Of a DNA stretch of 47,566 nucleotides, positions 1 to 47,566 are shown piece after piece. The stretch lies in IMG/VR virus record IMGVR_UViG_3300002098_000055, positions 1 to 47,566 of that record. One strand, given 5' to 3'. The notes beneath the pieces were generated by a model. That model worked only from the letters and a program-made list of their open reading frames with translations. It was not told the origin of the DNA and searched no databases. This DNA comes from a virus. The position numbers were made by a program, and so were the translations under genes. Each line of letters begins with the position of its first letter. The first letter of the stretch is position 1.

Positions 1-101
1 GTTTCCACACCAGAAGCATTGGCTGTTCTAAGGCTTGCAAAACCTGGGACAATGCCAGCAGATACCGTGCCATCAACACCGAAAAGTAACCGGCCAGCAA
101 C
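1..101. repeat. Left copy of 101-bp terminal overlap (identical to 47466..47566); circular-assembly junction
   Basis: Base-by-base comparison shows 1-101 equals 47466-47566. The overlap lies in the middle of an open reading frame. Confidence 0.95.
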
Positions 102-1607
102 ATGGAAAGCCGCGCCATCATCACCGTACGCTATGTGAGATGATAAAAAGTCGCCATTCTGTACCGCAACAAAAGTCCCTTGCGTTCCGCTTCTGCTTTT
201 AAATCCAGCAAACTGGCCCTGAGTTCCTTGCCCGTTATTATATGATATGGTTTGCACAACGCCTGAAAAGCCAACCTGGGAGACCCACAAGCCGCGTGAG
301 CCGGAAACCGGATTAATAGCTGTATTTATTAATGTTGCGCCCGAGCCGTTAGGAATAATATTAATATTCCCATTGGTATCAGTACTCGAAAGCGTATTTA
401 CGTTAAGGTTTAGGTTTCCAACTGTTGTGTTAGAAAGCGTAGGTGATGTAGCCAGAACCACGTTGCCCGACCCAGTGCTTGCGTTGCCTAAAACCGTCAT
501 AGTCCCGCTAGCATCGGGAAACGTATACGTAAACGTTGCTGATGTGTTGCCGAATTCAAAAATCGACCTACGCTGCGATGCTGTACCACTTAACAAAATC
601 AAGGGGCTTGTGTTTGTCGTTGTTAACGCAAATTGACCCGTTCCTTTTGCTATAAGCTGCATTGAAATGTTCGCATCCGACCCAAGAGTTTGCAAGACAG
701 CCGGAGCACCAGTCACACCATTAGATGCATTAAAGAAATTGACGGCACTTGCGCCACCATTAGCAAATTGCATGACTGCTGCGGAAGTAGCATCATTAAT
801 CTGCGCAATAACTGGGGTGGTCAACGTCATGTTAGTAGCGGCAACCCCACTAGGCAAGGTACTGCTAATAGACGGCACGCCGCTTGCAGAAGTAATTAAT
901 ACGCCATCATTGCCGGTAGTTAGCCCACTAATTGTGTTTCCACTGGTAGCGTAATACCCTAACTGATTGGCCGTACCGGTATTAACAATACCTGATGTAG
1001 CATCGCCAGACTGTACAAACGTAACAGGGTCGGTGCCCACAGTAGTTACCACCACGGATTCTGTAAATAATCGCCCAGCATTAGCGTTACCGTTTATAAT
1101 AAATGTGGTTGCACCATAAAACTCAGCAGCTACATTCATATCTGTAGCACGAGTAAGAATAGCTGCAACACCACCAGTTCCAAGTGTGCTAATTACATAT
1201 ATACCGTTCTGCTCTGTAGATGACTGGTCTTTTACTAACACCCTGTCATTCAATGCAAGCGTCACACCATCAGGCGCATAAACGCCTGTAGATGTGGCTG
1301 TAAGTGTTGCACCAACACCTGAGGCCCCGTTGTTATATGTAGCTACAAATTGCGCAACTGTAGCAGCGGTACACGGGTCTTTAAATACTCGTCCTTGAGC
1401 TACGCTATCCACATAGTTTTTAGTTGCAGCGTCTTGTGCAGATGATGGATCGGTAACGTTGTTTATTAAATGTGTATTCATATCTAGCGCGGCTTGCTGT
1501 ACGCCAAGTGTTGTTGGGTTGACTAATGATGCGCCCGTTTGACCAACAAATAAACCGCTACCGCTTGCGCCGGATAAATCGTTTCCCACACTGTTTGTCG
1601 TTGCCAT
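1..1607 (-). CDS. Tail fibre protein, N-terminal ~535 codons of a junction-spanning gene (continues 47465 down to 46601; ~823 aa total)
   Basis: ATG at 1607-1605 follows an AAGGA RBS. My manual codon scan of 1-840 found no in-frame stop on the minus strand, and my read-through translation of the rest was open. The frame (codon tops = 2 mod 3) matches the open frame entering at 47566. The N-terminus MATTNSVGNDLSGASGSGLFVG matches the neighbouring fibre paralogs. A fibre-type motif LDMNTHLINNVTDPSSAQDAATKNYVD is present. It is missing from the ORF track only because it runs off the window edge. Confidence 0.85.
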   Translation of the reverse strand, partial: MATTNSVGNDLSGASGSGLFVGQTGASLVNPTTLGVQQAALDMNTHLINNVTDPSSAQDAATKNYVDSVAQGRVFKDPCTAATVAQFVATYNNGASGVGATLTATSTGVYAPDGVTLALNDRVLVKDQSSTEQNGIYVISTLGTGGVAAILTRATDMNVAAEFYGATTFIINGNANAGRLFTESVVVTTVGTDPVTFVQSGDATSGIVNTGTANQLGYYATSGNTISGLTTGNDGVLITSASGVPSISSTLPSGVAATNMTLTTPVIAQINDATSAAVMQFANGGASAVNFFNASNGVTGAPAVLQTLGSDANISMQLIAKGTGQFALTTTNTSPLILLSGTASQRRSIFEFGNTSATFTYTFPDASGTMTVLGNASTGSGNVVLATSPTLSNTTVGNLNLNVNTLSSTDTNGNINIIPNGSGATLINTAINPVSGSRGLWVSQVGFSGVVQTISYNNGQGTQGQFAGFKSRSGTQGTFVAVQNGDFLSSHIAYGDDGAAFHVAGRLLFGVDGTVSAGIVPGFASLRTANASGVE

Positions 1608-1616
1608 GATTTATCC

Positions 1617-2654
1617 TTAAAGTTCAATTAAATAATATGTCACGCTCAATGTATACGTACAGGTTCCGCCGCCCGTAACGCCGGTTGTAATGCTATTTAT
1701 ATAAATTGGCTGGCCGGATGAATTCGTGACAGAAACATTACTAAATGTATTAATACGACCAAGGGTTAAAAAAGTTCCTCGGTTAACCGAGCTTGATGTT
1801 GTAATTAGAAAATTTAAATCAGCTATTTTTGTCACATTACTGCCGTAAGACAGATAACATGACCTATCCACGTTAAAACTGGCTGTACCAAACGTAAACA
1901 CTCCAAAAGCATACAAAGGCACAATGACAAATCCGGCGACACCGGGAATCATTAGTACTGGGGTTGTATTTAAATTTAACAAATCGGATGTTGTTAATGT
2001 TGTGGTGGTTGTATAAAGAAGGCCGCCAAGTGTCTGCCATGTCCCATCACCGCGCCAAAATTTATTAACGCTTGCGTTTGTGCCGCTATTAAAATGACTT
2101 ACCCCTAGGTTCCCTGTAACCCCTGTTGTTAAAGGCAAGCCATCACAATTTGTGAGCGTTCCCGAGCTGGGCACACCTAACGCCGGTGTAACAAATGTCG
2201 GGGATGTATTTTTTACTATATCGCCAGAGCCGGTTGTGGTATTGCCACGAACGGTCATGGTGCCTGTAACATCAGGAATTGTCAGTATTTGTGGGGTGCT
2301 GGTGCTATTGTCTACATTAATCGTTGTATTTTTTGATGAGCCAGTTCGTAAAATGTATTGATTAGTACTTGCGATTGTTCCGAGTGTTATTTCTCCCACG
2401 CCATACGCATCTATGCTGATTGGGGCATTGTTTGGTGTAAGATCTGTTGCTTGCATAATAACAGGCGTGCCACTCCCAGACCCGCCACTTATACTTAAAT
2501 AACTTACGCCCCCCGTAAATTGCACAGAAGGATTTCCGCCTGTATTAATTTGACTAATGTTTGGCGTAATAATGGTAGGAGACGTGCTTCCGCAAAAATT
2601 CCCGGACCCTTCTTGGCCAGATAATGTGTTGCCTACTTTATTAATGTTTGCCAT
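1617..2654 (-). CDS. Tail fibre / receptor-binding protein paralog (345 aa)
   Basis: N-terminus MANINKVGNTLSGQEGSGNFCG is shared with three neighbours. The central block TIPDVTGTMTVRGN...GLPLTTGVTGN is shared with 2658..3695. The C-terminal third is divergent. Confidence 0.8.
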   Translation of the reverse strand: MANINKVGNTLSGQEGSGNFCGSTSPTIITPNISQINTGGNPSVQFTGGVSYLSISGGSGSGTPVIMQATDLTPNNAPISIDAYGVGEITLGTIASTNQYILRTGSSKNTTINVDNSTSTPQILTIPDVTGTMTVRGNTTTGSGDIVKNTSPTFVTPALGVPSSGTLTNCDGLPLTTGVTGNLGVSHFNSGTNASVNKFWRGDGTWQTLGGLLYTTTTTLTTSDLLNLNTTPVLMIPGVAGFVIVPLYAFGVFTFGTASFNVDRSCYLSYGSNVTKIADLNFLITTSSSVNRGTFLTLGRINTFSNVSVTNSSGQPIYINSITTGVTGGGTCTYTLSVTYYLIEL

Positions 2655-2657
2655 TCG

Positions 2658-3695
2658 TTATGCTGCCACTAAGTAATACGTTAAATAAAACGTGAATGTG
2701 GACGTGCCGCCACCTGTAGGGTTTGTTGTGGATTGCAAGTAAACGCCAAAGTTTAACGATAAAGATGTAGCTAAATTTCCGGTGGTATTAACACGGGTGG
2801 TTTCATATACTCTTGTTTGACTTGTCGTTTGACCTACAGGTAATCCCAATGTTGATGAAGACAACAATTGACCGCCGCTACCATAGTACAATGACGCAGT
2901 TAAATCCGAGCTAAAACTGCTAGTTACACGCTTAAAATACCCGACACCAGACGTAGGTGAAATGATATACCCCGTAACCGCTGGAACTATTAAAATAGGA
3001 GTCGAGCTTAAATTCTGCACTTCTGATGTTGTTAATGTCACGGTGACTGAAAGCAAGTCTCCAGTTGACGGCGTACTCCATGATGCATCGCCGCGCCAAT
3101 ACGTGGTGGCTGATGCACTTGTTCCGCTATTTAAATTAGTAACAGGCAAGTTACCTGTAACCCCTGTTGTTAAAGGCAAGCCCGTGCAGTTTGTCAGCGT
3201 CCCGCTTGTTGGCGTACCAAGGGCCGGAGTAATTAAAGTCGGGGATGTTTTTAAAACAATATCACCTGTTCCAGTAACCGTGTTGCCTAATACAGTGGCT
3301 TCTCCGGTAACATCTGGTATGGTTAATGTCCTTGCAGTAGATGTGGCGTTATCTACGTTAATGGTTGTAGTTTTTGCGCCGCCAGTAGCTAGTATAAACT
3401 GATTGGTGGTCGCTTGCGTAGACAATCTTATTGCGCCTGCATCGCCTGCATTAATATAGATAGGAACGTCGTTGCCAACTGGGTCAAATCCCTGAATAAG
3501 ATAATACGCGCCACTACCCCCACCAGCTACAAATTTTAAATAAGAAGTGCCGCCAGTAAATTGGGCCGCAGGATTTCCGCTGGTGTTGATTTGAGCAATA
3601 TTTGGCGTTGTTATAGTGGGAGAGGTTGCGCCGACAAAGTTACCTGAGCCAGTAGATCCAACAAGACTATTTCCCACCATGTTTTTTGCGACCAT
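2658..3695 (-). CDS. Tail fibre / receptor-binding protein paralog (345 aa)
   Basis: Same length and architecture as 1617..2654, with N-terminus MVAKNMVGNSLVGSTGSGNFVG. The C-terminus is divergent. Confidence 0.8.
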   Translation of the reverse strand: MVAKNMVGNSLVGSTGSGNFVGATSPTITTPNIAQINTSGNPAAQFTGGTSYLKFVAGGGSGAYYLIQGFDPVGNDVPIYINAGDAGAIRLSTQATTNQFILATGGAKTTTINVDNATSTARTLTIPDVTGEATVLGNTVTGTGDIVLKTSPTLITPALGTPTSGTLTNCTGLPLTTGVTGNLPVTNLNSGTSASATTYWRGDASWSTPSTGDLLSVTVTLTTSEVQNLSSTPILIVPAVTGYIISPTSGVGYFKRVTSSFSSDLTASLYYGSGGQLLSSSTLGLPVGQTTSQTRVYETTRVNTTGNLATSLSLNFGVYLQSTTNPTGGGTSTFTFYLTYYLVAA

Positions 3696-3704
3696 TGTTC
3701 ATTC

Positions 3705-5348
3705 CTAAATAAATGTTAATGCCGTTGATGACGTATCAAGTAATGTCCATGAAGTATTTGCCACCGTTGCAAGCAATATAATATTATCTGAATAAGCAGT
3801 GCTTGCAACGCTTGTTGTATAGGATGCACCATACGCTGAAACATTTGTCCCGCCAGGGATGCTAATTGTCCATGAGTTTCCTGAAACGCCGCCCGCTACG
3901 CCTATTTGTGTTCCTGCTGCAAACGTAGTTGGAAGTGTTACAGTTACGGCTCCAACATGAGACAAAATGTAGCCATTTGCCACTGCGGCGGTAAATGATG
4001 TGCCGCTGTTAGTGTTCCATGTGATTGGCAAGCTAGATGTCAATGCAATGGTGCCTGTGGCATCCGGCAAACTCCATGTTCTATCCGCGCTTAAGTTTGA
4101 GTTACTTAATGTGCCAATGTTATTTGCCGCGCTATCAACGGCAACGATTTGTAATGCCCCTAAATTAGCTGTTGGCGAATAAGCCACATATGTTCCGGCT
4201 ATTCCTCCTATAGCGCCATCTCCTGAAAAGAAATAACCAGCAGGAGAATAAAAGTTACCAGCCGTCGCATAATAAGACCCTTGATCCATTATTAATGAAT
4301 AAGTTCCAAGTATCGTTTGGTTTCCGGCAGGATTTGTTAAAATCGCTTGGGTATCTACAAGCAAATTACCCGTAGCATCTGGAAGTGTCCAAGTTCGGTC
4401 TGCTGAGATACTTGCATTTGTAATGAGTCCATCAAACGCTAAAGACGAATCACTTGCCTGCATTGACAGGGTGCCTTTTGCAGCCGTTGGAGAATACGAT
4501 GTAAATGACGAACCCGCGCTTCCTGCACCGGAGCCAGCAATGAATCCCCCAGTTGTTGCCCTAAACTGACCTGTTGCAAGGCTTAAATCGTAAGCCGTAA
4601 TAGTTTGAGAGGCACTTGGGGACAAAAGAACAGCGGTGCTACCTATAGTACTGCTCAATAAGACCGTGCCAGTAGCATCAGGAAGCGTCCAGGTTCTATC
4701 ATTGGTAAGGCTCGCATTAGTTATATCACCCTCGAAATTACCAGCCATTGCCGTTGTATACATGACAAGGCTGCCCAAGTTTCCTGCTTGGGAATACGCA
4801 ATCACAAATGGCAACGCCGTTGTCCCCGTAGAAAGACCGGCCTGAATAACTGGGGCTATAAAACTACCCGATGTTGCGCTCATAATTAAATTGTGCGCTG
4901 TTATAGTTTGGTCAGCAGTGGGCGTTAACAACACCGCAGGAGCGGTTGTTGCAGATGATGTGGCCCAGGAAGCCGCAGTAGTACCTGTCAACGATATGCA
5001 CGTAAATGTGGCATCGAATCCAGCCAGCACGGTGTAGACATTATTAAGACCAGATGATTCAATCGGGATATCAAGATTTGATTGGTTAATCACCCTGTAT
5101 GATTGACCAATACTTAATGTCGATACCACGGGCAGCACAACACTATGCGATACGCCCGTTCCCGTAAATATTTGAACCTGGGTGCTGGCTACCGTTAATG
5201 TAGTTGCACCAGAGCCAGTTACTACTGTAGTGGCTGAACCTGGGATATAAGAATTAACTGTCGTATTTGCATTGGCGTCTCTTCCGACAAAAGACGCCGC
5301 CCCCGAAGTTCCGGTTAAACTATTACCAAGTGCATTTATGATGGTCAT
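3705..5348 (-). CDS. Tail fibre protein with three tandem ~95-aa repeats (547 aa)
   Basis: N-terminus is MTIINALGNSLTGTSGAASFVG. Three repeats each end in DRTW(T/S)LPDATG. Confidence 0.8.
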   Translation of the reverse strand: MTIINALGNSLTGTSGAASFVGRDANANTTVNSYIPGSATTVVTGSGATTLTVASTQVQIFTGTGVSHSVVLPVVSTLSIGQSYRVINQSNLDIPIESSGLNNVYTVLAGFDATFTCISLTGTTAASWATSSATTAPAVLLTPTADQTITAHNLIMSATSGSFIAPVIQAGLSTGTTALPFVIAYSQAGNLGSLVMYTTAMAGNFEGDITNASLTNDRTWTLPDATGTVLLSSTIGSTAVLLSPSASQTITAYDLSLATGQFRATTGGFIAGSGAGSAGSSFTSYSPTAAKGTLSMQASDSSLAFDGLITNASISADRTWTLPDATGNLLVDTQAILTNPAGNQTILGTYSLIMDQGSYYATAGNFYSPAGYFFSGDGAIGGIAGTYVAYSPTANLGALQIVAVDSAANNIGTLSNSNLSADRTWSLPDATGTIALTSSLPITWNTNSGTSFTAAVANGYILSHVGAVTVTLPTTFAAGTQIGVAGGVSGNSWTISIPGGTNVSAYGASYTTSVASTAYSDNIILLATVANTSWTLLDTSSTALTFI

Positions 5349-5357
5349 ATTAGTTTC

Positions 5358-6914
5358 CTATGCTGTAGTTAGAGTGACGTTAACGGTACTTGATACAACC
5401 CAGCTTGTATTTGCTACATCGCACTCGAGGTAAACTGTCGAACCCGCGCTTGCAGAGCTTGTTAGTGTACCGCCCGCAGATGTTGTGCTGTTTAAATAAC
5501 GAATCGTATCGCCAGTTGACGCTAGAATAACCCATCCACCAGTGTTAGCTGTTGAACCAATCACTGCAATTACATCGCTAACGGCATAAGTTGCTGGCAA
5601 TGAGACAAGGGTTTGACCCGCTGCAAGAGCATAATATTTTGTGTTAACTGCGGCGGTTTGTGTCGTACCCGCAATTGAAGCAATAGCAAGGCCGCCTGAG
5701 GGAGGAGTGCTTGATACCCAGTTAGTACCATTTGATGTTAAAACGTTTCCGCTAGTTCCCGCTGTTGAGGGGTATGTTGCTGTCGTATAAGCCGGAGGAC
5801 TGCTGGCACCCGCCGATTGAAATAATTGTCCAGCACTACCCGGCCCAACACCTGATAAGGTGGTTCCAGATGCCGCGTAATAAGCTAACTGGTTAGCTGT
5901 GCCGCTGTTAATTATGCCTGAAGCGGTTGAAGTTAATGCAATCGTGCCAGTCGCATCGGGTAACGTCCACGTTCTAGCTGCCGCCGTAGATGCGTTGGTC
6001 AATACGTTAGCAAAATTTCCAGCATTGTTCCCAGCCGTAACTGCAAGGCTTCCTAAATTTGCCGTGGTAGAAAACGCTTTGAAGCTACCTGAAAATCCAC
6101 CTGCTGCAGAGCCTGAGTTATAGCTTCCGACGGTTGCAAACATTGAGCCTGTTTGTAAAGTTAGGCTGCCAGTTGTTATGGTTTGGTTACCGCTTGGGGT
6201 TAAAAGTAAAGACATTGGGTTTTGTAATACCCAACTACTAAGATTAGTAGACCACAAGAACCAATAGCTACCATTGGCGAGTATCGTATTAGCGGGAAGC
6301 GCACTACCGTTTTGAAGAACGATGGGGTCCGTGGTGCCATTTACTGTTAACGTTGAAGCTCCGGTGTTTGTATGCCCACCGCCCGCTCGCATATAAACCG
6401 GAAAACCTTCCCCGTACGAACTTTGCGGAGCCGGTACTAGCGTGATAGAAAACGCATTAGACGTACCTACATCAATTGCTGAGTTATAGAAGTTTTCTTG
6501 CACTAAAAACGTATTAGCGTTGGAAACTGACGGGTTTATTAATTGAAACGTATTCCCGGTTAGATCGTATATTAATAGATACGCAGTGTTGGGGGATATG
6601 TCGTTAGGCGCAAGGGATAACCCGCCCCACAGTGTTATCAGTACGGGGCTAAGGGCATTAACTTGTAGTGTCGGGCTAGATGTTAAGTTTTGTAACGTTC
6701 CTGAACTCATAGACACAATTAAATTATTAGAAAGGCTTGCGACCGCCGGGTTTAGAACGACAACAAACGCGTCATCTACCCCTGTAGCGGGCGCGTAGTT
6801 GAACGCTGAGCGCTGTACTTGTAGCTCGGTAACTGTCCCTCCACCGCCGCCTGTTGCCGGAGGATAGACACCCCATGTAATCGCTTCGACCAACCAACTA
6901 TTAGAGCCGCTCAT
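5358..6914 (-). CDS. Tail fibre protein (518 aa from the ATGA-coupled start; ORF track start 6926)
   Basis: It has one copy of the ...ARTWTLPDATGTIALTS repeat unit. The composition is Gly/Ser/Thr/Asn-rich, as in fibres. ATG at 6914 overlaps the TGA of the upstream ORF. Confidence 0.75.
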   Translation of the reverse strand: MSGSNSWLVEAITWGVYPPATGGGGGTVTELQVQRSAFNYAPATGVDDAFVVVLNPAVASLSNNLIVSMSSGTLQNLTSSPTLQVNALSPVLITLWGGLSLAPNDISPNTAYLLIYDLTGNTFQLINPSVSNANTFLVQENFYNSAIDVGTSNAFSITLVPAPQSSYGEGFPVYMRAGGGHTNTGASTLTVNGTTDPIVLQNGSALPANTILANGSYWFLWSTNLSSWVLQNPMSLLLTPSGNQTITTGSLTLQTGSMFATVGSYNSGSAAGGFSGSFKAFSTTANLGSLAVTAGNNAGNFANVLTNASTAAARTWTLPDATGTIALTSTASGIINSGTANQLAYYAASGTTLSGVGPGSAGQLFQSAGASSPPAYTTATYPSTAGTSGNVLTSNGTNWVSSTPPSGGLAIASIAGTTQTAAVNTKYYALAAGQTLVSLPATYAVSDVIAVIGSTANTGGWVILASTGDTIRYLNSTTSAGGTLTSSASAGSTVYLECDVANTSWVVSSTVNVTLTTA

Positions 6915-7096
6915 TGTGCCACCCACACAGACGAGGCTGTAATATTTGTACCGTTATTAGTAAATGTCTTAACGTATGTTACGCCTTGATAGACACAGGT
7001 TATTGTTGCGACTAGCGTACCGTCATATGTGAATGTTAAGGCGAGGTCGTCAATCGGTAATTGCCCTCGGGTGCTGGTGGCTACAGTTCCGCTCAT
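6911..7096 (-). CDS. Hypothetical small protein (61 aa) at the head of the fibre array
   Basis: The ORF is coupled by ATGA overlaps to both neighbours. I recognise no motif. Confidence 0.5.
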   Translation of the reverse strand: MSGTVATSTRGQLPIDDLALTFTYDGTLVATITCVYQGVTYVKTFTNNGTNITASSVWVAQ

Positions 7097-7500
7097 TTTT
7101 TGCTCCCTTTCATAATTTGTTGGTATATCTTAGCCGCTTCAATGGGGTCGCTTACATTAATACTGATAGCGGGTTCGGTGACGTTGCAGTCAAGCTCAGG
7201 ATTGTATTTTTCAGACCATCCCGCACGGGTTTTTAAGTAAAACATAATTGCTTGGATATTGCCCGACATTGCTAGCTCATAGAGCTTTTTTGATACCCTA
7301 GCTATTGATTGGGCTTGGCCTTGGTGGAACGCTTTTCTTAGTTCAGGTTCGCGTTTTTCGGCTTTTAACCAGACCTCTTGGCTATGGCCGAAATAGTTCT
7401 GGATTAAGTATTTAGTCAGCCCAAGGCCCGCCAGCATTTTGACTTCTTTGATTTGGTCGTCGTCGACTATAAACGTGGGGGTGTTGCCATTCCTAGCCAT
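7093..7500 (-). CDS. HTH DNA-binding protein, terminase small subunit-like
   Basis: The C-terminal motif GNIQAIMFYLKTRAGWSEK resembles the ...IFWLKNR..W.DK signature common in small terminases. The N-terminus is HTH-like. Assignment is by eye only. Confidence 0.45.
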   Translation of the reverse strand: MARNGNTPTFIVDDDQIKEVKMLAGLGLTKYLIQNYFGHSQEVWLKAEKREPELRKAFHQGQAQSIARVSKKLYELAMSGNIQAIMFYLKTRAGWSEKYNPELDCNVTEPAISINVSDPIEAAKIYQQIMKGSKK

Positions 7501-7527
7501 AGTTTATCCTAGATTTTTTGTAAATTA

Positions 7528-7556
7528 AGTATATCCCTGCGTGTGTAGTCACACAA
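7528..7556 (-). promoter_or_regulatory. Candidate sigma70-type promoter for the TerS-like/fibre operon
   Basis: Minus strand reads TTGTGT-17 nt-TATACT, followed by an AGGA RBS and the ATG at 7500. Confidence 0.35.
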
Positions 7557-8835
7557 GCGTATTCATTTCGTCCCATTTTTTGCCGCTGTACTCATGAACT
7601 ACGGATTTACCAGTATAGGTTTGGTAGCGTTTAATGATGGTATCTACATATATCGGGTCTAGCTCCATCATGTAACAAGTTCGGTTTAGTTTTTCGCAAG
7701 CTATTAGCGTTGAGCCGGAGCCGCCGAAGAGGTCTGTCACTAAGCTGCTATTGGTCGTGGAGTGGTTAATAGCTCTCTCAACAAGTTCAACTGGTTTTTT
7801 GGTTGCGTGCTCTTTATCCGTTCCCATTTTTCTTTGAATGTGCCAAATATCATAATATTCTTTTTCCGATCCTTGGTTTGTATGCAATACGGGTTTTCCT
7901 TTTTTACATACGTTTATAAATTCATGACAGTATTTATAGTCGGAACCAAGGCCATGTACCATTTTGTCCCATACTATTAAATTAGAACGTTTAAAACCCG
8001 CTGTATCAATATGGGGGATAAGTTGATGGTTACGTCTCCAGTCTAAACAAATATAAGCTACCGAATCCTGTTTCATGATTATGTAATAATTGGCCGTAAA
8101 CAATGACATGAATTCTTGCCAGTCATCGTCGGTATACGAGTCATTAAACATGTTAGACAATCGACCAGATTTAGACCCTTTTGTTTCTTTCCACAGGCCA
8201 CCTGAGCCTTTTTGCGTTTCAGCAGTCATGCCGGTGTTGTACGGCGGGTCTGTAAACACCATATCCGCCAGCTTCCCATCCATCAGTATCTCAACGTCTG
8301 TAATGACCGTGCTATCCCCGCACATCAACCGATGGTTCCCTAATAGCCACACATCGCCTTTCTCCGATACCGGGACTGTTGGCGGCTCTGGTATCTCGTC
8401 AGGGTCGCCAAGCTCTTGGCCGTTTAAATCCATATCGCCCAGCATCTCGTTTAGTTCTTCAGTTGAAAACCCCGTTAGCGACATATCAAAATCGGGCGCG
8501 TTTCTGAGTTCTTCTAATTCCGCTATTAATAGTTCATGGTCCCACTCAGCGTTCATCGCTATTTTATTCGCTGCGAGTATGTAGCCTTTTTGTTTCGTAT
8601 CGTCTGCTAAGTGGTGTTGGACGATTACCGGAATAGTAGCCAGTCCCATTTTCTTTGCGGCCTCGACGCGTGCATGACCGGATAAAATCACAAAGTTAGC
8701 ATTGCATTCGACCGGCACGTTAAAGCCAAACTCCTCAATACTGTGTATCAGTTGCGCAATTTGAGGAGCGGGGTGTTTTCTTGCGTTGTTGCTGTAGTCT
8801 TTGAGCTTCGACGGCTCTAGCTGGATTATATTCAC
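7549..8835 (-). CDS. ParB-like N-terminal domain fused to an N6/N4 DNA methyltransferase
   Basis: The ParB-N-like segment is ILSGHARVEAAKKMGLATIPV. Methyltransferase motif IV is FTDPPYN and the AdoMet motif I is DLFGGSGSTLIA, in beta-class order. GTG start follows an AGGAG RBS. Confidence 0.85.
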   Translation of the reverse strand: MNIIQLEPSKLKDYSNNARKHPAPQIAQLIHSIEEFGFNVPVECNANFVILSGHARVEAAKKMGLATIPVIVQHHLADDTKQKGYILAANKIAMNAEWDHELLIAELEELRNAPDFDMSLTGFSTEELNEMLGDMDLNGQELGDPDEIPEPPTVPVSEKGDVWLLGNHRLMCGDSTVITDVEILMDGKLADMVFTDPPYNTGMTAETQKGSGGLWKETKGSKSGRLSNMFNDSYTDDDWQEFMSLFTANYYIIMKQDSVAYICLDWRRNHQLIPHIDTAGFKRSNLIVWDKMVHGLGSDYKYCHEFINVCKKGKPVLHTNQGSEKEYYDIWHIQRKMGTDKEHATKKPVELVERAINHSTTNSSLVTDLFGGSGSTLIACEKLNRTCYMMELDPIYVDTIIKRYQTYTGKSVVHEYSGKKWDEMNTLV

Positions 8836-8862
8836 AGTAAAATCTCCTAGAAAAGTTCATAT

Positions 8863-8868
8863 ATTATA
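8863..8868 (-). promoter_or_regulatory. Candidate -10 box (TATAAT) upstream of the methyltransferase gene
   Basis: A perfect TATAAT sits on the minus strand ~28 nt upstream of the GTG start. The -35 is weak. Confidence 0.3.
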
Positions 8869-8910
8869 CTTATGAGCGGGACTTGTACAGTTTTAGTGTA
8901 TGGTGCAACT

Positions 8911-9164
8911 GGTTACATTCTCGGTTACACGGGCTATAACCCAATCCCAGTATAGGTTTGAGCCATTTTCGATGTAACTCAAGGGTCAATTCCTATATAG
9001 AGAGTCGTTTTAGGCTAGAGCGCTCTAGCTCTACGGTTGTAAGAGCACTATAATACCTAATCTTAGTAATTCAGTTACACTAGTTACACTAGCTACATAA
9101 AGCCATACAGTGCTTGGCCTATATGAGTGTAACTGAAAACAATATAAGTTACATTACGTTACAC
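8911..9164. repeat. Iteron cluster: at least 8 copies of GTTACA(C/T) in both orientations (candidate replication origin / protein-binding array)
   Basis: Forward copies: 8911-8918, 8923-8930, 9073-9080, 9082-9089, 9091-9098 (degenerate), 9148-9154 and 9158-9164. Inverted copies: 8973-8978 and 9127-9135. All lie in a ~340-bp non-coding gap. Confidence 0.7.
9014..9029. repeat. Perfect 16-bp palindrome GCTAGAGCGCTCTAGC in the centre of the iteron region
   Basis: Checked pairwise over 9014-9029. Confidence 0.9.
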
Positions 9165-9174
9165 CGAGGATAAA

Positions 9175-9579
9175 ATGGAAAGTTTAGAGTACCGCTATTG
9201 TGAATTATTTGTTAAATGCTACAGCATTGCTAAACGTACCCACGAAAAGAAATACATTAAAGCCCCGCTAGACAATTGGATTATAAGTAACGGCCTTGAA
9301 TGGGGAAAAATAGGAAACCTAGCGAGGGATTGTATTGAATCTAAAACATTACCTAGCGTTAAATATAAATATTGCGCTAGAAATTATCGTTATAAGAAAT
9401 TTAAAAAAGAAGCGTTTAGTTTTATAGGTGAAGGGGTTGCGCTTATAACCCTAGAGTTAATCGCGCATCCTTGCTACTGTGGTTTTGATAAGTATGTGTC
9501 TATTGATGCGTTACCCGACAACTGGTGTCTTATTGCTGACTCCGCTTTTAGGCACAAGATGATGGATATTGCCCGCTGA
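9175..9579 (+). CDS. Hypothetical protein (134 aa), orphan plus-strand gene
   Basis: A GAGGA RBS sits 6 nt before the ATG. The ORF is AT-rich and converges on the primase gene, overlapping its 3' end by 69 nt. Confidence 0.45.
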   Translation: MESLEYRYCELFVKCYSIAKRTHEKKYIKAPLDNWIISNGLEWGKIGNLARDCIESKTLPSVKYKYCARNYRYKKFKKEAFSFIGEGVALITLELIAHPCYCGFDKYVSIDALPDNWCLIADSAFRHKMMDIAR

Positions 9580-11700
9580 GCTTCTTTTTGGTTGTTTTCC
9601 TGTTAATCTTGCGATTATCTTCCCCATTTGAGTACATTGGAAACGTGAAGGGTTTTGAAATCCTAAAGCCCTTAGTGCTTCGGTAGCTGAATAAGCTATC
9701 TTTGGCTTACTCTGCCATCCTTGCGAGAAATCAAAGAACGTATGCAGCAACTCTTCGATGGGGTTTATCTGTTCGTGGTTCCTGTTGTGTGCATTAAGTT
9801 CTGTAAACTCGTCGCTAGTCATCCATGTTTGTTCGCCTGCTGCCCATATCGCATAGACCTCCGCCCACACTTGCGCCATATCTAGCCCATGGTTGTCTTT
9901 AATCGATAATACGTGGAGCGTCCACCATCGGCGGTTTCCCGTATCGTCTACTAGAAAATTAGGGTCGTTAACTGTGGCTGCAAATACAGTACGCCGTTTT
10001 AGCACGCTATCTTTTCTTGCGTATGGCAAACGTATTTTATCAAAGTCCTCCGTTAGATAGCTTTTAATCCGGGCTATGTCAGCTTTTCTAAAAGTGCCGT
10101 CTAGCTCGCCTAGCTCCACAATCCAAAAGCTGGCTACTGTTTTAACGCAATCTTTATCCTTTGGGTCTAGGGTTGCGCCTGTTTTGACCGCTTGGCAGTC
10201 GAATGGGTCTAAAGATTTAATAAAACGTGTTTTACCGATGTTTTGGTCTCCTGCTAATACTAATACTCCGTGCGCCGAAAACCCAGTATCGGTGTGTACA
10301 GCCGCTATAGCGGATACCATCCAACGACGCATAAGTTTATAAGTTAATTCCTGATTGGTTGTTTCAAGTGTAGCTATAAATTGGTCAAGCCTAGGCACAC
10401 CATCCCAAGGTGTTTTTGTTAAACCCTCTACGATAGGGTGATAGTTTTCCCGCTGTGCTAATAAATTTAAATGGTCATCAATTCGCATGATGGGCATTTC
10501 GTTTTTCAGGGCAAGGTCTTTAATTACATTGAGCGCGAAGTTTTCCGCGTCCTCTGCAAACAGCTTGCATTTTGGGATCGTCACCTCACGGTCGCGTTTC
10601 ATGTTGTTCCATCTTGATGAAATACCAAAAATATCCAGCATAAATTTAAGGTTAGCCGATGTGTCCAGTACTTTATTGCGCGTGCTAATTTCAGGGTAGT
10701 TCATGGCGTTTAGTATTTTTGTACTTAAATTGTGTTGCACATAATCTGTACTTTTGTTATTATTCACATCGGTATGTGGTGTACCGTCATGTGAAAAAAA
10801 CTTATCCCCTCGCATCCGTAAAATGGTCGAGGGGAGATAGTCTTCCCGCTGCCACTTATCTCTCTTAAGTTTTGACAGGTTCATTAGTTCTTGAACCCGC
10901 TCACAATTACCGCCTACCAGATAATGCAATCTGTATGCTAGTGCCGCATCTGCTGCGCTGTGGTCGTATTCTTTGCCGGGTGTTTGTGTTGGGAAATGTT
11001 GGGCTAGTACATTGGAATTATTCTCCCATAGGTGCCGAATTGAAAGCACACTACCGAACGCTTCTTTTTCACTTAATGGCTTACTTAAAAACCACTCAAT
11101 TAGCTTCACGTTATCTTCAGGCGGGTTTGTGCCCGGTGCGGCTTCTGTCGTCCATTCTGCTGAACGTTCGGTTCGAGGGGTAGTATCTATCCCAAGGGCT
11201 GCAATAAACTGCTTAAGCCCTTCTGTGTGGATAGTTTCCGCATCTCCTCGTGGGTTTATCTCAGCTAATGCGCAAAAGCGCCCAGCGGTGTAAATTTCGA
11301 TGCCCAGATGGTCTAGTCGGCGGCCATCGAAGGGCGCATCGCCTTCAAATCTCGCGATTATATGCAGCCCCCTACCAGACTGAGAGGTCTCAACGTATGC
11401 CGTGGGGAAATAAGTAAGAGTATTTGTAGCTGTTTCTGTGAGTGTACCGTCTGGATTAATGCACCTGTCCAGGTCGATAAAAAAATAATTATCTCCCTCG
11501 AGTACTGCATAGCCTACGCCATAGCCCTCACCGAGCGTATCTGCTAACGCTCGAGCCGTTTCGTAGGGCATATGGATTAAAGGGTCTAATGGGTTGTGGG
11601 TGTATAAGTTTTTTGGGTCCAACGGTATTTTATCCGTCTTTCCTTTAGACGTAGGTACGTAACGACACAATAGGTATCTATTAAGTTGTGGTTTTTTCAT
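9511..11700 (-). CDS. Bifunctional DNA primase-polymerase (AEP) / VirE-D5-type helicase
   Basis: AEP motifs are FFIDLDRC (DxD) and SGRGLHII. The P-loop LAGDQNIGKT lies in a VirE-like C-terminal half. Confidence 0.85.
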   Translation of the reverse strand: MKKPQLNRYLLCRYVPTSKGKTDKIPLDPKNLYTHNPLDPLIHMPYETARALADTLGEGYGVGYAVLEGDNYFFIDLDRCINPDGTLTETATNTLTYFPTAYVETSQSGRGLHIIARFEGDAPFDGRRLDHLGIEIYTAGRFCALAEINPRGDAETIHTEGLKQFIAALGIDTTPRTERSAEWTTEAAPGTNPPEDNVKLIEWFLSKPLSEKEAFGSVLSIRHLWENNSNVLAQHFPTQTPGKEYDHSAADAALAYRLHYLVGGNCERVQELMNLSKLKRDKWQREDYLPSTILRMRGDKFFSHDGTPHTDVNNNKSTDYVQHNLSTKILNAMNYPEISTRNKVLDTSANLKFMLDIFGISSRWNNMKRDREVTIPKCKLFAEDAENFALNVIKDLALKNEMPIMRIDDHLNLLAQRENYHPIVEGLTKTPWDGVPRLDQFIATLETTNQELTYKLMRRWMVSAIAAVHTDTGFSAHGVLVLAGDQNIGKTRFIKSLDPFDCQAVKTGATLDPKDKDCVKTVASFWIVELGELDGTFRKADIARIKSYLTEDFDKIRLPYARKDSVLKRRTVFAATVNDPNFLVDDTGNRRWWTLHVLSIKDNHGLDMAQVWAEVYAIWAAGEQTWMTSDEFTELNAHNRNHEQINPIEELLHTFFDFSQGWQSKPKIAYSATEALRALGFQNPSRFQCTQMGKIIARLTGKQPKRSSAGNIHHLVPKSGVSNKTPVVG

Positions 11701-11715
11701 GCAAAAATTAATCCT

Positions 11716-12036
11716 TTAGTTTGTTAAATATTTAACTACCTTCTGTTTAAGCTCCTGCGGTAGTTGAACGGTTTCTTTTCCCCATGTTGCTAAATTTTCG
11801 GCTAGTATTGGTATAATCTCCTTTTCTATTGCGGTTGCTAAAACAATCGCGCGTAGGTTTTCGATGCTGTCGTAATAATGATTTATTAAACCACTGGCGC
11901 ACTGCATCCTATTTGCTATGGCCCGACGGGTCAACTGTCGGTAGCCTCGTTCGATGGATAAATTGATAGCAATATCAAGTATTTGCTCTTTTCGAGCGAG
12001 GGGGTTCATCCTCGCACCTTTAATTCTGATTGTCAT
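11716..12036 (-). CDS. Minimal TetR-family-like HTH regulator (106 aa; alternative start 12009)
   Basis: RKEQILDIAINLSIERGYRQLTRRAIANRMQCASGLINHYYDSIENL matches the TetR_N pattern (..ILDAA..LF.E.GY..TT...IA..AGVS.G.IYHYF.SKE.L). The protein is too short for a ligand-binding domain. Confidence 0.65.
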   Translation of the reverse strand: MTIRIKGARMNPLARKEQILDIAINLSIERGYRQLTRRAIANRMQCASGLINHYYDSIENLRAIVLATAIEKEIIPILAENLATWGKETVQLPQELKQKVVKYLTN

Positions 12037-12226
12037 TATCTGCCTCTAAATTTTTTAGTAGTGCTGAGACGGCGCGGTTAACGCAATAGTCACACACTGG
12101 TTTTTTGCTGGGGAACAGACCGTTCATTGCGGCTTGGTCGAGCGTCTTGAACGGTTGTTCGTTGGGTTCGATTATCCGTTCGCACCATGATTTATCCGGG
12201 TCAACTATTGACACTATGTGATTCAT
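12020..12226 (-). CDS. Hypothetical protein (68 aa)
   Basis: ATG at 12226 overlaps the VRR-NUC TGA as ATGA. The ORF-track start at 12289 would overlap the upstream gene by 67 nt. Confidence 0.5.
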   Translation of the reverse strand: MNHIVSIVDPDKSWCERIIEPNEQPFKTLDQAAMNGLFPSKKPVCDYCVNRAVSALLKNLEADNDNQN

Positions 12227-12591
12227 AACGTACCCCTTCCGGTTGTAAAACAGGCGTCCCCGCCTAGTTCGTTTATGAGTTCCGCCCACGCTAATTGTGC
12301 GCGTTCTCGCTCTGTCCCTGTGTACTGCCAGCCCGCGCGTTTGACCTCGCGGGATATAAATTGACCGATGACGGCCCCGACATGCGCTTGTGTGATTATT
12401 ACAGGCCGTATGCCGATTAAATCCGCTGATTTTATAACGCGGTTTAGCTGTGCGGAGTCGTTCGCGAGTCCGAACCGTATAAATTGCCCGGATGGGGTGT
12501 AGGTGGCACCGACGTTATTCCGCCAAAGTCTGCACCCCCGTTGCGATGCTTCTAGTCTTATGCCGCTTGATATCCCTGATTCCGATGTCAT
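12223..12591 (-). CDS. VRR-NUC domain nuclease
   Basis: PD-(D/E)XK-type motifs are ADLIGIRP ... GQFISREVKR. Size and context next to the helicase fit. Confidence 0.7.
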   Translation of the reverse strand: MTSESGISSGIRLEASQRGCRLWRNNVGATYTPSGQFIRFGLANDSAQLNRVIKSADLIGIRPVIITQAHVGAVIGQFISREVKRAGWQYTGTERERAQLAWAELINELGGDACFTTGRGTL

Positions 12592-14207
12592 ATCATATTG
12601 TCCATGCTGTCAACAACCTTTGAATATAACACTGAAGCCTCAGAACTGCCAAGGGCTTGCGCACTTAAGATATCTATGTTAAAGGCGAGATAAAAACGTC
12701 GGTAGATTTCAGAATCACTTTCGCCTGTGTGCTTATAGTATCCCGCCCACTGAGCGATAGCCGCACGCAGCTCTGTTTGTATCCTGATTTTCTCAGCGTG
12801 CCGGTTTTGTATGCCACGTATTACATACGGCTCAACCCCGCGCGGGTATTTTGGCGCGTCTGTTACGTTGCGCTCAGCGTTGCCTCGCAGTGCGGCGAGC
12901 GTTTCCGCGTCGAGTTCGCATAGGTCGCCGTCTACGAATTGTGGGGCGTTGCGCTGCTGTGGTTCGTGGTAATGCCCGCAGTACGGACACTCACGTAGAA
13001 ATCGGGTAAATACGCTCAGGCATTTTAAACACGTTTTAAGCGGGATTGCGTCTTCAGGCGTTGACCGTCCGCGCCGTTCGCGTGCGTCAAGTGACCAGTT
13101 GCGTGGCGCATCGGGGAGGCCGTGGCGTGCGTAGTTGTTCACATGGTCAATAATAACGGCGTGTTGTTTGTTGTCTGAAGGTCTTAGAGCGCGTCCGAAC
13201 TGTTGGGCGAACGTGGCGTAACTCTCTGTAGGTCTGCCCATCGAAACGACTTCAATTGCTGGCACGTCTACGCCCTCGCCGAGTATATCAACGTTAACAA
13301 GCTGTAACAGTTCGCCTGCCCGAAACCGTCGCATGGCTTGCTGCCTGAGAAGCGGGGGCGTTAGGCTGCTTACGACTTCGGCGGGTACGCCGTGTTGGCG
13401 GAATTCAAGGCAGATTTCGTGCGCGGCTTTGATGTCTACCGCGAACGTCACGCCACGTTTGCCGGGCGCTATACGCAGGTAGTGCGCAACGATATCGCCT
13501 GTAATTCGTGATTTATGTACCGCAGTGCGTAGCGGGACGGGAGAGAAATCGCCGCTTGCTGTGTGTCCGACACCGGATAAATCTAGGTCGTTTGGGGGTG
13601 CGAAGATACGATAGTCACAGAGATAACCCCGCTGGATTAGCTCACGCATTGACGGCCCGGTTATCAGTACGTCGGCTAGCCCGTCACTGTGCCTACCAAG
13701 CCCGCGCCCGTCTGCGCGTACAGGTGTTGCGGTTGGGAAGAATCCGCGAGCGTTGGGGAACAGTTGGCACGCTCGTCCCCACAGATTTTTAGCTTGGATA
13801 TGATGCGATTCGTCAATTATTTGTACAGTTACGCGTTTGAACCACGGGGTATCCGCTGGCATACGTGTGAGAGTTTGAACCGAAGCGACAAAACACGTCG
13901 CATTGGGGTCATAAAATCCGCGTTGGTGGGCGATATGATGTGTGGCTACAATCTCGCGTACTGTAGAGCGCGGGGCGATAATATTATGCCGTATGCCGAA
14001 ACCTGCTAGTGTGAGTGAGAGCTGGGATACAAGTTCGGTACGATGCGCTATAACCACAGAATACCCGGTGTGCTGCTGTATGAGCGAGGTTATAATTAGG
14101 CTCTTGCCTCCGCCTGTACTGAGCTGGCCGAGAACGTTCACGTGTCCAGCGTTCCACGCCTCGAGCGTTTGTTGTACCATGTCCCGCTGATAATCCCTGA
14201 GCTGCAT
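12588..14207 (-). CDS. Superfamily 2 DNA helicase (DEAD/DEAH, res-subunit-like) with C-terminal zinc ribbon
   Basis: Walker A is LSTGGGKS and DExH is IIDESHH. The C-terminal ribbon is CLKC...CPYCGH. Confidence 0.85.
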   Translation of the reverse strand: MQLRDYQRDMVQQTLEAWNAGHVNVLGQLSTGGGKSLIITSLIQQHTGYSVVIAHRTELVSQLSLTLAGFGIRHNIIAPRSTVREIVATHHIAHQRGFYDPNATCFVASVQTLTRMPADTPWFKRVTVQIIDESHHIQAKNLWGRACQLFPNARGFFPTATPVRADGRGLGRHSDGLADVLITGPSMRELIQRGYLCDYRIFAPPNDLDLSGVGHTASGDFSPVPLRTAVHKSRITGDIVAHYLRIAPGKRGVTFAVDIKAAHEICLEFRQHGVPAEVVSSLTPPLLRQQAMRRFRAGELLQLVNVDILGEGVDVPAIEVVSMGRPTESYATFAQQFGRALRPSDNKQHAVIIDHVNNYARHGLPDAPRNWSLDARERRGRSTPEDAIPLKTCLKCLSVFTRFLRECPYCGHYHEPQQRNAPQFVDGDLCELDAETLAALRGNAERNVTDAPKYPRGVEPYVIRGIQNRHAEKIRIQTELRAAIAQWAGYYKHTGESDSEIYRRFYLAFNIDILSAQALGSSEASVLYSKVVDSMDNMI

Positions 14208-14227
14208 AAGTTATTTATTTGTTGTTG

Positions 14228-14258
14228 TTGACAGGGTAGTCAATATATATCTATACTC
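14228..14258 (+). promoter_or_regulatory. Rightward early promoter P1 with operator palindrome TTGACAGGGTAGTCAA
   Basis: The -35 TTGACA lies inside the 16-bp palindrome at 14228-14243. The -10 is less clear: CTATAC at 17 nt or TATACT at 19 nt. Confidence 0.55.
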
Positions 14259-14270
14259 CGTTTTTGTCAA
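14242..14270 (-). promoter_or_regulatory. Leftward early promoter (TTGACA-17 nt-TATATT)
   Basis: The -35 is at 14270-14265 and the -10 at 14247-14242, on the minus strand upstream of the helicase gene. The -10 abuts or overlaps the 14228-14243 palindrome. Confidence 0.6.
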
Positions 14271-14285
14271 TTTAAAGAGGCTACA

Positions 14286-15026
14286 ATGATAAAATTAGAA
14301 ATCACAGATTTAGAAACTGCAAGCGAGGACGTGTTACGCGAGACAGGCCGGTATTTGTTAGCGTTGAGTAACAGAGCGCACGTTGAACTTGAGCCGGTTG
14401 AGTTAGAGGGTTTACGTGTCGGGTCCCCTGCTTCTGCGGCTGAACCTGAGCCGGTTGAACCTGACACGTCAAAGGAGCCTCACGCTTACTTTGTTTTTCC
14501 TCCTGAACCTGTGCTCATTGATATACCCCAAGCCCCTGCGCCTGTTGTAGATATTGTGCCTATGCCCTCTGAGATATTCAGTAAACCGGCTCCCGCTCCC
14601 ATCCCGCCAGCACAAGTAACGCCCGCACCCAGTGTTGACTTAGACGTACATGGCATGCCATGGGATATACGCATACACGCACGCACAAAAACAAAAATGA
14701 AAGACGGTTCATGGAAAAAACTACGAGGTGTAGGCCCGCTCGTTGTTAAAACCGTTGAAGCGCAGTTACTTACTATTCAGAACATTCCAGCACCCCCGGC
14801 TGTGCCACCCGCGCCAGAAGCACCTGCTGAAGCTGTAGCCCCCGGGTTTAGCGATTTAATGACACTAGTCACAAAAGCAATTACTGAAGGTAAGTTAAAA
14901 CGCGACCAAGTTACAGCTGTTTTAAAGCCGTTTGGTATACCGTCTTTACCGCTGATTGCTACGCGCCTTGATTTGATTCCGGCTGTTATTGAAGCCCTGA
15001 CGGAGATAGTTAATGCTCCATTCTAA
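14286..15026 (+). CDS. Hypothetical early protein with Pro/Ala-rich linkers (246 aa)
   Basis: An AAAGAGG RBS precedes it. A conserved-looking core reads DVHGMPWDIRIHARTKTKMKDGSWKKLRG. Confidence 0.7.
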   Translation: MIKLEITDLETASEDVLRETGRYLLALSNRAHVELEPVELEGLRVGSPASAAEPEPVEPDTSKEPHAYFVFPPEPVLIDIPQAPAPVVDIVPMPSEIFSKPAPAPIPPAQVTPAPSVDLDVHGMPWDIRIHARTKTKMKDGSWKKLRGVGPLVVKTVEAQLLTIQNIPAPPAVPPAPEAPAEAVAPGFSDLMTLVTKAITEGKLKRDQVTAVLKPFGIPSLPLIATRLDLIPAVIEALTEIVNAPF

Positions 15027-16101
15027 GCTTGCCCCCTCAAGTGCTGCGCGTCGTGTAGCGTGCCCCGGTAGTCGCGCTTTTGAAGAGCGGTATCCTCAAG
15101 CCGGTGATTCGCTTGCGTCCCGTGAAGGGACCGCGGCTCACTGGGTGGCACAGCAATATTTATTAGGTAATTACGCGCTACCAGCTACCGCGCCAAACGG
15201 CGAACCGATAACGAATGAAATGTTAGACGGGGCGGACATGTACGAGCACGCCGTTAAATGGAGCGGGATTGATGAAACCGCGGAATTGCATATTGAAGAA
15301 CGTGTCGAGATATTCAACGTGCACCCGGACTGCTGGGGTACGCCTGATTGCTGGGTAATCTCCGGTAAAGACTTGCATATTTTTGATTATAAGTACGGGC
15401 ATGGTTACGTTGAGGTGATTGAAAACTGGCAGTTGTTGGAATACGCCAGCGGGATAGTTGCGCGGATGCCCGACACAGATAAAATCACAATGACGATAAT
15501 CCAGCCGCGTTGCTATACCGCTAGGGGTCCGGTGAGGTCGTGGGTACTGACCCGAGAACAGCTAGCAGAGTACACCCGCGTGCTCATTAAATCTGAAGCT
15601 GCCGCAATGGACCCACACGCGCTATGCATTCCAAGCCCTCAATGCAAGCACTGCTCTGGCCGTCACGCATGTACCGCGCTGCAAAACACGGCGGGTGCGA
15701 TAGTTGATGTGGCTATGTCCGTCACGTCATACGAGTTAGACAGCCGCCAAACCGCTCAAGAGCTGCGCTACCTGCGCCACGCTGCTGCTATGATTGACGC
15801 ACGTATGACGGGGCTTGAAGAACAAGCAAAATCGATGATTACTCGCGGGGAGTACGTACCCGGATTTAAACTCGAACCGGGAAACACGCGCGAGCATTGG
15901 GCGACATCCGCGCAGGAGGTTATTGTGCTTGGCGAAATGATGGGATTAGACCTTAGGAAGCCAATAGACACAATAACACCGGCTCAAGCCCGACGGCTTG
16001 GCGTGCCTGAAGAAATTCTAGCGACCTACGCGCAACGGCTAGCGGGGAAATTAAAACTGGTCGAGTGTACAGACGATGCTAAAAAGGTATTTAAGAAATA
16101 G
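15013..16101 (+). CDS. PD-(D/E)XK exonuclease, DUF2800/Cas4-like
   Basis: The N-terminus LAPSSAARRVACPGS is DUF2800-like. It has an IFDYKYG nuclease motif and a C-terminal Cys cluster CKHCSGRHAC. Confidence 0.7.
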   Translation: MLHSKLAPSSAARRVACPGSRAFEERYPQAGDSLASREGTAAHWVAQQYLLGNYALPATAPNGEPITNEMLDGADMYEHAVKWSGIDETAELHIEERVEIFNVHPDCWGTPDCWVISGKDLHIFDYKYGHGYVEVIENWQLLEYASGIVARMPDTDKITMTIIQPRCYTARGPVRSWVLTREQLAEYTRVLIKSEAAAMDPHALCIPSPQCKHCSGRHACTALQNTAGAIVDVAMSVTSYELDSRQTAQELRYLRHAAAMIDARMTGLEEQAKSMITRGEYVPGFKLEPGNTREHWATSAQEVIVLGEMMGLDLRKPIDTITPAQARRLGVPEEILATYAQRLAGKLKLVECTDDAKKVFKK

Positions 16102-16104
16102 TTA

Positions 16105-16133
16105 TTGACTCTACAGTCAACAATTACTATAAT
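16105..16133 (+). promoter_or_regulatory. Early promoter P2 with operator palindrome TTGACTCTACAGTCAA
   Basis: TTGACT-17 nt-TATAAT (16128-16133). The palindrome is at 16105-16120. Confidence 0.7.
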
Positions 16134-16162
16134 GGATGCGTATTAACTATGGATGATTAAAA

Positions 16163-16243
16163 ATGATTGAGGAAATAATAACAGGAACGCTGTGTTTATT
16201 ATGCACGGTCGTAATGCTTTGGTTGTTTTGGGGGTTGATGTGA
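16163..16243 (+). CDS. 26-aa hydrophobic Cys-rich micropeptide (MIEEIITGTLCLLCTVVMLWLFWGLM)
   Basis: Manual translation. It is the first ORF after P2 and ends in ATGTGA. It is below the ORF-track size cutoff. Confidence 0.35.
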   Translation: MIEEIITGTLCLLCTVVMLWLFWGLM

Positions 16244-16431
16244 ATAGAATTACCGTAACGTTGTCTAAAACTATAGCTGCAATAGACGCTTCTATTATTG
16301 TTTTGCGACGTGAGCAAATAAACATTGCTAAAATTATCGCAGAAGAGATGGGATTACCTGAAGATAAGTTCTTAGCGGTTGTTAAAGAAAGTTCGATTGC
16401 AATACTTAAAAATAACGGGCTGGAGTATTAA
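16192..16431 (+). CDS. Hypothetical early protein (start uncertain; possible GTG at 16240)
   Basis: Taken from the ORF track. Its stop is immediately followed by the next ATG. Confidence 0.5.
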   Translation: MFIMHGRNALVVLGVDVNRITVTLSKTIAAIDASIIVLRREQINIAKIIAEEMGLPEDKFLAVVKESSIAILKNNGLEY

Positions 16432-16629
16432 ATGAGTACTACAGAGGATTTTGGCCACGTTGAAATACTGCAACCGAAATATAAATACCATCAGTTGCCA
16501 AAAATAGCAGATTGCAAACACAGCTGGATAGAACTCGTTACGGTATCGTATAGCCAAACTTTAGCGCTAGTGGGCTGCGATATTTGCGGAGTAACTGAGC
16601 TGGTAATACGGGAGACGGTTTATGATTGA
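16432..16629 (+). CDS. Hypothetical early protein (65 aa; C..H..C.IC cluster)
   Basis: Tight coupling to both neighbours. Confidence 0.55.
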   Translation: MSTTEDFGHVEILQPKYKYHQLPKIADCKHSWIELVTVSYSQTLALVGCDICGVTELVIRETVYD

Positions 16630-17158
16630 CTATGAAAAACTAAAAGAAGTTGATGCGTATGCTAGAAAATTGAACCATAAATATCGAGATATTCGCATAG
16701 ATTATCACTTTAGGCTTGGTTGCAGTGGGGCGTCCTATGACTATTGCAACATGACTAATGACGATTTTGAAGGTAATACCGATACTTTTGAATTTGACTC
16801 AGTAGACGATTTAATCACAAAGTTAGAAGAGCTAACCGATTCTGAGTCAAAATATAAAAAAGCGTGGTACTTAGGCCAAGACAATTCACCAAGATGGACC
16901 TATGTACACAACAAACCTTGCTATCAATTTTGTGATGTAAGCGACATCGAAGCATTGGGGAGGACTATGTACGACTCCGAGGCCTATTTGATACAGGCAC
17001 AGATAGCTTATTGGTTGAGCTTGCGAAAACCCACGCCACTTTGCGCACCGTCTACCGAAGAATGCAAGCACGAAAGCGATGGCGCTGCAACCGCTTTACT
17101 ATGCAACCCACCAATTTACCAGTACAAATGCAAGAAATGCGGAGAGTTTTACAGATGA
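16622..17158 (+). CDS. Hypothetical early protein (178 aa) with C-terminal CKKCG zinc-ribbon-like motif
   Basis: It is the longest ORF in this block and overlaps both neighbours in operon style. Confidence 0.65.
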   Translation: MIDYEKLKEVDAYARKLNHKYRDIRIDYHFRLGCSGASYDYCNMTNDDFEGNTDTFEFDSVDDLITKLEELTDSESKYKKAWYLGQDNSPRWTYVHNKPCYQFCDVSDIEALGRTMYDSEAYLIQAQIAYWLSLRKPTPLCAPSTEECKHESDGAATALLCNPPIYQYKCKKCGEFYR

Positions 17159-17340
17159 TCTCATTTAAAGATAAAGCTTTCTGCGCCAGCCCCAATTGCG
17201 TCAACGAATGCGGCAGAAAGCTAACGCCAGAACTCATGCGCGAGTATGAGCGGTTAAATATGCCTGATGAATGGGATGGAATGCTGGGCATAGCGTATGG
17301 GTATTTTTGTAATGAGCCGGAGGGTGAGGATGAGCGATGA
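17155..17340 (+). CDS. Hypothetical Cys-rich early protein (61 aa)
   Basis: ATG at 17155 overlaps the upstream TGA as ATGA. The ORF-track start at 17011 lies inside the previous gene. Confidence 0.5.
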   Translation: MISFKDKAFCASPNCVNECGRKLTPELMREYERLNMPDEWDGMLGIAYGYFCNEPEGEDER

Positions 17341-17416
17341 CGCAATAGGCACAATCTGCCAGGCTGTAATGTTTTGCACGTGCGTGATTTGTTTTACTGT
17401 GTGGCTAGTGATGTGA
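17330..17416 (+). CDS. 28-aa hydrophobic Cys-rich micropeptide (MSDDAIGTICQAVMFCTCVICFTVWLVM)
   Basis: Manual translation. It overlaps the upstream stop and ends in ATGTGA just before the next RBS. It resembles the peptide at 16163. Confidence 0.35.
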   Translation: MSDDAIGTICQAVMFCTCVICFTVWLVM

Positions 17417-17420
17417 GGGG

Positions 17421-17606
17421 ATGATGATTAAACGCATTATGTGCCTATTGCTAGGCCACAAATACGATTGCAGATGGCATAATTTTATGACTTATCATCT
17501 GAGTGCAGATGAAATTCATGTGTGCGTGGTTCGATGTACTCGATGCTTTGGCGAGCTTGAGCATTACCTGCATTATTCTGAAAATTGTGGAAAAAGAAAT
17601 GACTAA
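17421..17606 (+). CDS. Small Cys/His-rich early protein (61 aa; LGHKY ... C.RC motif)
   Basis: A GAGGGG RBS precedes it. The LGHK(W/Y)...CxRCG pattern is common in small phage zinc-ribbon proteins. Confidence 0.55.
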   Translation: MMIKRIMCLLLGHKYDCRWHNFMTYHLSADEIHVCVVRCTRCFGELEHYLHYSENCGKRND

Positions 17607-17793
17607 CAAGATAATTAAGTTTCCAGAATCACTAGACCAAGCTTTTAAACGCATAGACCGCGAGTGTGACTATCGAAAAGCACAGAATGCGTTTGAAACA
17701 AAAAGAGTTCAATGGTTTGCGTATGGTTATTTTTGTGGAATAGGGGTAACGGCTATTGTTTTTGCGTGTACATATTGGTTTTGGGGTAAATGA
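17599..17793 (+). CDS. Hypothetical protein with C-terminal transmembrane helix (64 aa)
   Basis: The internal ATG at 17599 overlaps the upstream gene by only 8 nt. The C-terminus is FAYGYFCGIGVTAIVFACTYWFWG. Confidence 0.5.
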   Translation: MTNKIIKFPESLDQAFKRIDRECDYRKAQNAFETKRVQWFAYGYFCGIGVTAIVFACTYWFWGK

Positions 17794-18014
17794 TGAATAA
17801 TTTCACGAAGAAAGAGTTAAAAAAACAACATGAGAAAAACGGTGAGTGCAAAAGCTGTGGGTGGCACGCATTTTTTTATGAAATGGATTATATGCTGACT
17901 GGAGAAATTGTAAACGATTTAAATGAGTGGTGGGGTTTCTGTAAAAGTGATAATTATACGGATGTTTCAGACCATCGAGGTTGCTTTGTTTATACAAGGG
18001 TAAATGATGAATGA
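17790..18014 (+). CDS. Hypothetical early protein (74 aa, MMNNFTKKEL...)
   Basis: ATGATGAAT start cassette with an ATGA overlap. Confidence 0.55.
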   Translation: MMNNFTKKELKKQHEKNGECKSCGWHAFFYEMDYMLTGEIVNDLNEWWGFCKSDNYTDVSDHRGCFVYTRVNDE

Positions 18015-18204
18015 TTTAAAGGATATTAAAATGGAAATAAAAATTACATATGAAAAAACGAATATTACTTGTGGGTTTGTAATAAAATTAATTTTATCTG
18101 AAGAAAATATTAATCTTGTTCCACTTGTAGACAAAGAAAATTTTTGCAAAGAATTAGATTACATATGTAAAAGTTTTGTAAGTAAGCATACGTTGGATTT
18201 ATGA
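18004..18204 (+). CDS. Hypothetical early protein (66 aa, MMNDL...)
   Basis: ATGATGAAT start cassette. Confidence 0.5.
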   Translation: MMNDLKDIKMEIKITYEKTNITCGFVIKLILSEENINLVPLVDKENFCKELDYICKSFVSKHTLDL

Positions 18205-18431
18205 TGAATGAGTTCACAAAAGAAGAGTTATATGACTTGCAAAGCTGGGGTGACGCATACACAAGTTATGACGTAGAAAGTGATGTGTACGCAATGCACG
18301 CCCCGTTGCTTAATAAAATCCAATCCCTAATTGACAACTATTGCGAGCACAAATGGATTCCGCACCGTATCGAAGATGTTATCCTTTACTGGTGCATTAA
18401 ATGCAATGCGTCCCCAAGGACTACGATATGA
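18201..18431 (+). CDS. Hypothetical early protein (76 aa, MMNEFTKEEL...)
   Basis: ATGATGAAT start cassette. The N-terminus parallels that of 17790. Confidence 0.55.
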   Translation: MMNEFTKEELYDLQSWGDAYTSYDVESDVYAMHAPLLNKIQSLIDNYCEHKWIPHRIEDVILYWCIKCNASPRTTI

Positions 18432-18586
18432 TTATAAGCGAGAAGCAAATAATGCTGTTAATTAATTACGTTAAAGACGCCAGCAAACACACGTGTTTTA
18501 ATCACACAGACTTTCAAAAGTCAATGTGTGATCTATTAAACGAAGTATACGACCAACAATCTGACGAATTAAAAAATGTGGATTGA
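18428..18586 (+). CDS. Hypothetical early protein (52 aa)
   Basis: ATGA overlap with the upstream stop. Confidence 0.45.
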   Translation: MIISEKQIMLLINYVKDASKHTCFNHTDFQKSMCDLLNEVYDQQSDELKNVD

Positions 18587-18764
18587 CATATTCCATTGTG
18601 GCTATGACGATGTGCCGACGTGGGCGCGATGTGACCGCATACAGTACGCCGCTTATCATGCCGTAGTTAAAACCTCCGACGGTCATGTAAAAGCGGAAAA
18701 AGGCGATTATATTGTGCGTCATAAAAACGGGGAGTTTGAGGTCTATAAGGGTCGGGTAAAGTAG
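18576..18764 (+). CDS. Hypothetical early protein (62 aa)
   Basis: Taken from the ORF track. It is the last gene of the P2 operon. Confidence 0.5.
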   Translation: MWIDIFHCGYDDVPTWARCDRIQYAAYHAVVKTSDGHVKAEKGDYIVRHKNGEFEVYKGRVK

Positions 18765-18955
18765 CACCCCTCCGATTTGAGTATGCAAAGCAGAGACTTA
18801 GAGGGGTTTGTTAAATACAGTATAATACCGCTAGGGTAAAATAACAACACGTTGGCCCCCACGTACACACATACGCCTGATAACCTACGCGGGGCTTGCG
18901 TTGCGCATTAAAAACTTACCCCCAAAACCTGTTAATAACTCTGTTAGTAACCTTG

Positions 18956-18984
18956 TTGACTCTATAGTCAATAACACATATAAT
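18956..18984 (+). promoter_or_regulatory. Early promoter P3 with operator palindrome TTGACTCTATAGTCAA
   Basis: TTGACT-17 nt-TATAAT (18979-18984). The palindrome is at 18956-18971. Confidence 0.7.
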
Positions 18985-19015
18985 ACTATTTTTACCAACA
19001 AAACTAAGGACAACA

Positions 19016-19864
19016 ATGAGTACAAGAATTGATTTGCTAACCCCAGTGGGCCGCTTGGTGCAAGGTAGCCTATACTCTGGCGCTACTACTGACGCGGAGA
19101 ACCGACCGCTTGTTTATAAGACTGGACCGAACCAAGGCCAACCGCGTGTAAATTTCTGGTTTAGCCTCGCTGTGCCTAAAGGTACAGAATCACACTGGAA
19201 CCAAACGGACTGGGGCAAAAAAATCTATGACGTTGGTCATGCAGGGTTTCCCCAAGGTCAAGCCAATAGCCCGCACTTTGCGTGGAAGATAATCGACGGT
19301 GATTCTAACATACCAAACACGCAAGGTAATAAACCCTGTGATAACGAAGGTTTTCCGAGCAACTGGATATTGAAGTTTTCCGGTTCGTTTGCGCCCTCAC
19401 TGTATAACGAAAACGGCACGCTTCCACTCACAGAACCGAACGCTATACAGTTAGGTGATTACATACAGGTTTATGGGTACGTTGAAGATAATAAATCCAC
19501 GCAGCAACCGGGCGTGTATTTAAACCATAGTATGATTGCACGCGCCGGATACGGTACGCGTATCATCGCAGGCGCTGACCCGAAATCTGTAGGCTTTGGC
19601 GCGGCGCCACTGCCCGCTGGTGCGAGTGCCACCCCGATAGCTGCGTTTACCCCGCCGGTTACGCAGGGCGTGCTTGCCACCCCCGCGCCCGCTGTGCCAC
19701 CTGTTGCCGCCGTGCCACCAGCTTACCCGCAAATACTAACGCCTCCCGCTCCTGTTGCTGGTCCTGTAATGACAGATAAAGCGCAAGGTGCATCATACGA
19801 GGCGTTAATCGCTGCTGGCTGGACTGACGATTTATTGGTGCAACAAGGCATGATGATTAAGTAA
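19016..19864 (+). CDS. DUF2815-like single-stranded DNA-binding protein
   Basis: It sits in the DUF2800 / DUF2815 / PolA arrangement. It has a Pro/Ala-rich linker and a short C-terminal tail. The call rests on family resemblance by eye. Confidence 0.55.
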   Translation: MSTRIDLLTPVGRLVQGSLYSGATTDAENRPLVYKTGPNQGQPRVNFWFSLAVPKGTESHWNQTDWGKKIYDVGHAGFPQGQANSPHFAWKIIDGDSNIPNTQGNKPCDNEGFPSNWILKFSGSFAPSLYNENGTLPLTEPNAIQLGDYIQVYGYVEDNKSTQQPGVYLNHSMIARAGYGTRIIAGADPKSVGFGAAPLPAGASATPIAAFTPPVTQGVLATPAPAVPPVAAVPPAYPQILTPPAPVAGPVMTDKAQGASYEALIAAGWTDDLLVQQGMMIK

Positions 19865-19872
19865 CACTGGCT

Positions 19873-19890
19873 GCCCCTTCGGGGGCTTTA
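19873..19890 (+). terminator. Rho-independent terminator-like hairpin GCCCC-TTCG-GGGGC followed by TTT
   Basis: A 5-bp GC stem with a TTCG tetraloop sits right after the stop at 19864. Confidence 0.5.
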
Positions 19891-19900
19891 AGGATTTAAA

Positions 19901-20158
19901 ATGCAAGTAGGCGTAACGTATAAAGCATCGGTTGACGAAGTCACCGGAGAAACTCAAACCGTAATGGTTTTACCCGACCAAAAGCTATTGGACTTCTTTT
20001 CTCAAAAACAAAAGTTTGATAGGGAGTGGGTACTTAACGACCCTAAGTTATCGGACGAATATAAAAGAGCATATGTGGCCGCTAATTGTGACGCGGTTTC
20101 TAATTTATTTGGACTCCTTATCCCATCATTGAGCATAAAGGATTTAAAATGCAAGTAG
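19901..20158 (+). CDS. Hypothetical protein (85 aa, MQVG...)
   Basis: An AAGGA RBS precedes it. It shares a 24-nt start cassette with the next gene. Confidence 0.6.
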   Translation: MQVGVTYKASVDEVTGETQTVMVLPDQKLLDFFSQKQKFDREWVLNDPKLSDEYKRAYVAANCDAVSNLFGLLIPSLSIKDLKCK

Positions 20159-20292
20159 GCGACAACGTAATCTATAAAGACCAAAAAGCCGAAATTAAAG
20201 AAATTAAGTGGGGCCTGTACTGCATTAGATTTATAGCCACACGTAAACATATATGGGTTACTGCTGACGCGCTTAAACGCAAGGATTTTTAA
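20149..20292 (+). CDS. Hypothetical protein (47 aa, MQVGDNVIYKDQKAEIKEIKW...)
   Basis: Manual translation, below the ORF-track cutoff. The RBS and first codons are identical to those of 19901. It ends 1 nt before the polymerase ATG. Confidence 0.45.
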   Translation: MQVGDNVIYKDQKAEIKEIKWGLYCIRFIATRKHIWVTADALKRKDF

Positions 20293-20293
20293 G

Positions 20294-22465
20294 ATGGAGT
20301 TAGACTTCGAGACCTACAGCGAAGCGGGGTTTATTTGGGACGAAAAGACACAGAAATACAAAGCACCCCCGAACGCTACACGCAAGGGCCTCCCCGTAAT
20401 CGGTGCCGCTGTGTACTCAGAGCACCCCAGCACCGAAGTTTTATCCTGTGCCTATGACCTCGGCGACGGCATTAAAAAACTGTGGAAACCGGGCGATTTA
20501 CCTCCTATAGATTTATTTCAGTATCTTGCAAACGGGGGGTTGTTCGAGGCGTGGAACGTTAAATTCGAACGTTGGATTTGGATAAACGTTTGCATGAAAA
20601 AATACGGATGGCCTGCTGTACACGAATCACAGTGGCGAGATGCGGCGGCTAAAGCTGTAGCGCACGCACTCCCTCGCTCGCTAGACCCATGCGGTACTGT
20701 CATGGACATTGCGAATAAAAAAGACAAAGACGGCATGAGGCTATTAAATAAATTCTCGATGCCACGAAATCCAACACGCGCTAATTCTAGCCGACGCATA
20801 CGACCCGAGGACGACCACGAGGACGCAGAGCGGCTATATAGCTATAACATCCGGGACATTGAGGCAGAAGCCGAACTGTCAGGACTAATACCCGATTTAA
20901 TACCTTCAGAACTTGAGTTCTGGCAGTGTGATTTAGCTATTAACGCACGGGGTATACGTGTTGATGTACCTGCTATTAAAGCGGCGATTGCTGTTGTCGA
21001 GCAGGCACACAGTAAATATAACGCACGTCTGCAAGAGTTGACAGGTCACACTGTTACTAGGGCTTCAGAGCTTGCAAAAATCAGGACGTGGTTAGAGTCA
21101 CAAGGCGTATCTGTGCCCGTATTAGATAGCGACGAGGTCACTAGACTGTTAGGCACAGATTACATAAGCGCCGAGGTACGCGAGGTTTTAGAGATACGAG
21201 AGCTACTATCTTCAGCCGCTGTTAAAAAACTATATGCAATGATTAATATGACTACCAGCGCCGGGAGGCTACATGACCTATTTATTTATCACTCTGCTAG
21301 GACTGGGCGTGCTGCGGGCGCGGGGGTACAACCTCAAAACCTTCCGAATTCGGGACCCGCGGTACAGCGGTGCGTGTGTGGCTATTATTCCCCCGTGTCA
21401 TCGATAGCATGTGTGTATTGTAACAATCCGTTCGCGCTCTCGGAAGCAGAGTGGAACACAGAAGCGGTAGACCAAGCGATAGGCACAATATTAACGGGTA
21501 ACCTTGAGTGCGTTGAGTACTACCACGGTGACGCGATAGCCACGGTTTCGGGATGTTTGCGCGGGATGTTCATACCCGACTTGGGAAAAGATTTTATATG
21601 TAGCGATTACTCAGCAATCGAAGCGGTCGTACTTGCGGCACTGGCTGGTGAAGATTGGCGGATGGACGTATTTAATACTCACGGTAAAATCTACGAAGCA
21701 TCCGCAAGCAAGCTCACCGGGAAGCCTATAGAATTCTATCTCGATTATAAAAAGTGTACAGGTCTAAACCACCCTGATAGAAAATTAGGCAAAGTTTTAG
21801 AACTCGCCCTAGGTTACGGGGGCTGGGTGGGGGCGATGAAAGCGTTCGGGGCGGATGCGTTTATGTCCGAAGATGCTATAAAACAGGCGGTATTAGCGTG
21901 GCGTGATGCCTCCCCCGCTATTGTTGAGTTTTGGGGTGGGCAGAAGCGCGGCTGGTTTCCTGATTTTTACGGCCTCGAGGGCTGCGCAGTACAGGCGATA
22001 ATGAACCCGGGCGTCGAGTTTGAATATCGGGGGTTAGTGTGGATAGTCACAAATAACATCCTCCACTGTCGTCTGCCGTCCGGGCGTTGCTTGACGTACC
22101 ACCGACCGCTGTTAAGACCTAGCGAGCGCAAGAACGGAACGTATTCTATAAGTTTTGAGGGGTGGAACAGCAACCCGAAGTATGGCGCTCCCGGGTGGGT
22201 GCGCATGGATACGTATTTTGGTCGCGTCTGCGAAAATGTGGTTCAAGCGGTAGCGAGAGACATCCTAGTGCACGCTATAGTTAATCTCGAACACGCAGGA
22301 TACCCGGTAGTTTTACACGTACACGACGAAATAGTAAGCGAGGTGCCCGAAGGATTCGGAAGTATCGAAGAATTTGAGTGTATTATGTCAACCATGCCCA
22401 CATGGGCAGCCGACTGGCCGTTGAGAGCGTCTGGTGGGTGGAGAGGAAAACGATATGGAAAATAA
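20294..22465 (+). CDS. Family A DNA polymerase with 3'-5' exonuclease domain
   Basis: Exo I is LDFETYSE. Motif A is CSDYSAIEAVVLA, motif B is RKLGKVLELALGYGG and motif C is HVHDEIV. Confidence 0.9.
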   Translation: MELDFETYSEAGFIWDEKTQKYKAPPNATRKGLPVIGAAVYSEHPSTEVLSCAYDLGDGIKKLWKPGDLPPIDLFQYLANGGLFEAWNVKFERWIWINVCMKKYGWPAVHESQWRDAAAKAVAHALPRSLDPCGTVMDIANKKDKDGMRLLNKFSMPRNPTRANSSRRIRPEDDHEDAERLYSYNIRDIEAEAELSGLIPDLIPSELEFWQCDLAINARGIRVDVPAIKAAIAVVEQAHSKYNARLQELTGHTVTRASELAKIRTWLESQGVSVPVLDSDEVTRLLGTDYISAEVREVLEIRELLSSAAVKKLYAMINMTTSAGRLHDLFIYHSARTGRAAGAGVQPQNLPNSGPAVQRCVCGYYSPVSSIACVYCNNPFALSEAEWNTEAVDQAIGTILTGNLECVEYYHGDAIATVSGCLRGMFIPDLGKDFICSDYSAIEAVVLAALAGEDWRMDVFNTHGKIYEASASKLTGKPIEFYLDYKKCTGLNHPDRKLGKVLELALGYGGWVGAMKAFGADAFMSEDAIKQAVLAWRDASPAIVEFWGGQKRGWFPDFYGLEGCAVQAIMNPGVEFEYRGLVWIVTNNILHCRLPSGRCLTYHRPLLRPSERKNGTYSISFEGWNSNPKYGAPGWVRMDTYFGRVCENVVQAVARDILVHAIVNLEHAGYPVVLHVHDEIVSEVPEGFGSIEEFECIMSTMPTWAADWPLRASGGWRGKRYGK

Positions 22466-22616
22466 TGTATTTGAGAGGATTTGCAAGGCGTTGGAAAGTA
22501 TCGCCCAGTCGTTGGGTAACATAGATAAATCAATCCAAGGTCATAACGAACACGGATTGACGACTAATATATCGTTTGAGTTAGATAGCATTAGAGCGGC
22601 AATTGAAAATAAATAG
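22455..22616 (+). CDS. Hypothetical protein (53 aa)
   Basis: The internal ATG overlaps the polymerase stop by only 11 nt. Confidence 0.4.
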   Translation: MENNVFERICKALESIAQSLGNIDKSIQGHNEHGLTTNISFELDSIRAAIENK

Positions 22617-22619
22617 TTG

Positions 22620-22648
22620 TTGACACTACAGTCAATAAGTTATATACT
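22620..22648 (+). promoter_or_regulatory. Early promoter P4 with operator palindrome TTGACACTACAGTCAA
   Basis: TTGACA-17 nt-TATACT (22643-22648). It is part of a 49-nt duplicate of 23376-23424. Confidence 0.7.
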
Positions 22649-22681
22649 CTCTTTATCAACTAAACGAAGAGAGTATATAAA

Positions 22682-22957
22682 ATGAAAAGTAAATGCGGAC
22701 GTTTTGAGTTTTTAGGTGAGATGGGTATATTTGATAGTATGTCTAAAAGATATGTGACTTTAGACGGTCAAATAGTGCAGGTAAAAGGCCAACAAGAAGT
22801 CCAGTTTTCTGAAGCTACTATAAAATTAGTAAATGAATTTATCGCCCAAGTAACACCGTATGCCGAGTCCATAGTAAAAGACAGCAAACAAGACAGGTTA
22901 AAACGCAACTTTCTACATGAGTTTAATAAAACGTTAAACGAAGGATACCATGACTAG
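22682..22957 (+). CDS. Hypothetical protein (91 aa)
   Basis: First gene after P4. Confidence 0.6.
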   Translation: MKSKCGRFEFLGEMGIFDSMSKRYVTLDGQIVQVKGQQEVQFSEATIKLVNEFIAQVTPYAESIVKDSKQDRLKRNFLHEFNKTLNEGYHD

Positions 22958-23144
22958 CATACACGAAGGCGAGACAGTATTCGAAGTAAAGTTTCAAATA
23001 AAAACTACAAAATTTTTAGGGCGGCAATCGGGATTTATGGCTAAACAGGCACACATAGAACAGTTCAACCCCACTCGTGTGTATAAAACGAAGAATGAGG
23101 CCATAGACGCCGCGGTTGATAGCATCTTAAAACTAAAGGACTAA
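22950..23144 (+). CDS. Hypothetical protein (64 aa)
   Basis: Operon-style overlap with its neighbour. Confidence 0.55.
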   Translation: MTSIHEGETVFEVKFQIKTTKFLGRQSGFMAKQAHIEQFNPTRVYKTKNEAIDAAVDSILKLKD

Positions 23145-23145
23145 A

Positions 23146-23370
23146 ATGACGCTACACGAAGAAATGCACGAATTAATAGGGAAGCATTTTAGAAATAAAA
23201 CAACGGACGTTATTGGCGTACTGCATGTTCTTACGACTCACATAACCCGGATTATCCAGTACCTCCCGCAGCCACTAGACACAAAAATAGCTATCGCAGA
23301 AGAGGTACTGGCTACAATAACAGACGAAATTATAAAAGACCCTAACCCACTGGCAAAGAGGATGAATTAA
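23146..23370 (+). CDS. Hypothetical protein (74 aa)
   Basis: It starts 1 nt after the upstream stop. Confidence 0.55.
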   Translation: MTLHEEMHELIGKHFRNKTTDVIGVLHVLTTHITRIIQYLPQPLDTKIAIAEEVLATITDEIIKDPNPLAKRMN

Positions 23371-23378
23371 TAATATTG

Positions 23379-23407
23379 TTGACACTACCGTCAATAAGTT
23401 ATATACT
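23379..23407 (+). promoter_or_regulatory. Early promoter P5 with operator TTGACACTACCGTCAA
   Basis: TTGACA-17 nt-TATACT (23402-23407). Confidence 0.65.
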
Positions 23408-23439
23408 CTCTTTATCAACTAAACAAACAGGATACGGTA

Positions 23440-23610
23440 ATGACAGAAGAACAATATTTAAAAGAAGCGCAAGTACTAGCCGATGCTTTTAGCCAAATAA
23501 CCGGAACCGAATCGATTTATGGCGTACTGGATAAAATGACAACGGGTAACCTTAGGTGCATTTATAATATCGCAAATGAAATACTACAAGAAAGAGGATG
23601 GGAAAAATGA
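23440..23610 (+). CDS. Hypothetical protein (56 aa, MTEEQYLKEAQVLADAF...)
   Basis: Manual translation. It is the first ORF after P5 and is below the ORF-track cutoff. Confidence 0.5.
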   Translation: MTEEQYLKEAQVLADAFSQITGTESIYGVLDKMTTGNLRCIYNIANEILQERGWEK

Positions 23611-23699
23611 CAACGTGGAAAATAGCAAAAGGCGTGTTCTTCGGGCAGTTAATGTTTACTGTGACTATAGCGTTATTTTACTTTTTCAGGATGTTTTAA
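23607..23699 (+). CDS. 30-aa hydrophobic micropeptide (MTTWKIAKGVFFGQLMFTVTIALFYFFRMF)
   Basis: Manual translation, with an ATGA overlap on the upstream stop. Confidence 0.3.
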   Translation: MTTWKIAKGVFFGQLMFTVTIALFYFFRMF

Positions 23700-23701
23700 A
23701 A

Positions 23702-23887
23702 ATGAGAGATGCGGCTAAGTGGTTTAATGATTTCAGTTGGTTAATGTCTGGCGGGGCGAAACAGATAGACAAATGGGCAAAAGAAGGCGTACTTGAAGAA
23801 AAAATAAAAGAACAAGAAAAGATAAACGCTGCAACAAATGGTTTTGGTCTTTTCATGAAAGAAGTTATAAACAAAAACATTGACTAA
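23702..23887 (+). CDS. Hypothetical protein (61 aa from the internal ATG; ORF-track start 23576)
   Basis: The longer version would overlap two better-coupled ORFs. Confidence 0.45.
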   Translation: MRDAAKWFNDFSWLMSGGAKQIDKWAKEGVLEEKIKEQEKINAATNGFGLFMKEVINKNID

Positions 23888-23901
23888 CCAGTGGGGATGA
23901 A

Positions 23902-24120
23902 ATGCCAAAATTATTAACGTACATCGTAGTTAAACAGCAAGTAGAATCGTTCAGACACTTAGGTTTTATGACATCGCTACAGATACAGGGGTATCACGAA
24001 GCGTTCGCGCCTAAAATTCATTTGCGAAAAGGTGCAGAAGATTATTATTTTTCTGACCCTGATTGGAACGTAGTAGTCGCTCAACTCGCCAGGCTGTACT
24101 TAAATTTGATAAACAGTTAA
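23902..24120 (+). CDS. Hypothetical protein (72 aa), last gene of the plus arm
   Basis: Taken from the ORF track. A GGGGA RBS precedes it. Confidence 0.55.
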   Translation: MPKLLTYIVVKQQVESFRHLGFMTSLQIQGYHEAFAPKIHLRKGAEDYYFSDPDWNVVVAQLARLYLNLINS

Positions 24121-24290
24121 TTATCGTCTATGAAATTATCGGGAGTATCTTCGTAATTAAAACACACAGTATTGTCTATTTGCTCGCTTATGTGCGTTAA
24201 TTGTTTTTGCAAGTGTTTATGATGCATTAACGTTACGGCATGGGCGGCAATAGAAACAGCTAACAGAAGAATAACAAAATAATCTTTCAT
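24117..24290 (-). CDS. Small protein with N-terminal hydrophobic segment (57 aa), lysis-cassette candidate
   Basis: Manual translation gives MKDYFVILLLAVSIAAHAV.... It is ATGA-coupled to the upstream 45-aa ORF. Confidence 0.4.
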   Translation of the reverse strand: MKDYFVILLLAVSIAAHAVTLMHHKHLQKQLTHISEQIDNTVCFNYEDTPDNFIDDN

Positions 24291-24424
24291 TTTTTACGAC
24301 TACGACCCCACACTATTAACGCAATTAAAACAGCTAGGCACAATAACTCTGCACCCGTGTTTCCCGGTTTCAGCAAGTCTCCAATAATTGAGGGTATAAG
24401 CTCGACCGCAACGTCATCAATCAT
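24287..24424 (-). CDS. Small single-pass membrane protein (45 aa), holin-like candidate
   Basis: Manual translation shows a TM segment AELLCLAVLIALIVWG followed by RSRKK. It lies downstream of the endolysin. Confidence 0.4.
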   Translation of the reverse strand: MIDDVAVELIPSIIGDLLKPGNTGAELLCLAVLIALIVWGRSRKK

Positions 24425-24445
24425 AAAAACCCCCTGCTATTAAGA

Positions 24446-24463
24446 GCGCGGTCGGGACCGCGC
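24446..24463. other. GC-rich hairpin GCGCGGT-CGGG-ACCGCGC between the endolysin and the small membrane genes
   Basis: An inverted repeat is visible. No clean U-tract follows it, so its role as a terminator is uncertain. Confidence 0.3.
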
Positions 24464-24502
24464 AATGCTCGGAAATGGAGTGAACCGCGCTTGTATAGTA
24501 TG

Positions 24503-24988
24503 TCACAATAACGCGCGTTTAATCCAACCCTTTAGGTACTTTTCTTGCGACGGTTTTTTAAAAACTAACGCTAAATAGTACCGGCACGTCGCAACTCTAA
24601 ACGTGTCGTGCAAGCGTATCGTTCTAATATTATTAATCGCTTGCAGTGTACGTGTGCCTATGTCGCCGTCAACGTCAACACTAAAAATTATAGGCACAAA
24701 TGTATTCAAACATTCTTGGACCATTCGGGCTGCTGTTACTTGACCTGCGTGCACCGCAAACCTGAAAATTAAATTAGCGGTCGTTTGGTCTTGCACTAAC
24801 GAGAGCTTTAACGGATTCCAAAAATCCCGTGTATAAATTTCAATCGCCCGCTCAACCGTTAAGTTTTTTATGTCCTCACCTGGATACGACCTCTTTGAAA
24901 TCCCGTATTTCGTCTCCCGCCCCGCATCATCTGGGTCGTTAGAATAACCGCCCTCTATTTCAATAATTTCCTTATCAAATACGGCCAT
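24503..24988 (-). CDS. Endolysin, glycoside hydrolase family 108-like with C-terminal peptidoglycan-binding region
   Basis: The N-terminal motif EIEGGYSNDPDDAGRETKYGI matches the GH108 signature EGGY.N.P.D.GG.T..GI. Confidence 0.8.
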   Translation of the reverse strand: MAVFDKEIIEIEGGYSNDPDDAGRETKYGISKRSYPGEDIKNLTVERAIEIYTRDFWNPLKLSLVQDQTTANLIFRFAVHAGQVTAARMVQECLNTFVPIIFSVDVDGDIGTRTLQAINNIRTIRLHDTFRVATCRYYLALVFKKPSQEKYLKGWIKRALL

Positions 24989-24997
24989 GGCTCATCC

Positions 24998-26086
24998 TCA
25001 ATATTTAATATACGCCCACAAATTAACCGAGGGCTGAATGACATTAAACGCTGTTTGTGTCCCGAATCCCGAAATCCCACCCGATGCACGAGTTTGTAAA
25101 GAGTACCCCGCCGCTCCGTTAATGACTCCCGTTGTTGGACTGGAGTATACTAACTGATTTGAAACATCGTGAGTGTGATTGTATAACTCGGACGCCGCCA
25201 TCAGGTGCGTTTCTTCGCCGCCCGATTGACCGAGATAGCCGCCCAGTGTGGTAGTGCCAGTTGTTCCGTTTGCGCCAACGGGGACATTGCGACTAAGGTT
25301 TGGTAAATTAAAAAGCGTTGAGCCGTTACCGTTACCCCAAACATAAAACACCATGGAACCCGTACCGCCCGCCGTTGCCGCCGCGCTCATCTGTACAGTT
25401 GTGCTTGTTAAAATTGTAGTGATATACGTCCCGGCGGGTATTCCTGCGCCTTCGATTTTTGCGTTAGGCCCAGCGGATAAATTAGCCGTACTAGTGACCG
25501 TGAGCGTTGTCGAACTGTTGGTAGTCGACGCTGTTTGTGTGACTGTTAGTGCATCATATAAAGCCGCATATGTTGTACGAGATATCGCTGTTCCGTCGCA
25601 TTTTAGCGAGCCGGTTAATCCGTTAGGGCCAGCAAACCACTGTACCGTTCCAACTTGCACCATACTCTGGCTTACAGGTATCCAATTACCATCCGCGCCG
25701 GGTACTGATGTGTTAGACGCTACTTGGCTTTCCCAGAGCAAATACACACCTGAATATGCACCGGATGCGGGGGAATAAAAAACCCGAGCGTAAAGGGGAT
25801 AGCTAGCTGGGCCACCCACAGGTGGAGAACCTGTTGCGGGCGCTACCCAAGGGGACGCGCCGTACGTTTGCAGGTTTTGCAAAGCGGTTGTTATGTCAAG
25901 CATCAATTGATTAAATTGTCCACGGGGTATGGGTAGCGCAGGAGCACCGCCGGATAAATCCAGCTCATAGTTTGACGTAAAACCATACGGGTAATTAACC
26001 GTACCCGTTGAGCTGCCCGTGTTGCTAATCGGTGTGACGGTTCCCGATTCAGCAAACGGGTATAAAAAATAAGGGTTCGCTGCCAT
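24998..26086 (-). CDS. Tail fibre protein with tail-collar domain interrupted by an inserted module
   Basis: Collar motifs are WFAGPNGLTGSLKCDGTAISRTTYAALYDAL and STLFNLPNLSRNVPVG ... GGEETHLMAASELYNHTH. Confidence 0.8.
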   Translation of the reverse strand: MAANPYFLYPFAESGTVTPISNTGSSTGTVNYPYGFTSNYELDLSGGAPALPIPRGQFNQLMLDITTALQNLQTYGASPWVAPATGSPPVGGPASYPLYARVFYSPASGAYSGVYLLWESQVASNTSVPGADGNWIPVSQSMVQVGTVQWFAGPNGLTGSLKCDGTAISRTTYAALYDALTVTQTASTTNSSTTLTVTSTANLSAGPNAKIEGAGIPAGTYITTILTSTTVQMSAAATAGGTGSMVFYVWGNGNGSTLFNLPNLSRNVPVGANGTTGTTTLGGYLGQSGGEETHLMAASELYNHTHDVSNQLVYSSPTTGVINGAAGYSLQTRASGGISGFGTQTAFNVIQPSVNLWAYIKY

Positions 26087-26096
26087 TTAATGCTCC

Positions 26097-26753
26097 TTAA
26101 ACTATCTCAACACCCACCGGGCGCGGTAGTAATTTTAAATCTGTAATCACACCTAACAACGCCGCCGGAAAATCAGCGGTCGTGAAAGTGTACGAAACCG
26201 TCATATCTAAATTATCAACTATATAAATCGCGCCGGTAAACCCAATGTTACTGGTCGCGCATAAGTGATTTAAAAACGCGTTAATATCGATAATATCGCC
26301 AAGATTACATAAATCAAAATACGCAAGACGTAGGACAAACTGTTGCTCAGCTAGCGTTAGAACATACGCCGCGCCGTCGGTAGAAAAGTTACCGCTCCCG
26401 GGGTTAGCTATTATCGTATCGCCAAAGTTTTTATATGTGTTTATTAACGTTGGAGGCGTTGTATATGCATTAAAACCCCACAACGGTTTACCTGACGCGT
26501 CGCCCCCGAGCGGTATGTAGAGCGGAATATCTAAGATAATGCACCAAACACATATCCCAAACAGGGCTATGTCAGCCGATGTTAAATCAAAAATCCCAGT
26601 CGTGTATCCGTTCCAAAACTCTATAAAATTAACATCAAGCCAGCTCTGCTTAGCCTGTATCAAGCCCGAAATATTCGGGGAGTTCTGGTACTGCCACAGT
26701 ATCGCGGGCAGTACGTTCATTTCCTCGGGATATGTAAATTGCTCTATTTGCAT
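26097..26753 (-). CDS. DUF2612-like baseplate/fibre-associated protein
   Basis: The N-terminus is LPAILWQYQNSPNISGLIQ. It lies directly after baseplate J. Confidence 0.55.
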   Translation of the reverse strand: MQIEQFTYPEEMNVLPAILWQYQNSPNISGLIQAKQSWLDVNFIEFWNGYTTGIFDLTSADIALFGICVWCIILDIPLYIPLGGDASGKPLWGFNAYTTPPTLINTYKNFGDTIIANPGSGNFSTDGAAYVLTLAEQQFVLRLAYFDLCNLGDIIDINAFLNHLCATSNIGFTGAIYIVDNLDMTVSYTFTTADFPAALLGVITDLKLLPRPVGVEIV

Positions 26754-26755
26754 AA

Positions 26756-28651
26756 TTACACCAAGTTCACGATGATATTATTAGCCGTTATTGTGGCTAT
26801 CTGATACGGCGCTATGGCAATCTCAGTAGGCAATGTTGGGGATGTTGAGCCTGTTGATATATACAAACTCTGCACGTATATACCCGGATACTGACTAGTA
26901 ACAGCCCCCGCAAGCTCAAACGCCGAAACGTTTTGACCGACCGTAAGCCCTGCGATACCACTAATTCCGCCAGTTGCATACGCTACAATTGCATCTTGTA
27001 CCGCTGTGACTGCATCTTGTACCGCGCCCAAGAGCTTGATATTTACTAGCACGTTTATAGTAACCGACGCTGCGATGTCATATAACACTGTCATTAGCTG
27101 GCCACTGTAGGGGACATCCACAATTGTGCTTATTGGCGTACCTGCAAAAAACGTTAAACTTTGCGCACCAGACGCCGTGGCGGCTATAGTCATAGTTATG
27201 CTTGTAGAGCTAGGCTTTGTTGCAACTCGCGCCCCTGCGGCAATACCTGTGCCTTTAATCAATGCGCCAACGGAAAATACTGAAGTGTCCGTTAATCCAG
27301 TCACAGTGATAGAGCTAGCGGTAAGTGTGCCTGTTTGTACAATTTCCCCGTTGCTAAACGCACAGCCCGCGCTCTTTTTAGCGACCATCGCTTGTGCAAC
27401 GTTTGACGGTAAACCCAAGGCGGCTGTGATTGTATTATTAACTGTATCCCACCCGGAAACGGGGGTGACGATTACAGTTAGTGAGTTAACGGGCACGGGT
27501 ATCGGCCCGGTTTGGAGGGCTTGAAATAATACGGGGTCTAGCGTGCCGCTTGCAGGGATTAAAACATCGCCAAGCGTTTGGAACACATATCCATTTGATG
27601 ATGCTTGCGAACCGCCCGGCACTACGATACAAAACGATAAACTTTCTGCACCGGATGCCGTGGCGGCTATTGTCATAGTTATGCTCGTAGAGCTGGGCTT
27701 TGTTGCAACCCTCGTACCGAGCGCAATACCTGTGCCTTGGATGCCAGCGCCCACCGCAAACAACGTGGTGTCAGTTAGCCCCGTCACAGTGACAGAGTTT
27801 GCCGTAAGTGTGCCTGTTTGCACGACTGCCGGAGTCCCTGTAATTACTGCTGCCACTTCTGAAGTAGTGCCTTGGTCTGCAACAACTGAATCGTTAACGC
27901 AAACATAAACTGATTTTGCAACCATTGACACGCCGTCAATTGTCTGCGTTGTGTTTGCAATGTTTTCAAGCAAAGTCACACTAGACGCGCTTGTAGTGCG
28001 TAAAATTTCCGCTGTAATCGCTTGAGCTGTTGACGCCCCTTGAGTCGCCAGTGTATTTAATCTGTATTGACGAGCGTCTAAATCTGATTGCAACGTCCGG
28101 CCAACGGTCGCCGCTGCGGAATTAGTTACAGTTGTCCACCCCAGCACCGCGGTTACAATATCAGTGAGGGCGTTAACGGCGCACGGAATCGGGCCGTAAA
28201 CCACTGAGTTAAACTGCACCCCCGTTGCAACGCCGTTTGCCGGTATCGTGAGCTGTGTTAGCGTGTAAAACTGGTTTAAATCACCTGAGCCGGTTTCAGC
28301 CACAATCGAGCCTGCCGGGATTACAGTCCCCGGCGTGCCGGTAATCGTTGCATACACTACAGATTGCAGAGCGGGCAAACGACCATAAGGGTTTGTTAAA
28401 GACATAATTGCATCAAGAAACACCCCGCCCGCAAGGTTAGGGTTTATCTGATTCGCTAGTTGCGCGTTATTATCAGCGAGCGCAATACGCGCCTGTACTT
28501 CGGCTGATATAAGCATACCTTGAGGTGTGTTAGGTGTGACTATTAAATCCGCACCAAACACGCCCCGATATTCTGCTTCGACATCCGCTTGTATTGCTGC
28601 CGCGTCTACTGTGATAACGCCCGTCTCATCGATGTAATTATATACTGCCAC
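26756..28651 (-). CDS. Baseplate J-like wedge protein with internal duplication
   Basis: Baseplate_J-type segments (ATITGTPGTVIPAGSIV ... GPIPCAVNALTDIVTAVLGW) occur twice. Each is followed by the ~60-aa inserted module. Confidence 0.8.
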   Translation of the reverse strand: MAVYNYIDETGVITVDAAAIQADVEAEYRGVFGADLIVTPNTPQGMLISAEVQARIALADNNAQLANQINPNLAGGVFLDAIMSLTNPYGRLPALQSVVYATITGTPGTVIPAGSIVAETGSGDLNQFYTLTQLTIPANGVATGVQFNSVVYGPIPCAVNALTDIVTAVLGWTTVTNSAAATVGRTLQSDLDARQYRLNTLATQGASTAQAITAEILRTTSASSVTLLENIANTTQTIDGVSMVAKSVYVCVNDSVVADQGTTSEVAAVITGTPAVVQTGTLTANSVTVTGLTDTTLFAVGAGIQGTGIALGTRVATKPSSTSITMTIAATASGAESLSFCIVVPGGSQASSNGYVFQTLGDVLIPASGTLDPVLFQALQTGPIPVPVNSLTVIVTPVSGWDTVNNTITAALGLPSNVAQAMVAKKSAGCAFSNGEIVQTGTLTASSITVTGLTDTSVFSVGALIKGTGIAAGARVATKPSSTSITMTIAATASGAQSLTFFAGTPISTIVDVPYSGQLMTVLYDIAASVTINVLVNIKLLGAVQDAVTAVQDAIVAYATGGISGIAGLTVGQNVSAFELAGAVTSQYPGIYVQSLYISTGSTSPTLPTEIAIAPYQIATITANNIIVNLV

Positions 28652-29018
28652 GTATAGCCCCCGTTCCCGCGTTAGTGCGTATGTTCGCAGTGTAAAAAAA
28701 TGTATTACCGCTTTGTGTAGTTACTAGAGATAGTACTTCAAGTACCCCATTAACCGCTAGCCACGCTGATGTTAGCGCGGCGTTAAATGCATCGACTAAC
28801 GGCACGCCGATAAACAGCGTTGTAAAATACGGTATGCCTTGCTGTGTGTTTAAAACAATCTCACCCAGTCGCGTTTTAGCCGTTTGTGCGCAGTTTTCGA
28901 GTATCGCTTGTAGACCAGTGCTTAAACTGATGTTGCCTAAGTTATCGAGATAAATATCGTTATATGCAACCCCCGGTTGTGTGCCGTTTATATTCGCCGA
29001 GATAGTTAAAGAAGGCAT
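28638..29018 (-). CDS. Baseplate wedge protein (gp25/W-like)
   Basis: Size and position between the spike and J fit. The pattern LQAILENCAQTAKTRLGEIVLNTQQGIP is of the W type. Confidence 0.5.
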   Translation of the reverse strand: MPSLTISANINGTQPGVAYNDIYLDNLGNISLSTGLQAILENCAQTAKTRLGEIVLNTQQGIPYFTTLFIGVPLVDAFNAALTSAWLAVNGVLEVLSLVTTQSGNTFFYTANIRTNAGTGAIRGSI

Positions 29019-29025
29019 ATCGTCC

Positions 29026-29613
29026 TCACGGTATGTTAACTGCGTGTATGGTTCCGGTTGCTAAGATGCTACCGTTAATATTCATCACAGTTAAAGGGTT
29101 GCTCATGTCAATACTGATAGCCGTTTGACTTATAGATATAGTCACAGTTCCGCTATCGTTTTGCAAAACAGCATTTGACGCGTCAGCACTAGCTATCGTG
29201 TCCAAACCTGTCATTGTGTCCGGGAAAAATACTCCGTCTGAAAACTGTTTAACCCGTGCAGTATTGGGGGCGCATTGCGAGTAACTAGATAGGAAATTGC
29301 TGATATCCCTATCATTAGCTAACACCCATCCCATGTTGCCCGCAACCAATGGAAAACTTAAACGAAATCCTCCGCCCCCATACACAAAGACTGGGATTGC
29401 GGCCAGCTGGGGGCGGGAGTATTGCGCCCCATCTGTGCCTACAATATCGATTAATAGCTGTACACTAGCGCGATTTGTGTCTCTATCGTAACTTAAAACT
29501 TTAGCGGGTAACATGCCGTTAACATTCTGTAGCATCTTATTGTATGCAAACGTTACAGCTCCCGCGAGCGTGTCATTATTGGCTGGGTCTAACGACGGGT
29601 TGTTATTTGCCAT
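29026..29613 (-). CDS. Baseplate spike/V-like protein (Gp138 N-terminal domain-like)
   Basis: LPAKVLSYDRDTNRASVQLLI is typical of the Gp138_N OB-fold start. The internal ATG at 29613 avoids a 74-nt overlap. Confidence 0.6.
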   Translation of the reverse strand: MANNNPSLDPANNDTLAGAVTFAYNKMLQNVNGMLPAKVLSYDRDTNRASVQLLIDIVGTDGAQYSRPQLAAIPVFVYGGGGFRLSFPLVAGNMGWVLANDRDISNFLSSYSQCAPNTARVKQFSDGVFFPDTMTGLDTIASADASNAVLQNDSGTVTISISQTAISIDMSNPLTVMNINGSILATGTIHAVNIP

Positions 29614-30472
29614 TGGACGAAATCCTCGCAGCTTCAGCAACGTAATAAAACGGCACGTCGCGGCTTGCAACATCAAAATTTAATTTATATATCACATAAT
29701 TCCCGTTTGCCGCTGGGTATTGAACGCTATTAATCTGTAACCCTGCGCCCAACCGTGTTTGATTATCTAGCAACATCTTAACTTTAATGCCTTGCTCTGT
29801 AAATTCCGGTATCCCAATCATGCCGGTTTCCGCTGATAAAACGCGCGTTATGCCGCGTAAGGGAGCCATGGCGTTTTTAACGATAAGTGTATTATCATCA
29901 ATGTAAGCGTTAATCCCGCCTATCCCGTTAAGTACCTCGACTTGATTTAGCGCCCCACCTCCGAAACTGTAGTTTCCTATGTTTTGGTTTGTCGCTTGGA
30001 AATTTAAAATCGTTTGTGTGTCTTGAGATATGCCTTGGCTAACAGACTCTAGCGACGCAATGCCGCCGTAATTCCGAGTTATGATATTACCTTTTAAGAA
30101 ATTACCTGTAAGACAACTCAACGTTATAGACACATCAGGAGGCTGGGATACTACGGCTTTTGTGACATTGCCCCTGTATATTGCGGTCACCCCAGTAGAC
30201 ACGCGGCCCGCTTCTACAATAACAATTTTAGGCGTGCGGTTTAAATTATACGGGGAAACCTCAGTCAATATAAAATCTTGTGTGTCTTTATCTATATTAG
30301 ATATAGTCACAGTACATTCGTTCTGCAAAGCGTTGGCATATTTAGTACCCGTCGCGCGTAGGTTCATTGGCGATGCATACGTTTTTAATTTGCCGTTAAC
30401 GCCAATGCTTATTTTAATTATTCGGGGGTCAAGTTCTTGCGCCACTGAGAACCCCTTGAATGTAATCTGCAA
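29603..30472 (-). CDS. Baseplate hub-like protein (289 aa)
   Basis: Assigned by position between the tape measure and the spike. No firm motif. Confidence 0.4.
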   Translation of the reverse strand: MQITFKGFSVAQELDPRIIKISIGVNGKLKTYASPMNLRATGTKYANALQNECTVTISNIDKDTQDFILTEVSPYNLNRTPKIVIVEAGRVSTGVTAIYRGNVTKAVVSQPPDVSITLSCLTGNFLKGNIITRNYGGIASLESVSQGISQDTQTILNFQATNQNIGNYSFGGGALNQVEVLNGIGGINAYIDDNTLIVKNAMAPLRGITRVLSAETGMIGIPEFTEQGIKVKMLLDNQTRLGAGLQINSVQYPAANGNYVIYKLNFDVASRDVPFYYVAEAARISSNGK

Positions 30473-30791
30473 ACGACAAACCCGCTAGGTCGGCGGGGTA
30501 TGCATACACAAAAACTAAATCTTTGTTGAACCTGTCCCAAAATGGGTATTCTTCTTGTGAATCGTTCGAACCAATAAAAGTAAAATTACCAAGTGCGGTT
30601 TCGAGATACGCGTAAGGCAGTATAGGAAACCCATTCACTGCGCGTTGCCCTGAGATTAACACGACGTTATTAGCGACAATTGATACGGCCATGATTCCGT
30701 TACAGTCTTGTAACTGTACGTCAAAAGCGTTTACGCCTAGTTGTAATGATAGCGTTTGATTTGGGATTGCCTGTAGGGGTATTATTTCCAT
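30429..30791 (-). CDS. Tail/baseplate assembly protein (120 aa), function unknown
   Basis: ORF within the tail module. Confidence 0.5.
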   Translation of the reverse strand: MEIIPLQAIPNQTLSLQLGVNAFDVQLQDCNGIMAVSIVANNVVLISGQRAVNGFPILPYAYLETALGNFTFIGSNDSQEEYPFWDRFNKDLVFVYAYPADLAGLSFADYIQGVLSGART

Positions 30792-30793
30792 GA

Positions 30794-31357
30794 CTACCTC
30801 GCCATTTTCTGTAACAGGCCATACCCGATGGACGTTTGCGGGCCACTCGCAGCTGTTGTGTTTTGCGTTCCGCGGTCTACGGTATTAGAGTTTTTAGCTT
30901 TTTGAGGTGTTGTTGTGTACTGAGCCGTGACCATGATTACTTCTTTAAGACTGAGCGCAAGTGTTATTGTGTTTGCAATTGTCGTATCTTCTTCGTGCGG
31001 CATTTCTTGGATTAACTGGTTTTGATATGTTCCTGAGCGCGTTTGTACTATTAATAACGTGCCGTTTAAATACAACTGCTTAACCTCGTCGTATGTGTCT
31101 TTATACGTTGCTGGCGTTAGTATCATAGACAACTGGATTTCAACGGGTAAAACGACGCGATGGTCTGTAACCACCGCCCCGTCTTCAATCGGATGCTCCA
31201 TTAATTTTGAAGCTTCTTTTACCACGGCTTTTATAGGTCTTGCGTTCCTAAAAACTTGGTCGTATTCCTGAGAGTACACAGCAACTTTATCGTTGTTGTA
31301 CAGCGACGGGATAAACTGACTTAAAAGGTTTGCTACGTTTCCCGCGCTAATTCCCAT
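30794..31357 (-). CDS. Tail/baseplate assembly protein (187 aa), function unknown
   Basis: The ORF overlaps the tape-measure stop by 1 nt. Confidence 0.5.
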   Translation of the reverse strand: MGISAGNVANLLSQFIPSLYNNDKVAVYSQEYDQVFRNARPIKAVVKEASKLMEHPIEDGAVVTDHRVVLPVEIQLSMILTPATYKDTYDEVKQLYLNGTLLIVQTRSGTYQNQLIQEMPHEEDTTIANTITLALSLKEVIMVTAQYTTTPQKAKNSNTVDRGTQNTTAASGPQTSIGYGLLQKMAR

Positions 31358-32538
31358 TATTTATGTACCCCGTTGTCAACTTGACTTATCAATTGGCTAA
31401 TAGCAAGTTTATCGATAAAAGCACTAACAACCCCGTGGCCGTCTGTTGCTGCGGTGTTAACAGTCACATCGCCTATATTCACAGTTACAGGCCCGGGGCC
31501 GTTTCGAGCAAACGAATTTTGCGTTAAAGGCTGACCTGCTAAACCGCCGATAATTGCTTTGTCAAAAATGCTAGAGCCTTCGCCCCCGTACCCCAATAAT
31601 TTAACGGCTTTAGCCCCTAGTTTTAAAGGAAGTTCTTCTATCACTCCTAAAAGACTGGGATTTCCGGCCTTGTAGTTTCTTGCTTCGTCTTTAGAAAAAG
31701 CGCGTATCCCGGAGATAGCGGTCAAAGCCCCTACGGCAATAGCCAGGGTCGGGTTTAAACGGATTAAAGCTAACGATAAAACCCCTACTCCGGCGGCCAT
31801 GGTCACAAATGCATCTTTCACAAAATCTTTATGATTTATGGACCAATTTAAAGCTTTTGTGAACGAAGGGAGTATTGGGGTAACTAATTCTTTATAGAAA
31901 TTTTGGTATGCTCGCGTTGCGTCGTATAGCGCAGCATCAAATTTTCTTGTGGTTTCGGCTTGTTCTCTAGTCACAGTTCCAAGTTGCTTTTGTTGTGTGA
32001 TTGTCGCTTCTACTTCGCGCCGCCCCTGTTGCAAAAACAAAATAGTAGACTGGTCTAACCCAAGAGATTTGCCGTAATTCTTAGCCTGTAGCGGATTTAA
32101 TTTATTAAACGTCTCTGCTAGTTTTGGTAAAGCTTTTAAAGCAATATCGTTAGTTGTTCCAAAATGTGACGCAAGCGAACTTAACGACGATTGAAAACCC
32201 GACGCGCTCCCGCCTATCCGTTCAACAGCGGAACCCCACGCGTCAAGCGCAGATACATCGACGTTTAACTCACGCGCGGCTTTTCCTACTTCTCTAATGC
32301 TCGCAATAGCGCCAGAGGCCCCGCTTAACAAGGCGTGGAACGAAGCAAACCCTGCAAATAAACCGACTGCGGATTTTAAAACGTTATCAAACGAATGTTG
32401 TACCGTATCGCCCGCACGTCCTAACTTTTCAAACTCATTCTCTAGGCTTTTAACTTGCGACTTTGTATCGTCCAGACCTTTTTTTAATTGATCCGTTTCG
32501 AGTTTAACTAAAATATATAGAGATTCTAATACGCTCAT
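31357..32538 (-). CDS. Tape measure protein (393 aa)
   Basis: It follows the chaperone pair. The N-terminus is coiled-coil and Gly/Ala-rich hydrophobic segments are present. Confidence 0.7.
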   Translation of the reverse strand: MSVLESLYILVKLETDQLKKGLDDTKSQVKSLENEFEKLGRAGDTVQHSFDNVLKSAVGLFAGFASFHALLSGASGAIASIREVGKAARELNVDVSALDAWGSAVERIGGSASGFQSSLSSLASHFGTTNDIALKALPKLAETFNKLNPLQAKNYGKSLGLDQSTILFLQQGRREVEATITQQKQLGTVTREQAETTRKFDAALYDATRAYQNFYKELVTPILPSFTKALNWSINHKDFVKDAFVTMAAGVGVLSLALIRLNPTLAIAVGALTAISGIRAFSKDEARNYKAGNPSLLGVIEELPLKLGAKAVKLLGYGGEGSSIFDKAIIGGLAGQPLTQNSFARNGPGPVTVNIGDVTVNTAATDGHGVVSAFIDKLAISQLISQVDNGVHK

Positions 32539-33058
32539 TTTTTAGTTGATTCCATCGCCAAGAATTCGTTATATTTTTTAACCGCTATCACTTCCCACAT
32601 TATATACGCGTCTTCGACGCTATATACCGTTTTTAATTCGTTGAGGGTTGCGAGTCGCTCGACGAGGATAATTGCGAGAATGCTTGTAACGTTTTTGCAA
32701 GTAACTCCGGCAGCTTGTTCGTTGTCAACCCACTTAGTAAACCGGACAGGCCGCCATCTGCTAAAAAACTTGTGTTGTACTCAACCATTGATTTAAATAG
32801 TTTTAGAGTCGTTTCCCAGTCTTTAACGTGATTGTTAATTAACTCAGGCGATATTAATTTAATAGGCGGGCCGGATTTAACAGGCACAGAAACGTAGCTT
32901 AAAACCTCCGCTAAGCTCTCTTTATACACTTCAAAATCGCCAAGCTTTGGCAGCATGGAAACGGGTAACTTGCTCATGAGCACCGTGCCTTCCCATGCTG
33001 GGAATTTTGATAACGTGTAAGTTTTACCGCCTAACTCTATATCTTTTGTCTCTAACAT
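32535..33058 (-). CDS. Predicted -1 frameshift extension product of the tail assembly chaperone (~173 aa)
   Basis: T_TTT_TTA sits in frame at 32768-32762. The -1 frame is open from there to the TGA at 32537-32535, which overlaps the tape-measure ATG. Confidence 0.45.
32633..33058 (-). CDS. Tail assembly chaperone (141 aa, frame-0 product)
   Basis: It lies between the tube and the tape measure and contains a slippery heptamer. Confidence 0.65.
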   Translation of the reverse strand: MLETKDIELGGKTYTLSKFPAWEGTVLMSKLPVSMLPKLGDFEVYKESLAEVLSYVSVPVKSGPPIKLISPELINNHVKDWETTLKLFKSMVEYNTSFLADGGLSGLLSGLTTNKLPELLAKTLQAFSQLSSSSDSQPSTN

Positions 33059-33504
33059 TAAAAGCCACCTATGCGCTGTTCAAAACTGAAGCTATATGTT
33101 TTTGTTTTGAGCCTTCCGGTACTTTGCGCACCGCTAAACGGGAAACCGTCAATAATCACACCATTAACTAGCTGCACAACGTTACCCGCAGGATACTGTA
33201 TGTTAAGTGTGATTATGTCTTGTGCGCCCGTGCGACCGCGCCCGGGTCGGTTAGCTTCAAACAAAATTCCTAAAATCCTGTCGTTAACAGTGCTCGGTAA
33301 TACGCTCATAGTAAATTTAATCGGATTGGCTTTTGACCAAGTAATTAAATCCCCGTTAATTCCCATAGCTGAATCCGCAATCTGTAACACCGGCACGTCA
33401 ATTGCGTCGGTGTCATCGGAAAACTGGTTTAACGTAACGCCCGCCGGATACGTGTTGGACGCTAGCAAGCTAATTTGAATCCCAAACGCTGAAATATTTT
33501 GCAT
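33058..33504 (-). CDS. Tail tube protein (DUF3277-like)
   Basis: The 148-aa ORF lies immediately after the sheath. Confidence 0.6.
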   Translation of the reverse strand: MQNISAFGIQISLLASNTYPAGVTLNQFSDDTDAIDVPVLQIADSAMGINGDLITWSKANPIKFTMSVLPSTVNDRILGILFEANRPGRGRTGAQDIITLNIQYPAGNVVQLVNGVIIDGFPFSGAQSTGRLKTKTYSFSFEQRIGGF

Positions 33505-33514
33505 TACTAGCTCC

Positions 33515-35494
33515 TTAAATTAAAATGTCTGTACCAGACACAAAACGGATAACATCGTCTTTGCTGTATACCAGAGTGTACGCTGCTGTGTACGCGGTAG
33601 CAGGACTTACAGGCGGTACGATTTGGCAGTCTATCCAGTAGCCAACGTCTTGCACTTGGTAGTACGCGTAAGGGTCGTTGGTCACCGAGGTTATATACGA
33701 TTTTTGCGTTGTCGTGAGGGCTTTATTAACACTGATAGAGCCGTTCAGTAACGCCAGATTTATAGGCGCCTGAATCGCGGTTAATAACAATCCTTGACCT
33801 TGTGTGTTCGCTGGTATCTGAGACAGACCTAAAAACAGATTCATGATTTGTACAGCGATTGCGTCTTTTAACCACATCTCGTTAGTGTACGATGTCATAT
33901 CCAGCGGGCTTGTTGATGTGCCTTGCAAAACGCCTGTTTGATAAAAATTAAGAGCTTGCCCGGCTTGCTGCGTATTACCATAGTAATTTACTGCTACAGC
34001 ATCGTATTGATTCGCGGCTGCATCGGTGGTCACCAACGGCGTTAAGTTAGTGAACGGGCCTTGAAACATGTAATTCTGTGCACTGTTCGGAGCTGTGTAA
34101 TCTGTAGCCGCAAGTACCATTGTCGGTATCTGCTCTGGATATTCGTTTAATATAAACGTAAGGACGACAGTAGCCGATGCACTGGCTGCCTGCGATAACG
34201 TCACTACGCCCGTAGCCGTATTAATTGCTGTAATTGTAGTAACCGGAGGGCTTGCAGGAATGCCAGCGCCAGACACGATCATTCCCACCGCTAACGCGCT
34301 GATGTTGCTAACGTTCGTTAATTGAGTAGAGCTGCTCGCGGTAGTTGCCGTAACGCTGATTGAATTACCTGAAAGCGTTAACGCTGTACCCGCGTAAGTA
34401 CCTAGGCCGCCAACGTCGGCTGACCACGCCGCGTAGTTGCTTGACGTAACAGGCACACAAAACATATATGAGTTGTTTTGAGTAATGTTCCACGCTGCTG
34501 CGGCTACCGCATCGGTTAACGACAACGATAAGTTATTCAAGAACAGGAATGAACCGAAATTATTAGATGCCGCTGCTGAGCTTGTAAGCGTCTGAGTTAC
34601 TGTCTCAGCTCCTAACCCGCTTGAAGTAATCGCGCCGCTCACGTAATTACCAAAAGAATCATAAGTAGCTGCGGGCAACCAACCGAGGTAACTTAAACCT
34701 GTGATATCTGTTCCCGCAGAACCCGCTTGAACTGATATTGTAGCGGGCGTTTGTGTTGAACTTACTACACCGCCGGTAAACACGAACTGGCCGTTACCGT
34801 TCACTGTTACAGTACACGCTGAGAAATTCGTGTTGCCATTTGTACGTATGATTTTTTGCAGTATTGCTGCGATTTGGTCGTATCCTGTAACTGCAAAAGC
34901 AAGCGTGGGAGTACCGGAAGCAGTAGCGGCAATTGACAGTGTAATACTTGTACCACTCACAATTGTAGCAATGACCGTATTAGCCGCAATCCCCGTACCT
35001 GTGACACTCATACCCGGCACTAATGCTGCGGTACTAGTTAACCCTGTGACTGTTATTGAGCTGCTTGTGGTCACGCTAGGCTGTGAGCTACTAAACGGGA
35101 TGTTTGTAAACGTCCCGACAATACCCGCAACCGTCAAGCCCAGAGAACCGGTTGTAACCGCATTCCAAACGCTAAAATCCGCTGGGACGTTAGACACAGA
35201 AGAAACGACGCTGGGTGCGCTGTTTTCTGTGGTCCATCGCGCAAACTGTAACGCCTGAGGTACTGTAATTAATTTACTAATAAACGAAAAATAAAACACC
35301 GCTCGAAGGTATTCTTCGGATCCTGTGCCGAAATAACTACCTACGGCCGCTGCTGTCTTAAAAGAAACGAACGTTTGAGGCGGTACAAGCGTACTTCCTG
35401 TAAAAATCCTAGCAACCAGTGACCGCTGGGCGACTACACTAGCGCCCCCCACTCCTGAAGTAATGTCTACATAGCGAGTTATAGAAATTGACAT
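33515..35494 (-). CDS. Tail sheath protein (DUF3383-like) carrying two inserted modules
   Basis: It is a large ORF upstream of the tube, with N-terminus MSISITRYVDITSGVGG. The conserved N- and C-terminal parts flank the insertions. Confidence 0.65.
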   Translation of the reverse strand: MSISITRYVDITSGVGGASVVAQRSLVARIFTGSTLVPPQTFVSFKTAAAVGSYFGTGSEEYLRAVFYFSFISKLITVPQALQFARWTTENSAPSVVSSVSNVPADFSVWNAVTTGSLGLTVAGIVGTFTNIPFSSSQPSVTTSSSITVTGLTSTAALVPGMSVTGTGIAANTVIATIVSGTSITLSIAATASGTPTLAFAVTGYDQIAAILQKIIRTNGNTNFSACTVTVNGNGQFVFTGGVVSSTQTPATISVQAGSAGTDITGLSYLGWLPAATYDSFGNYVSGAITSSGLGAETVTQTLTSSAAASNNFGSFLFLNNLSLSLTDAVAAAAWNITQNNSYMFCVPVTSSNYAAWSADVGGLGTYAGTALTLSGNSISVTATTASSSTQLTNVSNISALAVGMIVSGAGIPASPPVTTITAINTATGVVTLSQAASASATVVLTFILNEYPEQIPTMVLAATDYTAPNSAQNYMFQGPFTNLTPLVTTDAAANQYDAVAVNYYGNTQQAGQALNFYQTGVLQGTSTSPLDMTSYTNEMWLKDAIAVQIMNLFLGLSQIPANTQGQGLLLTAIQAPINLALLNGSISVNKALTTTQKSYITSVTNDPYAYYQVQDVGYWIDCQIVPPVSPATAYTAAYTLVYSKDDVIRFVSGTDILI

Positions 35495-35500
35495 TATATT

Positions 35501-36109
35501 TTACACTCCGTATATGTTTTGAACTATTGGGGGCGTAATCTTAGGCGTTGTCGACGTTCGGACGTTTAAGTACGTTAATACGAAATCGAACGACGGGCTT
35601 GCCTCGAAATTATCGCGGTCATCTACAAAATATGGGTTTGTGACATCTGTGATTCGTAGTATACCTACACCCTGTGCGTTTAGTATAGCCCTAGTTGCGT
35701 CCGACTGCATAAGACATGCGACTTCGTTAACTAAATCCGAAGCCGTGGGGATTGTTAAATCGCTGGGGTTCTGAAGAACGAGCGCAGATACTTGAAACGC
35801 CGTTTCGTAATATTGTGACTCTGAATGTATAAAACTGGATGTGCCTGAGTCCCACACATCCTCGCGGCCCAGAAAACCATAGCGACGGTTATAAATCTTA
35901 GTAAAGAATACCATCGGGGCGGTAGGGATACCCTGTTGCGTTGGCTGGTTCGACTGCTTGACAACGGTTGTTGTAAAACCGTCAGCAACCAACCCCGCTT
36001 GGATTACAGGTAAAAATAATTGTATCAGGGTGTTATCTGTTTGATTAGCCACCGTTAACCCCCCGTCGCTACGACTAGAACGCCCTTCCATCCATCTTGT
36101 GCGTACCAA
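35501..36109 (-). CDS. Tail completion/terminator-region protein (start uncertain; GTG at 36052 avoids overlap)
   Basis: The ORF lies between the neck genes and the sheath. GTG at 36052 sits 3 nt after the upstream stop, behind a G-rich RBS. Confidence 0.5.
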   Translation of the reverse strand: MVRTRWMEGRSSRSDGGLTVANQTDNTLIQLFLPVIQAGLVADGFTTTVVKQSNQPTQQGIPTAPMVFFTKIYNRRYGFLGREDVWDSGTSSFIHSESQYYETAFQVSALVLQNPSDLTIPTASDLVNEVACLMQSDATRAILNAQGVGILRITDVTNPYFVDDRDNFEASPSFDFVLTYLNVRTSTTPKITPPIVQNIYGV

Positions 36110-36420
36110 TCATTATTAGACTCGACTTGATATCGTTTGCCGTTGTACGTCAATTGGTCGCCAGACACATTACGCTGGACATCAAGTAAATCATTTGACG
36201 TGTAGAACGTAGAGTAATCTTTTTGTAAATCTAGTCCGTAAGTTTCATATAGCTGCCTTGGGACCGCTTGAAAACTTCCGTACATTGTGACCGCAGACGC
36301 GTAAGTAGTAACGTCTTGCCCAACGGCATTTGGGGTGCGTGATACGTATTGATAGTATTGCACGACCTGCTTAGCTATAAGCGTAAGCGCCATGTTTAAT
36401 ATGTTCGAACCCGGAATCAC
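36055..36420 (-). CDS. Head-tail joining protein (121 aa)
   Basis: Assigned by position. Confidence 0.5.
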   Translation of the reverse strand: MIPGSNILNMALTLIAKQVVQYYQYVSRTPNAVGQDVTTYASAVTMYGSFQAVPRQLYETYGLDLQKDYSTFYTSNDLLDVQRNVSGDQLTYNGKRYQVESNNDWYAQDGWKGVLVVATGG

Positions 36421-36935
36421 GATTCGCTCGATATTTCGTAAGACACAGACGCAAGCATAAGCCCCGTATCAACAAGCGGTTTGGTAATTGAGCGGGCTTG
36501 AGTTTTATTCAAACGCCCGCTGTGATTGCGTCTCGCTAGACGCGCGTCAATTGTACGTTTCTTTAAAGCGGGTGAGTATACTTGTGTGATTGAATGCTGG
36601 ATATCCCCAACCGCGGCAGTCCCAATGCCTTCTAAAACTTGTGTGACTGTGGCTTTACCATTCACAACAGCTTTCATCCCGCGCTTACCGATGTTCGCCC
36701 ACTTTGTTTCATTGTTCGCAATCGCAGGACGAATAAACGGACGTGCGGGTATGTTGTCAGTGGGGTTTCCGTATTCGTTTTGCGCTGCTACGGATGCGAC
36801 TGGCGTTTTATGCTCGTCATCATAACGCGCACTGGGAAACCAGCCGATTCTAACCGCTAGTGGTTTCATCTCAGAAATCGCCCGCTCAATTACCGTATCG
36901 CTATCGCGTTTTATAGTCACTGAACCCATGGCCAC
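36417..36935 (-). CDS. HK97 gp10-like neck/tail-component protein
   Basis: Motif VASVAAQNEYGNPTDNIPARPFIRPAI. Confidence 0.6.
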   Translation of the reverse strand: MAMGSVTIKRDSDTVIERAISEMKPLAVRIGWFPSARYDDEHKTPVASVAAQNEYGNPTDNIPARPFIRPAIANNETKWANIGKRGMKAVVNGKATVTQVLEGIGTAAVGDIQHSITQVYSPALKKRTIDARLARRNHSGRLNKTQARSITKPLVDTGLMLASVSYEISSES

Positions 36936-37414
36936 ATCCCATTATCTGAGCCTTGAAAACCAGCTCGGACATAAGAGCCGCCAATGTACGAACCGCCCAC
37001 GCTTTGAATCTGGAGCATTGACAGCAACTGTTGACCGAACGGACTCGTACCTAACCACCACTGGAATTGATTCGGGTTTGGCGGGGGTGTCACAGTCACA
37101 TTAACTTTATCAATCGTAGCGTTTTGCATCTGATAGGGCACAGTACCCGGCGCACCGCCAGAACCTGTACCAAACCCGTTACCTGTGTTTATTAAATTCG
37201 TCAGATAGATTAAATGGGACATCATCAACTGGAGCGCGTACTCGCGCTGCGTGCCGTTTATGTACCCAAAATCCGCACTGCTCATGTAATTAGTAGCGTT
37301 ATCCCAGTACCGTTGTAACGTGGCTTGTGGGTAATTTGTAGAATTAGAATACAGCGCGAACTGAGGGTTTGCTATATAACCCGCATAGTCAAAAACCAAC
37401 GTCGCGTATGTCAT
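36917..37414 (-). CDS. Head-tail connector protein (DUF4054-like)
   Basis: Assigned by position and size. The resemblance is weak and judged by eye. Confidence 0.45.
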   Translation of the reverse strand: MTYATLVFDYAGYIANPQFALYSNSTNYPQATLQRYWDNATNYMSSADFGYINGTQREYALQLMMSHLIYLTNLINTGNGFGTGSGGAPGTVPYQMQNATIDKVNVTVTPPPNPNQFQWWLGTSPFGQQLLSMLQIQSVGGSYIGGSYVRAGFQGSDNGMWPWVQ

Positions 37415-37807
37415 CTAGAGCCTCGCTTTTTTCTGTTTGTACGTTGGAGTCTCTTGGCCTAGCTCTTCGTTTTTCTCGAAATCTTTAGGCGTTAGGGGTG
37501 CGCTGTTGTCTTTAGCGCTCATGCTCGCCGCTTTCTTTTCAACGTCACCTAGTTTCTTATCGACAACAATATATCCCGCTTCGACTTGCTGCCTAAACGC
37601 CAACATGCCCTCGAGTAATTCCAATTCTTCATCTGTGACTTTAGTCACAACTCCGCGTGGGGTATCCATGCCTTGTGGGTTTTTTATGCCGTGCCCGCCT
37701 TTAATCTCAATCTTGCGTATTACGCGCGATAAGGCGTTAGGGTCTGTTTTTGGGGCGTAAACGGGGAACGTGTTTCCGCAAGTCATCGTTGAGTAAATAA
37801 AAGGCAT
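37415..37807 (-). CDS. Hypothetical structural-module protein (130 aa)
   Basis: Its stop codon (37415-37417) directly abuts the ATG of the next gene (37414). Confidence 0.55.
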   Translation of the reverse strand: MPFIYSTMTCGNTFPVYAPKTDPNALSRVIRKIEIKGGHGIKNPQGMDTPRGVVTKVTDEELELLEGMLAFRQQVEAGYIVVDKKLGDVEKKAASMSAKDNSAPLTPKDFEKNEELGQETPTYKQKKARL

Positions 37808-37947
37808 TTCCTAATTCTCCATTGAATTTATAGTATCTATAATATACCATATGAGGGCAAAGTCTAGGGTAGCTCCTGAAAAACTCGCCTCATCCTCGGG
37901 TCGACTTTGCACCTACCTCGGATGATTAACTATAAGGATGGATAGCC

Positions 37948-38130
37948 ATGACCGAAATCACGATAGAACAATTTATATCTCAAGAAGTAAGAATCAGATT
38001 ATTACAAGAAAACTTAAAACGTATAGACGAACGGTTTGATAAACTTACATCGCTACTTATAAAAATAGGCTCTGGTTTATTTGTGACTATTATCGCGCCG
38101 GTGGCGCTACATTTGCTTGGATGGATATAG
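37948..38130 (+). CDS. Small protein with N-terminal coiled coil and C-terminal TM helix (XhlA/holin-like architecture)
   Basis: The sequence ends ...RIDERFDKLTSLLIKIGSGLFVTIIAPVALHLLGWI. An AAGGA RBS precedes it. Confidence 0.45.
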   Translation: MTEITIEQFISQEVRIRLLQENLKRIDERFDKLTSLLIKIGSGLFVTIIAPVALHLLGWI

Positions 38131-38801
38131 GCGCAATGAAAACTTGTACTAAGTGTGGCGTTGAGAAGGCGGTTAGTGAGTTTAGTGTTAACCGGTCGAC
38201 TAAAGATAATTTAAATTACTATTGCAGGTCTTGCGCCAAACAGAAGTTTAAAGCGTGGAGCGAAAACAACGTTGCTCAAGAAAAAGAGCGTTGTAAACAA
38301 CACTATCTAAGCCATTCTAAAGAAAAATACGAGTACAATAAAAATTGGATTGCAAATAATCGAGATAAAGTACTAGCGCAAAAGAAAAGGCACTATCTAA
38401 AAAATAAAGAAAAAATATTGGTTAAAACCGCGCAATACTATAGAAATAATTTTGAGAATCTAGCGAAAGCTAAAAAAATTTGGAACCTTAACAACTCCGA
38501 TAAAATGAAGGCGTATTTTGACGATTACTGGAGAAGCAATAAAGATAAGTACTACCAAAGAAACGCCAACCGAAGGGCTTTTAAGTTGCAAGCGTGCGTA
38601 TCTTGGGCGGATTTAGATAAGATTAAAGCTATTTATGCAGAAGCTCAAAGGCTAACAGAAATTACTGGCCTTGTTCATCACGTAGACCACATCATCCCCC
38701 TTCAATCTAAATACGTTTGTGGGCTTCATCACGAAAACAATTTACAAATACTCACTTGGTATGAAAACTTAACCAAGAGTAATAAATTTACCCCTGGCTA
38801 A
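38121..38801 (+). CDS. HNH homing endonuclease (likely start 38136, MKTCTKCG...)
   Basis: The HNH core is HHVDHIIPL ... HHENNLQILTWYENLTKSNK. The N-terminal zinc ribbon is CTKCG...CRSC. It is AT-rich and lies on the strand opposite the surrounding late genes. Confidence 0.8.
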   Translation: MDIGAMKTCTKCGVEKAVSEFSVNRSTKDNLNYYCRSCAKQKFKAWSENNVAQEKERCKQHYLSHSKEKYEYNKNWIANNRDKVLAQKKRHYLKNKEKILVKTAQYYRNNFENLAKAKKIWNLNNSDKMKAYFDDYWRSNKDKYYQRNANRRAFKLQACVSWADLDKIKAIYAEAQRLTEITGLVHHVDHIIPLQSKYVCGLHHENNLQILTWYENLTKSNKFTPG

Positions 38802-38823
38802 GTTATTTACTAACTGTACAAAT

Positions 38824-39942
38824 TTAAATACCGCTGTAGCGCACCACTGCGAATGGACGCTTGCACATTACGCCGGCAGTTGCACAAGAATAGTCTTCTT
38901 CATACGCTTTGGCCAGCTGCATGACGCCCAACACTTGAAACTTAGCAGGAACCATCTGAATAAACGTCTGGCCACCGTCAGTACTCATGTCGTCGACTTT
39001 ATCGGCAAACATGTAGAACACGTTCGCGCTTCCGTTTGCATTGTTCAACTGTGGAGCTGAAACAACACGACAACGTGGGTACGCGCCTGCAAGCCAAGTG
39101 CGAACAGAGATACCGAAATCTGAAGTTACAGTCAGATAATCCACCGCGTCGGTTGCAATCGCTAGGGTTAAATCTACTTTTTCAGGGTCGATAGTATCTT
39201 GTGACTGAGTTCTTAAAGCCACAATTGCTACGCGGATGTCGTTTGTAATTTCCAAGAATGTCTTGTTCGCCCAAAGGGTAGAAGTTCCCGCGGCATTCAG
39301 AGCTACGGTGGTATAATTGCCTAGACCGGGGTCGTTAAGAAAACCGTAGGTGTTGTTATTGCCGGAGTTAAACCCAACGAAACCAACAGAGTTACGAATA
39401 ATCTCAAGTGCAAGAGCGGCCGCCTCGCGCTTCATACCCGAATCGTCTACGCGCAAACGTGCAGCACGAGCGGACTCTAATACGCCAACTTTCATACCTT
39501 CTTCAAACCGGACTACCGTTCTGTAGTTGAAGTTAGTATTCCAAGATGATAATGGGACGTTAGTGTAATCGCCATAAACTTGGGACGTACCTGTGCGCTC
39601 CAATAGACCTTGGACGACCTGTTCGTCTTCCCACGAGCCGGTTGTCATAATACCAACGATATCGTCAATTTTACGAGCCGCTGTAATTACAAACACAAAG
39701 CCGGGTAACCAGTTTTGCAAAAACTGTACTGGCGTTCCTATGCTTCCTTGCGTAACTGTAGGCGGTAAGCTGTCCATTGCCATATTAGCCATAGCTTTAT
39801 GACCGCGGTACATTTGGTCAACAACGTGCCGGTTCAGGTTAATACCCAAGCGAGGTAACGCCTCGTATTCTTTATGGTCAAAATTTGCCAACGCTCTTAC
39901 TTGTCGCGCTAGCAAATTCGATTTAATTTCGGTAGCTCTCAT
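38824..39942 (-). CDS. Major capsid protein (DUF2184-like)
   Basis: The 372-aa ORF follows the scaffold and decoration genes. Its flanks suggest strong expression. Confidence 0.7.
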   Translation of the reverse strand: MRATEIKSNLLARQVRALANFDHKEYEALPRLGINLNRHVVDQMYRGHKAMANMAMDSLPPTVTQGSIGTPVQFLQNWLPGFVFVITAARKIDDIVGIMTTGSWEDEQVVQGLLERTGTSQVYGDYTNVPLSSWNTNFNYRTVVRFEEGMKVGVLESARAARLRVDDSGMKREAAALALEIIRNSVGFVGFNSGNNNTYGFLNDPGLGNYTTVALNAAGTSTLWANKTFLEITNDIRVAIVALRTQSQDTIDPEKVDLTLAIATDAVDYLTVTSDFGISVRTWLAGAYPRCRVVSAPQLNNANGSANVFYMFADKVDDMSTDGGQTFIQMVPAKFQVLGVMQLAKAYEEDYSCATAGVMCKRPFAVVRYSGI

Positions 39943-39958
39943 TTTCTATATCCTTATG

Positions 39959-40684
39959 TTATGCAGGGACGGTTAGCGTTGGAGTCATAGTAATAACAGC
40001 CAAACCAGCACCAGAAACCGTGTAATAATCTACGACCGCTTGAGCGAATGATTTACCAGCCGGTAAGTTGTCGCCAGACGGAGTAAAGGTTAACGTAACG
40101 GTTCCACTTGCGGTAGCCGCTGCGGATATAACAATAGAGGTATTAGCAGTCACAGAAACTACAGTAGCGTTTGCTGGAATACCTGTACCTGATACGGGTT
40201 GCCCTGCAAAAACGCCAGATGTGCTCGCCATTGTTACCGTTGTGCTTGTGCTTGTTGTAGTACCGGGCAGTGTAAACGGGGCACTTGAAATCGTAGATAA
40301 CGCACCAGTGGTGTTATCAAAAATCACGGTGTCCCCGATTGCCGCTGCTGCTGGTAAAGTCACAACAAAACTACCCATCGTAGCGCATTCGACCGCTGCG
40401 TAATTTGGAACTGTTAAAGTGGGAGCCAGAGGCGCGCCACTTGTACCAAATAATGCTTGGTCTTTAGGGTCGACTAAAATACCGGCAAACGGCAGGCTTG
40501 CGGATGTTTTACCAGCCGCACAAAAACCCTGAGAAGTTACAGAGCACGCGGTGGCCCCAATAATATTATAAGCCGCTGAAGCGGAGTTAATTGTATAAGA
40601 CTCGGCTCTGGTAGGGCCGTCGGTAAATTGTTCGCCGGGTACGCCAAAACCCTGCGCTAGTGATACAGTTGATTGAAAACCCAT
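39959..40684 (-). CDS. Capsid decoration/cement-like protein carrying one inserted module
   Basis: It lies between the scaffold-like gene and the capsid gene. The composition is Gly/Ala/Thr-rich. Confidence 0.5.
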   Translation of the reverse strand: MGFQSTVSLAQGFGVPGEQFTDGPTRAESYTINSASAAYNIIGATACSVTSQGFCAAGKTSASLPFAGILVDPKDQALFGTSGAPLAPTLTVPNYAAVECATMGSFVVTLPAAAAIGDTVIFDNTTGALSTISSAPFTLPGTTTSTSTTVTMASTSGVFAGQPVSGTGIPANATVVSVTANTSIVISAAATASGTVTLTFTPSGDNLPAGKSFAQAVVDYYTVSGAGLAVITMTPTLTVPA

Positions 40685-40686
40685 GA

Positions 40687-41961
40687 TTATTCGCCTCCCG
40701 CTAAGTATTTATCGATACAGCTAGATTTTACGGCAGAGTCTTGACCGACGGCTGCAACGCTAACACGTGCGCCACGCAAGTAGCCCTCAATCGCCGCGTG
40801 TTCGTGTCCTTTCTGACAAGGTACGCCCAAACGCTTAACCGCGTAGCCTGCCACTTCAGATAATGTTTTTTCTTTATGGTCAAACACGCCAATGTGTGGC
40901 TGTAGACGTTTAGCTAGCGCGTCCCGAGCTGCAATTTCTTTAAATACGTTTTTCATAGAGTCCATGCCTTTAGAATCTTCTGGTTTTTCCATGTCTTCGT
41001 CCTCGGCTTTCTCTTCTTCGGATTCGTCCTCGGCTTTCTCTTCTTCGGATTCGTCTTCGTTAAGCTTAGCTTTTTCAACAAACATAGCGGGGTCGGCTTC
41101 ATCTTCGGATTTTTCTTCTTCAGGCTCGGCTTCGTCTTTAGCTTTCATCGCGCTCATTTCGTCGCGTAATTCTTTTAACATCTTGAAACATTCGGCAAGG
41201 CTCATTTCGCCCTCGTCCGCTGCTGTTTCTTCCTCTCTAATCTCATCTGCCATCACTAGCCCCTTGGTGTCAAAAGTAAATTTAAAATGATCGAGTACCG
41301 CGACATCTGGCCCCGAGCGCCCCTCATCGACTAAAGCCACATGATTACCGCGGATTTGCCGTTGAACAGCATCATATCTCACCCCATTGTACACACCGCT
41401 CACAATATCGTAAATACATCGGTAGCCTATGGACAACTCTTTCTTGCCGGAGTCAATAAGCTCAGCCAGTTTATTTGAAAATATTTTTAGGTTTGCTTTA
41501 AGGTAGCCGTCCTCGAAATACACATCCTCGCCGATTACGCCTTGAATGCCTTTGCGCTCAGCGGGCGTTAAGCCCTCGTCACTTCCTAGCATCGCGTGTT
41601 CATCAACCCACGGGATTAGTTTAAAAGATTCTATAGTTTCGGGGTCGTTTAATTCTTCTTCGGGACGGTATACTTGATAGATACGGTCGGGTTCTAGCTC
41701 GCTTGATATCTGTTGTCCGCTGTAGGGGAACACGCCTACTTTAGAGATTGGGTTGCCCTTAATCTCGGCCCATCCGTTGATATCTTCGGTTCTAGCTGAT
41801 TGTGTGTCTATCGTTAAATCGAGGATAGACCCTTCGTCCTCTCCTGCTTCTTTGTACGCAATCGCGGCGGCCTGTGACGGTTTATGCCCCGCGCGTTCCA
41901 ATTCTGCTATATTTTCGCCAATTACTTTACGGCTGGACCCTTGTTGTAAAGGCATAGACAC
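40687..41961 (-). CDS. Scaffold / prohead protease-like protein (DUF2213-like) with acidic tandem repeat
   Basis: Assigned by position. The C-terminal acidic repeat is EDESEEEKA x2.3. Confidence 0.55.
40997..41059. repeat. 27-bp tandem repeat x2.3 inside the scaffold-like gene
   Basis: The unit tcgtcctcggctttctcttcttcggat occurs at 40997-41023 and 41024-41050, with a partial third copy. Confidence 0.9.
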
Positions 41962-41983
41962 AAACTCCTAGTTTTATATACGT

Positions 41984-42012
41984 ATCGTATTCCAATGATT
42001 AAAAACTTTCAA
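41984..42012 (-). promoter_or_regulatory. Candidate promoter TTGAAA-17 nt-TACGAT upstream of the scaffold/capsid genes
   Basis: Minus-strand motif in the 76-nt gap, followed by an AGGAG RBS. Confidence 0.35.
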
Positions 42013-42037
42013 TCACCCCCGCTATAAACCATCTTGC

Positions 42038-42931
42038 TTAGTCTTCATCTGTGTCAAAAACTATAATTGGTCTAAGTGTACATTTACAGTTCACTGGCTC
42101 GCCTGGCAAACCTCGGTCGTTTTCGGGAACACCTAATGCTGCTTGTTCTTCTTTGACGTTCTCAAAACTAAACGTTTTTCCGCTTATTTCAATGTGCGAT
42201 TCTCGGGGATGCATACCACCGCCCGAATGATCCCAAATAAACTCTTTTATTCCGTTGTTTAAAAGCTTCTGTCGGTTTATAGCGTTGTACGCTTTACGTG
42301 TTTGGTCGAGCGCGATAAGCTTAGCTCGTCTGTAAGTCATGCCGTCATATTTCTGTAAGTCGGGTACTAAATCCGCCAAGCCTTCCCCCGTGGTTATCGA
42401 GCGCATTACCGAGCCTGTAACGTCTTTTAAATACTGTTCGGGTATAGACTTAATCAGCGATACGTTTTCAGCCACCAAAGCCGTTGCAACTTCTTCTTGC
42501 CCCGCTGACACAACACTGGTTTTAAGCGTTAGCCCGCCAGACAATAGTTTTAAAGATTCCTGAACGTTTGTCGTACTTGTTCTAGTCGCGCCTTCAACCA
42601 TTGTTTTAGCGAGCGTAGCCGCCTTGAGATTGAACAAACCTTCAAACGTGCGGCCCAGAACATCAAGCAAAATTCGAGCTTGAGACGCGAGAGAACTATC
42701 CATCGCTGTAAGTTTCTCTTGAGCCTTAAAAAAGTCATTCGATATCTCGCCTTTGAACAGTTTCGTCAATTGTTTTTTAGTTTCGCGTGTCATCTGTCGC
42801 ACTAGTTTTTCGAGCGCGGCTACATACCGCTCTTGTTGTGCGGCATTATACGCAAGTCGGGAGCCTTTTAAAACAGTGTTTCTATTTTTAACCCACTTAG
42901 CGCGTTTTTTAGTTAGCTTAGGACTAGGCAC
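42038..42931 (-). CDS. Head morphogenesis protein (Mu F / SPP1 gp7 family-like)
   Basis: It follows the portal. The C-terminal motif is GEPVNCKCTLRP. Confidence 0.7.
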   Translation of the reverse strand: MPSPKLTKKRAKWVKNRNTVLKGSRLAYNAAQQERYVAALEKLVRQMTRETKKQLTKLFKGEISNDFFKAQEKLTAMDSSLASQARILLDVLGRTFEGLFNLKAATLAKTMVEGATRTSTTNVQESLKLLSGGLTLKTSVVSAGQEEVATALVAENVSLIKSIPEQYLKDVTGSVMRSITTGEGLADLVPDLQKYDGMTYRRAKLIALDQTRKAYNAINRQKLLNNGIKEFIWDHSGGGMHPRESHIEISGKTFSFENVKEEQAALGVPENDRGLPGEPVNCKCTLRPIIVFDTDED

Positions 42932-42934
42932 AGG

Positions 42935-44461
42935 TTAGGCCCCACTGAGCGGGCTATCGGCAAACGGATCTTCCTCGTCCGGTGCCTCATCTTCTAAATT
43001 TATATACCCGCTGTTTGGGTCGTTTCTTAATCTGTCGCGTTCGTCTTGGCCATCAATCGCGCCTGAGTTAACTAACACCATACCTGCTTCAGCTTTCATC
43101 TTATTAAGCTCTGCCTGTTCCTTCGTGGTCATTGCGTCTAATTCGTTCCAATTGATAATCGTCTCGAACGGTGCAATTCCAAACTCTGGCGCAATCTCTG
43201 AACGTATCATTAACATATGATGCCGTTCAATCAGCGGGGTTAGGTCGTGTGACTGTATAGACTCAAGTTCCTCGTGATAGTTCGCCTCTTCAAATTCTCC
43301 CGTACTATTAAACCCTTTTGGGGGTGTGCCTAATAGCTTAGTCGCTGGGACATTCGACGCGGCGGCCACAAGCTGATATTGCGTCATAATCACAGTATCT
43401 AAATCCGTGAGGCTTGTGTCGAACTGCTGCATTTCGTCTTCTAAGTCGATTGTCTTAACGCCCCAATTGTCCCGGCGTTGTGTAAATTCGGTAAACCGTT
43501 GTACAACCTTCCACGGGTTCATAGCGGCTTTTGCTAAATCCATTTTCACAACATCTAGGCGTTTAGACATTGCTAGCATTGGAGCCTCATCCGCTGTTTT
43601 TTCCGCTGCATAAACCCGCTGCGCTATCTTCTGAGGTATCGGAATACCGCCAAAAATATACGTGGGCTTTAACAAGTCGCTAACTTCTTCGGTGCGAAAA
43701 ACCACAAGGTGTGTTCTGTGGACTTTCTTGCCGTTGATAATCCACCAAGTCGGCTCATAGAAATTAATGCTCGCGGGGTTGCCCGCTGCTTCGTTGTCTA
43801 ATTGGGGCGTAATCCAGTACGGGTCTATTTGCGAGATGCCACGATAACTTCCTTCTGTTACAGCGTCCGGGTTAAAGGGGTTTTCGTAATATTCGTCCTG
43901 TAGTATGTCGTTTTCCATGCGCACGTTAAACATAGCGACACGGATACCGAATACCCTACCCATTTGCACCAATTCAATTAGGTTTTTATTAAGATTGTAT
44001 TTAGCATCGCCTTTTTTAATCGCGTCCACGACCTTGGGGTCGACGTCTACATCTTCACTTACCGATATCTCAAAGCCGTTGCGCGTTGCATCTTTAGCTG
44101 GCATTAAACAAGCTTTAGATATCAGCCAGTTTTGAGCAAGCATGGCGCACAGTTGATATCCTATAAACGTTTGTTGTGAGTACCAGAGCACTTGAGTTGT
44201 TGGTAATATCGAATTGCCGCCCCACTGTGCTTTTATATTGAGCTGGTTATCCATGGCGAACGTAGGTTTCTCTGCGCTATCGGTTGCTATAGACGAATGT
44301 ACAGAATTCTTAAAATTCGCTTCCCAGAACCGTTCGAGCTGTTCGTGTTCGGACGTGTCGTCCATTGCGTAAGGTTCAAACGTGCGTGGGCGCTCGGGTT
44401 TCTCTGCCGCCACGGGGATGCTTTCAGGCTTTTTAAAATAACTTACAATCCGTTTAATCAT
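42935..44461 (-). CDS. Portal protein (508 aa from the ATGA-coupled start; ORF-track start 44512)
   Basis: It lies between TerL and the Mu-F-like gene. ATG at 44461 overlaps the TerL TGA. Confidence 0.75.
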
Positions 44462-46065
44462 ATAAAAGCACTCCTGCGCGCTGGGGGTGTGGGGGCAAAG
44501 GCTATCATGCAACTGTCGGCCCGGTTGGGGGACAGTGCACCGTCTGCTAGTTTATCGATTATAATTTTACCAGAATCGTTTTGTCGATACGTTGGCTGTG
44601 ATAACTCAGAGATTAACGCGGATAGACCATCGATGCTACTAGACACAGATATTAATTCATCTGGGTTACATTCGATGCCTTGCGTTACCCAACGGTACGT
44701 TTTCTGAAACCGTGTTCTTAATGCCCACCACGCTTGCGCTTTAAAGTTACCAAAAAAATCTTCGTTAGTCGGGCCGCGCTCACGGTTGCGCCCGTCTTCG
44801 CTGGTGCTAAACGGGTAGTTTTCTTTGTCTAAGACCTCGCCGGAACCACGGAACGGATTGAATACGATCTCGTGTTCGCGCTCTCTATTAATCGCTTTAG
44901 CGTCCCCGCGCACGCCCGCGCCCATGCCGTCGGCGTCATAATAAACCTCATCGTAGCCCAGCACATCGCACAGCGTTACGGCTTTCTGAACCGTTTCGTA
45001 AATATCGGAACCTTTGCCGCTCCATATCTCTAAGTACTCAAGTAAAATACCGTAGCGCCCGCAATACGCGTTTTTATCTTTACCTTCGTCCGCTATATCA
45101 AGCCCGGCTTTTCGTATGCCAGTAACGGCTATTCCTAGTTTAATATGTGCATCAATTGCGGCTTGTACCCACGCTGACGGAATCACAATACCCTCAACTG
45201 ACGCGCTATAGTCGAGGTCAACTTCCTGCGCTATGACTACCGGATTATCAATATCTTTACACGTTTTATCATACCACGCTTGGTCTTTGCGGGGGTCTTC
45301 GCGCCAGTGGAACGAAAACACGCTAATAGAACCGCCGAATCGTTTACGGGCAAACGGGTTATTCATTCCGTGGGGCGTTGATACATCTATTCTGCAATTT
45401 GTGGTTTGAGACAGTGAGGCGTCGATTAAATCGGGGCGGGGCATGAACGCGCTCTCGTCCACGAAATATACAGATGTTCTCGCCCCACGCCCGATGCCGT
45501 CTCCGGATTCCCCCGCGATAACGCTCCCCGTGTGTGGGAATTCTATACGCATGTAGGGCGAGTGTTTTCGCTCATCATAGCCGGGTCTGAATTCTTCGGG
45601 TAGGTGCGCTATAAATTGCCGCGCTTTATAAAGTAATGATTTTGGGTCGCCTTTTTTATCAACGTATTCCTCTTTCCTCGAGCCGAATCCGGCTACAAAA
45701 CCCTCGTTAAATAGGCACATAGTACAAGCCACCGATACGGTGAGCCAGCTCATGCCCATTTCGCGTGATTTGTCGGTTATCCCCGGTTCTTTGTTTTTCC
45801 AGCGTTCGAGGAACCACGACACCCATTCTTCTTGTTTAGGAAATAGTAGGAACGGCATAAGCGTTGGTAGCCCGACTTCAACATTTCGGGGGTCAAACGT
45901 CACTCCCCAATCTATAATAAACTGTGCGGGATTTTCTTTGTAATACGATTTTAAACCGGCAAGAGATTTAGGCTTTTTGCGCAGACGTGCAAGATTATCA
46001 AGGCGGTAATTAAAAACGGCGTTGTAATCGGGATTCTTAAAATCAAACGGAAACGGTAACGGCAT
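44458..46065 (-). CDS. terL: Terminase large subunit
   Basis: ATPase motifs are [10 protein letters not shown] and VYFVDESAF. The nuclease motif is [13 protein letters not shown]. Confidence 0.85.
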
Positions 46066-46294
46066 TGGTTACCTTCTGATCTAAAACTGCTACAACACGA
46101 TTAAGACGTTCAATCTCTTTTTGAAGCGGTAGCTTGCAATGCTTATCTATAATTCCGCGAAGCTCGCATACCGCATCATCTTTATTTAAGTGTACTTTGC
46201 TATCATCTGTGTGCGCTTCTAAAACAGATACCACCGTATTTTCATCGGTATCAATCTCAGTCACAGAACAGTGATACACAAAGTACTGGCTCAT
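46043..46294 (-). CDS. Hypothetical protein (83 aa)
   Basis: ORF upstream of TerL. Confidence 0.55.
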
Positions 46295-46527
46295 TATTCG
46301 TGCTCTACAGGTGCGGGGGCTACCGCATCGACGACTTGCTCTGCTACTTCTAAAGCTTGAGCTACTTCAGATTCCGGGGCTACGGCTTCAGCAACTGAAC
46401 TACTGAGGTGCAACAAGTTTTTAAGCTCATTTAACGCGCCAAGCAAGCCGTTATGGTTTGCCAAACTGTTTGCTACTGCTGCTTCGTATTCTTTAATTCG
46501 CGCTTCTATTGATGCGACTATAGACAT
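46294..46527 (-). CDS. Hypothetical coiled-coil/acidic protein (77 aa)
   Basis: First ORF after the candidate promoter. A GGGGA RBS precedes it. Confidence 0.55.
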   Translation of the reverse strand: MSIVASIEARIKEYEAAVANSLANHNGLLGALNELKNLLHLSSSVAEAVAPESEVAQALEVAEQVVDAVAPAPVEHE

Positions 46528-46558
46528 TTTTTAATCCCCATTGTTATAAAATCCTATG

Positions 46559-46587
46559 ATATTAACTTACCGTGTGACTGTCTGCAA
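46559..46587 (-). promoter_or_regulatory. Candidate promoter TTGCAG-17 nt-TAATAT for the packaging/head operon
   Basis: Minus-strand motif in the 73-nt gap between the fibre stop (46601) and the ATG at 46527. Confidence 0.45.
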
Positions 46588-46600
46588 CCGGCATTGCTTG

Positions 46601-47566
46601 TTAACGTATTCTGCGGGCGTAGATAGTTCCAAATCCACCTAGGGTTGAGATAGTAAACTCAGCTCTTGCAATCAAATAAACGGTAGTTGTCCCTGACAAA
46701 CTGTACCTTAATCTAGGGACTGTAAACATTGTATTTTGCACATTCGTCACAATTCCAGTGGTTGCATACGCAAGTTCCGAGTTATCCGCTGTGTTTGTTT
46801 GCAAAGTAGCTGAAGTGGAATTATTACAACCTTGTAAAATTGTAATATTAGTGGTTGCTGCTGGTATAAACCCAACCGACCCCCACACCTCCCAATCTCC
46901 GGCTGTAAGTGAGATAGAGGTAATGTTTGCCAAAGTTCCGTTTGTCAGTGAAACTGGGGTGTTATTGTTTACAACACTACTCACAAACTCCCCAACACTA
47001 CCCGCAGCCGCGTTATTGTTTGTCGTTGTGCCGATGATGCCTGATGTGGATGAGAAGGCTATGCTTGGTACGCTGTTGATTGCGGTGCCTGTAATAAGCA
47101 CGGTCCCGCTAGCCGCAGGCAAACTGTAAATCCAAGGACCTGCGCTATTTGGAAAGCTAAACACAGCAGTATTTGCATAAGCCGCACCAGATGCCATGTA
47201 CAATTGGTTGCTAGTTCCAGTGGTTTGGAAAATAACCGGGGAATTACCTTTTGATATGCCTGAGAATGAAATGTTTGTATCGGACCCAGCAGGGATAATA
47301 AACGGATTGTTGCCCGCTGATTGATTGATGATTCTCATGTAATTTACAGCGGAAGCTGTAGACGAAAAGCTTAGCGATGGATTGCCGTTTGCGTCGTTAA
47401 TGCCTGTCGTAACAATAGGATTAGCAAACGTAGCAACCTGAGAACTATTAATTGTCAAAGCTATAGTTTCCACACCAGAAGCATTGGCTGTTCTAAGGCT
47501 TGCAAAACCTGGGACAATGCCAGCAGATACCGTGCCATCAACACCGAAAAGTAACCGGCCAGCAAC
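46601..47566 (-). CDS. C-terminal part of the junction-spanning tail fibre gene (see 1..1607)
   Basis: The minus-strand frame is open from 47566 to the stop at 46601. The ORF-track start at 47473 is an internal GTG. It contains a variant fibre motif, YSLPAASGTVLITG. Confidence 0.85.
   Translation of the reverse strand, partial: VAGRLLFGVDGTVSAGIVPGFASLRTANASGVETIALTINSSQVATFANPIVTTGINDANGNPSLSFSSTASAVNYMRIINQSAGNNPFIIPAGSDTNISFSGISKGNSPVIFQTTGTSNQLYMASGAAYANTAVFSFPNSAGPWIYSLPAASGTVLITGTAINSVPSIAFSSTSGIIGTTTNNNAAAGSVGEFVSSVVNNNTPVSLTNGTLANITSISLTAGDWEVWGSVGFIPAATTNITILQGCNNSTSATLQTNTADNSELAYATTGIVTNVQNTMFTVPRLRYSLSGTTTVYLIARAEFTISTLGGFGTIYARRIR
47466..47566. repeat. Right copy of 101-bp terminal overlap (identical to 1..101)
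   Basis: Same comparison as for 1-101. Confidence 0.95.

What the first reader, a model, noticed from the sequence alone, without database searches (positions are those of the whole stretch)
1..7096. Six consecutive modular tail-fibre genes (~9 kb, about 19% of the genome) between a TerS-like gene and TerL
On the minus strand the order is: TerS-like gene (7500-7093), a 61-aa ORF, then fibre genes of 518, 547, 345, 345 and ~823 aa. The last one crosses the assembly junction to 46601. A promoter-like gap, two small ORFs and TerL follow. Four of the fibres share an N-terminal anchor-like motif (N)x(V/L)GNxL(S/T)GxxGSGxFVG. Their C-terminal parts diverge, which is the pattern expected for alternative receptor-binding proteins docking on a common adaptor. 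A seventh fibre, the collar type, sits in the baseplate module. This many RBP-type genes in a 47-kb genome suggests a branched multi-fibre apparatus or a broad, switchable host range. Their placement between the small-terminase-like and large terminase genes is also unusual.
Basis: partly seen in the sequence, partly recalled or inferred. Interest (0 to 1): 0.7.

Follow-up and report, generated by a model that had tools for sequence, protein, structure and literature searches.

The report
Multi-fibre host-recognition gene cassette in phage
A 47-kb uncultivated contractile-tailed phage carries five tail-fibre-type genes in a row plus a tiny conserved partner gene, wedged between its two DNA-packaging genes; this is a large example of a portable, uncharacterised "fibre kit" shared by many environmental phages and probably gives the virus several receptor-binding tips.

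Summary
The ORFs are real and at the stated coordinates, but there are five large fibre-type genes (518, 547, 345, 345, 823 aa) plus a 61-aa non-fibre ORF, not six fibres. The span is 8.0 kb, or 16.8% of the 47,465-bp genome once a 101-bp assembly overlap is removed.

F5 residues 14-255 match the cryo-EM-resolved tail fibre of Legionella phage LME-1 (E 3e-30). A profile of the F1 proximal domains matches bead III of the Pseudomonas phage Pa193 tail fibre (E 1e-9). F2-F4 share modules with F1 and F5.

The four-fold N-terminal motif is real, occurs only at N-termini, and is better conserved than the rest of the proteins. Its second half overlaps a common shaft repeat.

TerS-orf61-primary fibre is a conserved block in more than 30 uncultivated contigs, followed by a variable number (about 0-5) of further ORFs, fibre-like in many. 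Relatives without the block have TerS next to TerL, so the array is an insertion. In other relatives the same block follows the baseplate, or lies among other fibre-type genes ahead of lysis genes.

No reverse transcriptase, inverted repeats or template/variable repeat pairs were found, so "switchable" is unsupported. Docking on a common adaptor remains an inference.

Verdict: a new variant of a known kind (multi-RBP phage), of moderate interest.

The parts
7093..7500 (-). TerS-like gene (135 aa), first gene of the conserved TerS-orf61-primary-fibre block
   Evidence: It matches phrog_309 terminase small subunit at 5e-11. tblastn matches genes annotated as terminase small subunit in four cultured phages. 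Homologues abut TerL in relatives lacking the array. There is no Pfam, NCBIfam or PDB match.
6911..7096 (-). orf61, a 61-aa strand-rich protein; proposed adaptor or assembly partner of the primary fibre
   Evidence: ATGA overlaps join it to both TerS and F1. The family has 70 representatives, nearly all 60-70 aa. In every related locus with downstream sequence it is followed by a fibre with the type-A N-terminus. It is absent where TerS abuts TerL. One homologue is fused to a region resembling, by eye, the F3/F4 tip. No cultured-phage, Pfam or PHROG match.
5358..6914 (-). F1, primary fibre (518 aa). Layout: N-terminal helix (res 6-13), GGGGG hinge (22-26), two beta domains (35-127, 144-235), shaft, tip A (408-518).
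   Evidence: AlphaFold2 gives pLDDT of about 90 for the three globular parts. A profile of residues 27-240 hits Pa193 tail fibre gp47 bead III at E 1e-9. Foldseek hits include CBA120 TSP4-N, the KP1 baseplate, the Pa193 baseplate/fibre and T4 gp10. The N-terminal half is conserved at 57-59% identity in relatives.
3705..5348 (-). F2, secondary fibre (547 aa): cap-B N-terminus, three 'RTW(T/S)LPDATG' repeats, tip A
   Evidence: It is 27.5% identical to F1 over 556 aligned positions. The cap motif starts at residue 5 and the repeats lie at 219, 319 and 424. Residues 10-144 match a fibre in L087 that carries a different N-terminal module. No Pfam, PHROG, PDB or cultured-phage hit.
2658..3695 (-). 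F3, secondary fibre (345 aa): cap-B, widespread 'TSPTLxTPxLGTPxSGTLTNCTGLP...WRGD' shaft module, jelly-roll tip B (210-345)
   Evidence: 4,496 homologues were found, and the shaft module is 70-80% identical in many. AlphaFold2 folds the C-terminus as a beta sandwich with pLDDT 76-90. Foldseek finds jelly-roll matches.
1617..2654 (-). F4, paralogue of F3 (345 aa, 53% identity)
1..1607 (-). F5, N-terminal two thirds of the 823-aa fibre (cap-B, LME-1-like shaft, F3-like module)
   Evidence: The ORF is joined across the junction. Residues 14-255 match LME-1 tail fibre orf22 residues 199-434 (PDB 9EFK) at E 3e-30. tblastn hits annotated tail fibres of many phages.
46601..47465 (-). F5, C-terminal third including tip C
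   Evidence: phrog_11393 tail fiber protein matches residues 622-823 at 3e-16. The same tip occurs as stand-alone 167-aa proteins in L177 and at the end of P0040.
47466..47566 (.). 101-bp duplicate of bases 1-101 (assembly overlap of a circular or concatemeric genome)
   Evidence: The 75- and 81-kb contigs of the same phage are longer than one genome.
46294..46527 (-). o77, a 77-aa alanine/glutamate-rich (coiled-coil-like by eye) protein that closes the array; possible fibre chaperone
   Evidence: A homologue (40% identity) ends the fibre array in L087 just before the lysis genes. A similar-looking, untested 90-aa ORF sits in the same position in L179. No family match.
46043..46294 (-). o83, a small ORF conserved immediately upstream of TerL
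   Evidence: Homologues occur in L003, L009 and L166.
44458..46065 (-). TerL, the downstream boundary of the insertion
   Evidence: It is 60-62% identical to TerL of Bordetella phage IFTN9, Burkholderia phage Magia and Hafnia phage yong1. It also matches phrog_5989.
24998..26086 (-). Collar-type fibre (362 aa) at the end of the baseplate module, the sixth RBP-type gene
   Evidence: phrog_19618 tail collar protein matches at 4e-19. The homologue in L161 carries Pfam Collar. In lineages L161, L162 and L169 this gene sits directly upstream of the (ParB-MTase)-TerS-orf61-fibre block.

Best explanation
The region is a host-recognition cassette inserted into the packaging operon of a virulent-looking myovirus with a Pa193/E217-type baseplate.

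It is probably transcribed as one unit with TerS, which is an inference. It encodes:
- a 61-aa partner protein (orf61);
- a primary tail fibre (F1);
- four secondary fibres (F2-F5);
- a small protein (o77), alanine/glutamate-rich and coiled-coil-like by eye.

Each fibre is most likely a homotrimer built from an N-terminal attachment element, a Ser/Thr/Gly/Ala/Asn-rich beta-structured shaft of shared repeat modules, and its own C-terminal beta-sandwich tip. There are three tip families. Together with the collar-type baseplate fibre, the virion could therefore display up to six receptor-binding proteins.

F1 is the conserved anchor. Its short amphipathic N-terminal helix and penta-glycine hinge, probably together with orf61, would fix it to the baseplate. 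Its Pa193-gp47-like 'bead' domains would form the proximal stalk.

F2-F5 lack any globular anchor domain. They begin with a conserved 11-22-residue cap (M-A-T-x-N-x-V-G-N-x-L-S-G-x-x-G-S-G-x-F-V-G). I infer that this cap plugs them into F1, orf61 or another baseplate site, giving a branched or multi-site fibre set.

Shown here: gene structure, homology to solved tail fibres, modularity, conservation of the block, variable copy number, and N-terminal exclusivity of the cap. Inferred: trimer state, incorporation into virions, the docking partners, and multi-receptor binding.
For: **Fibre identity**
- F5 residues 14-255 match the LME-1 tail fibre (PDB 9EFK) at E 3e-30. That protein forms six trimeric fibres in the cryo-EM structure (PMC12407071).
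- The F1 proximal-domain profile matches bead III of Pa193 tail fibre gp47 at E 1e-9. gp47 is seen attached to the baseplate wedge (PMC11456595).
- Foldseek on the F1 model hits CBA120 TSP4-N, the KP1 and Pa193 baseplate/fibre chains and T4 gp10, plus named tail fibres in BFVD.
- F5 tip C matches a PHROG tail-fibre family.
- F1-F5 share modules pairwise. All contain only 4-7% charged residues and more than 55% S/T/G/A/N.

**Conserved block**
- orf61 is always followed by a fibre with the type-A N-terminus in about 30 loci. It is absent wherever TerS abuts TerL.
- In other lineages the same pair lies after the baseplate and collar fibre, or among other fibre-type genes (by N-terminal motif) ahead of lysis genes.

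**The cap as a module**
- It was found 14 times at N-termini and never internally in 240 fibre-like proteins.
- It is 45-64% identical among F2-F5, against 26-32% for the rest of the proteins in non-paralogous pairs.
- It is maintained through synonymous DNA changes.
- It precedes at least three different downstream modules.
- In F5 it replaces a 198-aa anchor domain of the LME-1 fibre, which the authors describe as T7-like. In F2 it replaces a 'MADIRWSTF' module seen in L087.

**Horizontal exchange of tips**
- The F1 tip is 81% identical to the tip of a fibre in an unrelated, possibly short-tailed-phage contig.
Against: - No direct evidence shows that any of the five proteins is in the virion or is trimeric.
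- The shafts were modelled with low confidence because the predictions were monomeric.
- The second half of the cap coincides with the ordinary shaft repeat G-[ST]-G-x-x-V-x-x-T-S-P-T-L-x-T-P, which recurs internally in F3, F4 and F5. Part of the shared motif is therefore just shared shaft architecture.
- The TSP4/gp10-like fold in F1 is most consistent with the XD1 type. The literature treats XD1 as a spacer or glycan-binding fold, not as the XD2/XD3 docking domains.
- Cap-B fibres also occur in arrays where tblastn found no orf61 match (L087, L089), so the docking partner cannot be universal.
- Some structural matches are to capsid proteins: cement and decoration jelly rolls, and the Pa223 capsid spike. 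F5 also hits a PHROG labelled head decoration.
Confidence: 0.68

Rival explanations
1. The five products assemble end to end into one long segmented fibre, as T4 gp34-gp35-gp36-gp37 do. They would not be parallel, independent receptor-binding fibres. The N-terminal cap of each would join the C-terminus of the preceding protein.
For: - The genes are consecutive and tightly packed.
- The cap runs straight into a shaft repeat, as if continuing a shaft.
- In relative L177 a 121-aa type-A protein is followed by two 167-aa tip-only proteins, so non-covalent serial assembly does occur in this family.
Against: - Each of F1-F5 ends in a compact beta-sandwich tip of a kind that is C-terminal in many unrelated fibres.
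- Tip A occurs twice (F1, F2) and tip B twice (F3, F4), which makes no sense for a single serial fibre.
- The number of secondary genes ranges from about zero to five in relatives with the same primary fibre.
Confidence: 0.08
2. The array encodes capsid or neck fibres (head decoration, whiskers) rather than tail fibres. This would fit its position beside the packaging and head genes.
For: - The array lies between TerS and TerL, upstream of the portal and head genes.
- F5 residues 36-263 hit phrog_2647, labelled 'head decoration'.
- The best PDB matches for the F3 tip are phage cement and decoration proteins.
- The F1 model weakly matches the Pa223 capsid spike.
- In L168 a paralogue of a head-module protein sits in the same gap.
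Against: - The strongest sequence matches are to tail fibres resolved on tails.
- In sister lineages the block directly follows the baseplate wedge and collar-fibre genes.
- In other contigs it is embedded among other fibre-type genes ahead of lysis genes.
- Jelly-roll folds are generic.
Confidence: 0.1
3. The genes are real fibre genes, but only some products are used at a time or at all. They would be a reservoir of exchangeable cassettes, redundant paralogues, or alternatives that compete for a limited number of docking sites. Individual virions would then differ, and not all would be co-displayed.
For: - Two paralogous pairs exist (F1/F2 tips, F3/F4).
- The copy number is very variable in relatives.
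- Tips are exchanged horizontally.
- A common cap implies a common and therefore limiting docking site.
Against: - All five ORFs are intact, and most have a ribosome-binding site.
- They are identical in four independent assemblies.
- The cap is under purifying selection, shown by synonymous divergence.
- No regulatory switch was found.
Confidence: 0.12

Closest known systems
Branched tailspike complexes of Ackermannviridae (CBA120 TSP1-4) and phage G7C (gp66/gp63.1)
   Same: - Both have several consecutive RBP genes in a myovirus.
- One anchor protein has an N-terminal anchor, a poly-glycine hinge and a beta domain. TSP4 runs AD-GGGG-XD1 (PMC8825819); F1 runs helix-GGGGG-beta domains.
- Foldseek matches the F1 model to TSP4-N (about 110 columns, rmsd 3.0-3.3 Å) and to T4 gp10.
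- The partner RBPs lack their own baseplate anchor.
   Different: - The CBA120 and G7C proteins are tailspikes with enzymatic beta-helices. The proteins here are thin fibres with small beta-sandwich tips.
- No XD2/XD3 docking domains were detected.
- The partners carry an 11-22-residue cap rather than globular head domains.
- An extra 61-aa protein is present.
- The cassette lies in the packaging operon of a 47-kb genome rather than in the tail module of a genome of far larger size (from my own knowledge, not checked here).
Tail fibre gp47 of Pseudomonas phage Pa193 (Pbunavirus; E217-type baseplate)
   Same: - F1's second proximal domain is sequence-homologous to gp47 bead III (E 1e-9).
- The baseplate genes of this phage lineage carry E217/Pam3-type Pfam families.
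- Both have a 'beads on a string' proximal stalk.
   Different: - As far as the paper read here describes, Pa193 has a single fibre type.
- This phage has a collar-type fibre in the position after the baseplate wedge gene, and F1 plus four more fibres elsewhere.
- F1 lacks a recognisable bead I / triple-helix interface.
Tail fibre (orf22, ALK43937.1) of Legionella phage LME-1
   Same: F5 residues 14-255 align with orf22 residues 199-434 over the whole stretch (E 3e-30). In LME-1 this is the shaft that follows the capsid-proximal domain.
   Different: - LME-1 is a T7-like podovirus with one fibre gene.
- Its 198-aa N-terminal domain, which the authors call T7-like and virion-binding, is replaced in F5 by a 13-22-residue cap.
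- The distal parts differ.
T4 long tail fibre genes 34-37 with chaperone gp57A
   Same: - Both have a run of consecutive fibre genes sharing repeat motifs.
- A small protein that looks coiled-coil by eye (o77, 77 aa) is associated with the array, reminiscent of gp57A. This resemblance is recalled from memory and was not tested.
   Different: - The T4 products form one serial fibre with a single distal tip.
- Here each product has its own tip, and tip types recur.
Burkholderia phage BcepB1A, a relative by TerL (about 50% identity)
   Same: TerS is separated from TerL by about 4.6 kb of other genes. The TerS-TerL interval is thus a known plastic site in this broad group.
   Different: In BcepB1A the interval holds about eleven small hypothetical genes. 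It has no fibre genes and no orf61 homologue.

Membership tests
Phage tail fibre / receptor-binding protein | Sequence or structural homology to a protein experimentally located on a phage tail | tested here: met
   F5 matches LME-1 orf22 (PDB 9EFK) at E 3e-30. The F1 profile matches Pa193 gp47 (PDB 9B45) at E 1e-9. F2-F4 qualify only through modules they share with F1 and F5.
Phage tail fibre / receptor-binding protein | Modular N-terminal anchor, fibrous shaft and C-terminal binding tip | tested here: met
   AlphaFold2 models show confident C-terminal beta sandwiches and low-confidence extended shafts. Tips and N-termini are swapped among homologues.
Phage tail fibre / receptor-binding protein | Homotrimer incorporated in the virion and binding a host receptor | not testable with these tools
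   Only monomer prediction was available, and there is no isolate or proteome.
Branched RBP complex (CBA120 TSP4/TSP2, G7C gp66 type) | Anchor RBP carrying T4 gp10-like XD2/XD3 jelly-roll domains that bind the partner RBPs | tested here: inconclusive
   Foldseek links F1 to TSP4-N, CpaA and gp10. CpaA shares only the XD1 fold, so the match is most consistent with XD1. No XD2/XD3 signal was obtained, and the matched residues are not reported by the tool.
Branched RBP complex (CBA120 TSP4/TSP2, G7C gp66 type) | Partner RBPs lack a baseplate anchor and attach through their N-terminus | tested here: inconclusive
   F2-F5 have only a 22-residue conserved cap before the shaft. Attachment itself was not tested.
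T4-type segmented long tail fibre | Consecutive gene products form serial segments, and only the last carries the receptor-binding tip | tested here: not met
   Every product ends in a tip domain, and tip families A and B each occur twice.
Diversity-generating retroelement (Mtd-type) RBP | Reverse transcriptase plus template and variable repeat pair | tested here: not met
   No reverse transcriptase was found among the ORFs scanned. The only direct repeat in 1-9000 is the F3/F4 paralogy at 70% identity. Mtd_N occurs in a distant homologue but not here.
Invertible tail-fibre switch (Mu Gin / P1 Cin type) | Site-specific invertase and inverted repeats flanking alternative fibre C-termini on opposite strands | tested here: not met
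   There are no inverted repeats of 25 nt or more in 1-9000. All fibre genes are on one strand. No recombinase was found among the scanned ORFs.
Terminase small subunit (for the 135-aa gene) | Homology to TerS families and adjacency to TerL | tested here: met
   phrog_309 matches at 5e-11. Annotated TerS genes in four cultured phages match. Homologues abut TerL in L064, L103, L144 and L146. Adjacency is lost in this phage and in the lineage where the gene follows the collar fibre. Pfam, NCBIfam and PDB gave nothing.

The most novel reading that the evidence does not exclude
orf61, the type-A N-terminus (amphipathic helix plus glycine hinge) and the 11-22-residue cap may together form a portable plug-and-socket system. 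It would be shared by phages of different tail types (contractile-tailed here; possibly short-tailed in contigs L087/L089). Such a system would let small genomes mount up to five or six different receptor-binding fibres and trade them horizontally. orf61 would be a new kind of minimal fibre adaptor, and the cap a universal docking peptide.
Probability: 0.3. Interest if true: 0.7.

Novelty: new variant of a known kind. Interest (0 to 1): 0.5.

Why it matters
Receptor-binding proteins set phage host range. Multi-RBP phages are the main natural model for broad or adaptable host range and for engineering it.

This cassette places six RBP-type genes, about 19% of the coding capacity, in a 47-kb genome. 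It belongs to a widespread set of fibre modules with no counterpart among cultured phages for orf61, and at most one weak partial match for F1 and F2. These modules include a 61-aa partner protein, an N-terminal helix-plus-glycine-hinge anchor, and a short N-terminal cap.

If the cap and orf61 turn out to be docking elements, they would be very compact, transferable handles for attaching new fibres to a phage. The comparison also shows that the TerS-TerL interval can host structural genes, which matters for automated phage annotation that relies on module order.

Tried and rejected
- **Family libraries.** Pfam, NCBIfam and PHROGs gave nothing for F1-F4, orf61, o77 or o83.
- **Cultured phages.** tblastn found no match for F2 or orf61, and only one weak match for F1.
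- **PDB by single sequence.** Nothing was found for F1, F2, F3, TerS or the collar fibre. Only the F5 sequence and the F1-domain profile gave hits.
- **DGR or invertible switch.** Rejected: no reverse transcriptase or recombinase among the ORFs scanned, and no template/variable or inverted repeats.
- **Recent gene conversion keeping the caps alike.** Rejected: the DNA differs at synonymous sites.
- **orf61 as a split C-terminal domain of TerS.** Considered because of the ATGA coupling. Rejected for three reasons. The longer orf61 homologues are not TerS fusions. orf61 is absent where TerS abuts TerL. orf61 occurs with no TerS homologue detected in several contigs where other fibre-type genes lie upstream.
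- **Host identification.** Failed. There are no tRNAs. The best genome hit is a 68% TerL match on a short MAG contig, and the rest are prophages at about 60% in many genera. The sample accessions were not found in the literature.
- **Locus retrieval.** A 40-sequence orf61 alignment was too divergent for the tool. A 9-sequence alignment worked.
- **Promoter and terminator scans.** Counts did not exceed shuffled controls.
- **Foldseek limitation.** Its output gives no residue ranges, so I could not tell which F1 domain matches TSP4-N or gp10.

Full report
**1. Observation**

The window has a 101-bp direct repeat at its two ends. Removing one copy gives a 47,465-bp circle. In that circle the minus-strand ORF starting at 1607 runs through the junction to 46601 and encodes 823 aa.

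Four independent assemblies (two JGI, two Logan) carry the same region. Three of them carry this gene contiguously and complete; in the fourth it is cut at the contig end. The gene order is 135, 61, 518, 547, 345, 345, 823, 77, 83 and 535 aa. They differ from the window at one base, position 102. Two of these contigs are 75 and 81 kb, longer than one genome, which fits a concatemeric or circularly permuted genome.

The genes are tightly packed:
- TerS/orf61 and orf61/F1 overlap as ATGA.
- F1 to F5 are separated by 3-9 nt, with AGGA-like ribosome-binding sites at three of the four junctions and a weak one before F4.

There are five large genes, not six. The sixth ORF is a 61-aa protein of another family. 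The span is 7,961 bp (16.8% of the genome). It reaches about 9 kb (19%) only with the separate collar-fibre gene.

The N-terminal motif is real. It starts at residue 5 of F2, F3, F4 and F5 and occurs nowhere else in the six frames.

**2. The genome**

PHROG and Pfam scans show a myovirus. The minus-strand order is portal, MuF-like protein, protease/scaffold, major head protein, neck, sheath (33515-35494), tube, tape measure, hub, baseplate wedge proteins, a 362-aa collar-type fibre (24998-26086) and endolysin.

The replication module has a family A polymerase, a VapE-type primase-helicase, a DEAD helicase and a DUF2800 nuclease. No integrase or reverse transcriptase was found among the ORFs scanned, and there are no tRNAs.

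TerL is 60-62% identical to TerL of Bordetella phage IFTN9, Burkholderia phage Magia and Hafnia phage yong1. It is about 50% identical to that of BcepB1A. Homologues of the baseplate genes in relatives carry E217/Pam3-type Pfam families.

**3. Are they fibres?**

Pfam, NCBIfam and, for F1-F4, PHROGs are silent. Cultured phages hold nothing like F2 or orf61, and only one weak partial match to F1. Three lines of evidence nevertheless tie the set to tail fibres.

(i) F5 matches a solved tail fibre.
- Residues 14-255 match residues 199-434 of orf22 in PDB 9EFK at E 3e-30.
- That protein is the tail fibre of Legionella phage LME-1. It forms six trimers on a T7-like tail (PMC12407071).
- F5 also hits annotated tail fibres of many phages.
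- Its last 200 residues match a PHROG tail-fibre family.

(ii) F1 has the proximal architecture of a baseplate-attached fibre.
- The AlphaFold2 model has an N-terminal helix (6-13), a GGGGG hinge, two confident beta domains (35-127, 144-235), a low-confidence shaft and a confident tip (408-518).
- A profile of residues 27-240, built from 11 relatives, hits tail fibre gp47 of Pseudomonas phage Pa193 at residues 235-333 with E 1e-9.
- That segment is 'bead III' of the proximal stalk seen attached to the baseplate wedge (PMC11456595).
- Foldseek adds CBA120 TSP4-N (about 110 columns, rmsd 3.0-3.3 Å), KP1 and Pa193 baseplate chains, CpaA and T4 gp10.
- The TSP4 paper shows that CpaA shares only the XD1 fold. 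The resemblance is therefore most consistent with XD1, a spacer or glycan-binding fold, and not with the XD2/XD3 docking domains.

(iii) F2-F4 share modules with F1 and F5.
- F1/F2 are 27.5% identical over 556 aligned positions, F3/F4 are 53% identical, and F3 and F4 match F5 residues 255-425 at 31-34%.
- All five proteins are more than 55% Ser/Thr/Gly/Ala/Asn with 4-7% charged residues.
- F3 has 4,496 database homologues. Many of them consist of tandem copies of the shaft unit '...G-S-G-x-x-V-L-x-T-S-P-T-L-V-T-P-x-L-G-T-P-x-S-G-T-L-T-N-C-T-G-L-P...' joined to various N-termini (Mtd_N and others) and various tips.
- The F3 tip folds as a jelly-roll sandwich with pLDDT 76-90. Its best PDB matches are generic viral jelly rolls, including phage cement proteins.

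**4. The N-terminal motif**

Its second half (G-[ST]-G-x-F-V-G-x-T-S-P-T-x-x-T-P) is the start of the ordinary shaft repeat. It recurs internally at residue 142 of F3 and F4 and at residue 379 of F5.

The first half (M-A-T-x-N-x-V-G-N-x-L-[ST]-G) behaves differently:
- It is specific to N-termini. Among 240 fibre-like proteins it occurs 14 times at the N-terminus and never internally.
- Residues 1-22 are 45-64% identical among F2-F5. The remainder is 26-32% identical in non-paralogous pairs.
- The DNA differs at synonymous positions, so the peptide is under selection and has not been recently copied.
- The cap precedes at least three different downstream modules.
- In F5 it stands where LME-1 has its 198-aa anchor domain, which the authors describe as T7-like.
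- In F2 it stands where a homologous fibre in contig L087 has a 'MADIRWSTF...' module.

It therefore behaves as one of several interchangeable N-terminal modules. In fibres generally, these modules are the attachment ends. That the cap docks on a common adaptor is an inference and has not been shown.

**5. Synteny and origin of the placement**

Among IMG/VR contigs retrieved with TerL, eleven carry TerS, then an orf61 homologue, then a fibre with the F1-type N-terminus ('xxFLxWxxVFGV' plus a glycine run), upstream of TerL. In several of these, further fibre-type genes lie between that fibre and TerL.

Retrieval with orf61 itself gave 30 loci. In every one with downstream sequence, orf61 is followed by a fibre of that N-terminal type, with the two genes overlapping. 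Three contexts occur:
- (a) ParB-methylase, TerS, orf61, primary fibre, then between zero and about five further ORFs of 90 aa or more (fibre-like in several loci), small ORFs that look coiled-coil by eye, TerL. This is the arrangement in the window, which has the longest array seen.
- (b) Baseplate wedge, collar fibre, (ParB-methylase), TerS, orf61, primary fibre, and so on. In the one such locus with enough downstream sequence (L179) a 90-aa ORF resembling o77 and an endolysin-like ORF follow, both judged by eye.
- (c) No TerS or TerL homologue detected in the fetched locus. Here orf61 and the primary fibre lie downstream of other fibre-type genes (judged by N-terminal motif) and ahead of lysis genes.

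Relatives and prophages that have a homologous TerS but no orf61 have TerS abutting TerL: L064, L103, L144 and L146. The array is therefore an insertion into the packaging operon, and orf61 travels with the fibre, not with TerS. BcepB1A shows that this interval is plastic in the wider group.

Cap-bearing fibres also occur, two or three in a row, in 36-41-kb contigs that carry a Phage_stabilise (PF11134) gene and may be podoviruses. There they lie just before lysis genes, and tblastn found no match to orf61 in those contigs. One of these fibres has a tip 81% identical to the F1 tip, which indicates recent horizontal exchange.

**6. orf61**

The family has 70 representatives at E ≤ 1e-3 among 1.84 billion representative proteins. 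Nearly all are 60-70 aa and stand alone. The longer members are not TerS fusions. One of them joins the orf61 domain to a C-terminal region that by eye resembles the F3/F4 tip.

Taken with the ATGA coupling to F1 and the strict co-occurrence, the most economical reading is a structural or assembly partner of the F1 N-terminus. This is an inference.

**7. Mechanism and rivals**

The best explanation is a multi-fibre host-recognition cassette. F1, with orf61, would be the anchored primary fibre. F2-F5 would be secondary fibres attached through the cap. The three tip families, plus the collar fibre, would give several receptor specificities.

No switching device exists in the sequence, so display would be constitutive rather than switchable.

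- **Serial T4-like fibre.** Disfavoured, because each product has its own tip and the tip types recur.
- **Head or neck fibres.** Suggested by the gene position, a 'head decoration' PHROG hit and some capsid-protein fold matches. It is outweighed by the tail-fibre homologies and by the tail-module contexts in sister lineages.
- **Partial or competitive use of the five products.** Cannot be excluded.

**8. Novelty**

Phages with several RBPs and branched RBP complexes are known, so the kind is known. Four things are new:
- the particular module set (orf61, the helix-glycine-hinge anchor, and the short cap), which is widespread in uncultivated phages, with at most one weak partial match in cultured ones and, to my knowledge, undescribed;
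- the density of RBP genes in a 47-kb genome;
- the insertion between TerS and TerL;
- the sharing of the same modules between this myovirus lineage and contigs that may be podoviruses.

I rate this a new variant of a known kind, with moderate interest.

Noticed in passing
window 1-101 and 47466-47566; position 102: The two ends share a 101-bp terminal direct repeat, which is an assembly overlap. Position 102 is T in the window but C in two other assemblies of the same phage. It lies inside F5.
   Followed up: partly
window 26756-28651 (-): The gpJ-like baseplate wedge protein (631 aa) contains two copies of a 64-aa segment, at residues 277-340 and 438-501, with 53 of 64 positions identical. 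Homologues in relatives are only 407 and 542 aa. It could be an extra surface or docking domain.
   Followed up: partly
window 46294-46527 (-); L087 14265-14543; L179 14244-14516: A 77-aa protein (o77), alanine/glutamate-rich and coiled-coil-like by eye, closes the fibre array here. It has a homologue (40% identity) at the end of the array in L087, just before the lysis genes. A similar-looking, untested ORF sits in the same place in L179. It may be a fibre chaperone like T4 gp57A, a resemblance recalled from memory only.
   Followed up: partly
window 5358-5700 (-) (F1 residues 406-502) vs L089 10871-11152: The F1 tip is 81% identical to the tip of a cap-bearing fibre in an unrelated 36-kb contig that may be a podovirus. 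This implies recent horizontal transfer of a receptor-binding tip between phage types.
   Followed up: partly
protein P0277 (198 aa; homologue of orf61): An orf61-type domain is fused directly to a C-terminal region that by eye resembles the F3/F4 jelly-roll tip. This suggests orf61 can act as the N-terminal module of a minimal fibre. Several other homologues carry C-terminal 'LMITEDGxxLMI' repeats.
   Followed up: no
L177 1500-3063 and L178 7459-9022: In these relatives the type-A protein is only 121 aa. It is followed by two 167-aa proteins ('MVDVTIDGQ...') that consist of the F5-type tip alone. This is a fibre split into an anchor and alternative tips.
   Followed up: no
L168 12589-13923 (same contig as L027 8386-9720) vs window 39959-40684: In one relative the TerS-TerL gap also holds a 444-aa paralogue of the 241-aa head-module protein (45% identity over 132 aa).
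   Followed up: partly
window 7549-8835 (-): A fused ParB_N plus N6/N4 DNA methyltransferase gene lies directly upstream of TerS. It is conserved in that position in many relatives, including prophage-like loci L144 and L146.
   Followed up: partly
L161 and L162 (contigs Ga0105053_10001203 and k141_237060): In these relatives TerS lies directly after the baseplate and collar-fibre genes and far from any TerL in the fetched stretch. That is an unusual position for a small terminase gene.
   Followed up: partly

What the first reader, a model, noticed from the sequence alone, without database searches (positions are those of the whole stretch)
8911..9164. GTTACA(C/T) iteron cluster with a central 16-bp palindrome next to the primase-helicase: candidate origin of replication
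The only large non-coding stretch on the minus arm (8836-9174) holds at least eight GTTACA(C/T) repeats in both orientations. A tandem trio sits at 9073-9098 (AGTTACACT AGTTACACT AGCTACATA) and its inverted partner CAGTTACAC at 9127-9135. The perfect palindrome GCTAGAGCGCTCTAGC is at 9014-9029. The region lies between the D5/VirE-type primase-helicase gene and the ParB-N/methyltransferase gene. By analogy, the satellite phage P4 alpha primase-helicase binds octamer iterons in ori and crr. An alternative reading is that these are parS-like sites for the ParB-N domain, or operator sites for the adjacent orphan gene at 9175.
Basis: partly seen in the sequence, partly recalled or inferred. Interest (0 to 1): 0.62.

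Follow-up and report, generated by a model that had tools for sequence, protein, structure and literature searches.

The report
Phage replication origin with iterons
The repeat-filled gap next to this uncultivated phage's primase-helicase gene is very probably its replication origin, built like those of staphylococcal pathogenicity islands, and relatives suggest that one amino acid in the helicase tail sets which repeat is recognised.

Summary
Eight of the genome's 12 perfect GTTACAY sites lie in 8912-9164, where about 0.09 are expected. Two degenerate copies and the 16-bp palindrome are also there. No other region of this 47.5-kb circular phage genome has a comparable repeat cluster.

Sixteen syntenic relatives keep the same gap downstream of the PrimPol-VapE primase-helicase. 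The layout is two iteron clusters around a centre, a trio at 9-bp spacing, then one inverted copy, then a pair. It is best kept among the closer relatives. The iteron sequence changes between genomes:
- (A)GTTACAY in 9 genomes
- (A)GTGTCAY in 5
- GGTGTGA in 1
- TCTCTAAG in 2

The TetR-like, TerS-like and ParB_N proteins do not change with it, and the orphan ORF is often absent. What does change is the helicase half. TCTCTAAG genomes carry a different SF3 helicase (DUF5906). Within the VapE type, one residue in a predicted C-terminal winged helix (N711) is N/S/C with GTTACAY and Arg with GTGT-core iterons, in 15 of 15 genomes, two of them predicted beforehand.

The helicase is a sequence homologue of SaPI1 Rep1, whose origin has the same design. 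Verdict: a new member of the SaPI/P4-type origins, with a candidate late promoter at its edge.

The parts
8861..8895 (-). Candidate late promoter for the ParB_N-MTase/TerS/structural operon. The conserved box TTGTACAGTTTTA (8883-8895) holds a -35-like TGTACA, and a -10-like TAATAT/TATAAT lies at 8861-8868 on the minus strand.
   Evidence: The box is invariant or nearly so in the window, L001, L002, L008, L010 and L021-L026. It is unique in the genome. TGTACA-N17-TA(T/C)A(A/C)T is kept in relatives, as read from the sequences. Its function is inferred.
8903..8978 (.). Left iteron cluster: 8903-8909 (-, degenerate GTGCAAC), 8912-8918 (+), 8924-8930 (+), 8972-8978 (-).
   Evidence: Relatives have equivalent clusters at the same offset from the promoter box.
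8938..8959 (+). Conserved 22-bp box AACCCAATCCCAGTATAGGTTT, which is itself a small inverted repeat.
   Evidence: It matches the family consensus at 20/22 positions, against at most 15/22 in shuffles. It is conserved across iteron types A, B and D and is unique in the genome.
8979..9072 (.). Central region, the presumed melting zone, at 61% A+T. It contains the perfect 16-bp palindrome GCTAGAGCGCTCTAGC at 9014-9029.
   Evidence: In relatives the same position holds other palindromes (GTATAAC-N-GTTATAC), (CTGTAG)n arrays or very AT-rich DNA.
9073..9099 (+). Tandem iteron trio at 9-bp spacing: AGTTACACT AGTTACACT AGCTACATA.
   Evidence: A positionally homologous trio occurs in many of the relatives, each with its own iteron sequence.
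9099..9120 (-). Second, inverted and weaker copy of the 22-bp box (AAAGCCATACAGTGCTTGGCCT).
   Evidence: It matches the reverse-complement consensus at 17/22 positions. The inverted pair is clearer in L021 (21 and 22/22), L022, L023, L001 and L026.
9127..9164 (.). Right distal iterons: 9127-9133 (-), 9148-9154 (+), 9158-9164 (+). The last pair abuts the ribosome-binding site of the orphan ORF.
   Evidence: The distance from the trio to the inverted copy is 52 bp in the window, L021, L023, L025 and L026, and 54 bp in L001.
9175..9579 (+). Accessory orphan gene (134 aa, Cys-rich, predicted helical bundle). It is inserted between the origin and the primase-helicase and overlaps that gene's 3' end in antisense.
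   Evidence: Homologues exist in L001, L021, L022, L023, L026, L028 and L032, with a frameshifted remnant in L002. There is none in 8 other loci. AF2 gives pLDDT 80, with no Pfam, PHROG, PADLOC or PDB match.
9511..11700 (-). Primase-helicase, the proposed initiator: an AEP PrimPol with NrS-1-type HBD at residues 1-~295, a VapE-type SF3 helicase (Walker A at residue 484), and a C-terminal winged helix.
   Evidence: Pfam PF22763 and PF05272. PDB sequence hits are 7pds_A SaPI1 Rep1 (8e-19) and NrS-1 primase (about 1e-11).
9556..9762 (-). Region coding the predicted winged-helix domain (residues 647-715). The recognition helix is residues 686-700. The wing residue N711 (codon 9568-9570) co-varies with iteron type.
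   Evidence: In the AF2 model this part has pLDDT 85-91 and H-S-H-H-S-S topology. Covariation is shown.

Best explanation
The gap 8836-9174 is the phage's origin of replication, of the kind served by a self-loading SF3 helicase-initiator.

Proposed mechanism (inferred, not shown):
1. The primase-helicase encoded just upstream (9511-11700) recognises the 7-bp iterons (A)GTTACAY through its C-terminal winged-helix domain.
2. It assembles on the two iteron clusters and melts the central region, which carries the palindrome.
3. Its own PrimPol domain then primes DNA synthesis, and the phage family-A polymerase takes over.
4. The two inverted copies of a conserved 22-bp box that bracket the centre may mark where priming starts.

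The leftmost 60 bp of the gap additionally hold the probable promoter of the late operon (DNA modification, packaging, structural genes). Initiator binding could therefore also influence late transcription.

What is shown here: the repeats, their conservation, their co-variation with the helicase half, and the homology to SaPI Rep. Binding, melting and initiation are inferred.
For: 1. Enrichment: 8 of 12 genomic GTTACAY sites lie in 253 bp, and this is the only such cluster. The 7-mer is under-represented elsewhere, 4 observed against about 13 expected from a Markov-4 model.
2. Conserved synteny and layout: sixteen syntenic relatives keep a 350-500-bp gap in the same place, most with the same cluster layout and some with near-identical spacing.
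3. Concerted change: the iteron sequence changes in every copy of an array at once. GTTACAY becomes GTGTCAY at positionally homologous sites.
4. Specific co-variation: the flanking proteins stay the same (TetR-like 78-79%, TerS 80-82%, endonuclease 82-88%, PrimPol domain 71-73% identical, with identical HTH motifs). Only the helicase half is exchanged in the TCTCTAAG genomes, with no tblastn hit and Pfam DUF5906 in place of VapE.
5. Wing residue: within the VapE type, residue 711 is N/S/C in all 9 TTACA genomes and Arg in all 6 GTGT-core genomes. It is the only column whose GTGT state is a single residue. The tree needs at least 3-4 independent switches. Two genomes were predicted from protein sequence before their DNA was fetched, and both were correct.
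6. Fold: residue 711 sits in the beta-hairpin wing of a confidently modelled H-S-H-H-S-S winged helix. The Foldseek hits are weak, but nearly all are winged-helix proteins.
7. Homology: the helicase domain matches SaPI1 Rep1 (7pds_A, E 8e-19) and the PrimPol matches NrS-1. SaPI Reps bind 6-12 short iterons placed immediately downstream of rep, in two sets around an AT-rich centre with opposed orientations (PMC9371898).
Against:
- Cumulative GC skew follows gene orientation and shows no inflection at 9 kb.
- In this genome the centre is only moderately AT-rich (61% against 54% for the genome) and is not the least stable DNA in the genome.
- The covariation rests on 3-4 independent contrasts, so a sign test cannot reach 0.05. 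Two other alignment columns also separate the two types.
- The winged-helix assignment has no significant structural match.
- Proteins encoded outside the fetched 7-14-kb loci were not compared, so another co-varying binder elsewhere in the genome is not excluded.
Confidence: 0.75

Rival explanations
1. The iterons are mainly transcriptional control sites. A phage protein, possibly the primase-helicase itself, binds them to switch the adjacent late promoter and/or the orphan-gene promoter, and replication starts elsewhere.
For: The gap is the early/late boundary. The unique conserved TTGTACAGTTTTA box with a -10-like element lies 8-20 bp from the left iterons. The right-most iteron pair abuts the orphan ORF's ribosome-binding site. 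GC skew gives no support for an origin here.
Against: The right cluster lies more than 200 bp from the late promoter, and its geometry is kept in relatives that have no orphan ORF. The two-cluster-plus-centre design, and the co-variation with an SF3 helicase homologous to SaPI Rep, are what an origin predicts. The TetR-like repressor keeps an identical HTH across iteron types. This reading is not exclusive of the origin reading.
Confidence: 0.1
2. The repeats are a packaging recognition site (pac or cosB-like) bound by the TerS-like protein encoded downstream. The palindrome would be the cleavage site.
For: The gap heads the operon that contains the TerS-like gene (phrog_309, 5e-11). In L002 and L027 TerS follows the gap directly. 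Lambda cosB has repeated R sites in both orientations next to Nu1 (general knowledge).
Against: TerS is 78-82% identical, with an identical HTH (LAGLGLTKYLIQNYFGHS), in genomes whose iterons are GTTACAY, GTGTCAY or TCTCTAAG. The palindrome is not conserved. The sequence-conserved boxes, as opposed to the iterons, could still serve packaging.
Confidence: 0.04
3. The repeats are operators of the adjacent orphan gene product (9175-9579), which autoregulates.
For: The orphan gene is transcribed divergently from the gap. Between the window and L001 it is the least conserved neighbour, at 34% identity.
Against: The gene is absent from L008, L010, L024, L025, L027, L029, L030 and L031, which all have full iteron arrays, and it is a frameshifted remnant in L002. 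The L001 (GTGTCAY) protein is 59% identical to that of L022 (GTTACAY) but only 34% to the window's. The predicted fold is a helical bundle with no DNA-binding match.
Confidence: 0.02
4. The repeats are parS-like centromere sites for the ParB_N domain of the neighbouring methyltransferase.
For: Adjacency to a ParB_N-containing gene.
Against: Only the ParB N-terminal domain is present, scoring below the Pfam cut-off in the window, and no ParB HTH/DNA-binding domain was found. The ParB_N gene is missing in L002 and L027, yet iterons remain. ParB_N is 62-70% identical across unrelated iteron types. No column in it separates the types.
Confidence: 0.02

Closest known systems
SaPI replication origins with Rep / PriRep self-loading helicases (Staphylococcus aureus pathogenicity islands; PMC9371898)
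   Same: The initiator is an SF3 (VapE-family) helicase, fused to or paired with a primase, and is directly homologous here (7pds_A, E 8e-19). Recognition is by a C-terminal winged-helix domain. There are 6-12 short iterons downstream of the initiator gene, in two sets around a central region, with copies in opposite orientation on each side. Iteron specificity differs between related elements.
   Different: This is a complete contractile-tailed phage genome of a Gram-negative-type lineage, not a satellite. The iterons are 7-9 bp rather than 5-6 bp. The primase is an NrS-1-type AEP PrimPol with an HBD. The origin also has a conserved inverted pair of 22-bp boxes and a palindrome or microsatellite centre. 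In this genome an accessory gene separates the origin from the initiator gene. Binding has not been tested.
Satellite phage P4 alpha protein with ori and crr (own knowledge: Ziegelin et al. 1993; Yeo et al. 2002, PDB 1KA8)
   Same: P4 alpha is a multifunctional primase-helicase whose C-terminal winged helix binds octamer iterons.
   Different: P4 needs two separated iteron regions (ori and crr), whereas this genome has a single cluster. The P4 primase is of the DnaG/toprim type and its helicase is of the D5 type. No sequence hit to P4 alpha was obtained in the PDB searches.
Deep-sea vent phage NrS-1 primase-polymerase (gp28) and its proposed origin (PMC7102993, PMC8718748)
   Same: Same domain order: AEP PrimPol, HBD, then SF3 helicase ring with a C-terminal 'tail'. 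The N-terminal domain is homologous (E about 1e-11). The NrS-1 genome has two inverted copies of an 8-nt PrimPol recognition sequence at mid-genome, proposed as its origin. That parallels the inverted 22-bp box pair here.
   Different: NrS-1 has no described iteron array. Its recognition sequences (TTTGGTTA, GTG) are not those of the boxes here. The role of its helicase tail in origin recognition is unknown.
Iteron plasmid origins (RepA/Pi/TrfA type; PMC4980987)
   Same: Directly repeated initiator-binding sites lie next to a melting region.
   Different: Plasmid iterons are 17-22 bp, are bound by a WH1-WH2 Rep that recruits the host DnaB, and are accompanied by DnaA boxes. Here the iterons are 7-9 bp, the initiator is itself the helicase, and there is no DnaA-box cluster.

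Membership tests
SaPI/P4-type origin served by a self-loading SF3 helicase-initiator | The initiator is an SF3 helicase homologous to Rep/alpha and encoded next to the origin. | tested here: met
   Pfam VapE-like domain at 4e-50. phmmer hit to SaPI1 Rep1 (7pds_A) at 8e-19 over residues 408-595. The profile of residues 560-729 hits 7pds_A at 4e-5.
SaPI/P4-type origin served by a self-loading SF3 helicase-initiator | A C-terminal winged-helix domain that reads the iterons. | tested here: inconclusive
   The AF2 model gives H-S-H-H-S-S topology with pLDDT 85-91 for residues ~647-715. The top Foldseek hits are winged-helix proteins (MarR, Fur, ArsR, MecI, ORC2 WHD), but all have E > 0.2.
SaPI/P4-type origin served by a self-loading SF3 helicase-initiator | Six to twelve short iterons located downstream of the initiator gene. 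| tested here: met
   There are 8 perfect and 2 degenerate 7-bp iterons in 8903-9164. Relatives have 6-12 copies per gap. In the window an accessory ORF of 405 bp intervenes. In relatives without it, the array starts within about 100 bp of the stop codon.
SaPI/P4-type origin served by a self-loading SF3 helicase-initiator | Two iteron sets flank an AT-rich centre, with opposed orientations on each side. | tested here: met
   The left set reads < > > < and the right set reads > > > < > >. The centre is 61% A+T here and far more AT-rich in L008, L010, L025 and L026.
SaPI/P4-type origin served by a self-loading SF3 helicase-initiator | The initiator binds its cognate iterons specifically. | not testable with these tools
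   Only indirect evidence exists: the helicase-half swap goes with the TCTCTAAG iterons, and wing residue 711 co-varies with the iteron core in 15/15 genomes, including 2 prospective predictions.
SaPI/P4-type origin served by a self-loading SF3 helicase-initiator | Replication initiates at the site. | not testable with these tools
P4 ori + crr bipartite origin | A second, distant iteron cluster (crr) is required in cis. | tested here: not met
   No other cluster of the iteron or of any 6-8-mer occurs in the genome. The four other GTTACAY sites are isolated.
Plasmid-type iteron origin (RepA/Pi/TrfA) | 17-22-bp iterons with DnaA boxes. | tested here: not met
   The iterons are 7-9 bp at 9-12-bp spacing. 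DnaA-box matches are at chance level, with none inside the array.
ParB/parS partition site | A ParB protein with an HTH DNA-binding domain and cognate palindromic parS sites. | tested here: not met
   Only the ParB_N domain is present. The gene is absent in L002 and L027, which still have iterons. There is no co-variation.
Terminase recognition site (cosB / pac) | The repeats are recognised by the small terminase, so repeat and TerS specificity should go together. | tested here: not met
   The TerS HTH is identical in genomes with three unrelated iteron sequences.

The most novel reading that the evidence does not exclude
The origin may be two-tiered. Variable iterons would be read by the helicase's winged helix, with specificity toggled repeatedly in evolution by a single wing residue (N/S/C reads GT-TA-CAY, Arg reads GT-GT-CAY). 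An inverted pair of conserved 22-bp boxes (8938-8959 and 9099-9120) would be read by the equally conserved PrimPol/HBD domain as the two start sites of bidirectional DNA-primed synthesis. If so, this would be a natural system in which helicase loading sites and PrimPol initiation sites are both visible in one origin, and origin specificity would be re-programmable by one substitution.
Probability: 0.25. Interest if true: 0.7.

Novelty: new member of a known kind. Interest (0 to 1): 0.5.

Why it matters
No origin has been described for this widespread but uncultivated group of 40-47-kb phages with NrS-1-like PrimPol-helicases. Placing the origin gives a concrete target for plasmid-type replication assays and for in-vitro work on how a PrimPol-SF3 fusion starts replication.

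The natural series of matched initiator/iteron pairs is a ready-made experiment on origin specificity and on replicon incompatibility between co-infecting relatives. It offers three iteron families, one candidate specificity residue, and one whole-domain swap.

The origin also abuts the single candidate late promoter and a variable DNA-modification cassette. That makes the locus a hub for module exchange.

Tried and rejected
- Reading GTTACA as -35 hexamers: only 2-3 sites have a passable -10 at 16-18 bp, and the promoter scan was at chance level, 4 found against 3.1 expected.
- Known RNA family: none at E <= 1.
- Host DnaA boxes: at chance level.
- TetR-like protein as binder: one helix-1 column (N) separated types A and B. 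However, L008 and L010 carry the same N and an identical HTH with TCTCTAAG iterons.
- NrS-1 recognition sequences (TTTGGTTA, GTG) as an explanation of the iterons: rejected, because the PrimPol domain is conserved in genomes with unrelated iterons.
- GC skew: it follows gene orientation only.
- Duplex stability: the gap is AT-enriched but is not the genome's minimum.
- Close phage records: megablast against GenBank phages found nothing. Protein-level relatives there (Mica, ep3) are too distant and are organised differently.
- The metagenome scan added no usable locus.

Full report
**What the window is.** The window is a complete 47,566-bp phage genome.

The finding lies in the leftward arm. 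Transcription there runs in this order:
- SNF2-type helicase (12588-14207)
- endonuclease
- TetR-like protein (11716-12036)
- primase-helicase (9511-11700)
- the gap (8836-9174)
- ParB_N + N6/N4 methyltransferase (7549-8835)
- TerS-like protein (7093-7500)
- fibre genes, then TerL and portal

A 134-aa ORF (9175-9579) on the opposite strand sits between the gap and the primase-helicase and overlaps its 3' end.

**Observation.** GTTACAY occurs 12 times in the genome, and 8 of those are in 8912-9164. About 0.09 would be expected there. One-mismatch copies at 8903-8909 and 9092-9098 bring the array to ten.

The array has three parts:
- Left cluster, reading < > > <.
- A 94-bp centre with the perfect palindrome GCTAGAGCGCTCTAGC (9014-9029).
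- Right cluster: a 9-bp-spaced trio, an inverted copy 52 bp further on, then a 10-bp-spaced pair.

No other 300-bp window of the genome holds more than 5 copies of any hexamer. Outside the gap the 7-mer is under-represented, 4 observed against about 13 expected. A 16-bp palindrome somewhere in 47 kb is not unusual (two found, 0.71 expected), but one at the centre of the array is.

**Relatives.** There is no close match in GenBank phages. Sixteen syntenic loci were recovered:
- IMG/VR contigs: L001, L002, L008, L010
- contigs behind protein homologues: L021-L032

All have the order TetR-like, primase-helicase, 350-500-bp gap, (DNA-modification genes), TerS-like. Every gap carries 6-12 copies of a short repeat in both orientations. 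Where the anchor box is recognisable, the layout matches closely: trio at about +200-230 from a conserved TTGTACAGTTTTA box, inverted copy about 52 bp after the trio starts, pair about 21 bp after that.

The repeat itself differs between genomes:
- (A)GTTACAY in the window, L021-L027 and L029
- (A)GTGTCAY in L001, L002, L028, L031 and L032
- GGTGTGA in L030
- TCTCTAAG in L008 and L010

In alignments of the gaps, GTTACAY and GTGTCAY copies occupy the same columns. Whole arrays have therefore switched in concert. That is the signature of sites read by one specific, co-evolving protein.

**Which protein binds the iterons.**
- *TerS-like and TetR-like proteins.* Both keep identical helix-turn-helix segments in GTTACAY, GTGTCAY and TCTCTAAG genomes.
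- *ParB_N.* It has no DNA-binding HTH. It is missing from L002 and L027 and does not co-vary with the iterons.
- *The orphan ORF.* It is absent from eight iteron-bearing loci and is a frameshifted remnant in L002. Its similarity cuts across iteron types. Its confident AF2 model is a helical bundle with no structural match.
- *The helicase half of the primase-helicase.* This is the one component that does change. In L008 and L010 the PrimPol domain is 71-73% identical to the window's, but everything after residue ~300 is replaced by a DUF5906-type SF3 helicase with no BLAST similarity. These are the TCTCTAAG genomes.

Among the 15 VapE-type proteins, three alignment columns separate TTACA from GTGT genomes. 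Only one has a single residue in the GTGT set. That column is window residue 711, which is N/S/C against Arg.

A tree built without the C-terminal domain needs at least 3-4 switches of iteron type. L001, L002 and L028 each pair most closely with a GTTACAY genome.

Before fetching their DNA I recorded a prediction that P0014 and P0027, both with Arg, would carry GTGT-core iterons. They do. With only 3-4 independent contrasts the association cannot be formally significant. It is nonetheless specific and prospective. It is also chemically sensible, since Arg appears where a G appears in the iteron.

**Structure and homology.** AF2 models residues ~647-715 with pLDDT 85-91 as helix-strand-helix-helix-strand-strand. 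The recognition helix is residues 686-700, and residue 711 sits at the start of the second wing strand. Foldseek returns only weak hits, but almost all are winged-helix DNA-binding domains.

By sequence, the helicase domain matches SaPI1 Rep1 (7pds_A, 8e-19) and the N-terminus matches NrS-1 primase. 7PDS is the Rep1-DNA complex of PMC9371898.

That paper describes SaPI origins as follows. They have 6-12 penta- or hexanucleotide iterons immediately downstream of rep. Half of the iterons lie on each side of an AT-rich centre. At least two on each side point in opposite directions. They are read by the winged helix of a self-loading helicase. The element here fits that description point by point.

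**Other conserved parts.** A 22-bp box, AACCCAAKCCCAGTATRGGTTT, lies between the left iterons (8938-8959). It recurs inverted after the trio (9099-9120, weaker). The pair is clear in L001, L021, L022, L023 and L026, and a single copy survives in the TCTCTAAG genomes. The box is unique in the genome.

Because it is conserved together with the PrimPol domain and not with the helicase half, I suggest it is where the PrimPol starts synthesis. The two inverted recognition sequences proposed as the NrS-1 origin are a precedent (PMC7102993). This is inference only.

The TTGTACAGTTTTA box (8883-8895) is also unique. It has a -10-like hexamer 17 bp downstream on the minus strand, so it is best read as the promoter of the long late operon.

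The centre is not conserved in sequence. Relatives have GTATAAC-N-GTTATAC palindromes, (CTGTAG)n or (CTGTAGCG)n arrays, or very AT-rich DNA there. That suits a melting or extrusion zone rather than a protein site.

**Limits.**
- Nothing was tested biochemically.
- GC skew follows transcription and is silent on the question.
- The centre of this particular genome is only 61% A+T.
- Only 7-14 kb around each relative's gene was compared.

**Verdict.** The element is a new member of the SaPI/P4 kind of origin, with testable extras: a candidate single-residue specificity switch and a candidate pair of PrimPol start sites.

Noticed in passing
window 7549-8835; L001 9069-10237; L008 3824-4992; L025 6089-7695; L029 6154-7353: The first gene after the origin and promoter always begins with a ParB_N domain, but its partner varies. 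It is fused to an N6/N4 methyltransferase in the window, L029 and L030. It is followed by a separate Mom-family protein in L001, L008, L010, L021-L024, L026, L028 and L031, and by an acetyltransferase-like 357-aa protein in L025. The whole cassette is absent in L002 and L027. ParB_N looks like a common adaptor for exchangeable DNA-modification enzymes.
   Followed up: partly
window 9175-9579 (+): The orphan 134-aa protein belongs to a small family of 100-179 aa with an internal duplication and conserved Y-x-Y-C, GNLARD and H-P-C motifs. AF2 predicts a confident helical bundle (pLDDT 80, pTM 0.76) with no PDB, Pfam, PHROG or PADLOC match. It is always antisense to, and overlapping, the last 8-28 codons of the primase-helicase gene.
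   Followed up: partly
window 9511-11700 versus L008/L010 1128-3434: There is domain-level mosaicism inside one gene. The PrimPol+HBD half is 71-73% identical, but the helicase half is exchanged (VapE versus DUF5906), with the junction at the linker around residues 290-300.
   Followed up: yes
L002 8634-9138: An extra ~540 bp lies between the conserved promoter box and TerS. It carries three tandem 30-bp repeats (CTACACGCTACAGCTCCAAGAGCTTAAAAG) whose function is unknown. The true iteron array lies nearer the primase-helicase.
   Followed up: partly
L001 8829-8873; L023 origin centre: Microsatellite-like arrays, (CAGCTA)n of about 8 units in L001 and (CTGTAGCG)n in L023, occupy the position of the window's palindrome. 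The origin centres appear prone to slippage.
   Followed up: no
window genome-wide: GTTACAY is under-represented outside the origin, 4 sites against about 13 expected from a 4th-order Markov model. The bare hexamer GTTACA is not (32 against 37). This may reflect selection against stray initiator sites.
   Followed up: partly
L024, L008, L010, L031: first ~40 bp after the primase-helicase stop codon: In relatives without the orphan ORF, a GC-rich hairpin followed by a T-run lies directly after the primase-helicase gene (for example GGGC-GATGAA-GCCC TTTT in L024). This is a likely terminator of the early leftward operon. In the window that position is occupied by the orphan ORF.
   Followed up: no
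protein P0001 (identical to window 9511-11700): The protein database lists the identical primase-helicase on 4 contigs, the longest of 80,830 bp. That is longer than this genome, so it may be a concatemer or an integrated or co-assembled copy.
   Followed up: no

Follow-up and report, generated by a model that had tools for sequence, protein, structure and literature searches.

In the Tn10 TetR/tetO system, palindromic operators overlap the interleaved divergent tetA and tetR promoters, and the repressor is autoregulated. In phage lambda, the dimeric helix-turn-helix (HTH) proteins Cro and CI act on OR and OL, which overlap divergent early promoters, and lower early transcription together with their own synthesis. 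Other elements are recognized by their geometry: FNR sites read TTGAT-N4-ATCAA and CRP sites TGTGA-N6-TCACA, MerR-type promoters carry the operator in an over-long spacer of 19–20 bp and need activator-induced distortion, and intrinsic terminators consist of a G+C-rich stem followed by a T-run. The TetR-family protein RutR of Escherichia coli binds TTGACCAnnTGGTCAA, a 16-bp palindrome, as a dimer (PMC2475637). In the PhiPLPE group of dwarf myoviruses, tetR-like genes have been listed as a co-opted ‘cellular transcriptional regulator’, with no operator or promoter motif described for them (Comeau et al. 2012, PMC3391216). Our literature search found no paper describing the promoter-operator design considered below, which combines a -35 box and a putative half-site with a short TetR-like protein (mini-TetR).

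The window, by which we mean the whole 47,566-nt stretch of viral DNA analyzed, contains exactly five matches to TTGACNNNNNNGTCAA (14228, 16105, 18956, 22620 and 23379), all in the plus-strand arm. A sequence-only reading had listed five copies of TTGAC-N6-GTCAA, and shuffled sequences contained 0.02 on average and never more than 1. Scanning 5-bp arms with gaps of 0–14 identified this as the sole over-represented palindrome genome-wide, and the dyad proved longer than first described, with 8-bp arms extending over 22 bp (TTRTTGAC-N6-GTCAAYAA). The same reading placed no copy outside the early region, which agrees with our search: no exact match occurs elsewhere in the window, and the three 1-mismatch matches (3472, 7178 and 12598) all fall within coding regions, none of them being among the promoter-like sites of a whole-genome scan. 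Its statement that the element precedes every plus-strand unit was too broad; it holds for the five early units but not for the HNH/endonuclease VII-like gene at 38121–38801, a plus-strand gene in the late arm.

Each copy forms the -35 region of a near-consensus sigma70-type promoter ahead of rightward replication genes (Table 1). P1–P5 each match the consensus promoter at 11 of 12 positions, and their spacers are within the 17 ± 1 nt of sigma70 promoters: exactly 17 nt separate TTGAC(A/T) from TATAAT or TATACT in P2–P5, as had been noted for four sites, and 18 nt precede TATACT in P1. ATG codons and AGGA/GAGG-type ribosome-binding sites lie 40–60 nt downstream of all five in the same orientation. 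The known classes do not accommodate these elements, as the spacing is 2 bp wider than in FNR sites, the arm bases differ from those of CRP sites, and the spacers are of the optimal 17 nt (18 at P1) rather than the MerR type. Being located between gene clusters, the inverted repeats might be taken for nucleic-acid hairpins, either terminators of the upstream units or RNA elements, or for products of chance. The shuffle count, with its expectation of 0.02, and the terminator scan, in which 0/5 sites were called terminator-like, effectively refute this explanation; the arms are 5–8 bp long, AT-rich and followed by TAA or CAA instead of a T-run, and the sites lie upstream of the predicted starts and hence outside the downstream RNA.

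Table 1. Promoters, candidate operators and associated genes in the window.
Feature	Coordinates	Strand	Description
Candidate operator O1, TTGTTGACAGGGTAGTCAATAT	14225..14246	+	exact palindrome match; overlaps P1 -35 and P_L -10/+1
Promoter P1	14228..14257	+	-35 TTGACA, 18-nt spacer, -10 TATACT; 11/12 consensus
O2/P2, TTATTGACTCTACAGTCAACAA	16102..16133	+	17-nt spacer then TATAAT
O3/P3, TTGTTGACTCTATAGTCAATAA	18953..18984	+	17-nt spacer then TATAAT
O4/P4, TTGTTGACACTACAGTCAATAA	22617..22648	+	17-nt spacer then TATACT
O5/P5, TTGTTGACACTACCGTCAATAA	23376..23407	+	17-nt spacer then TATACT
Promoter P_L	14242..14270	-	-35 TTGACA 14270..14265, 17-nt spacer, -10 TATATT 14247..14242
Mini-TetR gene (candidate regulator)	11716..12036	-	106 aa; TetR_N helix-turn-helix plus two more helices; Pfam PF00440
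Predicted P1 target: 246-aa gene	14286-15026	+	family match
Predicted P1 target: DUF2800 exonuclease	15013-16101	+	family match
Predicted P2 target: small-ORF cluster	~16160-18764	+	
Predicted P3 target: Gp2.5-like SSB	19016-19864	+	family match
Predicted P3 target: family A DNA polymerase	20294-22465	+	family match
Predicted P4 target: small genes	22682-23370	+	
Predicted P5 target: small genes	23440-24120	+	

A sixth strong promoter, P_L, which the sequence-only reading did not list, points leftward and is interleaved with P1. It is a consensus promoter with neither a palindrome of its own nor a right arm, which indicates that promoter recognition in itself does not require GTCAA. The -35 boxes of P1 and P_L are 42 bp apart, an offset kept in the metagenomic relatives L124 and L121 and in Acinetobacter phage Scuro. 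The operon predicted downstream of P_L comprises a helicase, a VRR-NUC-like nuclease, a small ORF, mini-TetR and a primase. O1 overlies the -10/+1 region of this promoter and, judging by position, would be an operator site controlling the regulator's own gene. The earlier proposal of a single regulator for the early arm therefore needs widening: comparisons support shared control, but not of the rightward arm only. Separately, a whole-genome promoter scan of the window found no separate late promoters, and repression of P_L would also lower transcription entering the leftward late genes, which would leave late expression unexplained.

To quantify conservation, information content was computed over 12 distinct internal promoters of close metagenomic relatives. 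The left arm TTg|TTGAC carries 1.6, 2.0, 1.3 | 2.0, 2.0, 1.6, 2.0 and 1.3 bits, and the right arm GTCAA|yAA carries 1.6, 2.0, 1.3, 2.0, 2.0 | 1.0, 2.0 and 1.6 bits, whereas N6 (only 0.1–1.2 bits) and the remaining spacer (0.2–0.6 bits) both drift. In these 12 promoters, both arms are as strongly conserved as the -10 box and mirror-symmetric, a dyad-symmetric conservation apart from the promoter hexamers as expected of a repressor operator; judged from these comparisons, the 22-bp symmetry is under selection. Individual sites are also retained: O1 is conserved in L137, L139, L140, L141, L142 and L145, O2/P2 is identical in L123, L134 and L135, and promoters orthologous to P4 occur in L124, L137, L139, L140 and L141.

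The design extends well beyond close relatives, as a motif search suggested by the sequence-only reading revealed. TTGAC-N6-GTCA with a 17-nt spacer occurs at 5 sites in Scuro (0.04 expected), 7 sites in Pseudomonas phage MR14 (0.63 expected) and 14 sites in Klebsiella phage JD001 (0.74 expected), and Shewanella phage SppYZU01 has 2 sites of the TTGAC-N6-GTCA geometry. The -10 hexamers of Scuro, MR14 and JD001 are poor (TACTCT, TAGGAT and CATAGT), and conservation in JD001 is far stronger in the arms than in the -10. L143 has compensatory arms, TTTAC-N6-GTAAA, and a TetR recognition helix reading CTAPLISHYY versus CASGLINHYY; two promoters of L121, whose polymerase is 65% identical and whose TetR HTH has diverged, carry ATCTTG-N10-CAAGAT at the same dyad centre. 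Palindrome positions 6/11 pair as A:T in Scuro and as G:C in JD001 and SppYZU01. Half-site co-variation is thus seen in L143, L121 and the 6/11 pairs, in few independent events. The recognition helix of L124 is identical to that of the window, yet L124 has weaker right arms (ATCAA, GTAAA), and P1 of L144 has N5 instead of N6 spacing. Symmetric conservation of both arms, compensation in L143, same-centre arms in L121, enrichment in Scuro, MR14 and JD001 and the SppYZU01 sites bear out the suggestion that the downstream GTCAA probably marks the site of a dimeric protein.

A distinctly unlikely alternative is that the right arm belongs to the promoter itself, as a spacer sequence that sets how well host RNA polymerase, perhaps altered by a phage factor, recognizes the promoter or how strongly it fires there, with recurrence inside one genome due partly to promoter duplication. 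P4 and P5 are evidently recent duplicates and not independent samples, because they have 55 nt in common at 95% identity, and non-symmetric positions are conserved too, namely CTAYA in the window N6 and the long non-palindromic stretch TTAAGAAATA common to the Scuro sites. Nevertheless, the right arm is absent from P_L and its orthologs, which have consensus promoter sequences, and among relatives the arm stays fixed while N6 and the remaining spacer drift freely. Moreover, contacts with sigma70 do not account for the mirror-symmetric profile, which continues on the upstream side of the -35 hexamer, and symmetry is preserved through the arm changes in L143 and L121.

We next consider the candidate binder. 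Mini-TetR matches Pfam PF00440 (TetR_N) with 30.2 bits (gathering cut-off, 24), and its phmmer matches among PDB sequences all belong to the TetR family. The AF2 model (pLDDT 80) has five predicted helices, with the chain ending at residue 106. Its top Foldseek PDB matches are TetR-family DNA-binding domains (best rmsd 1.9 Å over 73 residues), with LuxR/HapR as the best structural matches, and span only about one third of each 170–200-aa target. The canonical C-terminal TetR ligand-binding/dimerisation domain (~120 residues, helices 4–9/10) is absent from the 106-aa protein, and 42 of 42 close homologs are 97–106 aa in size; that mini-TetR would form a dimer is an assumption based on the dyad-symmetric DNA. 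Homologs are present in every related phage genome searched for one, at least 92 phage records in GenBank have a mini-TetR-like gene annotated, 65 of them from Klebsiella phages (including jedunavirus JD001 and its relatives), and tblastn with mini-TetR also matches PhiPLPE. Mini-TetR is the only regulator-like gene common to the motif-bearing phages, and it lies directly behind a palindromic promoter in Scuro, JD001 and MR14, which supports one of the two candidates put forward by the sequence-only reading; the other, a 135-aa ‘HTH protein’ (7093–7500), matches the small-terminase family phrog_309 and was dropped.

The link between gene and site is not one-to-one, because seven phages carry a homolog but no palindrome (AeroV_348, Stenotrophomonas B2, PY6, TPWB-08, CKB-S1, PD0307 and PhiPLPE). 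Diverged operators are a plausible explanation, for which L121 and AeroV_348 are suggestive. Such phages would also fit a real operator with another binder, either a host regulator of the TetR type with RutR-like specificity or a small phage protein that has escaped recognition, with mini-TetR doing something else; the RutR consensus agrees in its spacing and in each of the ten outer positions, and the early arm is rich in small ORFs without a family match. We regard this as unlikely. The window palindromes read A/T-C-T...A/C-A/C-G at their inner positions, so that the inner CCA/TGG of the RutR box is not kept and identity with that box is rejected. The hosts of the motif phages are Klebsiella, Acinetobacter, Pseudomonas and Shewanella, which makes one host factor unlikely, and the motif-bearing phages have no other regulator-like gene in common, whereas in three lineages the motif is immediately followed by the mini-TetR gene.

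We therefore favor, with a probability of roughly 0.6, the reading that TTRTTGAC-N6-GTCAAYAA is a mini-TetR operator repressing the early promoters and mini-TetR's own synthesis. The anatomy of the elements, selection on both arms, recurrence across genera and the positional link to the mini-TetR gene are documented at the sequence level; from position and symmetry we infer occlusion, repression and dimer formation. The elements would be host sigma70-RNA-polymerase promoters with a 22-bp operator fused to the -35 region and centred near -27.5, the -35 hexamer doubling as the left half-site. After injection, host polymerase would fire P1–P5 rightward and P_L leftward, and mini-TetR would be made from P_L together with the helicase and primase. 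A mini-TetR dimer on each operator would then cover -38 to -17, blocking sigma region 4 and turning down P1–P5, and because O1 also overlies the -10 and the start point of P_L, the dimer would limit mini-TetR synthesis as well. Replication genes would thereby be shut off early or come under negative feedback of the Cro type. Mini-TetR might bind the site and activate instead, for example by helping polymerase to stay on promoters with weak -10 boxes such as those of Scuro, MR14 and JD001, and some TetR-family proteins (LuxR/HapR) activate as well as repress. We consider activation very unlikely: a dyad centred at about -27.5 over the -35 hexamer is in a repressing position, the window promoters, at 11/12 consensus and optimal spacing, should need no help, and a site over the P_L -10/+1 can only hinder.

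We also raise, tentatively and with the odds against it, the idea that the promoter-operator unit is a portable cassette, so that incoming genes would bring or acquire a copy and fall under one mini-TetR. This idea stems from the spread of near-identical cassettes, namely the P4/P5 duplicate in the window and at least five JD001 cassettes ahead of small ORFs that have been inserted into that phage's structural module. If true, it would account for the persistence of the -35 half-site design in Klebsiella, Acinetobacter, Pseudomonas and Shewanella phages, and the effector-less mini-TetR would act as a pared-down global timer that needs no ligand, representing a functional class of its own among TetR proteins.

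The analysis defines an early-promoter consensus for the window phage's group and offers a testable function for the short TetR-like gene, which carries an annotation in all those GenBank records but is uncharacterised. With the -35 hexamer as operator half-site, the design is compact enough that one short protein could gate every early promoter and itself, and a ~100-aa TetR DNA-binding module without a ligand domain, paired with a 22-bp operator in a strong promoter, would be a useful minimal component for synthetic biology. The principle is not new: operators that overlap promoters and feedback of the Cro type are classical. The RutR box has the same outer arms, TTGAC/GTCAA, at the same spacing, but RutR is a full-length, uracil-responsive host protein whose sites are mostly not promoter -35 boxes (PMC2475637). 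The PhiPLPE tetR-like gene belongs to the same family of short phage genes as mini-TetR, and PhiPLPE lacks the palindrome. Lambda Cro/CI is similar in its dyad-symmetric operators over divergent early promoters and in the self-limiting phage HTH regulator proposed here; lambda, however, uses another fold family, adjacent operator triplets, cooperative binding and a lysis-lysogeny switch, whereas the window has single sites scattered along the arm, and searches for its phage turned up neither lysogeny genes nor prophage relatives. Tn10 TetR/tetO resembles the locus in having a TetR-family HTH protein and an operator on interleaved divergent promoters, one of which makes the repressor. Mini-TetR is roughly half as large as Tn10 TetR, and because the ligand-binding/dimerisation domain is missing, it should not respond to an inducer; unlike at tetO, there would be one operator per promoter across five or more promoters, with the -35 hexamer as its half-site.

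The palindrome TTGAC-N6-GTCAA, N6 being the six nucleotides between its arms, occurs exactly five times in the window (0.02 expected) and is the sole over-represented short palindrome in a genome-wide scan. All five copies (operators O1–O5) lie where the sequence-only reading had placed them, and each forms the −35 region of a sigma70-type promoter (P1–P5) matching the consensus at 11 of 12 positions. The 17-nt spacing reported for four of these sites was likewise recovered, with 18 nt at the 14228 site. That a cassette precedes every plus-strand unit proved too general, as the HNH/endonuclease VII-like gene on that strand has none. Symmetry reaches 8-bp arms (TTRTTGAC-N6-GTCAAYAA), and P4 and P5, 95% identical across 55 nt, are duplicates. 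A whole-genome promoter scan returned nine 11/12 matches, six of them in intergenic gaps of the early region: P1–P5 and the leftward promoter P_L, whose −10 box and start are enclosed by the P1 palindrome. We rejected the reading of the palindromes as hairpins or terminators, since a G+C-rich stem and a T-run are both absent and none was called among the sites. An antisense −35 role for the right arm (the GTCAA half-site) was also discarded, a weak minus-strand −10 box standing at the proper distance in just one of five sites; analogies with FNR/CRP and with MerR failed on spacing.

Features of the window and of related phage genomes
Genome	Feature	Coordinates	Strand	Description
Window	Rightward arm	14286–24120	+	246-aa protein, DUF2800/PD-(D/E)XK exonuclease, many small ORFs, Gp2.5-like SSB, family A DNA polymerase
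Window	Leftward remainder	all outside 14286–24120, bar one + gene	−	helicase, VRR-NUC-like nuclease, TetR-like protein, VapE-type primase, ParB-methylase, terminase, structural genes, endolysin
Window	P1–P5/O1–O5	14228, 16105, 18956, 22620, 23379	+	promoter-operator cassettes
Window	P_L	−35 14270..14265, −10 14247..14242	−	without palindrome of its own
Window	Mini-TetR gene	11716–12036	−	106-aa TetR-like protein
Window	Palindrome TTGATAGCAATATCAA	11963–11978		TTGAT-N6-ATCAA
Window	P4 inverted repeat	22643–22677		TATACTCTCTTT...AAAGAGAGTATA, 12 bp
Window	HNH/endonuclease VII-like gene	38121–38801	+	phrog_1035, phrog_26577; inside leftward late arm
Window	200-nt direct repeat, 79% identical	27148–27347/27631–27830		within 631-aa gene 26756–28651 (−)
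Window	29-nt direct repeat, 93% identical	19885–19913/20133–20161		contains GGATTTAAAATGCAAGTAGGCG
L124	Replication genes	10001–13984		inteins or homing endonucleases
L139	Replication genes	5772–9449		inteins or homing endonucleases
L121	Palindrome AATGTTTCACGTGAAACATT, four copies	9850–9902, 16114–16136, about 16788
JD001	Palindromic promoters	4781, 9863, 15454, 16431, 18563		ahead of small + ORFs
AeroV_348	Two promoters sharing CCCGCTACTAT	about 12610–12660, about 18292–18330
Scuro	TetR-like protein	21424–21924		166 aa
SppYZU01	TetR-like protein	38065–38565		166 aa
TPWB-08	TetR-like reading frame	41944–42627		228 aa

The inverted repeat at P4 begins at the −10 box, extends as far as the first gene's ribosome-binding site and, folded as RNA, gives −13 kcal/mol (z-score −5.2). 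Its core (CTCTCTTT/AAAGAGAG) is conserved at orthologous promoters in the metagenomic relatives L124 and L137; P5 has only the left arm of such a repeat. It may act in DNA or, by occluding the ribosome-binding site, in RNA; the left arm would lie largely upstream of the expected start.

Positions 1–101 and 47466–47566 are 100% identical over 101 nt, which makes the window the complete genome of an uncultured phage, about 47.5 kb (about 47,465 bp) long and either a closed circle or terminally redundant. When the early arm was compared by megablast with phages in GenBank, no match came up; none of them is close at the DNA level, and relatives were therefore sought via proteins. Shewanella phage SppYZU01 and Acinetobacter phage Scuro have polymerases at most 52% identical to the window's. 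No prophage copies turned up in the representative bacterial genomes scanned. The HNH/endonuclease VII-like gene is probably a homing-endonuclease insertion, and the 200-nt repeat is an internal duplication in a gene for what is probably a tail protein. The 29-nt repeat holds a ribosome-binding site, ATG and first codons, its copies lying at the start of, and just beyond the end of, an 85-aa gene between those for SSB and polymerase; such an arrangement resembles a scar left when a gene was inserted or duplicated. Among relatives, the polymerase ORF has 1327 aa in L124 versus 723 aa in the window, and the 1225-aa helicase of L139 matches Intein_splicing, Hom_end and LAGLIDADG.

Metagenomic relatives were gathered via the polymerase and via 42 close homologs of the TetR-like protein, and information content was computed on 12 distinct internal promoters of the window's clade. 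The left arm (TTg|TTGAC) scored 1.6 2.0 1.3 | 2.0 2.0 1.6 2.0 1.3 bits and the right arm (GTCAA|yAA) 1.6 2.0 1.3 2.0 2.0 | 1.0 2.0 1.6 bits, a mirror-symmetric profile; N6 held 0.1–1.2 bits, the rest of the spacer 0.2–0.6 bits and the −10 box 1.0–2.0 bits, four of its six positions being invariant. By these scores, constraint on the right arm equals that on both promoter hexamers. It also takes in the three bases 5′ of the −35 hexamer, a stretch that sigma70 is not known to contact in a sequence-specific way. An internal promoter of the relative L143 reads TTTAC-N6-GTAAA, with both arms altered and symmetry kept, and its P1 too has a GTAAA right arm. L121 (polymerase 65% identical) lacks the window motif; two of its promoters carry the 22-bp ATCTTG-N10-CAAGAT, in which the −35 TTG occupies positions 4–6 and the dyad centre is that of the window motif, with different outer bases. 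In L124 (79% identical), seven of eight arm positions are kept at two internal promoters and five of eight at P1, with N6 rewritten. In the divergent region, the two −35 boxes keep a distance of 42 bp in the window, L124, L121 and Scuro. It is improbable that the right arm is a spacer element intrinsic to the promoter: the mirror-symmetric conservation, the symmetry-preserving arm changes and P_L, a promoter lacking the palindrome, all speak against it. L121 has, in addition, four copies of another perfect palindrome: a tandem pair lies in the gap separating the SSB gene from the polymerase gene, and the other two lie beyond the early arm. This palindrome may be bound by a second regulator or be terminator-like.

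Several cultured, distant phages are enriched for the same geometry (−35 as left arm, GTCA right arm past N6, 17-nt spacer). Scuro has five TGACA-N4-TGTCA sites (0.04 expected), Pseudomonas phage MR14 seven TGAC-N6-GTCA sites (0.63 expected) and SppYZU01 two (0.62 expected), both TGACG-N4-CGTCA; Klebsiella phage JD001 has 14 sites for TGAC-N6-GTCA (0.74 expected) and 10 for TGACG-N4-CGTCA (0.04 expected). Both arms are invariant in JD001, with N4 and even the −10 box poorly conserved, and positions 6/11 pair A:T in Scuro and G:C in JD001 and SppYZU01. Scanned for exact matches to TTGACNCTANNGTCAAT, IMG/VR gave just scattered single matches in unrelated contigs; where a contig had two or three matches, as a few did, these were not promoters, L114 being a possible exception. 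The JD001 cassettes that precede small ORFs are interspersed within a minus-strand structural module, suggesting that the cassette travels with, or is picked up by, inserted accessory genes. The Aeromonas relative AeroV_348 encodes a mini-TetR and lacks the TGAC palindrome; the spacers of its two promoters that share CCCGCTACTAT have GGGC...GCCC symmetry, which may be a diverged operator.

As candidate binder, the 106-aa protein carries a TetR_N domain above the Pfam cut-off; the 135-aa "HTH protein" also put forward as regulator instead matches the small terminase phrog_309. From a single sequence, AF2 gave one long helix (pLDDT 44–50 in four of five models), and the model built with a 42-sequence alignment (pLDDT 80) was used instead. 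Its five helices superpose on TetR-family DNA-binding domains, best on LuxR/HapR/SmcR (rmsd 1.9 Å, 73 residues). Since matches span about a third of 170–200-aa TetR-family proteins, mini-TetR lacks a ligand/dimerisation domain. Homologs occur in each related phage genome searched for one and, in GenBank, in at least 92 records; mini-TetR is the only regulator-like gene common to the window, Scuro, SppYZU01, MR14 and JD001. A palindromic promoter lies directly 5′ of the gene in Scuro, JD001 and MR14; in the window the gene is placed under the predicted P_L, whose −10/+1 falls in O1. Such placement is typical of repressors that regulate their own genes. The TetR-family dimer RutR has the consensus TTGACCAnnTGGTCAA, with the same arms and spacing as the phage palindrome (PMC2475637). 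That some other protein binds the site, for instance a RutR-like one from the host, is unlikely given the variety of hosts among motif-bearing phages and the location of the TetR gene directly after the motif.

The longer TetR-like proteins of Scuro, SppYZU01 and TPWB-08 appear to include TetR_N-like helix-turn-helix modules, two or three in tandem, so a single chain could span both half-sites without dimerising. Across phages, no convincing simple rule linked recognition-helix residues to half-site bases. The perfect palindrome within the 5′ part of the window's mini-TetR gene, which shows the arm variant of L124 and codes for the conserved ILDIAIN helix, may be either an internal site or a coding by-product; two-mismatch palindrome matches are frequent by chance.

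We favor, at a probability of about 0.6, a model of Cro-like negative feedback by mini-TetR on both early arms. A dimer occupying the operators would repress the early promoters and, on O1, would limit P_L and hence its own synthesis. Operator position argues for repression, because the dyad, centred near −27.5, covers the −35 hexamer and, at O1, lies over the −10/+1 of P_L. The same position makes activation by mini-TetR improbable, and the window promoters would seem to need no activator because of their near-consensus hexamers and optimal spacing. Against the repression model, several phages have a mini-TetR homolog without the palindrome, L124 has the window's recognition helix together with weaker arms, and P1 of L144, another relative, has N5 spacing. 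Furthermore, the whole-genome promoter scan found no late promoters, leaving late expression unaccounted for if P_L is repressed.

The general kind of arrangement is classical, with a helix-turn-helix repressor acting at a promoter-overlapping operator and regulating its own synthesis as well. The literature searched held no description of this motif or specific system; one paper mentions tetR-like phage genes without giving a target (PMC3391216). What was not found there, and would be the new part, is the combination of an effector-less mini-TetR with a −35 box serving as operator half-site, a −35/half-site design conserved in several phage genera.

Follow-up and report, generated by a model that had tools for sequence, protein, structure and literature searches.

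Four virion proteins encoded in the window, by which we mean the whole 47,566-nucleotide stretch of DNA of an uncultured, E217-like phage that was analysed (IMG/VR record IMGVR_UViG_3300002098_000055), share one sequence module, present in six copies, and this module is an autonomous insertion cassette. The domain family of which it is a member is large, new, and unnamed, and falls within a known kind, the virion decoration domains; its promiscuous habit of internal insertion is unusual among them. As for its role, we consider it rather probable that the module is an outward-facing decoration that provides weak, multivalent adhesion of low specificity.

All four host genes lie on the minus strand. 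The capsid cement (decoration) protein of 241 aa (39959..40684) matches Phage_cement PF22758 (E217 gp24/Pam3 gp6), phrog_3645, and gp24 of PDB 8FRS (E 8e-6), and it carries copy 1 (40085..40276; aa 137–200, core aa 143–200; HMM E 1.4e-21). Two cassettes are found in the tail sheath of 659 aa (33515..35494; DUF3383 PF11863, phrog_205; E217 gp31-type): copy 2 (34880..35077; aa 140–205; E 1.4e-23) and copy 3 (34154..34363; aa 378–447; E 3.5e-21). The baseplate wedge/J-like protein of 631 aa (26756..28651; phrog_6 baseplate wedge, E 1e-38) also has two, namely copy 4 (27629..27823; aa 277–341; E 4.6e-25) and copy 5 (27146..27337; aa 439–502; E 3.9e-26). The last one, copy 6 (25346..25546; aa 181–247; E 2.1e-22), is located in the tail-collar fibre of 362 aa (24998..26086; Collar PF07484 and tail collar/fibre PHROGs), which lies directly upstream of an ORF (24503–24988) that corresponds by synteny to GH108 endolysins of relatives. 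A preliminary description of this DNA had reported six copies in four proteins of differing role; its translations and positions agree with these reading frames, and the host assignments bear it out.

A profile built from the six copies was used to search the complete set of 781 six-frame ORF pieces from the window. It retrieved exactly the six copies and nothing else: the next-best match was an antisense artefact (E ~0.005–0.1), and antisense ORFs overlie all six copies. Profiles from which one protein was left out re-found the omitted copies in the cement protein (7.5e-12), the collar fibre (5.8e-12), the sheath (4e-17 and 2.6e-6), and the J-like protein (3e-14 and 7.5e-11, the latter for copy 4). 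The pairwise amino acid identity between the copies is 30–58%, except for the J pair (copies 4 and 5), whose identity of 81% is consistent with an intragenic duplication. At the nucleotide level, the identity is 43–57% (78% for the J pair); thus, the copies are old and selected, and do not represent a recent repeat. The length of about 57 aa originally assigned to the module holds for a core that is real, while the full unit is longer, at ~64–70 aa, and includes an additional N-terminal strand, 'xGTLTxxS'. This length agrees with the ~70-aa steps seen among sheath homologues and with the tandem period of 63–73 aa found elsewhere.

The proposal that the module behaves as an insertion domain was confirmed by in-silico excision, which restored uninterrupted Pfam matches in all four hosts. 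For the cement protein, the Phage_cement score (cut-off 27 bits) rose from 42.8 to 52.4 bits, and the coverage was extended from profile positions 1–135 to 1–145/146. The intact sheath matched DUF3383 in three stretches (260.5 bits), and the sheath with both copies excised matched it in one (profile 1–489/493; 288.7 bits). The intact J-like protein had no match in Pfam; once the cassettes were excised, a Baseplate_J PF04865 match emerged (29.7 bits, cut-off 21.1; E 5.2e-7), and Baseplate_J is also the annotation carried by the orthologues. In this protein, copy 4 interrupts the sequence between 'ITGTPAV' and 'IVVPGGS'. In the collar fibre, copy 6 falls inside the Collar domain and parts 'YAALYDAL' from 'YVWGNGNGSTLFNLPNL', as had been noticed at the outset: PF07484 (cut-off 24 bits) matched the intact fibre (32.0 bits) in two stretches, the best of which covered profile 1–35, and matched the excised one in a single stretch, 1–57/57 (38.7 bits). 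The same insertion site bears cassettes in relatives and in the unrelated collar protein P0267.

The cement orthologues without the module measure 171–173 aa. Among 120 sheath homologues, the module counts of 0, 1, 2, 3, and 4 map without exception onto five length classes: 509–521, 576–597, 648–686, 715–727, and 793–801 aa, respectively. In the alignment, the stretch of copy 2 is missing in the sheaths with no module or one, and copy 3 forms a clean block of 68–70 aa between 'ALTLS..' and 'EYPEQIP' that is missing in the sheaths with none. In ten syntenic relatives, the presence or absence of the module is independent for each gene, ranging from 0/0/0/0 to 1/4/0/1, and alternative insertion sites are used. 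None of 37 related prophage loci from reference genomes carries a copy, so this virion architecture can do without the cassette. Between close relatives, the modules are 76–84% identical and the scaffold 81–82%; the modules therefore diverge at about the rate of the scaffold and are kept by selection. The cement copy of the window is 66–70% identical to one sheath copy in L002/L006, which is above its identity to most other copies, and this likeness suggests copying between genes.

The module is predicted to be a self-folding, six-stranded beta-barrel domain of ~65–70 aa. The AF2 model of a single module (copy 5 as the query) shows six beta strands with a pLDDT of 93.5. Inside the sheath model (overall pLDDT 89.7; best Foldseek match the E217 sheath 8env_A, TMt 0.83), the module has a pLDDT of ~95, with ~95–97 for copy 2. 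Direct-coupling analysis of 633 instances recovered the beta1–beta2 and beta4–beta5 hairpins. When a 63-sequence module profile was compared with the whole PDB sequence set, 8ECI, the gp7 protein of the Arthrobacter phage Bridgette, was the sole match (E 1.2e-6, aa 14–73; E 0.013 with the 6-sequence profile), and Foldseek aligned the module model with 8eci_1 at TMq 0.82, rmsd 2.4 Å, and 36% identity over 74 columns; the sheath model also matched 8eci_1 (rmsd 2.1 Å). The conserved positions (G30, G35, G37, I38, P39, G41, T42, I44, S56, A59, and F69; 97% for G30, 94% for G35, 82% for I38, and 84% for F69) are core and turn residues and make up no recognisable ligand site. The composition, based on 904 instances, is strongly biased: T 19.6%, S 12.3%, G 12.1%, A 11.5%, D+E+K+R 4.5%, and W+Y+H ~1%. 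Along the strands, Thr/Ser-rich positions (e.g., 60, 62, 64, 66, and 68) alternate with hydrophobic ones (L67 and F69).

No Pfam or NCBIfam model matches the module, even where 14 copies stand in tandem in one protein, in agreement with the initial impression that it has no named family. Clustering at 50% identity divides the family into at least 4264 clusters. Its tandem arrays reach 25 copies, and the proteins that bear them can be as long as 7693 aa; such arrays occur in flagellin/FlgL and in giant, adhesin-like proteins from Planctomycetota and Verrucomicrobia. The named bacterial contexts include Geobacter flagellin/FlgL, a PEP-CTERM protein, and autotransporter-associated proteins. In flagellin, the domain occupies the variable, outer regions. 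In BFVD, the family matched phage collar proteins and fibres, structural proteins of cyanophage virions, and one HK97 capsid protein. The copies of this phage are 55–68% identical to those of the giant Planctomycetota and Verrucomicrobia proteins, which is as close as they are among themselves.

The novelty of the family would be lost if the module were a divergent member of the FCCH-like six-stranded barrels (ubiquitin E1 FCCH, PF16190), a possibility that we regard as somewhat unlikely. These barrels resemble the module in having six strands and ~70 aa, and they are known to point outward on the tail tubes of the siphophages NBD2 (gp39) and MED16 (gp13) (PMC13576161). PF16190 is matched by 2 of 75 module-bearing proteins (a per-protein count), but by none of the six copies (E ≤ 10), nor by the proteins with up to 14 copies (E ≤ 1). 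An hhalign comparison with NBD2 gp39 puts the motif in register ('GLAVGDFV...TSITL'), and weak phmmer matches of the gp39 N-domain fall on module positions; however, the hhalign probability is just 3.9%. Although S. pombe Uba1 (6o83_A) is among the weak Foldseek neighbours (TMq 0.56), its E-value is 1.3, and the F1-ATPase N-terminal and endosialidase barrels score equally. The relationship would be a remote superfamily link at best.

According to the explanation that we favour, the barrel is a portable decoration cassette: it sits in frame within loops of virion proteins, leaves the host folds intact, and is gained, lost, duplicated, and at times copied between virion genes. The particle exterior would then bear about a thousand Thr/Ser-coated, nearly uncharged barrels, if the stoichiometry resembles that of E217; the tolerance of 0–4 copies and the insertion sites in loops suggest that they face outward. 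Their targets may be polysaccharide-rich surfaces (the host envelope or EPS), as proposed for the Hoc-type Ig-like decorations. By analogy, such a role, which the preliminary description had put forward as that of a virion-wide surface adhesin, would fit the use of the domain on bacterial flagellin and adhesin surfaces. On the other hand, aromatic and charged residues are nearly absent, unlike in typical lectin sites, and the tandem arrays in giant bacterial proteins may be mere spacers or stalks. A further idea, which we hold tentatively and judge to be unlikely, is that a mobile domain unit has been moving among the virion genes of one lineage, and between phage and bacterial surface proteins, and coats the particle. 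It is drawn from the cement/sheath likeness, the 55–68% identity to the giant bacterial copies, and the multiple independent insertion sites. If it is true, the surface chemistry of the particle would be the same as that of the hosts' flagella and adhesins, the coat could be a glycan/EPS adhesin, a glycosylation scaffold, or a surface mimicry, and the cassettes would show where the sheath, cement, baseplate, and fibre proteins naturally permit display.

The chief rival to the adhesion reading is reinforcement of the lattice, in which the barrels would bridge or dimerise neighbouring subunits and, as extra cement, stabilise the capsid, the extended sheath, and the baseplate. A cement protein is among the hosts, and the sole relative with a solved structure, Bridgette gp7, sits on the capsid in the form of dimers around the pentamers. 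The E217-type sheath is described as porous when extended and held by few contacts (PMC10329688), so that extra domains could matter there, and the purifying selection on the modules at the rate of the scaffold is also in keeping with such a function. Yet the 0–4 sheath copies and the differing sites in close relatives are hard to square with specific contacts, the same domain is found in monomeric tandem arrays and outer regions of flagellin, and a conserved surface patch is not evident. We consider this role quite unlikely. Even more improbable, in our judgement, is that the barrels form a passive coat, a hydrophilic Thr/Ser shield, possibly O-glycosylated, that masks the particle or tunes its surface chemistry. 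The abundance of Thr and Ser, the scarcity of charged residues, and the alternation along the strands point in this direction, as does the presence of the domain in flagellin variable regions, which are O-glycosylated in many bacteria. Nevertheless, the support is of a compositional kind, and no glycosyltransferase match was obtained among the window ORFs scanned (ten against Pfam and ten against PHROGs). Finally, the notion of a compositional artefact of a Ser/Thr/Ala/Gly-rich linker, with no real domain, deserves practically no credence: the bias is strong, the BLAST low-complexity filter masks half of the module, and antisense ORFs overlie all copies, but the notion is refuted by the clear position-specific conservation, the co-evolving hairpin contacts, the AF2 confidence, the solved 8ECI counterpart, and the sheath lengths that step by exact units of ~70 aa.

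The family is absent from Pfam and NCBIfam, and one solved representative already exists, which would allow thousands of 'hypothetical' regions to be annotated, in flagellins and giant adhesins as well as in the structural proteins of phages. The idea of phage decoration is also widened: besides Ig-like domains added at the termini, it takes in a barrel spliced internally, which is tolerated in a contractile sheath (0–4 copies), a capsid cement, a baseplate wedge, and the inside of a Collar motif. The natural insertion points are ready permissive display sites in E217/Pam3-like myophages, a group that includes therapeutic Pseudomonas phages. The sharing of the domain by phage and host raises the question of whether both exploit the same surface chemistry.

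Among the known systems, the minimal myophages E217, Pa193, and Pam3 are like this phage in gene order and in having Phage_cement, a gp31-type sheath, Baseplate_J, Phage_Wedge1, and a GH108 lysin; the E217 sheath, however, is 504 aa long and has no cassette, and nothing equivalent is inserted in the structural neighbours. Among tailspikes and endosialidases, the phi92/K1F endosialidase barrel, KP34p57, and HK620 similarly provide small beta barrels inserted in the larger fold of host-recognition proteins, and the endoNF barrel binds sialic acid. These insertion domains have no sequence kinship with the module, and the Foldseek matches are weak and non-significant (E 0.2–1.7, TMq 0.38–0.62); the likeness is one of analogy only. 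The T4 Hoc, Ig-like, FN3, and Big_2 domains are small beta add-ons that occur promiscuously on phage capsid, tail, and fibre proteins; assembly proceeds without them, and weak adhesion to carbohydrate-rich surfaces has been proposed for the Ig-like ones. The concept of Ig-like decoration domains in tailed phages is said to be that of Fraser et al. in 2006. The module is likewise a small accessory beta domain on capsid, tail, and fibre proteins. The differences are that the Ig sandwich is replaced by a six-stranded barrel-like fold, with no Pfam Ig/FN3 match on the module and no Ig/FN3 structure among the Foldseek neighbours listed, which are barrels, and that the Ig-like decorations are mostly terminal fusions, whereas the module lies internally in loops, also in such proteins as the sheath, the cement, and baseplate J. 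The closest counterpart is Bridgette gp7: its N-terminal domain (aa ~14–73), with the signature ...VGxxIxxAGIPAGTTIxxVxSGTSxTISAAAT..., is homologous to the module by profile, has the same fold, and is part of an accessory protein of the virion surface, located on the capsid exterior (bioRxiv 10.1101/2022.09.09.507160); the passages of the preprint consulted neither name nor define the domain. In Bridgette, the domain resides in a free-standing 126-aa protein that docks on the capsid, whereas in the present phage four structural proteins carry it as an internal insertion.

The six segments in which the preliminary description had recognized one recurrent module translate exactly as it gave them, and the roles that it had assigned to the four host proteins are borne out by Pfam, PHROG, and PDB matches. 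All four genes lie on the minus strand: the capsid cement protein (39959-40684; 241 aa; Phage_cement PF22758, E217 gp24/Pam3 gp6, with a PDB match to gp24 of the structurally solved myophage E217), the tail sheath (33515-35494; 659 aa; DUF3383, phrog_205), the baseplate wedge/J protein (26756-28651; 631 aa; phrog_6), and the tail-collar fibre (24998-26086; 362 aa; Collar PF07484, tail-collar and tail-fibre PHROGs). When all six-frame ORF pieces of the window were searched with an HMM built from the six copies, these six were its sole matches. The copies are homologous: leave-one-protein-out profiles regained the omitted copies with E-values of 2.6e-6 to 4e-17, the best unrelated window piece being at about 0.005-0.1. 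The recurrence of the module in four proteins is real and far beyond chance. Protein identity among the six copies is 30-58% (81% for the J pair), and DNA identity is only 43-57% (78% for the J pair), so that the copies are old and a recent duplication is ruled out as their origin. A compositional artefact was also excluded as the source of the similarity.

A long plus-strand antisense ORF (111-142 aa) was found over every module copy (25353-25778, 27126-27524, 27543-27908, 34830-35258, and 40068-40403), and one of them matches the module HMM weakly (E about 0.005). The most probable cause of these ORFs is the Thr/Ser/Ala/Gly-rich coding, since such sequence has few stops on the opposite strand; that they are genes is unlikely.

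The true unit exceeds the 57-aa core by an extra N-terminal strand and is about 64-70 aa in total. Three independent lines leave us in very little doubt that it is an autonomous insertion cassette, in agreement with the earlier reading of it as an insertion domain. One is in-silico excision (cement aa 137-200; sheath aa 140-205 and 378-447; J aa 277-341 and 439-502; collar aa 181-247). On excision, the Phage_cement match went from 42.8 bits (profile 1-135/146) to 52.4 bits (1-145/146), and DUF3383 in the sheath from 260.5 bits in three stretches to 288.7 bits in one stretch (1-489/493); Baseplate_J, which has no match in the intact protein, appeared at 29.7 bits (E 5e-7). The Collar match went from 32.0 bits in two stretches to 38.7 bits in a single one (1-57/57), as expected from the claim that the module splits this motif. 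Another line is the sheath length. Among 120 sheath homologues, the number of module matches per protein determined the length class with zero exceptions: 509-521 aa with none, 576-597 aa with one, 648-686 aa with two, 715-727 aa with three, and 793-801 aa with four. Alignment A2 of these homologues shows the second sheath copy as a clean block of 68-70 aa, lying between 'ALTLS' and 'EYPEQIP', that the 0-module sheaths lack.

The last line is provided by ten syntenic relatives with an E217/Pam3-like gene order, among which the cassette is present in all combinations across the four genes. The counts per gene were tabulated for the window and six relatives; coverage of the other three was incomplete. 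In the order cement, sheath, J, and fibre, the window has 1, 2, 2, and 1 copies, L001 has none, L010 has 0, 0, 0, and 1, L009 has 0, 1, 1, and 1, L003 has 0, 3, 0, and 1, L006 has 1, 4, 0, and 1, and L008 has 1, 2, 1, and 1, its cement copy being at a different site (aa 63-128). Cassette number and position thus vary freely. The copies group mostly by insertion site, so most of them are orthologous. It was also found that the window cement copy is 66-70% identical to one sheath copy of L002/L006 and that the L008 cement copy groups with sheath copies. This resemblance, together with the two J copies of the window, which are an intragenic duplication, suggests that the cassette may occasionally be copied between virion genes. 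Hypervariability of the module was ruled out, its divergence being about the rate of the scaffold.

Two further observations concern the insertion sites. The J proteins of L002 (7624-9375) and L006 (17276-19027) are 583 aa long, versus 403-409 aa in module-free relatives, yet contain no module copy; being long and module-free, they must carry a different insert at a comparable place. In P0267, an unrelated tail-collar protein of 472 aa from the representative-protein search, the Collar match ends at profile position 41, and the module then occurs twice (aa 253-309 and 351-408). The Collar loop is therefore a recurrent insertion site outside the phage lineage of the window.

When 1.84 billion representative proteins were searched exhaustively, 4264 clusters passed E ≤ 1e-3 and 608 passed E ≤ 1e-10, with up to 25 copies in one protein, lengths up to 7693 aa, and a tandem period peaking at 63-73 aa. 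With the 6-copy profile, a word-indexed search across 5.8 billion proteins gave only five short fragments. The named cellular contexts include a Geobacter flagellin/hook-associated protein, a 1204-aa FlgL-like protein, PEP-CTERM, PATR/autotransporter-associated, YD-repeat, and DUF11 proteins, and giant proteins in Planctomycetota and Verrucomicrobia. The window copies compare with the bacterial giant-protein copies at 55-68%, the same level as among themselves. In viruses, the predicted structures of BFVD place the fold in tail-collar proteins (including that of Bordetella phage PHB04), in cyanophage virion structural proteins and fibres (S-PM2, S-WAM2, Syn30, ACG-2014e), in Arthrobacter phage proteins, and in one HK97-type capsid protein, which agrees with weak PHROG matches to 'virion structural protein' families. 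A tblastn search of 50,697 phage records with the consensus module found nothing; a control with the Bridgette segment revealed that low-complexity filtering hides the module's C-terminal half from the search. The method is therefore unfit to chart the module in isolate phages, and their occurrence was taken from PHROG matches (phrog_6005, 5838, 10467) and BFVD.

Among the top viral structural matches were two BFVD entries labelled 'uncultured Caudovirales phage', A0A6J5LBX6 (362 aa) and A0A6J5M3X9 (631 aa). Since their lengths are exactly those of the collar fibre and the J protein, the window and an already deposited uncultured phage genome may be identical or closely similar. No phage matched the 15.7-kb structural region in megablast, and a genome scan with a single sheath protein as query gave no close relative. 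A profile scan of reference bacterial genomes yielded 37 related loci, whose sheaths are module-free and which have no module within 10 kb. Planctomycetota, with 55-58% sheath identity, are a weak host lead.

Elsewhere in the window, no Pfam or PHROG match was obtained for four large minus-strand ORFs (1617-6926; 345, 345, 547, and 522 aa), which fall into two paralogue pairs (345/345, 52% identical; 547/522, about 32% identical). In the second pair 'RTWTLPDATGT(I/V)' recurs, a motif typical of the repeats in tail fibres. Assuming a circular genome, the minus-strand gene that follows is 46601-47473, which matches the C-terminal end of a tail-fibre PHROG. The products are probably additional fibres or receptor-binding proteins, all of them free of the module. 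A plus-strand HNH/endonuclease VII-like ORF (38121-38801; 226 aa; phrog_1035, phrog_7091) that looks like a homing endonuclease separates the major capsid gene from the genes for head-tail joining and is oriented opposite to them; relatives have HNH or Endonuclease_7 genes elsewhere in the structural module (L005, 12683-13288; L009, 3841-4467). The replication module consists of a ParB-N-fused N6/N4 DNA methylase (7549-8835), a VapE-like/NrS-1-type primase-polymerase (9511-11700), a DEAD/ResIII helicase (12588-14207), a DUF2800 PD-(D/E)XK nuclease (15013-16101), a Gp2.5-like ssDNA-binding/annealing protein (19016-19864), and a family A DNA polymerase (20294-22465). No tRNA genes were found in the window.

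AlphaFold2 on a 63-instance alignment predicted a six-stranded beta domain (pLDDT 93.5). In the full sheath model (pLDDT 89.7, pTM 0.86), both modules reach about pLDDT 95, and the scaffold matches the 504-aa E217 sheath with a TMt of 0.83. Direct-coupling analysis of 633 non-redundant instances regained two hairpins of the model, beta1-beta2 and beta4-beta5, and gave no clean beta1-beta6 ladder; the insertion behaviour suggests that the N- and C-termini are close together. The sole PDB sequence matched by the module profile is Arthrobacter phage Bridgette gp7 (8ECI; E 1.2e-6, aa 14-73), which is also the top structural neighbour (TMq 0.82, rmsd 2.4 Å, 36% identity). The remaining PDB neighbours are weak (E above 0.2): endosialidase and tailspike insertion barrels, F1-ATPase N-terminal barrels, and the Uba1 FCCH region.

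The preliminary description could assign no named family, and Pfam and NCBIfam models indeed match none of the six copies, even at E ≤ 10; proteins with up to 14 tandem copies have no Pfam match on the repeat. Weak, sub-threshold DUF7601 matches overlap modules in three proteins (E 0.03-0.9). E1_FCCH PF16190, the ubiquitin E1 barrel family, was matched by 2 of 75 module-bearing proteins, and eight candidates among the 75, scanned singly, gave no match to it. FCCH-like barrels have recently been described as outward-facing decorations on siphophage tail tubes (PMC13576161). With one of these, NBD2 gp39, hhalign gave a probability of 3.9%, with the motif in register, and a homologue search with its N-domain, for an FCCH-like profile, found nothing; membership in PF16190 is not supported, and kinship with FCCH barrels at the superfamily level is a possibility. 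The family of the module has no name and no entry in the libraries searched, though one structure of it is already in the PDB.

The cassette is an autonomous domain under selection, tolerated in loops of four different folds. In 904 instances, T+S+G+A make up 55% and D+E+K+R 4.5% of the residues, and aromatics are nearly absent except for the core Phe. Conservation falls on core and turn residues, among them the signature GxGIPxGT loop, and shows no obvious binding pocket. The barrels would point outward from the particle, because 0-4 copies are tolerated in a helical polymer, because the insertions lie in loops, and because, as a general rule, the core domains of a sheath are on the inside and added ones, such as domain A of E217 (PMC10329688), on the outside. 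With an E217-like stoichiometry (180 cement trimers and 204 sheath subunits; PMC10329688), a particle might carry on the order of 1000 barrels. Such a decoration could adhere weakly, multivalently, and with low specificity to polysaccharide-rich surfaces. Adhesion is the function that we tentatively prefer, and the 'adhesin' of the preliminary description is a plausible reading. Reinforcement of the lattice by the barrels is a rival, and a passive or glycosylated coat is another, although no glycosyltransferase match was found among the window ORFs scanned.

If adhesion is the function, the cassette would act in the manner of Ig-like decorations such as Hoc. The nearest solved relative in both sequence profile and structure, the capsid decoration protein Bridgette gp7, is described in a preprint as dimers around capsid pentamers (bioRxiv 10.1101/2022.09.09.507160); the cassette is thus related to a protein sitting on the capsid surface. 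A literature search found no description of the internal-insertion habit or of the 0-4 sheath copy polymorphism. Accessory decoration domains on phage particles are a known kind of thing; internal insertion into the cement, sheath, baseplate-J, and Collar folds, with 0-4 copies in the sheath, is an unusual habit.
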